From IMG/VR virus record IMGVR_UViG_2124908030_000007: a stretch of DNA of 27,399 bases; one strand, written 5' to 3'. The translations under genes were made by a program, and so were the position numbers. Below the pieces are notes generated by a model, which saw only the letters and a program-made list of their open reading frames with translations, ran no database searches and had not been told where the DNA came from. Within the stretch, counting starts at the first letter, position 1. Each line of letters starts with the position of its first letter. Positions 1 through 27,399 of the stretch are shown one piece after another. This DNA is from an uncultured virus (IMG/VR IMGVR_UViG_2124908030_000007). Its lineage: Duplodnaviria; Heunggongvirae; Uroviricota; Caudoviricetes.

Positions 1-54
1 CAGACAACTAATTTGATTACGAAAAAGTTATAACGGTGTAAGCGAAGTAGAAGT

Positions 55-750
55 ATGACAAAATACATTGTCGTAAGCGATATTCACTCAAACTCGAAGG
101 CACTTCAACGAGTCGCCTTTGAGGAAGGGTTCAAAGAGAACTACATCGTCCTCGGTGATTTGTTGGGACTTAACGGGTTTCCATCAAAGACCGTGGAGCT
201 AGTCAAACGACTTGGCACTCACGTCATTGCCGGGAACCACGACCGAGCAATCATCCACGAAAACGAAGGACACGTCATGTCAGACGAATTGAGTGAATTT
301 GAATTGTCGTACACACTCGACAACCTTACGCCACTCTCGATGAAGTTTATGAATAGACTCCCATACTTCAAAGAGATCAACATAGACGGCGAGAGCGTTG
401 CCCTGACCCACGCCAACCCATGGCCAGAAGAAGCATCAGGATACGACAGCGACGTTTCAGGCATCCCAAAAGGGAACGTTCCACACTATGCCTCAAAAGT
501 TGCTGACAAGTACGACTACGTACTTCACGGACACACTCACCAACAGTACGACCTTGATGCGAGTCGTTGGACGCATGATGTTCACTTCGTTAATCCGGGG
601 AGCCTCGGATACGACCACACGTACACAGTCATCGAGACAGACGACTGGAGCATTACTCACAAGAGCGTCGAAGACACGTCAGACGAAGTGAGAGAACATC
701 TTAAGAACGTGCTACCACCAGAGGCACCAAGCGTAGAGAGGTGGCTATAA
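55..750 (+). CDS. Calcineurin-like metallophosphoesterase (YfcE/MJ0936-like)
   Basis: Motifs SDIHSN, LGD, GNHD, THA, HGHTH and NPGS in canonical order; TATA-like GTTATAA ~27-33 with leaderless ATG. Confidence 0.9.
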   Translation: MTKYIVVSDIHSNSKALQRVAFEEGFKENYIVLGDLLGLNGFPSKTVELVKRLGTHVIAGNHDRAIIHENEGHVMSDELSEFELSYTLDNLTPLSMKFMNRLPYFKEINIDGESVALTHANPWPEEASGYDSDVSGIPKGNVPHYASKVADKYDYVLHGHTHQQYDLDASRWTHDVHFVNPGSLGYDHTYTVIETDDWSITHKSVEDTSDEVREHLKNVLPPEAPSVERWL

Positions 751-1067
751 TGGAGAAAGTAGTGACCGAACACGGAGAAGTAGAGTATAAAACCAAAGAG
801 TGTACTTCATGTGGCAACAAAGTCGTAGAAGAAGAAGCATATGTGGCAATTATTGGTGATGTAAAAAATCGTCGCTATCGATCAGGACAAGGTGAGTATG
901 AGTTTACGTTAAATAGTGATTATTATAAGGCCCCACTTTGTCCATACTGTGCTGAATCTGAAAATATCAATCTAGATTTATCTGATAGCATGATGAGTAT
1001 TCTTGTATTTCTTACAGGAATGCTACTGTTAGTGGCTTTACTTATTCTTTTCGTTCTGCTCGCGTAA
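750..1067 (+). CDS. Zn-finger protein with C-terminal membrane anchor
   Basis: CTSC...CPYC and a hydrophobic C-terminus; ATG at 750 overlaps the upstream TAA (TAATG). Confidence 0.7.
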   Translation: MEKVVTEHGEVEYKTKECTSCGNKVVEEEAYVAIIGDVKNRRYRSGQGEYEFTLNSDYYKAPLCPYCAESENINLDLSDSMMSILVFLTGMLLLVALLILFVLLA

Positions 1068-1108
1068 TCACAACGTTTATATTATTGGAGTGCCAATGGA
1101 TAGACACA

Positions 1109-1459
1109 ATGAGCGACCCAATAGTCTCAGAAGAGGAACTGATTGACTGGCTATGCTGGATGTGGGCAGTTGATGGACAAGAGTTCTATCCAGTAGAAGA
1201 GACAGCACAAGAATGTATGAACACTGTTCGAGACAAGTATGAAGACTCAATGAAACTCGAAAACGTTCGTGGTTGGGAAGAAGGATACCACGAGCGAGCA
1301 GTCGAAGAAGCAACAATTCGACTCCACGACCTTGAACAACGTGGCTTCGATCCTGTCGAGCGAGCAGCGCGGGAACAGCGAGAGGTTATGAAGCGATCAG
1401 ACGGTGAGTACATTGGACTAGACTGGACGTGGTACTACGGAGAGCGAGACGAAGAATGA
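1109..1459 (+). CDS. Hypothetical acidic protein
   Basis: ORF; TTTATA at ~1076 places a leaderless ATG at 1109 rather than the track start 1085. Confidence 0.7.
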   Translation: MSDPIVSEEELIDWLCWMWAVDGQEFYPVEETAQECMNTVRDKYEDSMKLENVRGWEEGYHERAVEEATIRLHDLEQRGFDPVERAAREQREVMKRSDGEYIGLDWTWYYGERDEE

Positions 1460-1974
1460 TCTCACCGTCAGTCTTCATTGGTGGCTTGATGGCAGCAGCG
1501 ATAACACTTTTGTTGCTATCAAAATACTTTCGAAAGAAAAGAGAGAATAGTAAGGAAACAAGAGAGATAGAAAAAGAAAGAACAGTTAAAAGAAAGTTTA
1601 CAAGAACTTACGCAACGTTGACATTCATTGATGGTGAGACAAGAGAAATAACATACGACGATAGAGAGAATGTACAAAACAATCCATTTACTAAATTCAT
1701 TACTTTTACTCCAGATTGCTTTTTTGTTATCGCAAAAGATTTTTCAACTGGCCCAATTAAACCAAGAGTTTCACTTAACAAAGCAAATGTGAGACAAATT
1801 AACCTTTCAAATGTAAAAGAATTTGAAATAAAAGAGACTGAACAGTACATAGCAGAAGCTGATATAGAACTTGTTATTGAACAAGAGCGTGTTAGGGATA
1901 GTCACTGGAAAAACAGTTGGTACAACAACGTTAGTAACTTCTCGGACGCAGAATTTACGATAGAAAAATGTTAA
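1456..1974 (+). CDS. Hypothetical protein with N-terminal TM anchor
   Basis: ATGA overlap with the previous stop; hydrophobic N-terminus followed by a basic stretch. Confidence 0.7.
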   Translation: MISPSVFIGGLMAAAITLLLLSKYFRKKRENSKETREIEKERTVKRKFTRTYATLTFIDGETREITYDDRENVQNNPFTKFITFTPDCFFVIAKDFSTGPIKPRVSLNKANVRQINLSNVKEFEIKETEQYIAEADIELVIEQERVRDSHWKNSWYNNVSNFSDAEFTIEKC

Positions 1975-2201
1975 TACTAACAGTTTTTCTTTTGACAACT
2001 ATAGTTATTCTTACGCTAATTCTGTTTTCTAGTAGGCAAGAAGACATTACTACAGTCGAAGTAGAAGCTGAATCACCAGAAGAGTTTAACTACTTCTTCG
2101 TGACAGTCAAATACGAAAATGGCGACGAAGAAGTTATATACGTGGCAGAAACAGACACACGATTCGATATATCGACTGGCGACAGCGACGAGTTTAAGTA
2201 G
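1968..2201 (+). CDS. Small membrane-anchored hypothetical protein
   Basis: Hydrophobic N-terminus, acidic C-terminus; overlaps previous gene end. Confidence 0.6.
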   Translation: MLILTVFLLTTIVILTLILFSSRQEDITTVEVEAESPEEFNYFFVTVKYENGDEEVIYVAETDTRFDISTGDSDEFK

Positions 2202-2222
2202 CTATGGACACACGTTTTTGAT

Positions 2223-2687
2223 ATGAGAGCAAGAAACATTGGCTTGATCATACTCCTCGGAGTAGCACTTATAGGTATCGGAATACCTGTAATGATGGGA
2301 GCAGAAACTGATGTACAGTACCAGTACGAAGTAAAAAGTGAGCAAATTGAAACAGATGCCGGATACAATGGTACGGCAACAAACATCAACGACCTTCCAC
2401 AATCACAGCAAGAAGCGTTGTTTAAAGCATACAAAGAGAGCGACCACTTCCTTGGAGGTGGAGCAGGTGTACAAATAGAAACAGACGAGCCACTCGAACT
2501 TACTCAAGATGAAAAGTGGAGAGTTATTGAAATAGAAGGTGTCAGAGTACTTGTTGGAATGAGTGGACCCGAAAAAGAACATGAGCCAGAAGGTAACGCT
2601 GGTATATTTGGATTTACACTTGTCATTGTTGGAGCATTTATCGTCATTGGATCTACGTTGGTACTAAGTGAAGAACTAGAATCGTAA
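2223..2687 (+). CDS. Membrane protein (N- and C-terminal TM helices)
   Basis: Two hydrophobic segments flanking an acidic domain. Confidence 0.7.
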   Translation: MRARNIGLIILLGVALIGIGIPVMMGAETDVQYQYEVKSEQIETDAGYNGTATNINDLPQSQQEALFKAYKESDHFLGGGAGVQIETDEPLELTQDEKWRVIEIEGVRVLVGMSGPEKEHEPEGNAGIFGFTLVIVGAFIVIGSTLVLSEELES

Positions 2688-2722
2688 CAATTATACCCGC
2701 AGATAGCGTATGTTGAATCGAG

Positions 2723-3217
2723 ATGAGAAACAAAGAAGTCATCATGGCCGGAGCGATTATCGGAATTGTACTACTGTTTGGTGCTGTGATGCTAGCACCA
2801 ACAACAGGAAACACTGTTCAAGACGCTGTTAACGAGAGTACAGCCATTAGTGACGCTTCAGTCAATGGGTGGAGCGTTACTGTGACGATTGATCAGAACG
2901 CTCAACAGAACGACGAGTGGTGTACAAGTACGTACAATCCTGCTACGAAGACAACCGATACAACCTGTTACGACGACTACAAAGATGTGACCGTAACTCA
3001 CATCACCGTCGAGCAAAAGACAGAAGCATTCTTCCAACCAAACGAGCAGGTCGCTGAACGGACTGTGACGAACGGTGAAACCACACAGGTCTCACTCCCA
3101 CGAGAAAAAGGACTGTACATCATCAACATCCACTCAGAGCAAGGAGAAAGCAACATTCGTATCACCCTGAACGAATCAGGAGAAGTAGCTGACACAGGCT
3201 GGAGTAACGAAGTATAG
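2723..3217 (+). CDS. Secreted/surface-anchored Thr-rich beta protein
   Basis: Signal/TM N-terminus; Thr/Asn-rich body with a Cys pair. Confidence 0.7.
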   Translation: MRNKEVIMAGAIIGIVLLFGAVMLAPTTGNTVQDAVNESTAISDASVNGWSVTVTIDQNAQQNDEWCTSTYNPATKTTDTTCYDDYKDVTVTHITVEQKTEAFFQPNEQVAERTVTNGETTQVSLPREKGLYIINIHSEQGESNIRITLNESGEVADTGWSNEV

Positions 3218-3257
3218 CAAAACGTTTAAGTAGATAGCCGTCCTTCTTTTTCACACG

Positions 3258-3560
3258 ATGATTAGCACAACTCCACACATCGTGGTCATGCGAGAAGTTA
3301 ACACGAACGACGAGACGAACCTACACGAGTTTTGGGAACTTAAGTCATCCGGATGGTCAGAAAATGCAGGCGATGATCCAGTCTTACACTGTTACGTCGC
3401 TCCATGGAACGGGACAGGCTATGTTGCCAGAGATGGCCTGCCTCCTAAAAACGACAGAGCAGCAGATACGTGTCTATGGAGTGACGCACCCGGAGCAGTG
3501 AAAGAAGAGATAAAGAAAGAAATCAAGCAAATGGCAAATAAGGTCGAAGAGTTCGACTAA
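3258..3560 (+). CDS. Hypothetical protein
   Basis: ORF with its own BRE-TATA (CAAAACGTTTAAG ~3218-3230). Confidence 0.65.
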   Translation: MISTTPHIVVMREVNTNDETNLHEFWELKSSGWSENAGDDPVLHCYVAPWNGTGYVARDGLPPKNDRAADTCLWSDAPGAVKEEIKKEIKQMANKVEEFD

Positions 3561-3602
3561 ATCAAAAGCCTTAATACAATAGCCGTGTAATGAGTAAATA
3601 CG

Positions 3603-3827
3603 ATGGACGAGGACAAGTTCACGACGGTCGAATTGGACGACACTGACAAGAACCTCGAAGCTGTTGCCACGGGTATCAGGTACGCTATCAAGAACCAGTA
3701 CGACCTCCCTGACGGTTGTACTATCTACCCTTACGGCATCGACGCCTCCGTCCCTGACGAGAGGTTCGTTACCCACGTCTACATCGAGGACAGCGAGGGC
3801 AACGAGGTGACTGACTTGGAAGAGTAG
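3603..3827 (+). CDS. Hypothetical acidic protein
   Basis: ORF with its own promoter (AAAAGCCTTAATA ~3564-3576). Confidence 0.65.
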   Translation: MDEDKFTTVELDDTDKNLEAVATGIRYAIKNQYDLPDGCTIYPYGIDASVPDERFVTHVYIEDSEGNEVTDLEE

Positions 3828-3865
3828 GCGAAACCCTTTTACCAGTACATCCCCTTTGTACTGGT

Positions 3866-4060
3866 ATGGAACACGAACTTACGGAAAACGAGTTGAAGAG
3901 GATAAAACACAACGGAGTACTATTTTTGGACGACCACATAGTAGTCCCATATGGCCATAATGTAAAAAGTGACAAATTGGCATGTGCGTACTCCTTTAAC
4001 ACTATACAGCGGTTAGAAAATGGACAGACCATTCGTTGGGAAGAGACGTCGAGAGCTTGA
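3866..4060 (+). CDS. Hypothetical protein
   Basis: ORF with its own promoter (CGAAACCCTTTTA ~3829-3841). Confidence 0.55.
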   Translation: MEHELTENELKRIKHNGVLFLDDHIVVPYGHNVKSDKLACAYSFNTIQRLENGQTIRWEETSRA

Positions 4061-4095
4061 AATTTATTACGAGGANNNNNNNNNNNNNNNNNNNN

Positions 4096-4178
4096 CTGAC
4101 CTGCTCGTACTGGACGGAGACGAACTCGAAGAAGAAGTAGAACGAATGCTCAATTTCCAGAAAAGTAGCTCGTTCTAA
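4096..4178 (+). CDS. 3' end of a gene cut by an N gap
   Basis: Open acidic frame DLLVLDGDELEEEVERMLNFQKSSSF* directly after gap 4076-4095. Confidence 0.4.
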
Positions 4179-4221
4179 CCGGAAACGAAACCCTTATTTG
4201 ATTGGCAAGCCAATCAATGGT

Positions 4222-4830
4222 ATGCCCAATCAGGACGACCCACTACGGCTGATGAAAGCAGAAGTTGACCGACTTTTCAACAAACACCGCTTCGACTGTA
4301 TCGGGCGAGGCGACGTTCACTGTGCCGTCGCACGATGGAAAGGACGGAACGGTGTGGCAAAGTACAACCGTCGTCTCAACGGCAAGCAGCGATACGGAGA
4401 GCGTATGTCTCGCGGTGTCACGAAGGCTGACGGAGAACACGTCATCGCAGTCAACGAGAAGATTTTAGAAGACGGGAACCGAGACGGATTTATTGACACG
4501 GTGCGTCACGAGTTGGCACACGTCGTCATCTACGAGATGTTCGGCTCGTCTCAAGGTCACAACGAACGCTGGAAGCGTGTGGCCAGACGACTTGGTGCTG
4601 ACGATAGTTCGACACACCGCCGTCGAGACCACTCAGACGAGTACGAGTACTACATCAGTTGCCCGAACTGTGGCATGCAGTCGGGCAAGAGACGGCTGTG
4701 TAAGACGATTAAGAAGCCATACAACCGACGCTGTACAAAGTGTGGCGAAAGCTCTCTCGTCTCTCACGACGCTCACAAGCCCATTCCAGAAGAGAACGGG
4801 ACCGTGGACGTTGATCGATTAAAATCATAA
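4222..4830 (+). CDS. SprT-like zinc metalloprotease with C-terminal Zn ribbon
   Basis: DTVRHELAH (HExxH), GHNERW, then CPNC...CTKC; ATG 4222 fits promoter CGAAACCCTTATT ~4186-4198. Confidence 0.85.
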   Translation: MPNQDDPLRLMKAEVDRLFNKHRFDCIGRGDVHCAVARWKGRNGVAKYNRRLNGKQRYGERMSRGVTKADGEHVIAVNEKILEDGNRDGFIDTVRHELAHVVIYEMFGSSQGHNERWKRVARRLGADDSSTHRRRDHSDEYEYYISCPNCGMQSGKRRLCKTIKKPYNRRCTKCGESSLVSHDAHKPIPEENGTVDVDRLKS

Positions 4831-4962
4831 TAATGGAAATAATTAGAGACCCTGAAGAAGAACGTAAATGGTTAAAGAGAAAAAAGAACATTTCGATGAA
4901 CTAAGATCGAGAGGATACCTCACAAGAAAGAAACCGTAGGGTTTATGTGATAGGCAGCCCAA

Positions 4963-5493
4963 GTGGTTATTGTGACACGAACCAATAACACGTCGCTAAA
5001 AGATGTGTGGCAAACTCCCGACGAGGTTCTCACCATGTTGGGAGAAATCGATCTCGACCCGTGTGCTGGACTTGACACCAACCACGGAGAAACGAACTTC
5101 CGAAACATCACTCACGACGGCCTCGAATCAGACTGGTTCGGACGGGTTTTCGTCAACCCTCCGTTCTCTGAAAAAAGCGCGTGGCTCGAAAAATCAATCG
5201 AAGAACGAGAGAACACTGAGTGCATCTTCGTGCTGACACCTGACAGCACTGACACGATCAGTTGGTGGCACGAGTACATCGCCTCAGAAGCAGACTACAT
5301 CTGGTTCAGCGAAGGGCGTATCTCTTACGTCGTTCCAGAAGAGCGAGCGAACTTGTTCGACGACCACGAAGGCGGCGAGAAGGCAGGCAGTCCGACCTTC
5401 GGGACAGCGATTAGCGTGTTCGGTGAACCCGGAGACGACACGCTTGAGCGGATGAACGAGAACGGTCAATTGTTGGAGACCTACCGACCATGA
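4963..5493 (+). CDS. Phage-type DNA N6-adenine methyltransferase (phage Dam family)
   Basis: WQTP, IDLDPCA, DGL..WFGRVFVNPPFS (NPPF catalytic motif), GRISY; true start may be GTG 4972. Confidence 0.85.
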   Translation: MVIVTRTNNTSLKDVWQTPDEVLTMLGEIDLDPCAGLDTNHGETNFRNITHDGLESDWFGRVFVNPPFSEKSAWLEKSIEERENTECIFVLTPDSTDTISWWHEYIASEADYIWFSEGRISYVVPEERANLFDDHEGGEKAGSPTFGTAISVFGEPGDDTLERMNENGQLLETYRP

Positions 5494-5579
5494 TCGGGGT
5501 AGTCATGTCAACTGTTCTTACGATCTTTGGACTACTTGTTGGTGTAGGTCTCTTTATGATAAAGGTGGGGGTGGCGTAA
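5490..5579 (+). CDS. 29-aa single-TM peptide (not in ORF track)
   Basis: MIGVVMSTVLTIFGLLVGVGLFMIKVGVA*; ATGA overlap with the methylase stop. Confidence 0.5.
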   Translation: MIGVVMSTVLTIFGLLVGVGLFMIKVGVA

Positions 5580-5581
5580 TT

Positions 5582-5689
5582 ATGTTCGCCATTCTTTCAT
5601 TCTTACTGTCAGTTATTTTTGGGATTATTGGCGTTATCTTTGGACTGGTGTTCATCGTGGTATTATTGAAGTCTGATTATACGTTATAA
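5582..5689 (+). CDS. 35-aa single-TM peptide (not in ORF track)
   Basis: MFAILSFLLSVIFGIIGVIFGLVFIVVLLKSDYTL*; starts 2 nt after the previous stop; T-tract follows. Confidence 0.5.
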   Translation: MFAILSFLLSVIFGIIGVIFGLVFIVVLLKSDYTL

Positions 5690-5789
5690 CCGCGCTTTTA
5701 TCGAAAAAATTACCTGACACCCTTTTTATAGAAAATCTCTATGGAGCCAAAAGGCTTAAGTACATCCTCGACCAAGGGGTAGTATAACG

Positions 5790-6020
5790 ATGGTACGACT
5801 CAATTGTCCGAGTTGTGGCGGGTTTCACTGGTACAAGCAGATCGGCAAGGCTAATGGTGGCACGTATGAGTGTCCGAATTGTGGGAATCTTGAGCAGGGG
5901 ATGGCCTGTGCCGAGTGTGGTTCGGGTCGGATTGTTTCACGACTGCCTTTAGGTTATGAAACACGATGTTTCGGGTGTGGGTGTACGAAGGATCCTGTTT
6001 TTGAGAGTCGAAAGCCTTAA
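5790..6020 (+). CDS. Small double Zn-ribbon (CPxCG-type) protein
   Basis: CPSCG, CPNCG, CAECG, CFGCG; promoter AAAAGGCTTAAG ~5749-5760. Confidence 0.75.
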   Translation: MVRLNCPSCGGFHWYKQIGKANGGTYECPNCGNLEQGMACAECGSGRIVSRLPLGYETRCFGCGCTKDPVFESRKP

Positions 6021-6370
6021 GTCGTTGGAGGCACAATGTACATTCACTGAGCCACCAGCGGATCCATTCTTTCAAACCGAAAGACTTAAGTGGGTGGAGG
6101 TACAATGATCACTTGCTGGTTCCAATCATCCAGCGGTCCGGCCACGGCAATCAACCCACACTTTTTCGATACCGATCTCAATTGTGAGAAGCATCACGAT
6201 TCTGTGATGGACCGAAAGATTTAAGTAGGTATAGGTACAATGTATACTTGGTGATGGTTGGAGTCATCGCCTTGATACTCAACACTCTCTCCATTTTCTT
6301 CCTTTCAATTCTGTGAGAGGCATCACAGAACTGTTATGATCGAAAGATTTAAGTGGGTGGCCGTACAATG
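6009..6370 (+). repeat. Four 30-bp promoter-like direct repeats CGAAAG(A/C)YTTAAGT-N8-G(T/C)ACAATG
   Basis: Copies at 6009-6038, 6078-6107, 6213-6242 and 6341-6370; BRE (CGAAA) plus TATA (TTAAG); no substantial ORFs between them. Confidence 0.8.
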
Positions 6371-6519
6371 GGTAAACAAGAACTAGATTCGAGCAATCGT
6401 GGGTTGATTGTTCGATCAATGACGTTCGTGGCCGGGTCATATGGTGATACACTGTCTGACCTGCCGAGACGAATAAGCAAGCCCGTGTCCGGTAAAGCGT
6501 AAGTCCCCTCATCCAAAGT

Positions 6520-6795
6520 GGTGTCGGGACTGGATGGAGATGGCACCCACTGGTGGTGCGAAGGGATCCTGAAGGATTCTGGACTATAGGATATGAGGTA
6601 AGTCAGTCACACTCCACGTTTTGGACAACACACTTCCGTAGAGATGTGTCTATGGAAGTATAGTACTCCTTCGATGAGAGCCGAGGCACAATGGGAGTCT
6701 GACTTTAGAGAGGGAATCCCGTAATGGCCAGACAGGTTGAACCGAAGCACCCGGCCAGAGGCTTGAAGGATGACCCGGATTAGTACTCTATTGGA
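6520..6795 (+). ncRNA. Candidate structured non-coding RNA
   Basis: Nested inverted repeats: 6543-6547/6555-6559, 6563-6569/6574-6580, 6600-6606/6699-6705 enclosing 6632-6642/6649-6659 and 6665-6669/6694-6698, and 6725-6729/6753-6757; no ORF; strand inferred from G-U pairs. Confidence 0.4.
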
Positions 6796-7116
6796 TCATT
6801 CAATTAGTAGTCTTACTTCATACCAGTTGATGAACTCGTTTGAAGCGTACTCGACTCCGGTTAGTTCAGCCGAGGCTTCATACTGTGTGTCTTCTGAGAG
6901 TTCGTCACGGAGGCCGTAGGCTTCTCCGAGGGCTTCCTCGGGTGTTGGCTTGGGGAAGGTTGTAACGAACTCTTTGGGAGTATCAAGGTCGCCTGTCTTG
7001 GCATTTTCGACAAGGTGGACCTGTTCGGCAAGGTCGTTGATCTCGTCTCGAACGAGGTTGATGCGCTCTTGATCTGATAGCACGTCAACGTCAACCGTTC
7101 GGTGGATTGTTGTCAT
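6796..7116 (-). CDS. Hypothetical acidic protein
   Basis: ORF with promoter CGAAACCCTTATC on the - strand ~7144-7156. Confidence 0.7.
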   Translation of the reverse strand: MTTIHRTVDVDVLSDQERINLVRDEINDLAEQVHLVENAKTGDLDTPKEFVTTFPKPTPEEALGEAYGLRDELSEDTQYEASAELTGVEYASNEFINWYEVRLLIE

Positions 7117-7164
7117 CGTGACTTGTCGTAAGAGACTCGTAGGGATAAGGGTTTCGTTCGAGTG

Positions 7165-8040
7165 TTAGTCTCGTTGTTCTTTGACCTCGCCGAGAACGTC
7201 GTAATAGGTCGTCTCGGATAGGCCAAACTCGTCGCACCATTGCTCGACCTGTTCGCTGACTGGCAGGTCTGAGTCTTCGCGTAGCTCGATGAGGCGATAC
7301 TTGCGATAATCGAGATCGAATATTTCAAGTGCCATCTCTTCCCAATTTGCGTCACTTTGGCGACCAAATTCTCTCATGGAGCAGACCTCTTCGAATGATC
7401 GGATCGTTACCTCGAAGGAGGGATCAGTCACACGTTCGATCCATTCTGCCGTGTCTTTTTGGATAGAGACAGGGAGATTGGAGAAGCCGTCGTCTTTGGC
7501 GATTTCTTTAATTACGGACAGTCGTTCTTGGTAGGTAAGGGTCAGGTTGTAGTACGTGCCTCGGTCTTTGAGTGCGTCGAAGTGTCTGTTGTCTGGCGTG
7601 TCGTTGAAGGAGATGATAATCGTTCCCTGAAAGTTGAACGTGTTCGGGAGAACGGCTCCTTCAATTGACGGATGATCAATGTCCTGTGAGGTGTTGTACT
7701 GGACCCAATTTTCCTCACCTTCTGTGTCTGTGGCTGACTTCAACATGTCGATCGCTTTCGTGTTTGATGTGATGCCTGACATGTCATCGAGGAATAGCAC
7801 TTTGTTTGGACCCCGTGCCTTCCACAGAATCTTGTACAGTTCGATGGGAGTACTGAAGCCTTTCTGATGGTGCCACAGACGGCGCTCACGCTCTTCTGAG
7901 AGGACTTCACGGACGTGATGGGTCTTGCCTAAGCCTCCCCGTGCGTCGAGCATGAGCAGGTTGCTATAGCCTCGTGTGGTCATTCTCACGTAATTCCGCA
8001 AGTTACCGTAGTACTGCTCTAGGTCAGGTTCGTTTTCCAT
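7165..8040 (-). CDS. AAA+-like P-loop ATPase with putative C-terminal HTH
   Basis: Walker A LLMLDARGGLGKT, Walker B VLFLDD, TIIISFN sensor-like strand, ALKDR arginine-finger-like; C-terminal VSEQVEQWCDEFGLSETTYYDVL resembles an HTH. Confidence 0.8.
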   Translation of the reverse strand: MENEPDLEQYYGNLRNYVRMTTRGYSNLLMLDARGGLGKTHHVREVLSEERERRLWHHQKGFSTPIELYKILWKARGPNKVLFLDDMSGITSNTKAIDMLKSATDTEGEENWVQYNTSQDIDHPSIEGAVLPNTFNFQGTIIISFNDTPDNRHFDALKDRGTYYNLTLTYQERLSVIKEIAKDDGFSNLPVSIQKDTAEWIERVTDPSFEVTIRSFEEVCSMREFGRQSDANWEEMALEIFDLDYRKYRLIELREDSDLPVSEQVEQWCDEFGLSETTYYDVLGEVKEQRD

Positions 8041-8185
8041 ACGGGTTAGTAAGAGGGGGTGACATAAAAATGATTCGCTGCCGGAAAATCGAGGAAACGG
8101 ATAGCTCAGATTTTTCGGAACTAGAGGCTGCTACTGCCGTGACCGAAAGACTTTTACTACTGGTAAAAAATGACCGCTCGGGAGC

Positions 8186-8275
8186 CTACTGCTCGTCCGA
8201 CTCGTCGCGCATTCCGATCGCCTCAATGTCAGTCACGTCTCGGGGCATCAAGCGCAAGTCTTGGCTTTCGAGCAT
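8186..8275 (-). CDS. 29-aa peptide, distal-most cassette (not in ORF track)
   Basis: MLESQDLRLMPRDVTDIEAIGMRDESDEQ*; palindrome 8329, TATA CTTAAG ~8303-8308, T-tract 8165-8170. Confidence 0.5.
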   Translation of the reverse strand: MLESQDLRLMPRDVTDIEAIGMRDESDEQ

Positions 8276-8380
8276 CGTGTTTCTCTATTGGGGACATTGG
8301 TACTTAAGTGTTTCGATAGGGCGTGCTGTTTGAACCATGGTTCAAAGCGTCTCGTATAAAAAAAGTGACCGCTGTTTTTC

Positions 8381-8498
8381 TCAGATGTGTTCGGGGTTTC
8401 CTTCGAGGAAGCTTTCACCCCATGGGCACTCAGCACACATCTGGCCGAAGTCTTCGGTAACGATACGACCGCCACACTGGACAGGTTTGTCGTGTCAT
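8381..8498 (-). pseudogene. Frameshifted CPxCG Zn-finger microprotein (or sequencing error)
   Basis: MTRQTCPV in one frame continues as CGGRIVTEDFGQMCAECPWGESFLEGNPEHI* in another; a 2-nt loss at TGTCCAGTGTGGC would explain it. Confidence 0.5.
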
Positions 8499-8788
8499 AG
8501 GTCTAGTGGTACGTTAGTCGTGTCATGGCTGTTTGACTTCATTCGAGTCAGGTTTTGGTCGTTTAAGTACTGCGTCATCTCGTCGGACTGGATGACCTGT
8601 CGAAACACTCGTTCGGGTGGATCAAGCACTTCGATCTCCCCTCGCCCGACGTTGCTTTCTTCATACGAGAGACTGGCCACTCCTCCAGCCTCGGGAGAGG
8701 CGGAGAACTTGTGAGCGTATACGCCCAACGAGAGCGTAAACTCGGCTGACCCGTCTTCGTGAACTGTACACATCACCGACTTGTACAT
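8495..8788 (-). CDS. Hypothetical protein
   Basis: ORF coupled to both neighbours. Confidence 0.65.
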   Translation of the reverse strand: MYKSVMCTVHEDGSAEFTLSLGVYAHKFSASPEAGGVASLSYEESNVGRGEIEVLDPPERVFRQVIQSDEMTQYLNDQNLTRMKSNSHDTTNVPLDL

Positions 8789-8790
8789 TG

Positions 8791-8979
8791 TTAGTCGAAG
8801 CCGATGATGCTCACATCACAGTCAGGGTCATTGTACCCGAGGTCAGCGATGTCTTCGATCGTGACCTCAAACTCCGTTTGTGAGAGGTCTCCGATCTCGT
8901 CGCTGGTGCGAGTGGGACCGTTCTCCCAATCGAACTGGTACAGAGGCTGAACGTCTTCGGCTATGGATGAGTTGTCCAT
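8791..8979 (-). CDS. Hypothetical acidic protein
   Basis: ORF with promoter CGAAACGTTTAAG ~9004-9016 (no palindrome). Confidence 0.65.
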   Translation of the reverse strand: MDNSSIAEDVQPLYQFDWENGPTRTSDEIGDLSQTEFEVTIEDIADLGYNDPDCDVSIIGFD

Positions 8980-9004
8980 GTTTATTGTATGGGGCTATGG
9001 GTAC

Positions 9005-9238
9005 TTAAACGTTTCGGGGCGTGATCTGGTTGAAGTCGGGATCATTCATCGAGCCAATGTGTTCAACATGGCTCGCACCCGTGTGTGACTCAAACTCTTC
9101 CGTGGGCATCCAGAAAGGCAGGCACCAGTCACCTGACCGTTTCTCGACAACACGGACAGAGTTTTCGTCAGACTCTACGACGACGATGCCAGCAACGTCA
9201 CTGTCACCGTTATCACGGAACGCCGTTTTAGGTTCCAT
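9005..9238 (-). CDS. Hypothetical cassette protein
   Basis: Leaderless ATG 9238 (MEPKTAF) after TATA CTTTAAG ~9263-9270. Confidence 0.65.
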   Translation of the reverse strand: MEPKTAFRDNGDSDVAGIVVVESDENSVRVVEKRSGDWCLPFWMPTEEFESHTGASHVEHIGSMNDPDFNQITPRNV

Positions 9239-9338
9239 GTATACCCATACGGTGTGACCCAACTTAAAGCCTTCGAATACGACCATGGATTAAACCATGG
9301 TTCAAAGGCGCTCGATAAAAAAAGGCTGGTTCGTGTCG

Positions 9339-9833
9339 TTACTCGACGAGGCTTGCGGCTTCGTCCTCGATCTCGACAGTCTCGTTCTCGTCCGACTCGT
9401 CGGACCCGATGAGAGCCTCGGCCTCCTGTTCGGTCGCGTCGTCCTCGTGCGTGACCTCTTCGAGAGCCTCTTCAAAGGCGCTCTCCGTGGACGAGACAAG
9501 CGTGACGCCGATAGAGTCGATCCCGTCGTCCGAGTCGTAGTCGTCTACGAAGTCGTCCAGCAACTCGTGAGAGACGTACATCGACTCGATCGCGTCGGCC
9601 TGTGTCGATAACACAGCGTACCCGGACGTGGTGCGATCGAGAGTCGCCTCGACAGGACTGCCGCCGAGACTCAGGGAAACGGTGACGAACTCTCCGATCT
9701 GATCCACGATGTTGTCCGAGATGTACATACCCACGATGGACTGATGCTCGTCGCCATCAGGGGAGTCGTAGACTCCGTAGTTCGCGGTAGTGTTAGACTG
9801 TGCAACCTCGACGTTCTGAGTGTTCTGACTCAT
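9339..9833 (-). CDS. Very acidic protein with internal tandem repeat
   Basis: ATG 9833 after TATA CTTATA; repeated motif TTANYGVY..IVGMYIS / TTSGYAVL..IESMYVS; D/E tail. Confidence 0.75.
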   Translation of the reverse strand: MSQNTQNVEVAQSNTTANYGVYDSPDGDEHQSIVGMYISDNIVDQIGEFVTVSLSLGGSPVEATLDRTTSGYAVLSTQADAIESMYVSHELLDDFVDDYDSDDGIDSIGVTLVSSTESAFEEALEEVTHEDDATEQEAEALIGSDESDENETVEIEDEAASLVE

Positions 9834-9915
9834 TACAATCATACGTATGGGTGTGACACGTATAAGGGTTTCGTATCGACTCATGGTTTGAACCATGGTT
9901 CAAGAATAATCAACT

Positions 9916-10044
9916 AAAAAGAAGGATGGGCTGAAGAGCCTCCTTCTCCGACACACCATGTAACCTTGACTTTGTGAGACACCACCTCACTAACAGGGGC
10001 AAGGCAACCCTTTTATTAGTGAGGGAGTCGTTCTCTCACGACTC
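9916..10044 (-). ncRNA. Candidate ~130-nt structured small RNA with two loop-tail pseudoknots
   Basis: TATA CTTAAG ~10069-10074 predicts a start at ~10044; hairpins 10025-10044, 9985-10024 and 9921-9946, then a U-tract; no ORF. Confidence 0.6.
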
Positions 10045-10076
10045 AATTACAAGTAGGGGCTATACCTACTTAAGTG

Positions 10077-10418
10077 TTACGGTTCTTCGTAGACTGTTGG
10101 TTTGCTGGCACCGTTTTGAGGGTACGAACCCGGACAGGCGTAACTGAAAGCATCATTCGCATAATGCTTACAGTTCGGATTGAGGCACCAGTACCGAACC
10201 TCGTTTCGACTTTCGGGACTCACATCGATACGACGAACCATACGGTCAAACTGACACGAAGGGCAGTCTTGTTCGACTACTTCGACTTTGTAGCCAGTAT
10301 TTCCGAATCCGGGCTTAAACGCGACGTGATCAGTCGGTGTACTAATCACGACAACCGAATCCTTTTCTCGATCGTAGTCTCGTGCTATCGCCGGAGCAGG
10401 GGTTTTGTCTCGTGACAT
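10077..10418 (-). CDS. Zn-ribbon protein
   Basis: ATG 10418 with SD GAGGTGA; CPSC...CLNPNC. Confidence 0.7.
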   Translation of the reverse strand: MSRDKTPAPAIARDYDREKDSVVVISTPTDHVAFKPGFGNTGYKVEVVEQDCPSCQFDRMVRRIDVSPESRNEVRYWCLNPNCKHYANDAFSYACPGSYPQNGASKPTVYEEP

Positions 10419-10419
10419 G

Positions 10420-10602
10420 TTAGTCACCTCTTTGTAGTTTCTGGATCTCGTGCTTGTAGTCCTCGTCCGACAACGGAGAGGTTCTCGCGCCAGCCCCTCC
10501 AGTCTTCTTTGAGGTTGGTGGCGTTTCCCTGTGACCACACTCTTCACAGGTGTCGTAGTACAGCGAACCGTCGCATGACGGAATCGGGCAATCTCGTGCC
10601 AT
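10420..10602 (-). CDS. Small Zn-finger protein
   Basis: CPIPSC...CEECG; own TATA ~10626-10631. Confidence 0.65.
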   Translation of the reverse strand: MARDCPIPSCDGSLYYDTCEECGHRETPPTSKKTGGAGARTSPLSDEDYKHEIQKLQRGD

Positions 10603-10641
10603 GTTATTGTATTGGGGGTATGGGTATTTAAGACTTCTGTT

Positions 10642-11001
10642 TTACGCTTCCGAGATTTCGACTTGGCTGCGTGCGTACATCAAGTTAATTACTTCGGTGT
10701 GAGGAGTCGTAACTAGTTCCTCCGGGTCTCCTCGAACCATTTTATCGATCGCACGAGAGACAACGGTTTCAGGGTGTTCCTGCGCCTCATCAGAAACTCG
10801 TTCAAAGTTTCGATGAATCTCGTTAACAGCCGCTTCATACGACAAACCGTCTTCTGAAAACTGGTAGTACAACACGGACTTGCCGGGAACGGTAAGCCCT
10901 ATGTCGTCACCAAGGTTTTCAATCTCACAAAATTCGCCAGCCTGTGAGTCGTACCAAACGCCGTTCTCGTACTTCTCGTTTAGGGCAACTTCTTGTGCCA
11001 T
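10642..11001 (-). CDS. Hypothetical cassette protein
   Basis: Leaderless ORF after palindrome 11051 and TATA CTTAAG. Confidence 0.7.
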   Translation of the reverse strand: MAQEVALNEKYENGVWYDSQAGEFCEIENLGDDIGLTVPGKSVLYYQFSEDGLSYEAAVNEIHRNFERVSDEAQEHPETVVSRAIDKMVRGDPEELVTTPHTEVINLMYARSQVEISEA

Positions 11002-11086
11002 ACCTACGCTTGGGCTGCTACCAACTTAAGGCTTACGTCTCGGGCCACGGTTTGAACCATGGTTCAAAGACGAGAATAAAAAAAGT

Positions 11087-11191
11087 TTATTCTAACGGTA
11101 CTCGGTTGAACGAAATAATCCCGTACATGTAGTACAGGATTATTGCGCTCACGATGACACCGAACGAATATGTCGTGAATACGATGATCAT
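11087..11191 (-). CDS. 34-aa single-TM peptide (not in ORF track)
   Basis: MIIVFTTYSFGVIVSAIILYYMYGIISFNRVPLE*; TAATG overlap with the upstream stop; T-tract follows. Confidence 0.5.
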   Translation of the reverse strand: MIIVFTTYSFGVIVSAIILYYMYGIISFNRVPLE

Positions 11192-12036
11192 TAGTGTTGG
11201 ATAATGGCCACGTCTCGCGGCTGTTCTGACTCGGGCTTGATACAATGAGTACACTCGCCACAGTGCGGGCGATCTTCTGTATCAATCCCGTTATGCTTTG
11301 CTGCCTCGAAGGGGCATAGGATCGCCTCTTCGGGAACGTCCGAAGGTTCTTTGATCGGCTTTTCGTTACCTTCGGAGTCGGTGTATGTTGCCGTAAACTG
11401 CCGGTCGCCATAATCGGCTAAGTCGTTCGACTGGTTTACCACGAAGTATTCGTGGGTCGCGTATTCGTTCCAGTCTAACTTATGACTTGCGGAATACGTG
11501 TACACTTGAACCTCAGGGTACACTTTTTTCGAGATAGTATTCCATTTTTTAATGTCACCGTTATGTCGAAAGTCACCGGCTTCCGAGATACGGATATAAT
11601 TAAATTCCGACTGTTTTCGGTCGGAAACTTGTAGGATCGCGTCAGCCCAAAGGTTCGCGCTAAAGGCGTCCCATAAGTATGATGACAAACGACGCTTCGC
11701 CAACGTCGCGTCATAGATGTTTTCGGTATTATGGGCATAACAGATAGCCCACGGAACCTGACAGGCCCCCGCCTTTGATTGATCCACTTCAGTCGATGCG
11801 GCGTTAGGGCAGTCTGTCGCGCTATTCATGTTTACAATTCCCGTATTTTTGGAGACCTTTGTATTCCCCATAGGCATATAGCCGGACTTTCCGGTATAGC
11901 CGTTCATAAGAATATCGGCCAACGCTGTAACACGTCGGTCGTATGACATACGGTACATTGCGTGAATATGATCACGCAGTCGATCGAAGCCGTCAACGTC
12001 TATTACCGAATACTTACCTCGGGTGGGATCGTTCAT
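11191..12036 (-). CDS. Phage Gp88-like Cys-rich (Fe-S/radical-SAM-like) protein
   Basis: GNTKVSK, DCP..C..CYA, RISEAGDF, VYTYS, CP..CGECTHC pattern recalled from the phage 'gene product 88' family. Confidence 0.7.
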   Translation of the reverse strand: MNDPTRGKYSVIDVDGFDRLRDHIHAMYRMSYDRRVTALADILMNGYTGKSGYMPMGNTKVSKNTGIVNMNSATDCPNAASTEVDQSKAGACQVPWAICYAHNTENIYDATLAKRRLSSYLWDAFSANLWADAILQVSDRKQSEFNYIRISEAGDFRHNGDIKKWNTISKKVYPEVQVYTYSASHKLDWNEYATHEYFVVNQSNDLADYGDRQFTATYTDSEGNEKPIKEPSDVPEEAILCPFEAAKHNGIDTEDRPHCGECTHCIKPESEQPRDVAIIQH

Positions 12037-12140
12037 GGTGTGTCCTCGCTTCTTAGTAGGGGAGTGTTGTACTTAAGGGTTTCGTTCCGGTTTGCTGTTT
12101 GAACCATGGTTCAAAGTATAACTTTCACGAATAACTATTC

Positions 12141-12365
12141 TTATTTTCGTAGACGCTTTCTGTTCTCTTTAGTCATCTCGTAAATATCTTCTTTGTGAAA
12201 CCACTCATCGTGTTTTCGTCCTGTCATTATATTTTCTACTTTTATTTCATACTTGTCGCCTCTGCTATAACCAGTGTATGTTCCGAAAGCATACCCGAAA
12301 GCATTGTCTACTCTTACAATTACGTCGTCACCAAAACCGCTCACCGAGCATTCTGGCTCGTACAT
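12141..12365 (-). CDS. Hypothetical cassette protein
   Basis: Leaderless ORF between palindromes 12098 and 12416. Confidence 0.65.
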   Translation of the reverse strand: MYEPECSVSGFGDDVIVRVDNAFGYAFGTYTGYSRGDKYEIKVENIMTGRKHDEWFHKEDIYEMTKENRKRLRK

Positions 12366-12470
12366 ACTACAACAAACGGGTGCTATTAATATAAATCTTT
12401 TGTTTGACTATACTCTTTGAACCATGGTTCAAAGGTCAGTGAATAAAAAAAAGCGTGTTTTCCTATGGCT

Positions 12471-12713
12471 TCAGCCGAAGAGTTCGCCGAGACCTCGATC
12501 TTCTTCTTCGACCGGAACGTGTGCGACGAGACGATCCCCGAGACGCTTTGCCTCGAAGTCGTACCCGTTTTGTCGGACAGTTCGGTAAAAGTGTCCGATC
12601 TGATCTTCCGAGACGGTGACGCTGGCATACGTGCCATTAATGTCACCTTCGTCAACGTGTGCGTTCGGAATCTGTGCGAATGCGGCTCGTACCTCACTGA
12701 TGGTATCAGTCAT
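12471..12713 (-). CDS. Cassette protein, family B (distant)
   Basis: ISEVRAAF..EDQIGHFYRTVRQN aligns with 15693-15917 and 16707-16931. Confidence 0.65.
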   Translation of the reverse strand: MTDTISEVRAAFAQIPNAHVDEGDINGTYASVTVSEDQIGHFYRTVRQNGYDFEAKRLGDRLVAHVPVEEEDRGLGELFG

Positions 12714-12809
12714 CTCCAATTCAATAGAAGGGTGCCATACGTATAAACCCTTCGTTCCGGACTATGGTTTGAACCATGGTTTAAACGACTGATAAAAAAG
12801 CCGACTACC

Positions 12810-13016
12810 CTACTGCCAACTGGCGTTCTCGTGACTGATGGCACCTTCTGTGTCGATGCCATCATCCGTGATCCTCACGGTCGCACGAGCGCCACAGTCA
12901 CATTGAACCTCACGGGTGATCCCCGTTGAGATATAGTGACTCCGTGATAGTTGGTAGTAGTTGTCGTCACTTTCGCCACACTCCGTACACACACCTTGAT
13001 TAATGGCTTCAACCAT
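12810..13016 (-). CDS. Small Zn-finger protein
   Basis: CTECG...CDCG; second gene of its cassette. Confidence 0.65.
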   Translation of the reverse strand: MVEAINQGVCTECGESDDNYYQLSRSHYISTGITREVQCDCGARATVRITDDGIDTEGAISHENASWQ

Positions 13017-13017
13017 T

Positions 13018-13281
13018 TTAGTTCTCCTCGTTAGAGTATCTCTCGGCTATCGTATTAAACTTTTCGATAGCCTTGTACTTTTTACTGTACTCTTCTGTAT
13101 GTGTTTCACCTTTGTATTTAACTGTAACCGTGTACTGTAAAGTGTCAGGATTGAAGTCCACTGATAGCTCAAGTAAAGTATCAGGGACAAGTTCTGTATG
13201 GAATCCCTCAAATTTTTGACCTTCTATGAATCTATCTAAGTCGTTATATCGTGGGTCTGTTGACGAGGTTTTTGACACCAT
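13018..13281 (-). CDS. Hypothetical cassette protein
   Basis: Leaderless ATG 13281; the track start lies in the palindrome. Confidence 0.65.
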   Translation of the reverse strand: MVSKTSSTDPRYNDLDRFIEGQKFEGFHTELVPDTLLELSVDFNPDTLQYTVTVKYKGETHTEEYSKKYKAIEKFNTIAERYSNEEN

Positions 13282-13381
13282 ATCCAAACAAACGGGTGCC
13301 ATACATATAAACCCATCGTTCTCGCTTGTTGATTGAACCATGGTTCAAAACTGTCAAAAAAAAATCGAACGAGTTTTGCCC

Positions 13382-13801
13382 CTACGCTATCTGGCTAAGG
13401 GCTTCTTCGACCTCTTTTTGTGCGTTTCGTTCGACCGCGCTCTTATCAGTGAAACTGATGTACTCGCGGATGTATCCGACGATGCCGGGTGGCTGGCCAT
13501 CAGTGGGAGTCTCGCCTGATGCCACGACCTCACGCCCGCGTTCTTCCGCAATGTCAACGACCATGTTAAGATAGTTGTTGACGGTCGGGGAAGAATCGCT
13601 TGCGTGTCCGGTAAAGACGGTCACAAGCTCGCGGGACTCGTCGTACACGGCGATCTTTTGCCAACCGTAGGCAATGAGTGCCGTGTTACCGTTATCTTCT
13701 TCTTGCGTCATGAGACGGTTATACTTAGTCGCCTCATTAGGCGTGCGGTCAGTGAACATCTCGACGATCTCTGTCGTGGTAGGCGCGTAGCGTGTCGTCA
13801 T
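13382..13801 (-). CDS. Cassette protein, paralogue of 13929-14345
   Basis: Near-identical core PTTTEIVEMFTDRTPNE...GETPTDGQPP. Confidence 0.8.
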   Translation of the reverse strand: MTTRYAPTTTEIVEMFTDRTPNEATKYNRLMTQEEDNGNTALIAYGWQKIAVYDESRELVTVFTGHASDSSPTVNNYLNMVVDIAEERGREVVASGETPTDGQPPGIVGYIREYISFTDKSAVERNAQKEVEEALSQIA

Positions 13802-13928
13802 TGTTTTTGACAGGGCTTCTTTCGTCCCTGCCTACTTCAGTAAACGGGAGGCACACGTATAAACCCGTCGTTCTCGCCTGTCGTTTGAACCATGGTTCAA
13901 AGAATTAATAAAAAAAGCGAGCCGTCCG

Positions 13929-14345
13929 TTAGTCGATTTTCTGTAGCTCTTCTATCACACTACTGAAAGCTTCCTCTTCGACAGGACTCCTACTACCGAA
14001 GCTAACGTAGCTCTCGATGAATTTCACGATCCATGGCGGTTGTCCGTCCGTGGGCGTCTCGCCCGATGCGACGACTTCGCGCCCACGCTCTTCGGCAATA
14101 TCGACAACCATGTTGAGATACTTGTTCACAGTCGGAGACGAGTCGCTCGCGTGTCCGGTGAACACAGTCACAAGCTCGCGGCTCTCGTCATACACGGCAA
14201 TCTTTTGCCAACCGTAGGCGATAAGGGCCGTATTGCCGTTATCCTCTTCTCGCGTGATGAGTCGATTGTATCGCGTAGACTCATTAGGCGTCCGATCAGT
14301 GAACATTTCAACAATTTCCGTCGTGGTGGGGTCGTATAGCGACAT
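13929..14345 (-). CDS. Cassette protein, paralogue of 13382-13801
   Basis: Tandem paralogue with many synonymous differences and a divergent C-terminus. Confidence 0.8.
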   Translation of the reverse strand: MSLYDPTTTEIVEMFTDRTPNESTRYNRLITREEDNGNTALIAYGWQKIAVYDESRELVTVFTGHASDSSPTVNKYLNMVVDIAEERGREVVASGETPTDGQPPWIVKFIESYVSFGSRSPVEEEAFSSVIEELQKID

Positions 14346-14477
14346 TGTTGTGTCTGAGACAGGGATTCTTTTTCGTCCCTGCTCATTTCATTAGAAGGGT
14401 GCCATGCGTATAAACCCGTCGTTCTCGTCTGTGCTTTGAACCATGGTTCAAACAATCGATAAAAAAAAAGAGACTAC

Positions 14478-15143
14478 TTACAACGAGTCGTAAAAACAGT
14501 CGTGGCTTGAAACGGTGCCACGCTGATAATCAAATGTCACCCACTGAAACATGAAAGGCGTTGTCATGTCTCGCATTGTTGGCATTTTGTCACGAATACT
14601 TTTACAAAGGTTATCATACTTCTCGACAACGACGGTGGACGCATGTCCATCTAAATCGAAAGCATTGACTATGTTTGTATCAATACACATCTTTTCTTCA
14701 AAACCCAACATGGATAAAACGAAAGGCGCTTTCGCCGGACCCACACCTTTCATGTTATCAAGCGTGAATTTATGTGCGTCATCGATCCGATTGTTTTCCA
14801 ACAAATGGGCAACATCGTCCCATAACTGTGGGTTATCGAGTGAGTGGCGGATATAATCTTCTTTTTGATTTTTGTAATTAACAGTACTAAGTGCGTCACT
14901 AATAACTTCAAGTGGTTGGTCGTTTTCCCATAATTGAGAAAACGCATCTTCGTGAACAGAAACGGGCGTTTGAACACTAATCACGGCAAAGGAGTGTGAC
15001 TTTTGTAGCATAGTTATTTGCTCCTCGCGAGAGGAGTTAAGAAACTTCTTACGAGTTTTCAGTAGCCGGGCGCTAATGCGATCATAATGATCGCGGTTAT
15101 GCCGATAGTGATTCGTGACGTTTGCGGGTAGCGTCTGTTCCAT
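14478..15143 (-). CDS. HhH-GPD superfamily DNA glycosylase-like protein
   Basis: MKGVGPAKAPFVLSMLGFEEKMCIDTNIV matches the HhH hairpin plus downstream Asp of Ogg2/EndoIII-like enzymes. Confidence 0.65.
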   Translation of the reverse strand: MEQTLPANVTNHYRHNRDHYDRISARLLKTRKKFLNSSREEQITMLQKSHSFAVISVQTPVSVHEDAFSQLWENDQPLEVISDALSTVNYKNQKEDYIRHSLDNPQLWDDVAHLLENNRIDDAHKFTLDNMKGVGPAKAPFVLSMLGFEEKMCIDTNIVNAFDLDGHASTVVVEKYDNLCKSIRDKMPTMRDMTTPFMFQWVTFDYQRGTVSSHDCFYDSL

Positions 15144-15243
15144 CACATCTACCCATAAGAGAGGGGTACATATAAACCCATCGTCTCACGTCGGTGTTTG
15201 AACCATGGTTCAAAGAATAAATAAATAAGAAAAAAAAATAGAG

Positions 15244-15594
15244 TTATTCAGTTTCTGTAACGATAATATTTGTTACCACATCTTTGTCAGATCGTGCGAA
15301 CGGATGAAACCGCTCTTCCCACTGATCGTCTGCCCACTTTGGACACTCCTCAACGAATACAGTGACTGTAGGATTTTGATATGGTCCGGCTTCTACGTCG
15401 ATAACATCTATGTTATCCCACGTTATCACATCATCAACGTCCGTATCGACGCTCCACCAAAACTCAACATCCTGTCGGGTGGTTTCAAATTTACTTTCAA
15501 TGAGAGACATTACAGCATTGACAAACTCTCGTGTCTCTGATTTATCAGTGTTAGCTTCTTTCGGACCTTCACTTCAGGAGGTTCGTAGCTCCAT
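15244..15594 (-). pseudogene. Copy of 17709-18062 with three single-base homopolymer deletions
   Basis: CCC>CC, GGG>GG, TTT>TT near the 5' end give an early stop; probably read errors. Confidence 0.55.
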
Positions 15595-15692
15595 GTTTCT
15601 ATTAACGGTGGCATACATATAAACCCATCGCTTTCGTCTGTGCTTTGAACCATGGTTCAAAACGTTGCCAAAAAGAGTGACAATTTTTTGGC

Positions 15693-15917
15693 CTACTCTT
15701 CAGGGTAAACCCATGCGTCCATGACCGTTTTATTAAGATGTGCCCGAGTGAGAGAGTCGTAATCTAAGTCATAGTTTCGAATCTGTTGGAAAAAGTTTCC
15801 AACAGAATCTTCTTCCATGACTTTCACAAGAACCCTCTCTCCTGAGGTAGCGTTTGTGTTAACATCGATACCATTAACTCCGTCGAACGCTCTCGCAACT
15901 TGGGTTACGTTTCCCAT
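15693..15917 (-). CDS. Cassette protein, family B
   Basis: Leaderless MGNVTQ; identical copy at 18683-18907. Confidence 0.75.
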   Translation of the reverse strand: MGNVTQVARAFDGVNGIDVNTNATSGERVLVKVMEEDSVGNFFQQIRNYDLDYDSLTRAHLNKTVMDAWVYPEE

Positions 15918-16003
15918 TGTGTTTGTATACATGGGAGGCACACGTATAAACCCATCGTTCTCGCCTGTGGTTTAAACCATGGTTCAAAGACTAACCTAAA
16001 AAA

Positions 16004-16171
16004 TTAGGTAAACTCTTCCATAAATTCGTATGGATCTCGATCTCTCGCATATTTTTTCATATACATCCTAAGATACCAGTTATGTTCGTTACAAAAATGG
16101 TATCCTAAGAAGTGACGATATTTATTGCTTTCACAGTCTCTAAAGTCACATTTTCCATTTAGTTCTCCCAT
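16004..16171 (-). CDS. Small Cys/His (Zn-binding) protein
   Basis: CDFRDC...FCNEH; leaderless ATG 16171. Confidence 0.6.
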   Translation of the reverse strand: MGELNGKCDFRDCESNKYRHFLGYHFCNEHNWYLRMYMKKYARDRDPYEFMEEFT

Positions 16172-16276
16172 ACTACAATAAACGGGTGGAATACATATAA
16201 ACCCATCGATGCCGTCTACGCTTTGAACCATGGTTCAAAAGGTCGCCCAAAAAATTAGATAAACTCTTCTATAAAA

Positions 16277-16606
16277 TCACATTTGTCCATGTATTTTAAC
16301 CTTGATTATGTGACCCAGTGATCTTTGTTTCGTCACATCATACAACGGACTATGATGTGGGTAACTATCCTGTTGATCAAAACGTGATAGTCCATCAATT
16401 ACACTAACGTGGGCTTCCCTTTCGTTGAAGGTAAACCAGAATCTTGTAGTCTTTTTTACAATTTCTTCGCCCGGCTCAGGATTATGATCAACAGTAATAG
16501 AATCACAAGTAGCCTGATATTCATTTTCTTTTGTGGTTGTGAGCGTAACTTCATCGCCCTTTTGAACATTACGCAAGTCGTCGCACAAGTTGGGTTCGTC
16601 TCCCAT
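16277..16606 (-). CDS. Hypothetical cassette protein
   Basis: Leaderless ATG 16606 after GGGTTTATA. Confidence 0.7.
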   Translation of the reverse strand: MGDEPNLCDDLRNVQKGDEVTLTTTKENEYQATCDSITVDHNPEPGEEIVKKTTRFWFTFNEREAHVSVIDGLSRFDQQDSYPHHSPLYDVTKQRSLGHIIKVKIHGQM

Positions 16607-16706
16607 ACTACAATAAACGGGAGGCATACATATAAACCCATCGTTCTCACCTGTGCTTTGAACCATGGTTCAAAAACGTTAAAAAAAGAGTGACAATTCT
16701 TTTCCC

Positions 16707-16931
16707 CTACTCGTCAGGGAACACCCATGCGTCCATCACAGTATGAGCAATGTCGTTACGAGTAAGACGACGGTATTCCACGTCGTTTTGTCGGACCCGT
16801 GCGAAGAATTGCCCGACAGCATCCTCGTCCATGATCTTTACTAATTGCTCACCGTCGCTAAACACGGTTTCGTTGACTTCGATGCCATCAACGTCGCGGA
16901 ACGCCTCGACGACTTGGGTTATTTCTCCCAT
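16707..16931 (-). CDS. Cassette protein, family B
   Basis: MGEITQVVEAF...TVMDAWVFPDE, paralogue of 15693-15917. Confidence 0.75.
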   Translation of the reverse strand: MGEITQVVEAFRDVDGIEVNETVFSDGEQLVKIMDEDAVGQFFARVRQNDVEYRRLTRNDIAHTVMDAWVFPDE

Positions 16932-17032
16932 TGCATTCGTATACATGGGAGACACACGTATAAACCCATCGCTTTCGTCTGTGCTTTGAACCATGGTTCA
17001 AAACGTTGCCAAGAAAAAAAAACGCTGCTATC

Positions 17033-17302
17033 TTACCACGGCTCGGCTAACGGATCTCGTGTCACTTCGTGCGCCATTTCCTCACGCTGGCGGCGCTCCT
17101 CACGACAGTAGGGGCAATGCTTATCTTCAGGGTAAATGTCACCGTATTGAAGGTCGTGTTTGTGACAGTAGTTTTCGGGGGCAGTCCCAAAACGACCACA
17201 CCTGTCACAACGCACGCCGTTCGTGGACGGTCTACCCTCATCGTGAACGCCACACTCTTCGCACGATACGCCGACGTACAAGACGCCTAACTCCTTCACC
17301 AT
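17033..17302 (-). CDS. Cys-rich Zn-finger cassette protein
   Basis: CEEC, CDRC, CHKH, CPYC; near-identical copy at 19641-19910. Confidence 0.75.
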   Translation of the reverse strand: MVKELGVLYVGVSCEECGVHDEGRPSTNGVRCDRCGRFGTAPENYCHKHDLQYGDIYPEDKHCPYCREERRQREEMAHEVTRDPLAEPW

Positions 17303-17393
17303 GTTACAACACAAGTGCCCTATTCGTATAAACCCATCGATGCCGCCCTCGCTTTGAACCATGGTTCAAACAATCTAAAAGAAAACGCTCTCC

Positions 17394-17567
17394 CTATTCC
17401 ATACCGTGGACGAACGACCACTCCGATGATAACCCGAACCATGAGCCACGGTTATTAGGATCGACAGCACAGGCGTCTGTCGATTCGCTTATTTTTCCAC
17501 CAGTTTTTGAGTTGTATTCTGTTTTAACGAGTGCGGCGGCTTCTCGCCCACAAATAGGACACGTTTT
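17394..17567 (-). CDS. 3' part of a copy of 20002-20511, cut by gap
   Basis: Matches 20002-20175 up to the N gap. Confidence 0.55.
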   Translation of the reverse strand, partial: KTCPICGREAAALVKTEYNSKTGGKISESTDACAVDPNNRGSWFGLSSEWSFVHGME

Positions 17568-17708
17568 NNNNNNNNNNNNNNNNNNNNTTGCGGGTAGCGT
17601 CTGTTCCATCACATCTACCCATAAGAGAGGGGTACATATAACCCATCGTCTCACGTCGGTGTTTGAACCATGGTTCAAAGAATAAATAAATAAGAAAAAA
17701 AAATAGAG

Positions 17709-18062
17709 TTATTCAGTTTCTGTAACGATAATATTTGTTACCACATCTTTGTCAGATCGTGCGAACGGATGAAACCGCTCTTCCCACTGATCGTCTGCCC
17801 ACTTTGGACACTCCTCAACGAATACAGTGACTGTAGGATTTTGATATGGTCCGGCTTCTACGTCGATAACATCTATGTTATCCCACGTTATCACATCATC
17901 AACGTCCGTATCGACGTTCCACCAAAACTCAACATCCTGTCGGGTGGTTTCAAATTTACTTTCAATGAGAGACATTACAGCATTGACAAACTCTCGTGTC
18001 TCTGATTTATCAGTGTTAGCTTCTTTCGGACCCTTCACTTCAGGGAGGTTTCGTAGCTCCAT
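17709..18062 (-). CDS. Hypothetical acidic cassette protein
   Basis: Leaderless MELRNLP; intact version of 15244-15594. Confidence 0.75.
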   Translation of the reverse strand: MELRNLPEVKGPKEANTDKSETREFVNAVMSLIESKFETTRQDVEFWWNVDTDVDDVITWDNIDVIDVEAGPYQNPTVTVFVEECPKWADDQWEERFHPFARSDKDVVTNIIVTETE

Positions 18063-18158
18063 GTTTCTATTAACGGGTGGCATACATATAAACCCATCGT
18101 TCTCGGCTGTGTTTTGAACCATGGTTCAAAGATTGCCAAATAAAAAAGGCGGTTTACC

Positions 18159-18581
18159 CTATTCCATCAGGCGACTTTCAGGGAAGTGAAAGATCCTGTC
18201 TCCCGACATGTTAGGGTAACGCCCACCAACGACTAAATCATCATCGGGATATGGCGCGTTGTTTTGGTATTCGGACACGACAACCCCCTCATCGGTCATA
18301 AACTCATCGGCACGCTCACCCGTCAATTCGACAACTTCAACCGTATTCGCTTCCGGCGACGGAGTAGGCTCGTACCGATCGAGTAAGTAGTCACCCACAT
18401 CGTGAACGTGTTCCGGTTCGTCATCACTATTATCATCTTCCAACTCATACGCCAATTCACGCAAGTCGTCGCGTGCGGCGATTGCGTCGATTACATCGAT
18501 AGGCTCCGCATCATCCGATACGTGTGCCTTCAACAATTCGGTGAGCGAGTCGGCTGCGTCGTGGAGTGTTTCTGGCTCCAT
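18159..18581 (-). CDS. Acidic hypothetical protein (haloarchaeal-type, ...YPDDD.VV...FPESRL)
   Basis: Leaderless ATG 18581; present in only one of the two repeated blocks. Confidence 0.75.
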   Translation of the reverse strand: MEPETLHDAADSLTELLKAHVSDDAEPIDVIDAIAARDDLRELAYELEDDNSDDEPEHVHDVGDYLLDRYEPTPSPEANTVEVVELTGERADEFMTDEGVVVSEYQNNAPYPDDDLVVGGRYPNMSGDRIFHFPESRLME

Positions 18582-18682
18582 ACTTCTATTAACGGGTGGC
18601 ATACATATAAACCCATCGCTTTCGTCTGTGCTTTGAACCATGGTTCAAAACGTTGCCAAAAAAGAGTGACAATTTTTTTGGC

Positions 18683-18907
18683 CTACTCTTCAGGGTAAAC
18701 CCATGCGTCCATGACCGTTTTATTAAGATGTGCCCGAGTGAGAGAGTCGTAATCTAAGTCATAGTTTCGAATCTGTTGGAAAAAGTTTCCAACAGAATCT
18801 TCTTCCATGACTTTCACAAGAACCCTCTCTCCTGAGGTAGCGTTTGTGTTAACATCGATACCATTAACTCCGTCGAACGCTCTCGCAACTTGGGTTACGT
18901 TTCCCAT
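18683..18907 (-). CDS. Cassette protein, family B (duplicate of 15693-15917)
   Basis: Identical translation. Confidence 0.7.
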   Translation of the reverse strand: MGNVTQVARAFDGVNGIDVNTNATSGERVLVKVMEEDSVGNFFQQIRNYDLDYDSLTRAHLNKTVMDAWVYPEE

Positions 18908-19005
18908 TGTGTTTGTATACATGGGAGGCACACGTATAAACCCATCGTTCTCGCCTGTGGTTNNNNNNNNNNNNNNNNNNNNNNNNNNNNNNNNNNNNNN
19001 NNNNN

Positions 19006-19072
19006 TTGGTCGTATGGTGTGTATCTGTCGAACACTAACTGGCCCGCCACACTCGTCACATTTTGATGACAT
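19006..19072 (-). CDS. 5' part of a Zn-finger protein cut by gap
   Basis: MSSKCDECGGP..., TAATG-coupled to the upstream gene. Confidence 0.45.
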
Positions 19073-19530
19073 TATCCTGTTGGGGTAGACTTCTTTTTCT
19101 TACCACAATTCTTACATGAGTATTTTGTCGCAACACGGGCGTTATGTTTTTGATGTGGGTTACGGCACTCATAATCATGTGATCCGTCATCACTTTCGGG
19201 ACACCGTTTATCGTTGTGATTACAAACACCACACTTAACACCCGCGAAGTGAGTCGAAACAAATCCGGCGGCATCACGGAAGTTATTACACTCCTTACAG
19301 AAACGCTGGCTAGTAGTAATCATAAATGATGCGACGGCTTCTACCTTTCCGTAATCGCTCTTGTGGCTTACATCGAACGGAAGATGATCGGCTGCGTGAA
19401 GGGCGTAAATTGAATCACCGTCGATCCAACCCGAAGGTTTAGAAGCCCCAATTGATGAATCAGGCCCGCGTACCTGTTGTATTACCACTTTATGACCATG
19501 AACCGAATATTCGTCTCGTTTGTATGTCAT
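19072..19530 (-). CDS. Cys-rich Zn-binding cassette protein
   Basis: CKEC, CGVC, CP..H..C, CKNCG; SD-like GAGGA before ATG 19530. Confidence 0.7.
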   Translation of the reverse strand: MTYKRDEYSVHGHKVVIQQVRGPDSSIGASKPSGWIDGDSIYALHAADHLPFDVSHKSDYGKVEAVASFMITTSQRFCKECNNFRDAAGFVSTHFAGVKCGVCNHNDKRCPESDDGSHDYECRNPHQKHNARVATKYSCKNCGKKKKSTPTG

Positions 19531-19640
19531 CGGTGTGTCCTCACTCACACAAATGGGAGGCACACGTATAAACCCATCGCTTTCGTCTGTGCTTTGAACC
19601 ATGGTTCAAAACGTTGCCAAGAAAAAAAAACGCTGCTATC

Positions 19641-19910
19641 TTACCACGGCTCGGCTAACGGATCTCGTGTCACTACGTGCGCCATTTCCTCACGCTGGCG
19701 GCGCTCCTCACGACAGTAGGGGCAATGCTTATCTTCAGGGTAAATGTCACCGTATTGAAGGTCGTGTTTGTGACAGTAGTTTTCGGGGGCAGTCCCAAAA
19801 CGACCACACCTGTCACAACGAACACCGTTCGTGGACGGTCTACCCTCGTCGTGAACGCCACACTCTTCGCACGATACGCCGACGTACAAGACGCCTAACT
19901 CCTTCACCAT
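19641..19910 (-). CDS. Cys-rich Zn-finger cassette protein (near-duplicate of 17033-17302)
   Basis: A few SNPs relative to the first copy. Confidence 0.75.
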   Translation of the reverse strand: MVKELGVLYVGVSCEECGVHDEGRPSTNGVRCDRCGRFGTAPENYCHKHDLQYGDIYPEDKHCPYCREERRQREEMAHVVTRDPLAEPW

Positions 19911-20001
19911 GTTACAACACAAGTGCCCTATTCGTATAAACCCATCGATGCCGCCCTCGCTTTGAACCATGGTTCAAACAATCTAAAAGAAAACGCTCTC
20001 C

Positions 20002-20511
20002 CTATTCCATACCGTGGACGAACGACCACTCCGATGATAACCCGAACCATGAGCCACGGTTATTAGGATCGACAGCACAGGCGTCTGTCGATTCGCTTAT
20101 TTTTCCACCAGTTTTTGAGTTGTATTCTGTTTTAACGAGTGCGGCGGCTTCTCGCCCACAAATAGGACACGTTTTTGGTATGTCCGTATTTTGGAAGGTT
20201 GGTTGATCGATATTTTCAGGATTAGTTAATTGACCGTGACTTTCGATGTATGTAAGTTTATGTATGTGATCATAAAACTTATTTTGCTCGAACGTTAGTT
20301 TCACATACTCATCTTCTTTGTATGAGTCAATATCTCCTTCCATCGGAGGCTGGCCGCCCGGATCTTTAGCACCCCCGTCACTTCTCCGAGTAACGTCGAA
20401 TTTTGGGACATTGATATAGAGATCCCTATCTGTAGGGGTAGCCGGTACTTTAACGACACCTAACACCGTTTCCGTCTCGTCCATGTCGGTGTTTTCGAGG
20501 CGCATTGTCAT
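20002..20511 (-). CDS. Cassette protein with C-terminal CPICG Zn motif
   Basis: ATG 20511, overlapped (ATGA) by the 5-codon leaderless uORF MVFQP* from 20525. Confidence 0.7.
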   Translation of the reverse strand: MTMRLENTDMDETETVLGVVKVPATPTDRDLYINVPKFDVTRRSDGGAKDPGGQPPMEGDIDSYKEDEYVKLTFEQNKFYDHIHKLTYIESHGQLTNPENIDQPTFQNTDIPKTCPICGREAAALVKTEYNSKTGGKISESTDACAVDPNNRGSWFGLSSEWSFVHGME

Positions 20512-20623
20512 GGTTGGAACACCATACTCAACCAAATGGGAGGCATACATATAAACCCATCGATGCCGTCTACGCTTTGAACCATGGTTCAAAACATAAC
20601 GAAAAAGAGAATATTACTCTACG

Positions 20624-20899
20624 TTATTCGTCACACTTCCCAATATCTATTCCTACTTTGTCACCCAATGAAAGGTACACCGACTCGATGTAATATCCCT
20701 CAGGTGGATTAAACCGTGTGTCGTTATCATCTATCCATACGACAGCATAACACACAGACGACGAGTTGATTTTGTCAATACGCGAATCGTTTCGCGGCAA
20801 TTCTCTCGCCAACTCTTTCATATTTTTGGTTTCTTCAACAGTAGCAGTACCGATATTTACATCATTACCGTTCACCGTTTCGGTCATAGGTGAGACCAT
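20624..20899 (-). CDS. Cassette protein, 'PPEGY.IE' family
   Basis: Paralogue of 20997-21272 and 22882-23172. Confidence 0.8.
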   Translation of the reverse strand: MVSPMTETVNGNDVNIGTATVEETKNMKELARELPRNDSRIDKINSSSVCYAVVWIDDNDTRFNPPEGYYIESVYLSLGDKVGIDIGKCDE

Positions 20900-20996
20900 A
20901 CATGATCATAGTGCCGGGTACACATAAACCCATCGCTTTCGTTTGTTCTTTGAATCATGGTTCAAACCATGACGAAAAAGAGAATATTACTCTACG

Positions 20997-21272
20997 TTAT
21001 TCGTCGGACTTTTCAATATCCATGCCTACTGCGCCACTCGATGAAAGGAACACCGACTCGATGTAGTATCCCTCAGGTGGATTAAACAGCGTGTCGTCAT
21101 CCTTCATCCAAACGACAACATGACACACAGACGAGCCGTTAATCCTGTCAATTCTGTTATCGTTTTGTGAGAGTTCTCTTGCAAAGTTTTTTACCTTTTT
21201 ATAGTCTTTTTTGTTCGTCGCACTAACTTTCACACGATTACCGTTCACCGTTTCGGTCGTACCTGAGACCAT
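20997..21272 (-). CDS. Cassette protein, 'PPEGY.IE' family
   Basis: Tandem paralogue with near-identical promoter and terminator flanks. Confidence 0.8.
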   Translation of the reverse strand: MVSGTTETVNGNRVKVSATNKKDYKKVKNFARELSQNDNRIDRINGSSVCHVVVWMKDDDTLFNPPEGYYIESVFLSSSGAVGMDIEKSDE

Positions 21273-21362
21273 ACCTGATCATAGTGCCGGGTACACATAA
21301 ACCCATCGCTTTCGTTTGTGCTTTGAACCATGGTTCAAACATGGATAAAAAAAAGTATTTTC

Positions 21363-21581
21363 TTAGACTTCTTTTATATTGAAACTTACCCCTATGTGTC
21401 CAACAGATCCAGTTAACTTATCGCGTAAGTACATCGCTTGATATTTTGGTAACGGATCTGATAATTGTTCTGTCTCGATACCCGGACCTGCGATGATTAC
21501 AACGTGTGTTCTCTCATCGGGAAGATCAAACGGATCAATATTCGTTATTTCTTCTTTCGCTTTTTCGACAGTTTCACTCAT
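21363..21581 (-). CDS. Hypothetical protein
   Basis: Third gene of a 3-gene cassette. Confidence 0.6.
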   Translation of the reverse strand: MSETVEKAKEEITNIDPFDLPDERTHVVIIAGPGIETEQLSDPLPKYQAMYLRDKLTGSVGHIGVSFNIKEV

Positions 21582-21741
21582 GATTGTTACCCAATCGGTG
21601 TGGATCCCGATCGTCTGCGTACACTTTTATGTCTGTATCGTTCGAGTCCCCTCGGGTGTGAAGAATCACACCGTTTTGAACGTTCGTGTGATCGTGAATC
21701 GTCGCAGGGACGTAACTCATGTCAGTTACTTTAGTTGTCAT
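21574..21741 (-). CDS. Hypothetical protein (55 aa)
   Basis: ATG 21741 preceded by SD GGAGG. Confidence 0.55.
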   Translation of the reverse strand: MTTKVTDMSYVPATIHDHTNVQNGVILHTRGDSNDTDIKVYADDRDPHRLGNNHE

Positions 21742-21883
21742 TATTTTCCTCCGGATCGTCGTGAACATTATCAATACGGCGCAGGCTTTTCCATGATTCA
21801 GGCGGCCTTGCGACACCGTGATAATGGTCATACAACTTACACGGCTCACTCTCCGGCATTTCGGGACTATCTGGTCCTTCCAT
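21731..21883 (-). CDS. 50-aa protein (not in ORF track)
   Basis: Leaderless MEGPDSPEMPESEPCKLYDHYHG...NNDN* at the expected distance from TATA CTTTATA. Confidence 0.55.
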   Translation of the reverse strand: MEGPDSPEMPESEPCKLYDHYHGVARPPESWKSLRRIDNVHDDPEENNDN

Positions 21884-21979
21884 ACTCAACCAAACGGGAG
21901 GCTACCATATAAAGGCATCGATTCTCTTTTCGCTTTGAACCATGGTTCAAACATATTGATAAAATTTTTGTTGTTATTC

Positions 21980-22174
21980 TTACAACTCTTTTTGAATTTG
22001 ATCTGACAGTTTTTGTGCCTCGTCTGTTGTTAACAGTATTTCCCTTTTAGGATCATCGGGGTGTCCTTCTTTAAGTGACACCCATCCTTCTCCGGGTATT
22101 TCTGTTGTCATTATTTCAACCCACATTTTTGGTGGTGTTTTCTCACCAATAGGGACTTCTTTTTCTTTTATCAT
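21980..22174 (-). CDS. Hypothetical protein, distant paralogue of 22180-22404
   Basis: P..W.E...V..K.G...P....L...E..K pattern shared with its neighbour. Confidence 0.65.
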   Translation of the reverse strand: MIKEKEVPIGEKTPPKMWVEIMTTEIPGEGWVSLKEGHPDDPKREILLTTDEAQKLSDQIQKEL

Positions 22175-22179
22175 GTTTA

Positions 22180-22404
22180 TTATAGCACCTCTTTTAGTTC
22201 ACTTATCATTTTTTCAACCTCTCGCTCGTTTAGTGTAACCTTTTTGTAAGGAAACTCGGGATCCGTTCCTGCCTTGATTGTTACCCTCTTATTGTCGTTT
22301 TTGGTGACACGAGGGTAATCCTCTTTTGTGTTGTAACTGACAACTTCAAGCCAAAGGGTAGGCCCTTCTTGTGGGTCGAGCGGGCTTTCTGTGAGTTGTC
22401 TCAT
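22180..22404 (-). CDS. Hypothetical cassette protein
   Basis: Leaderless MRQLTES. Confidence 0.65.
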   Translation of the reverse strand: MRQLTESPLDPQEGPTLWLEVVSYNTKEDYPRVTKNDNKRVTIKAGTDPEFPYKKVTLNEREVEKMISELKEVL

Positions 22405-22501
22405 CACGTCTATCCATACGAGACGGGGATATATAAAGGCATCGGAGTCGTCTACGCTTTGAACCATGGTTCAAACAATCAAAAAGAACCCGAACACTAC
22501 C

Positions 22502-22777
22502 TTATCGAATAGGTTCGAACCCCTCGTTACTCATGCGTTCGCTTGCTATTTCATATGCCAGATCGTCATCATAATCAGACAATCCGGTAAGTTTACCCGA
22601 CGTAAACACACGCACGTTTGACCAATCACCGCTCGCATCATACACGTTAAACGTGTACCCGCCTGACCACACCGCAGCGTTACCCTCATCGTTAAACCCG
22701 ATAAGGCGAGCGTTGTTAGTTGCTCTTGCGATTTTGTGACTCCGGAGGCTTCGATCGTCTTGGCTCATTTGTGCCAT
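22502..22777 (-). CDS. Hypothetical cassette protein
   Basis: Leaderless MAQMSQ. Confidence 0.7.
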   Translation of the reverse strand: MAQMSQDDRSLRSHKIARATNNARLIGFNDEGNAAVWSGGYTFNVYDASGDWSNVRVFTSGKLTGLSDYDDDLAYEIASERMSNEGFEPIR

Positions 22778-22865
22778 CGCGTTTGTATACATGGGAGGCA
22801 CACGTATAAACCCATCGCTTTCGTCTGTACTTTGAACCATGGTTCAAACATGGTCAAAAGAAAAC
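22778..22865 (-). promoter_or_regulatory. Representative inter-cassette module: T-tract terminator / palindrome / BRE-TATA / leaderless start
   Basis: - strand: TTTTCTTTT GACCATG TTTGAACCATGGTTCAAA GTACAGACGAAAGCGATGGG TTTATACG then 25 nt to ATG; the same geometry occurs at nearly all copies. Confidence 0.85.
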
Positions 22866-22881
22866 CGATTATTTCACGACG

Positions 22882-23172
22882 CTACTCGTCGGTTTTTACT
22901 ATTTCGAGGGCTACGTGGTACGTCGAAGTAATGAACACTCGTTCGATCTCGTATCCTTCAGGTGCCTCAAAGCCGACTTTGCTACCCGTTAGCCAGATAG
23001 TCGCGTAATATCGTGGCGACGAGACTACCCGATCAACACGAGGATCTCCCCGATCAAGGTCTGCCGCGAGACGACGTGCTTCAGTTTCGTCACTATTTCC
23101 CTTTGCGGTGACACCGATACGCACTTCATTATCGTTAACGACCGGATTGCGCCTTTCGGTTTGTGACTCCAT
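22882..23172 (-). CDS. Cassette protein, 'PPEGY.IE' family
   Basis: VNDNEVRIG..DPRVDRV..FEAPEGYEIERV. Confidence 0.75.
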   Translation of the reverse strand: MESQTERRNPVVNDNEVRIGVTAKGNSDETEARRLAADLDRGDPRVDRVVSSPRYYATIWLTGSKVGFEAPEGYEIERVFITSTYHVALEIVKTDE

Positions 23173-23254
23173 CACGTATCAACACAAGAACGGCATACGT
23201 ATAAACCCATCGTTTTTGTCTGTGCTTTGAACCATGGTTCAAACATGGAAAAAA

Positions 23255-23419
23255 TTAGTTTTCCCAAACAATTCCATGAATCTCACAAATAACTTCATAT
23301 TTCGGAATATCTTTTTCTCGTTTCGCATCAAGTTTTCCTTCACGCTTGTGTTTGCGTACATAAGTCGAACGATCACAACCGGGTTCTACACACGTTTTTG
23401 GTGGATCTCCGTTTAACAT
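23255..23419 (-). CDS. 54-aa CCCH Zn-finger microprotein (not in ORF track)
   Basis: MLNGDPPKTCVEPGCDRST...ICEIHGIVWEN*. Confidence 0.75.
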   Translation of the reverse strand: MLNGDPPKTCVEPGCDRSTYVRKHKREGKLDAKREKDIPKYEVICEIHGIVWEN

Positions 23420-23509
23420 AGATCACTATCATACTCCTATGTACTTAAATCCATCGTTTGACGTTATTCTTTGAACCATGGTTCAAACATGGTAAAAAAG
23501 GAGGGCTTC

Positions 23510-23674
23510 TTAGTTTTGCCAGAGAATCCCGTGAATCACGCAAATCACTTCGCGTGTGGGGGCGTCTTTGTGTCGATTCGTGTCGAGTTTTGCGTCACGC
23601 TCATACGTGCGCTCGTGGGTCGAACGATCACACTCGGGTTCGGTACACGTCTCAGGTGGAGTTTCGCTCACCAT
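23510..23674 (-). CDS. 54-aa CCCH Zn-finger microprotein (not in ORF track)
   Basis: MVSETPPETCTEPECDRST...ICVIHGILWQN*. Confidence 0.75.
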   Translation of the reverse strand: MVSETPPETCTEPECDRSTHERTYERDAKLDTNRHKDAPTREVICVIHGILWQN

Positions 23675-23771
23675 GAATAACTATTGTACCCCCATATACT
23701 TAAAGCCATCGTTCGACGTTGTGCTTTGAACCATGGTTCAACCGTGTCTAAAAAAATGACAGCCAGTTGTC

Positions 23772-24068
23772 TTATAACTGTTCGTAATGAACCCGTTCGA
23801 CTGACTCAATCATGTCAATATCAATACACGTATCCATGAAGTCCTTAAGCCCGTCATCGTCGCCCATTTGAATATCAGTATCGAAACACAATCCGACACC
23901 GATGTGCTGATCCCCGACGAGTCCGTAAACGTTTACGTCGAACACGTCGCCCGACATAAATTCATGAACATCCGCCATCCTTTTAGTCGCCTCAACGACG
24001 GCACTATTTGCGTTATCCACTACACTCGTTCCGACGATGACCTCGAACGCCTCGGTTTCTTGCGCCAT
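23772..24068 (-). CDS. Hypothetical acidic cassette protein
   Basis: Leaderless ORF between palindromes. Confidence 0.7.
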   Translation of the reverse strand: MAQETEAFEVIVGTSVVDNANSAVVEATKRMADVHEFMSGDVFDVNVYGLVGDQHIGVGLCFDTDIQMGDDDGLKDFMDTCIDIDMIESVERVHYEQL

Positions 24069-24164
24069 TACAAATCAATAGAAGGGCGGGATACATATAA
24101 ACCCATCGCTTTCGTCTACGCTTTGAACCATGGTTCAAACATGGCAAAAAGAAAGCGCCGTTAT

Positions 24165-24383
24165 CTAACGTCGGTCTTTTTCGATAGCAAACCAGTTTTG
24201 ATCAAATCCGACAAACATCCAGTCATCATCGAGTCGGTGTGCTTGAACGAGTCCTTTAAACGAAAACTGATGTCGCGTCCCGCGACTACTTTCATGAATT
24301 ATCACATCGTTGGGTCCACTTGCTTCGATCTCTTTAGCCACATCTATCGCCTCATCTACTTCTCCGTGGGTCACTTCTCCCAT
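24165..24383 (-). CDS. Hypothetical cassette protein
   Basis: Leaderless ORF between palindromes. Confidence 0.7.
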   Translation of the reverse strand: MGEVTHGEVDEAIDVAKEIEASGPNDVIIHESSRGTRHQFSFKGLVQAHRLDDDWMFVGFDQNWFAIEKDRR

Positions 24384-24476
24384 ACTCTACCAAAGGAGAG
24401 GCTACCATATAAAGGCATCGATGCCGTCCTCGATTTGAACCATGGTTCAAACGTATTCAAAAAAAAACGCGGTTCC

Positions 24477-24716
24477 TTAGAATTTCTCTTCGGTTTTTTG
24501 AATTGCCTTTTCTGCCGCAGTCTCCGCATCAGCGTCGAACCTTCGGATAACACGCTCGGCGAGCCTTTGAGCGAACATCTTTTTCTCACCCGTGTACCCA
24601 CGTTCTGCGATCTTCAGGCGAGCATGACCGTGCCACGTATCCGGCATGACGCCCGCGATCTGTTCGTCCATGGTGTTCTTCGCCTCTTCGACAACTTCGG
24701 CATGGCTTTCTGCCAT
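24477..24716 (-). CDS. Hypothetical helical cassette protein
   Basis: Leaderless MAESHAE. Confidence 0.7.
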   Translation of the reverse strand: MAESHAEVVEEAKNTMDEQIAGVMPDTWHGHARLKIAERGYTGEKKMFAQRLAERVIRRFDADAETAAEKAIQKTEEKF

Positions 24717-24801
24717 ACTACAGTAAAGGAGACGGGGATGTATAAAGGCATCGATGCCGTCCTCGCTTTGAACCATGGTTCAAAACATCGTCAAAAAAAA
24801 A

Positions 24802-25122
24802 TTATTTCTTATGCCAGTTCCATCCTTGTCCTGCCCCTTGGCTATTACTCGCACGAATAGGCTGTCCGGGTATTCCAGAAACCGGTTCTCTGCCTCTGTA
24901 GATAACGTTTACTTTTGTACCATCTTCTTTTGAAACTGTCAACATTTGTCGGTTTCTGTGAGTAGTTGTTATATTCTCTACAGTAATCTCATAATTATCA
25001 AATGTTTGATCAGAATTTTTGAGTTTATACCCTGATGGCAAAGGTAGACCGACAATACATTTGTCATGTACAATATCAGTTAATACAAGCGTGTCTCCTT
25101 CTTCCGGGTGTTCGTGTCCCAT
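24802..25122 (-). CDS. Hypothetical cassette protein
   Basis: Leaderless ORF; visibly AT-rich. Confidence 0.65.
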   Translation of the reverse strand: MGHEHPEEGDTLVLTDIVHDKCIVGLPLPSGYKLKNSDQTFDNYEITVENITTTHRNRQMLTVSKEDGTKVNVIYRGREPVSGIPGQPIRASNSQGAGQGWNWHKK

Positions 25123-25217
25123 ATGCTATGATGGTGCCGGGTACATATAAACCCATCGGTGTCGTCTTTGCTTTGAACCATGGTTCAAAACATGGTCAAA
25201 AAAAACGCTCGCTTTTC

Positions 25218-25457
25218 TTACCGCTCTCGAACCTCGTAATGATCCACACCGTCAGGCGCGTTGTCGCCCGAGGGGTAGCCCGTGCCTCGCGTGAGGGCGT
25301 CGTCAACCTCATGCGGCTTAAGGCTCTCCGTCTCAAACAACACGTTGCCGTCTGCGTCCACCGCCACCACGTCGTGCGTGAAGGGGTTCGTGCGACCGTG
25401 ATCGGGATGCTCAGACTGCCGTAGCCTCTCGTGATGCGCTGTGACCTTTCGGGCCAT
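25218..25457 (-). CDS. Hypothetical cassette protein
   Basis: Leaderless MARKVT; visibly GC-rich. Confidence 0.7.
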   Translation of the reverse strand: MARKVTAHHERLRQSEHPDHGRTNPFTHDVVAVDADGNVLFETESLKPHEVDDALTRGTGYPSGDNAPDGVDHYEVRER

Positions 25458-25561
25458 ACACATGGGTACGGGTGCTATTGGTATAAATGCTTCGATGCCG
25501 TCCTCGCTTTGAACCATGGTTCAAAGACTTGCCGCAAAAAGAAAGCCGCCCTCCTGTCTCG

Positions 25562-25849
25562 TTATTTTTCGACTTTTCTGACTTTGCCTATGTCGGTGTA
25601 CATATCCAGCCCATCGTGGTATCCTTGAATGTATCCAATATCCGCGTACCACGTATGAGTCTCGTATTCATCCTGAAGCGGTTCAAGTGGCTTGAATTTC
25701 ACATCTGAGAAACTACGACTTTGGACCACAGCCTCGAACGAACGAGTCCCGAGATGATTAGCCGCACGACTGTTCACATGAACCGTCACCCGATCGCCCT
25801 CGTTTAGTTCTCTCGACGACACAACTTTCGTGTTGTCTTTTTCAGACAT
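25562..25849 (-). CDS. Hypothetical protein (SH3/KOW-like beta pattern)
   Basis: ATG 25849 after TATA TTTATA ~25878-25883; LNEGDRVTV motif. Confidence 0.65.
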   Translation of the reverse strand: MSEKDNTKVVSSRELNEGDRVTVHVNSRAANHLGTRSFEAVVQSRSFSDVKFKPLEPLQDEYETHTWYADIGYIQGYHDGLDMYTDIGKVRKVEK

Positions 25850-26064
25850 CACGATTTTAGTTAGGGGACCTAATGGTATAAATGTTTGGTCAGTACGCTT
25901 ACACGTCTTACGGAATAAAAGAATATTTTTGGTAATCACAAAACGTCTTTGTCAATACACAAAACTAGATGGTTGTATTAGAGTCGATGTGTGCTAAATA
26001 AAGTGGCACGCGCTGCGGTTCTTTGAACCATGGTTCAAAACGTCGCCAAAAAAAAGCGAGTTTC

Positions 26065-26283
26065 TTACAAGTCCTCGTTGTTTTCAATTTTCTCCACGAT
26101 TTTCTCCAATTCCTCGCGCTCGGCCTTCAGGCCAGCGACACGCGCGTCACTCATGGCAAACTCAATATCGCGCGTGAACGCAACGTCTCGCGCGTGTTGC
26201 TCCTCCTCCAATTTATCGTCGATTTGTCGGATCGCGCGTTTCGCCCTGTAGTACTGCTTCGATTTTTGGCTCATGGAAGCCAT
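26065..26283 (-). CDS. Small coiled-coil cassette protein
   Basis: Heptad-like helical sequence; leaderless. Confidence 0.65.
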   Translation of the reverse strand: MASMSQKSKQYYRAKRAIRQIDDKLEEEQHARDVAFTRDIEFAMSDARVAGLKAEREELEKIVEKIENNEDL

Positions 26284-26382
26284 ACCCTATCAAGGGACGG
26301 GGGACATATAAGTCTGTCGATGCCGTCCTCTCTTTGAACCATGGTTCAAACATCGTCAAATAAAAAGCGGCAAGTTTTGCCG

Positions 26383-26598
26383 TTAGTCGTATTGTTGTTG
26401 CTGATCCAACATGAAGATTCCCTGATGCGATTCGTCTAATTCTTCTGATATAATTCTGTTGATAGTTTCCTCGATCTCATCAGCCGAGATCTCATCCTCA
26501 AGCTCAATTTTCGACTGAAAAGCGCCTGAAATTTTCGCCAGCGCAGTCGCACGATTGTCGTAACTTTCCTCCAATCCGGGTGGTACTTGGCTTCCCAT
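26383..26598 (-). CDS. Hypothetical acidic cassette protein
   Basis: Leaderless MGSQVPP. Confidence 0.65.
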   Translation of the reverse strand: MGSQVPPGLEESYDNRATALAKISGAFQSKIELEDEISADEIEETINRIISEELDESHQGIFMLDQQQQYD

Positions 26599-26694
26599 AC
26601 CCGATCATAACACCGGGTACATATAAACCCATCGGAGTGGCTCTCGCTTTGAACCATGGTTCAAACATCGACAAATAAAAAAAAACGGTGTTCG

Positions 26695-26859
26695 TTAAAT
26701 TAGACCGTTTTCAGCCAACGGCGACTTACACCCACAATCAGGATGGCTGTTACGTTGGTCCGGATCAATACGCCGACCGTGGGGGCAAATAATCGTTCCG
26801 CCGATATCAGTAGACCACTCATCACCCGCAATCGACTTGAGCATGGTTTCACTAACCAT
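26695..26859 (-). CDS. 54-aa Zn-binding microprotein (not in ORF track)
   Basis: MVSETMLK...CPHGRRIDPD...PDCGCKSPLAENGLI*. Confidence 0.7.
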   Translation of the reverse strand: MVSETMLKSIAGDEWSTDIGGTIICPHGRRIDPDQRNSHPDCGCKSPLAENGLI

Positions 26860-26957
26860 ACTACATCATAGGACGGGGGACATATAAATCCGTCGAAGTT
26901 GTCCTATCTTTGAACCATGGTTCAAAACCAATCGACAAATAAAAAAGAACGATCGTG

Positions 26958-27122
26958 TTATTCGTTCGTCACTTTGCCGTGAATCACGCACACCGCTTCG
27001 CGCACGGGTGCATCGTCGTGGGGATCCGTATCGAGTTGTGGGTCGCGCTCGTGGATCCGAACGTGGGTCGAGCGGTCGCAGTGAGCATCGGGGCACGTCG
27101 CGGGCATGGTCTGAGTCACCAT
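26958..27122 (-). CDS. 54-aa CCCH Zn-finger microprotein (not in ORF track)
   Basis: MVTQTMPATCPDAHCDRST...VCVIHGKVTNE*, paralogue of 23255 and 23510. Confidence 0.75.
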   Translation of the reverse strand: MVTQTMPATCPDAHCDRSTHVRIHERDPQLDTDPHDDAPVREAVCVIHGKVTNE

Positions 27123-27203
27123 ACCCGATCAAGGAGAGGCATACGTATAAACCCATCGAAGTAGGTTAGACTTTGAACCATGGTGCAAGACCGATCGGCA
27201 AAT

Positions 27204-27246
27204 AAAAAAAAAGACAGCAACAGGATTCCGGTAATCCTATTGCTGT
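27204..27246 (-). terminator. Hairpin plus T-tract terminator
   Basis: ACAGCAA-C-AGGATT / AATCCT-A-TTGCTGT inverted repeat followed on the - strand by a long T run. Confidence 0.55.
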
Positions 27247-27398
27247 AATTGTGCGAGTATCTCAGCGTTCGCCACTTGAGCAGGACCGCTTAGATCGCTC
27301 ATGAGAACCGTGATACCGTCTTTTGATTGATCGAGGTGTTTACCACATACTGGCATCCAACCTCTCTCAGCGTGTTCTGACGGTTCTTTGTAAATCGT
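27237..27398 (-). CDS. 3' end of a gene running off the window
   Basis: Open frame ...GWMPVCGKHLD...EILAQLQQ* followed by terminator and palindrome 27172. Confidence 0.55.
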   Translation of the reverse strand, partial: TIYKEPSEHAERGWMPVCGKHLDQSKDGITVLMSDLSGPAQVANAEILAQLQQ

Positions 27399-27399
27399 T

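Follow-up and report, generated by a model that had tools for sequence, protein, structure and literature searches.

We find that a stretch of viral DNA of 27,399 nucleotides (the window; 27 kb of a parent contig of 144,532 bp was read here) carries an array (7165–27399, − strand) in which some 47 small genes, all in one orientation, form 41 transcription units and which is punctuated by 41 copies of an 18-bp palindrome, TTTGAACCATGGTTCAAA. Judged from its genes and their layout, the window belongs to an uncultured tailed virus of haloarchaea similar to HGTV-1, of which it is the hyperplastic arm rich in ORFans. In the reading we prefer, to which we assign a probability of roughly two in three, this HGTV-1-like arm uses the palindrome as the operator of a regulator, and the repeated modules around it drive cassette turnover by homologous recombination. 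The array is a new example of a layout of gene control and gene turnover already known from the cultured relative HGTV-1.

As in HGTV-1, + strand genes for a metallophosphatase and a SprT-like protein converge on small genes arrayed on the − strand. In the window the convergent genes occupy 55–5493 (metallophosphatase, 55–750; SprT-like, 4198–4830; Dam-type methyltransferase, 4963–5493), and the first two align it with 101.5–116.9 kb of HGTV-1, where the counterpart of the array lies in the syntenic arm at 128–143.6 kb. Every array gene is on the − strand and the GC fraction of the cassettes varies between 0.33 and 0.62, which agrees with the co-oriented units of differing base composition described in an earlier note on this DNA. 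Nearly all array proteins, for which the earlier note had suggested a part in early host takeover or anti-defence, are ORFans; 15 of the 47 have homologues in HGTV-1, 13 of these within its own array, and 10 of the 47 have homologues in the L118 virus, at 37–76% identity. Discordant gene pairs number 9 of 55 in the comparison with HGTV-1 and 3 of 36 in that with L118. Gene order is mostly kept among the relatives and cassette content is turning over, so that of the gene capture and shuffling proposed earlier the turnover stands, together with two deletions described below, and free shuffling does not.

With up to three mismatches allowed, the window holds 41 palindromes against 0.03 expected by chance, although about four or five of these modules may not be independent because the window has near-identical duplicated segments whose ends fall at assembly gaps. 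The 41 copies claimed earlier are thus correct as a total, comprising 33 exact copies (0.00 expected), six with one mismatch and two with two. They are confined to 8329–27189, with none in 1–8328, at spacings of 244–1164 bp, close to the 235–1160 bp first estimated. Exact copies lie at 8329–8346 (with a CTTAAG-type TATA box, heading a 29-codon ORF and then a 291-aa gene, 7165–8040), 11051–11068 (a unit of three genes), 12098–12115 (heading a GP88-like 281-aa gene, 11191–12036), 12416–12433, 13884–13901 and 14435–14452 (heading, each via a leader with a hairpin, g139, 13382–13801, and g138, 13929–14345), 15197–15214 (heading a 221-aa HhH-glycosylase-like gene, 14478–15143), 15644–15661 (in a hybrid module left by a 519-bp cassette deletion), 16222–16239, 16657–16674, 16985–17002 and 17353–17370 (both inside a duplicated segment, 16945–17567), 17662–17679 (inside another, 17588–18140), 18113–18130, 18632–18649, 19593–19610, 19961–19978, 20576–20593, 21322–21339, 21934–21951, 22458–22475, 22831–22848, 23226–23243, 23470–23487, 24122–24139, 24434–24451, 24767–24784, 25172–25189, 25508–25525, 26022–26039, 26333–26350, 26648–26665 and 26909–26926. 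Single mismatches are found at 9887–9904, 13332–13349 and 23725–23742 and, stated to affect one arm only, at 12768–12785, 15971–15988 and 20949–20966; the copies at 9289–9306 and 27172–27189 have two.

The information-content profile of the modules shows that the palindrome is better conserved than its surroundings, as had been noticed: all 18 positions carry 1.56–2.0 bits, compared with 0.19–0.97 for the 13-nt spacer and 0.74–1.51 for the T-run, while the promoter elements reach 1.67–1.83 (CGA) and 1.47–2.0 bits (TTTA).

We scored module anatomy on the − strand across the 41 units, with offsets counted from the palindrome. An oligo-T run lies within 30 nt upstream (five or more T in 36 units, four or more in 40), and the palindrome follows it by 8–12 nt in 36–40 of 41. 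Downstream, a BRE-like CGA occurs at offset 13–15 in 38 units; 39 have a TATA-like hexamer (TTTATA, 29; TTTAAG, 3; CTTAAG, 3; CTTATA, 2; TTTATG, 2), always at an offset of 20 nt; and in 38 an ATG that opens 28 codons or more lies at offset 44–64 (31 of them at 49–53). The palindrome at 26022–26039 heads the sole unit with neither CGA nor hexamer at the usual offset, and its ORF is distant. The representative module (18575–18665, − strand) reads oligo-T, about 8 nt, the palindrome at 18632–18649, a 13-nt spacer, CGA, 4 nt, TTTATA and the ATG at 18581. By position, the start codon is of the leaderless type, coinciding with the expected 5′ end of a leaderless mRNA; the centre of the palindrome lies about 60 nt ahead of it in the window and about 41–45 nt ahead in L118 and L035. 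Whether all palindromes are intergenic, as the earlier note held, depends on accepting these leaderless starts, given that some 16 mechanical ORFs (counted by eye in the ORF list) begin at the central ATG of the palindrome; such ORFs are read-throughs of the promoter. The order of elements given in that note was seen in most of the 41 units, and its view of the cassettes as self-contained agrees with the terminator and promoter predicted for each. We infer that the modules have real promoter and terminator activity.

Each transcription unit would, in our preferred reading, be fronted by one composite regulatory module consisting of the preceding unit's oligo-T terminator, the palindrome, the variable 13-nt spacer, the CGA, the TATA box and the start codon. 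The palindrome would most likely serve as operator for a lineage-specific regulator, a dimeric protein with sequence-specific DNA binding that is probably virus-encoded and would switch the roughly 40 promoters of this class together. We lean toward a role in the temporal shut-off or timing of what would be early genes, by activation or by repression. Supporting the operator reading, which the earlier note had listed and which appears plausible from the sequence, are the anatomy and fixed spacing in 38–40 of 41 units. No DNA-binding family was found among the 47 array gene products in Pfam, PHROGs or NCBIfam, and the structure model of g138 matched none of the solved folds. Since a module of 45–90 bp recurs every 250–1200 bp, general homologous recombination would delete, duplicate and replace cassettes, which would account for a gene content that is patchy among relatives. 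The gene set of HGTV-1 includes RadA, a Holliday-junction resolvase and RecB-like or PD-(D/E)XK nucleases.

Archaeal upstream activating and operator sites include those of Ptr2, the GvpE UAS next to the BRE, and sites of the TrmB and Lrp families. Like the window palindrome, they are dyad-symmetric and lie just upstream of or abut the BRE/TATA. They are degenerate, however, and serve one or a few promoters, whereas the window has about 40 near-identical copies in 19 kb.

The closest precedent is HGTV-1 itself (NC_021328.1), which the analogues named in the earlier note (integrons, T4-type phages and HF1/HF2) had missed. According to a 2014 review (PMC3950731), through which we know the original description (Sencilo et al. 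2013, RNA Biol 10:803), most ORFs of one arm are preceded by a motif that combines a TATA-like box with an inverted repeat and that was likened to the promoter-early stem-loops (PeSLs) of T4, so that a PeSL-like role had already been proposed in print. In HGTV-1 we found 21 modules in which a T-run is followed by the palindrome CTCCTCGTGGCACGAGGAG, with 0–3 mismatches, and then by TATA-like boxes. The two arrays belong to the same virus group, genome arm and orientation and contain orthologous cassettes, and in both a T-run, a perfect or near-perfect palindrome and a TATA-like box precede small ORFan genes. They differ in that the palindromes are unrelated, in copy number (21 with 0–3 mismatches vs 41 with 0–2), and in that HGTV-1 has a TATA-like box 7 nt past the palindrome, with a second BRE/TATA some 40 nt beyond that box, in place of the single BRE/TATA at 20 nt in the window. 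In L118 we counted at least 25 modules, in which GTTTCACCATGGTGAAAC stands 4 nt upstream of the TATA box; compared with the window palindrome, both arms are altered symmetrically around a common CCATGG core. Such symmetric differences between lineages are as compatible with a hairpin as with a dimeric protein. L035, whose g138 homologue is about 51% identical, has the exact 18-mer of the window three times, 6 nt from the TATA box instead of 20. The palindrome sequence is lineage-specific, differing among the window, HGTV-1 and L118. Its distance to the TATA box also varies by lineage (20 nt in the window, 6 in L035, 4 in L118 and 7 in HGTV-1), so it is not obvious that all act on TBP/TFB in one way.

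In published descriptions of T4-type phages (Arbiol et al. 2010, PMC2839356; Comeau et al. 2014, PMC4122927), PeSLs are composite terminator and promoter modules repeated between the ORFan genes of hyperplastic regions, forming transcriptionally self-contained cassettes with indels and replacements via homologous recombination between modules. Their parts are bacterial, however: the promoter is of the sigma-70 type and has an AT-rich UP region, and the terminator is the G/C stem-loop itself. The window has an archaeal BRE/TATA and an oligo-T with a sequence-invariant palindrome between them, and mini-circles have been demonstrated for PeSLs but not for the window array. The likeness is an analogy, not homology.

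The palindrome might instead act as a structure, either an RNA hairpin in read-through transcripts or a DNA cruciform, and so complete termination, keep units insulated or mark a site for processing. T4 PeSL stem-loops do terminate transcription, as PMC2839356 describes. The window palindrome, regularly placed 8–12 nt past the T-run in 36–40 of 41 units, can fold (−9.4 kcal/mol; −12.6 for the HGTV-1 version), and its two arms stay complementary through the changes between lineages. The fold is nevertheless no better than that of shuffled sequences (z = −1.6 and −0.4; HGTV-1, −2.1), and because the palindrome comes after the T-run, transcripts ending there never contain it. To our knowledge, archaeal termination at oligo-T needs no hairpin. 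Beyond pairing, 33 of 41 copies have exactly the same sequence in the midst of drifting flanks, and in none of the eight variants, with match rows read by eye, is a change paired in the opposite arm. We consider a structural role unlikely.

Slightly less probable still is that the palindrome is a site for a host transcription factor borrowed by the virus, with different palindromes reflecting different hosts. The palindromes do differ between viruses that possibly have different hosts, and a host activator of viral promoters, Sta1 for SIRV1, is known from Sulfolobus. The exact 18-mer, sought in one genome from each of 185,579 species, gave 43 matches, all single sites and none haloarchaeal; this speaks against a host regulon built on exactly this site, although the test is weak as host sites are usually degenerate. 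Also, L035 and the window have the site in common even though their proteins are only about 51% identical. The haloarchaeal tailed virus HF2 provides the relevant comparison. Its intergenic repeats (class I, 58 bp, seven copies; class II, 29 bp, two copies) are reported by Russ, Pfeiffer and Dyall-Smith (2021, PMC8707807) to be promoters proven by reporter assay and primer extension, which supports our preferred reading of the window modules, and to be active in uninfected Haloferax without viral factors, which favours a host factor. As described there, they resemble the window modules as repeated, class-specific BRE/TATA promoters that are conserved among relatives and proposed to bind viral regulators; they differ in numbering 9 rather than 41, most without a perfect upstream palindrome reported, and in heading long operons rather than one-gene cassettes. 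They have no sequence similarity to the window module (a phage-collection search gave no match).

Two cassette deletions bear on how units are exchanged. The cassette at 18141–18574 (− strand; a 147-aa gene, 18159–18602, plus module parts) is present in the copy at 17570–18962 and absent from the near-identical copy at 15100–16000, leaving an indel of 519 bp. As the duplicated segments end at assembly gaps, this indel may separate different strains that the assembler merged, and not two copies in a single genome. The crossover lies within the shared stretch from BRE to start, outside the palindrome. A 373-bp cassette at 20903–21275 (− strand; a 91-aa gene, 20997–21272, and the module of the palindrome at 20949) is skipped in a contig of run X1, where 44 nt of promoter fit either side. 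Runs X1–X4 belong to a single study, and the source sample may be among them. Both deletion products retain the spacer of the upstream module, which places the crossover downstream of the palindrome in two of two resolved events.

Integrons need IntI next to attI, their attC sites keep structure and not sequence, and their cassettes lack promoters and are exchanged at the attC site itself; the window array resembles them in that an inverted-repeat element stands between small cassettes of one orientation, and has none of these four features. It is very improbable that a dedicated site-specific recombinase captures and excises cassettes, in integron fashion, by crossover at the palindrome: cassette boundaries do match modules, content differs strongly among relatives, an X2 contig leaves the window exactly at a palindrome's upstream edge (17003; any different upstream neighbour would do the same), and two weak joints go back (X3, 21340 to 20595; X4, 27162 to 26910), but these joints are of low depth, with sides of 34 and 37 nt, between paralogous cassettes, both resolved exchanges fall in promoter homology, no cassette lacks a promoter, gene order has largely been kept, and a search for a recombinase found no tyrosine or serine enzyme among the window's 64 ORFs and no recombinase or integrase in the HGTV-1 annotation. 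The earlier note's label "integron-like", applied to a sequence-conserved repeat, is accordingly dropped.

Runs of N mark assembly gaps at 4076–4095, 17568–17587 and 18963–19005. The second joins two duplicated segments and creates a hybrid ORF at 17394–17609. Contigs of runs X1 and X2 extend 63–65 real letters into the third, which, judging from the duplicate copy, probably hides one more palindrome module.

The 18-mer TTTGAACCATGGTTCAAA occurs exactly 33 times in the window (0.00 copies expected by chance), and when mismatches were allowed the count rose to 41, with six copies differing at one position and two at two (0.03 expected). Thus, the earlier note was right to place 41 sites here, although only 33 of them are exact and eight are near copies. 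All lie within 8329-27189, at palindrome-to-palindrome spacings of 244-1164 bp. On the minus strand, a run of five or more T residues is found no more than 30 nt upstream of the palindrome in 36 of the 41 units (four or more in 40), CGA occupies offsets 13-15 past it in 38, and 39 have their own TATA-like hexamer at a fixed offset of 20 (TTTATA, 29; TTTAAG, 3; CTTAAG, 3; CTTATA, 2; TTTATG, 2). The ATG of an ORF of at least 28 codons follows at offset 44-64 in 38 units (49-53 in 31 of them); measured from its centre, the palindrome precedes the start codon by about 60 nt. These counts bear out the described order of oligo-T, palindrome, BRE, TATA box and leaderless ATG, and the geometry is that of a predicted haloarchaeal BRE/TATA promoter with a leaderless mRNA.

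The palindrome had also been described as the best conserved part of the module, and it is: information content is 1.56-2.0 bits across all 18 positions, against 0.19-0.97 bits in the 13-nt spacer that follows. The CGA reaches 1.67-1.83 bits, the TTTA 1.47-2.0 and the T-run 0.74-1.51. About 16 of the mechanical ORFs, as we read the ORF list, begin at the ATG in the palindrome centre; because only some frames are open, we took these as promoter read-throughs rather than coding sequences. Gene callers can begin ORFs at this internal ATG, so starts in such arrays need checking. In Halogranum tailed virus 1 (HGTV-1; NC_021328.1), a cultured relative, the annotated start of gene 279 (gp090, GP88-like; 129604-130428 of the record) overlaps a palindrome at 130,416-130,434, and the ATG found at the usual distance from the proximal TATA is some 75 nt within the annotated gene; the same over-extension is seen in the mechanical ORFs of the window.

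Three N runs interrupt the window, and near-identical segments stop at two of them. The duplicated pairs are 16945-17567 and 19553-20175 (99% match), 15122-15672 and 17588-18140 (97.7%), and 15588-15972 and 18575-18962 (98.7%), and the copies differ mostly in homopolymer lengths. The four sequencing runs whose contigs we used all come from one study, which possibly includes the source sample (organism label, hypersaline lake metagenome). At the gap 18963-19005, contigs from two runs extend 63-65 real letters inside; therefore the N runs are assembly gaps, and this one probably hides one further module. A contig bridging the gap 17568-17587 was found in none of the four runs, depth being 0 there since repeats were skipped. 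As the near-identical segments end at these gaps, double counting is possible for about four or five modules. The duplication is either a true tandem or two strains joined by the assembler. Across the N gap, a hybrid ORF (17394-17609) combines the first 22 nt of the gene for a 221-aa protein with the last 174 nt of a 182-aa gene; it is explained either by a 2.6-kb tandem duplication, of which it would be the junction, or by a scaffold that wrongly joins two strains. At 15244-15614, a copy of the 124-aa gene (17709-18083) is split into two ORFs by homopolymer-length differences, which are either sequencing errors or the mark of a decaying duplicate. A contig from one run (X1) has 111 other letters in place of 40 nt at 8508-8549, a strain difference within the 97-aa gene at 8495-8788.

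The proteins of the window are listed under a contig of 144,532 bp. On its plus strand, genes for a metallophosphatase, a SprT-like protein and a Dam-type methyltransferase converge on the minus-strand array. HGTV-1 (143,855 bp) is arranged in the same way, its plus-strand metallophosphatase, SprT and methyltransferase genes at 101-117 kb converging on small hypothetical genes of the minus strand at 128-143.6 kb. By tblastn, 15 of the 47 array proteins of the window have HGTV-1 homologues, 13 of them inside the HGTV-1 array (129-142 kb). From the contig, the shared gene layout and these homologues, we identify the window as part of an uncultured virus of the HGTV-1 kind, sampled in a hypersaline lake metagenome, and specifically as its ORFan-rich arm. 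No close relative was found in the phage collection, which gave just 125 bp at 73% to HGTV-1; nor did the GP88-like and SprT-like proteins retrieve one from IMG/VR. At its downstream end the array has two genes, 8791-8979 and 8495-8788, whose HGTV-1 homologues (126.4-127.0 kb) are on the opposite strand; therefore the boundary between the convergent blocks has moved or been inverted.

A passage of PMC3950731, with Sencilo et al. 2013 as its source, describes a motif of a TATA-like box plus an inverted repeat ahead of most ORFs in one arm of HGTV-1; the motif resembles the promoter stem-loops found in T4-type phages, a resemblance that prompted the suggestion of a role in transcription regulation and genome shuffling. 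In our own reading of the record, HGTV-1 has 21 copies of CTCCTCGTGGCACGAGGAG with 0-3 mismatches (128,694-142,130), each about 8 nt past a T-run and followed 7 nt further by a TATA-like box; in its modules the ATG is preceded, at about 25 nt, by a second BRE/TATA. The two related viruses carry their arrays in syntenic arms, and both place a TATA-like box and an inverted repeat before most ORFs (21 modules in HGTV-1, 41 in the window), but the sequences of the inverted repeats differ. The array of the window belongs with that of HGTV-1 to one type of motif array, to which it adds a new palindrome and a new spacing.

Further occurrences were traced through a paralogous pair of array genes, g138 (13929-14345) and g139 (13382-13801), whose family has six metagenomic relatives. 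L118, a 16.3-kb IMG/VR viral contig, carries a member of this family and no fewer than 25 modules, whose palindrome is a third sequence, GTTTCACCATGGTGAAAC; it stands 4 nt ahead of TTTATA or CTTAAG, the ATG following about 25 nt on. Its CCATGG core is identical to that of the window palindrome, and three positions per arm are changed symmetrically. L035, a 1.3-kb metagenome scaffold, encodes a g138 homologue (about 51% identical) and has the exact TTTGAACCATGGTTCAAA three times, with the TATA box 6 nt away as against 20 in the window. In IMG/VR the 18-mer is present at 2 single sites and its 16-mer core at 5; metagenome loci with the palindrome number 67, of which 65 have a single site, and the 43 genome loci with the 18-mer are all single sites, none haloarchaeal. 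Outside the window and L035, the 18-mer is a chance singleton. The exact HGTV-1 19-mer is confined to HGTV-1 in IMG/VR, and the L118 and HGTV-1 palindromes are multi-copy nowhere but on their own contigs. A high-GC metagenome contig, L016, was rejected as a relative: its two 18-mers, 461 bp apart, lie within a longer repeat of about 45 nt (1640-1690 and 2100-2150) of a different family, which has the palindrome in common with the window by chance. Just upstream of the first module of L118, flanked by a homing-endonuclease-like gene and by a 277-aa ORF, an AT-rich non-coding stretch (2640-3080) holds several families of 18-21 nt direct repeats and may be an origin or control region. A full-text literature search with the palindrome cores matched unrelated primers only, and no subsequent study of HGTV-1 promoters was found by searching the literature. 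The accessible text of the 2026 HGTV-1 host paper (PMC13532342) does not mention the motif, and the fosmid halovirus paper PMC3316494 speaks of palindromes only in the CRISPR sense, the terms promoter, intergenic and inverted repeat being absent from its text.

Nearly all array products are ORFans, mostly acidic like those of salt-in halophiles. The idea of cassettes gained, lost and shuffled among relatives holds for content, which is patchy (beside the 15 of 47 proteins common to HGTV-1, L118 has 10 and L035 three), but less so for order, which is mostly kept (discordant pairs among shared genes, 9 of 55 against HGTV-1 and 3 of 36 against L118). Cassette GC ranges from 0.33 to 0.62, in agreement with the differing base composition remarked on earlier, and this spread suggests that cassettes were exchanged with viruses whose composition differs greatly. 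Two adjacent paralogues, 23255-23419 and 23510-23674, have GC contents of 38% and 54% at 57% amino-acid identity.

Two cassette losses could be read directly. Removing exactly one 519-bp cassette from 17570-18962 yields segment 15100-16000. In a 780-nt X1 contig (depth 8.3), position 20902 is followed directly by 21276, so that one 373-bp cassette is missing, and 44 nt at the joint fit either side. Both products combine the spacer of the upstream module with the start region of the downstream one. The kept upstream spacer places the crossover in the identical BRE-TATA-start stretch, downstream of the palindrome; these losses are homologous recombination between repeats, not site-specific exchange at the palindrome. 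Homologous recombination between repeats is reported for the promoter-early stem-loops (PeSLs) of T4-type phages in a section of PMC2839356, and the HGTV-1 annotation includes RadA, a Holliday-junction resolvase and several nucleases. Precise loss of a cassette through exchange inside the promoter part, seen here directly, is new, and provides sequence evidence for a PeSL-like turnover that had previously only been suggested for HGTV-1. Loose contig ends at the module edges 17003, 22402 and 24374, weak signals, faintly hint at further cassette variants. Two joints that go back along the array, found in contigs rather than raw reads, were not used as evidence of cassette mini-circles of the kind known for PeSLs, given their short sides (34 and 37 nt), low depth and position between paralogous cassettes.

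Among systems outside the HGTV-1 type, the array is of the same general kind as the intergenic repeats of halovirus HF2, only far denser. The likeness lies in sequence geometry; HF2 repeats are active promoters by reporter assay and primer extension, according to an excerpt of PMC8707807. No sequence similarity to the HF2 class I/II repeats emerged: 50,697 phage records searched by blastn, with a 91-nt module as query, returned two chance matches (E 3 and 10), neither to a halovirus. With T4-type PeSLs the array shares an intergenic terminator-promoter composite repeated among the ORFans of a hyperplastic region, as well as indels or replacements between relatives with crossovers in the modules (519 and 373 bp here). 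In the PeSL, however, the early promoter is of the sigma-70 type and preceded by an AT-rich region. The PeSL stem-loop terminates upstream transcription; the window palindrome can fold (-9.4 kcal/mol, z -1.6) but lies after the T-run. Since its promoter is an archaeal BRE/TATA, the array is not a member of that class; it works in the PeSL manner with archaeal components. The integron-like reading of the earlier note fails on all four of the defining features examined: no recombinase family, and so no IntI-type tyrosine recombinase with attI, was found among the 64 ORFs of the window (nor is an integrase or recombinase in the HGTV-1 annotation); attC sites are imperfect inverted repeats that keep structure while sequence varies, whereas the palindrome is invariant in 33 of 41 copies; integron cassettes are promoterless behind one common promoter, whereas the units here have their own TATA-like box (39 of 41) and T5+ terminator (36 of 41); and integrons cross over inside the repeat site, whereas both resolved deletions do so between BRE and start.

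How might the palindrome work? Folded in silico as RNA, the palindromes give weak hairpins (-9.4, -7.6 and -12.6 kcal/mol; z -1.6, -0.4 and -2.1), located after the T-run. The palindrome is most likely read sequence-specifically by a dimeric protein rather than acting as a mere hairpin, because its sequence is invariant within the genome while the spacer drifts freely, because single-arm variants are uncompensated, and because each lineage has switched to a different, still symmetric, palindrome. We favour a virus-encoded regulator, as the site is lineage-specific and absent from haloarchaeal genomes. The searches for such a regulator returned little: PHROGs matched two of 49 proteins, both to families of unknown function; NCBIfam gave one weak match among 48; a model of the g138 family (pLDDT 66.5) had no Foldseek match at E <= 0.001; the Atlas offered no usable match for a 79-aa protein and only leads of 0.83 for a 152-aa zinc-finger protein; the 221-aa protein had no match when searched by sequence in the PDB; and the ORFs upstream of the L118 array yielded a homing-endonuclease repeat only, no regulator. 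An RNA search of the window found no Rfam family and no tRNA.

The HF2 repeat promoters, in the same excerpt of PMC8707807, are active without viral factors. By analogy, the near-consensus array promoters would probably fire on entry, and a palindrome-binding protein would then time them or shut them off, an activator role being equally possible. A broader reading, to which we give a probability of roughly one in eight, joins these elements: regulator and palindrome would form lineage-specific pairs, the palindrome would have swept through all 20-40 promoters of an array by gene conversion between modules, so that the operator of an entire regulon evolved in concert, and the bound protein would both time transcription and stimulate module exchange. 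If this sweep reading is true, the array is a dedicated, self-homogenising system of cassette exchange in archaeal viruses, not a passive by-product of repeats.

The window virus and L118, with a fragment in L035, provide second and third natural examples of what had been a single-virus observation in HGTV-1. Two features are new, a lineage-specific palindrome within a conserved architecture, which points to a co-evolving regulator, and one palindrome common to the window and L035 at different spacings. The palindromes across lineages form a natural series for how archaeal viruses time gene expression. Since HGTV-1 and its host are culturable and the host genome was published in 2026, as the accessible text of PMC13532342 reports, the predictions are open to bench testing.

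Two genes of the g138 family differ from the other units in having a 35-40 nt leader with a hairpin (window 13799-13846 and 14343-14397, minus strand). The hairpins, CAGGGAC..GCCCUG, have predicted energies of -12.2 and -13.6 kcal/mol (z -2.6 and -3.7). In L118 and L035 the homologues are without such a hairpin. The HGTV-1 homologue, gp074, has a hairpin in the corresponding position but built on another stem, GGAGGGAC..GCCCUCC (36400-36462, minus strand, in L128, a piece of the HGTV-1 record; HGTV-1 about 136,400-136,462), and the leader hairpin may be a conserved element of the g138 gene family.
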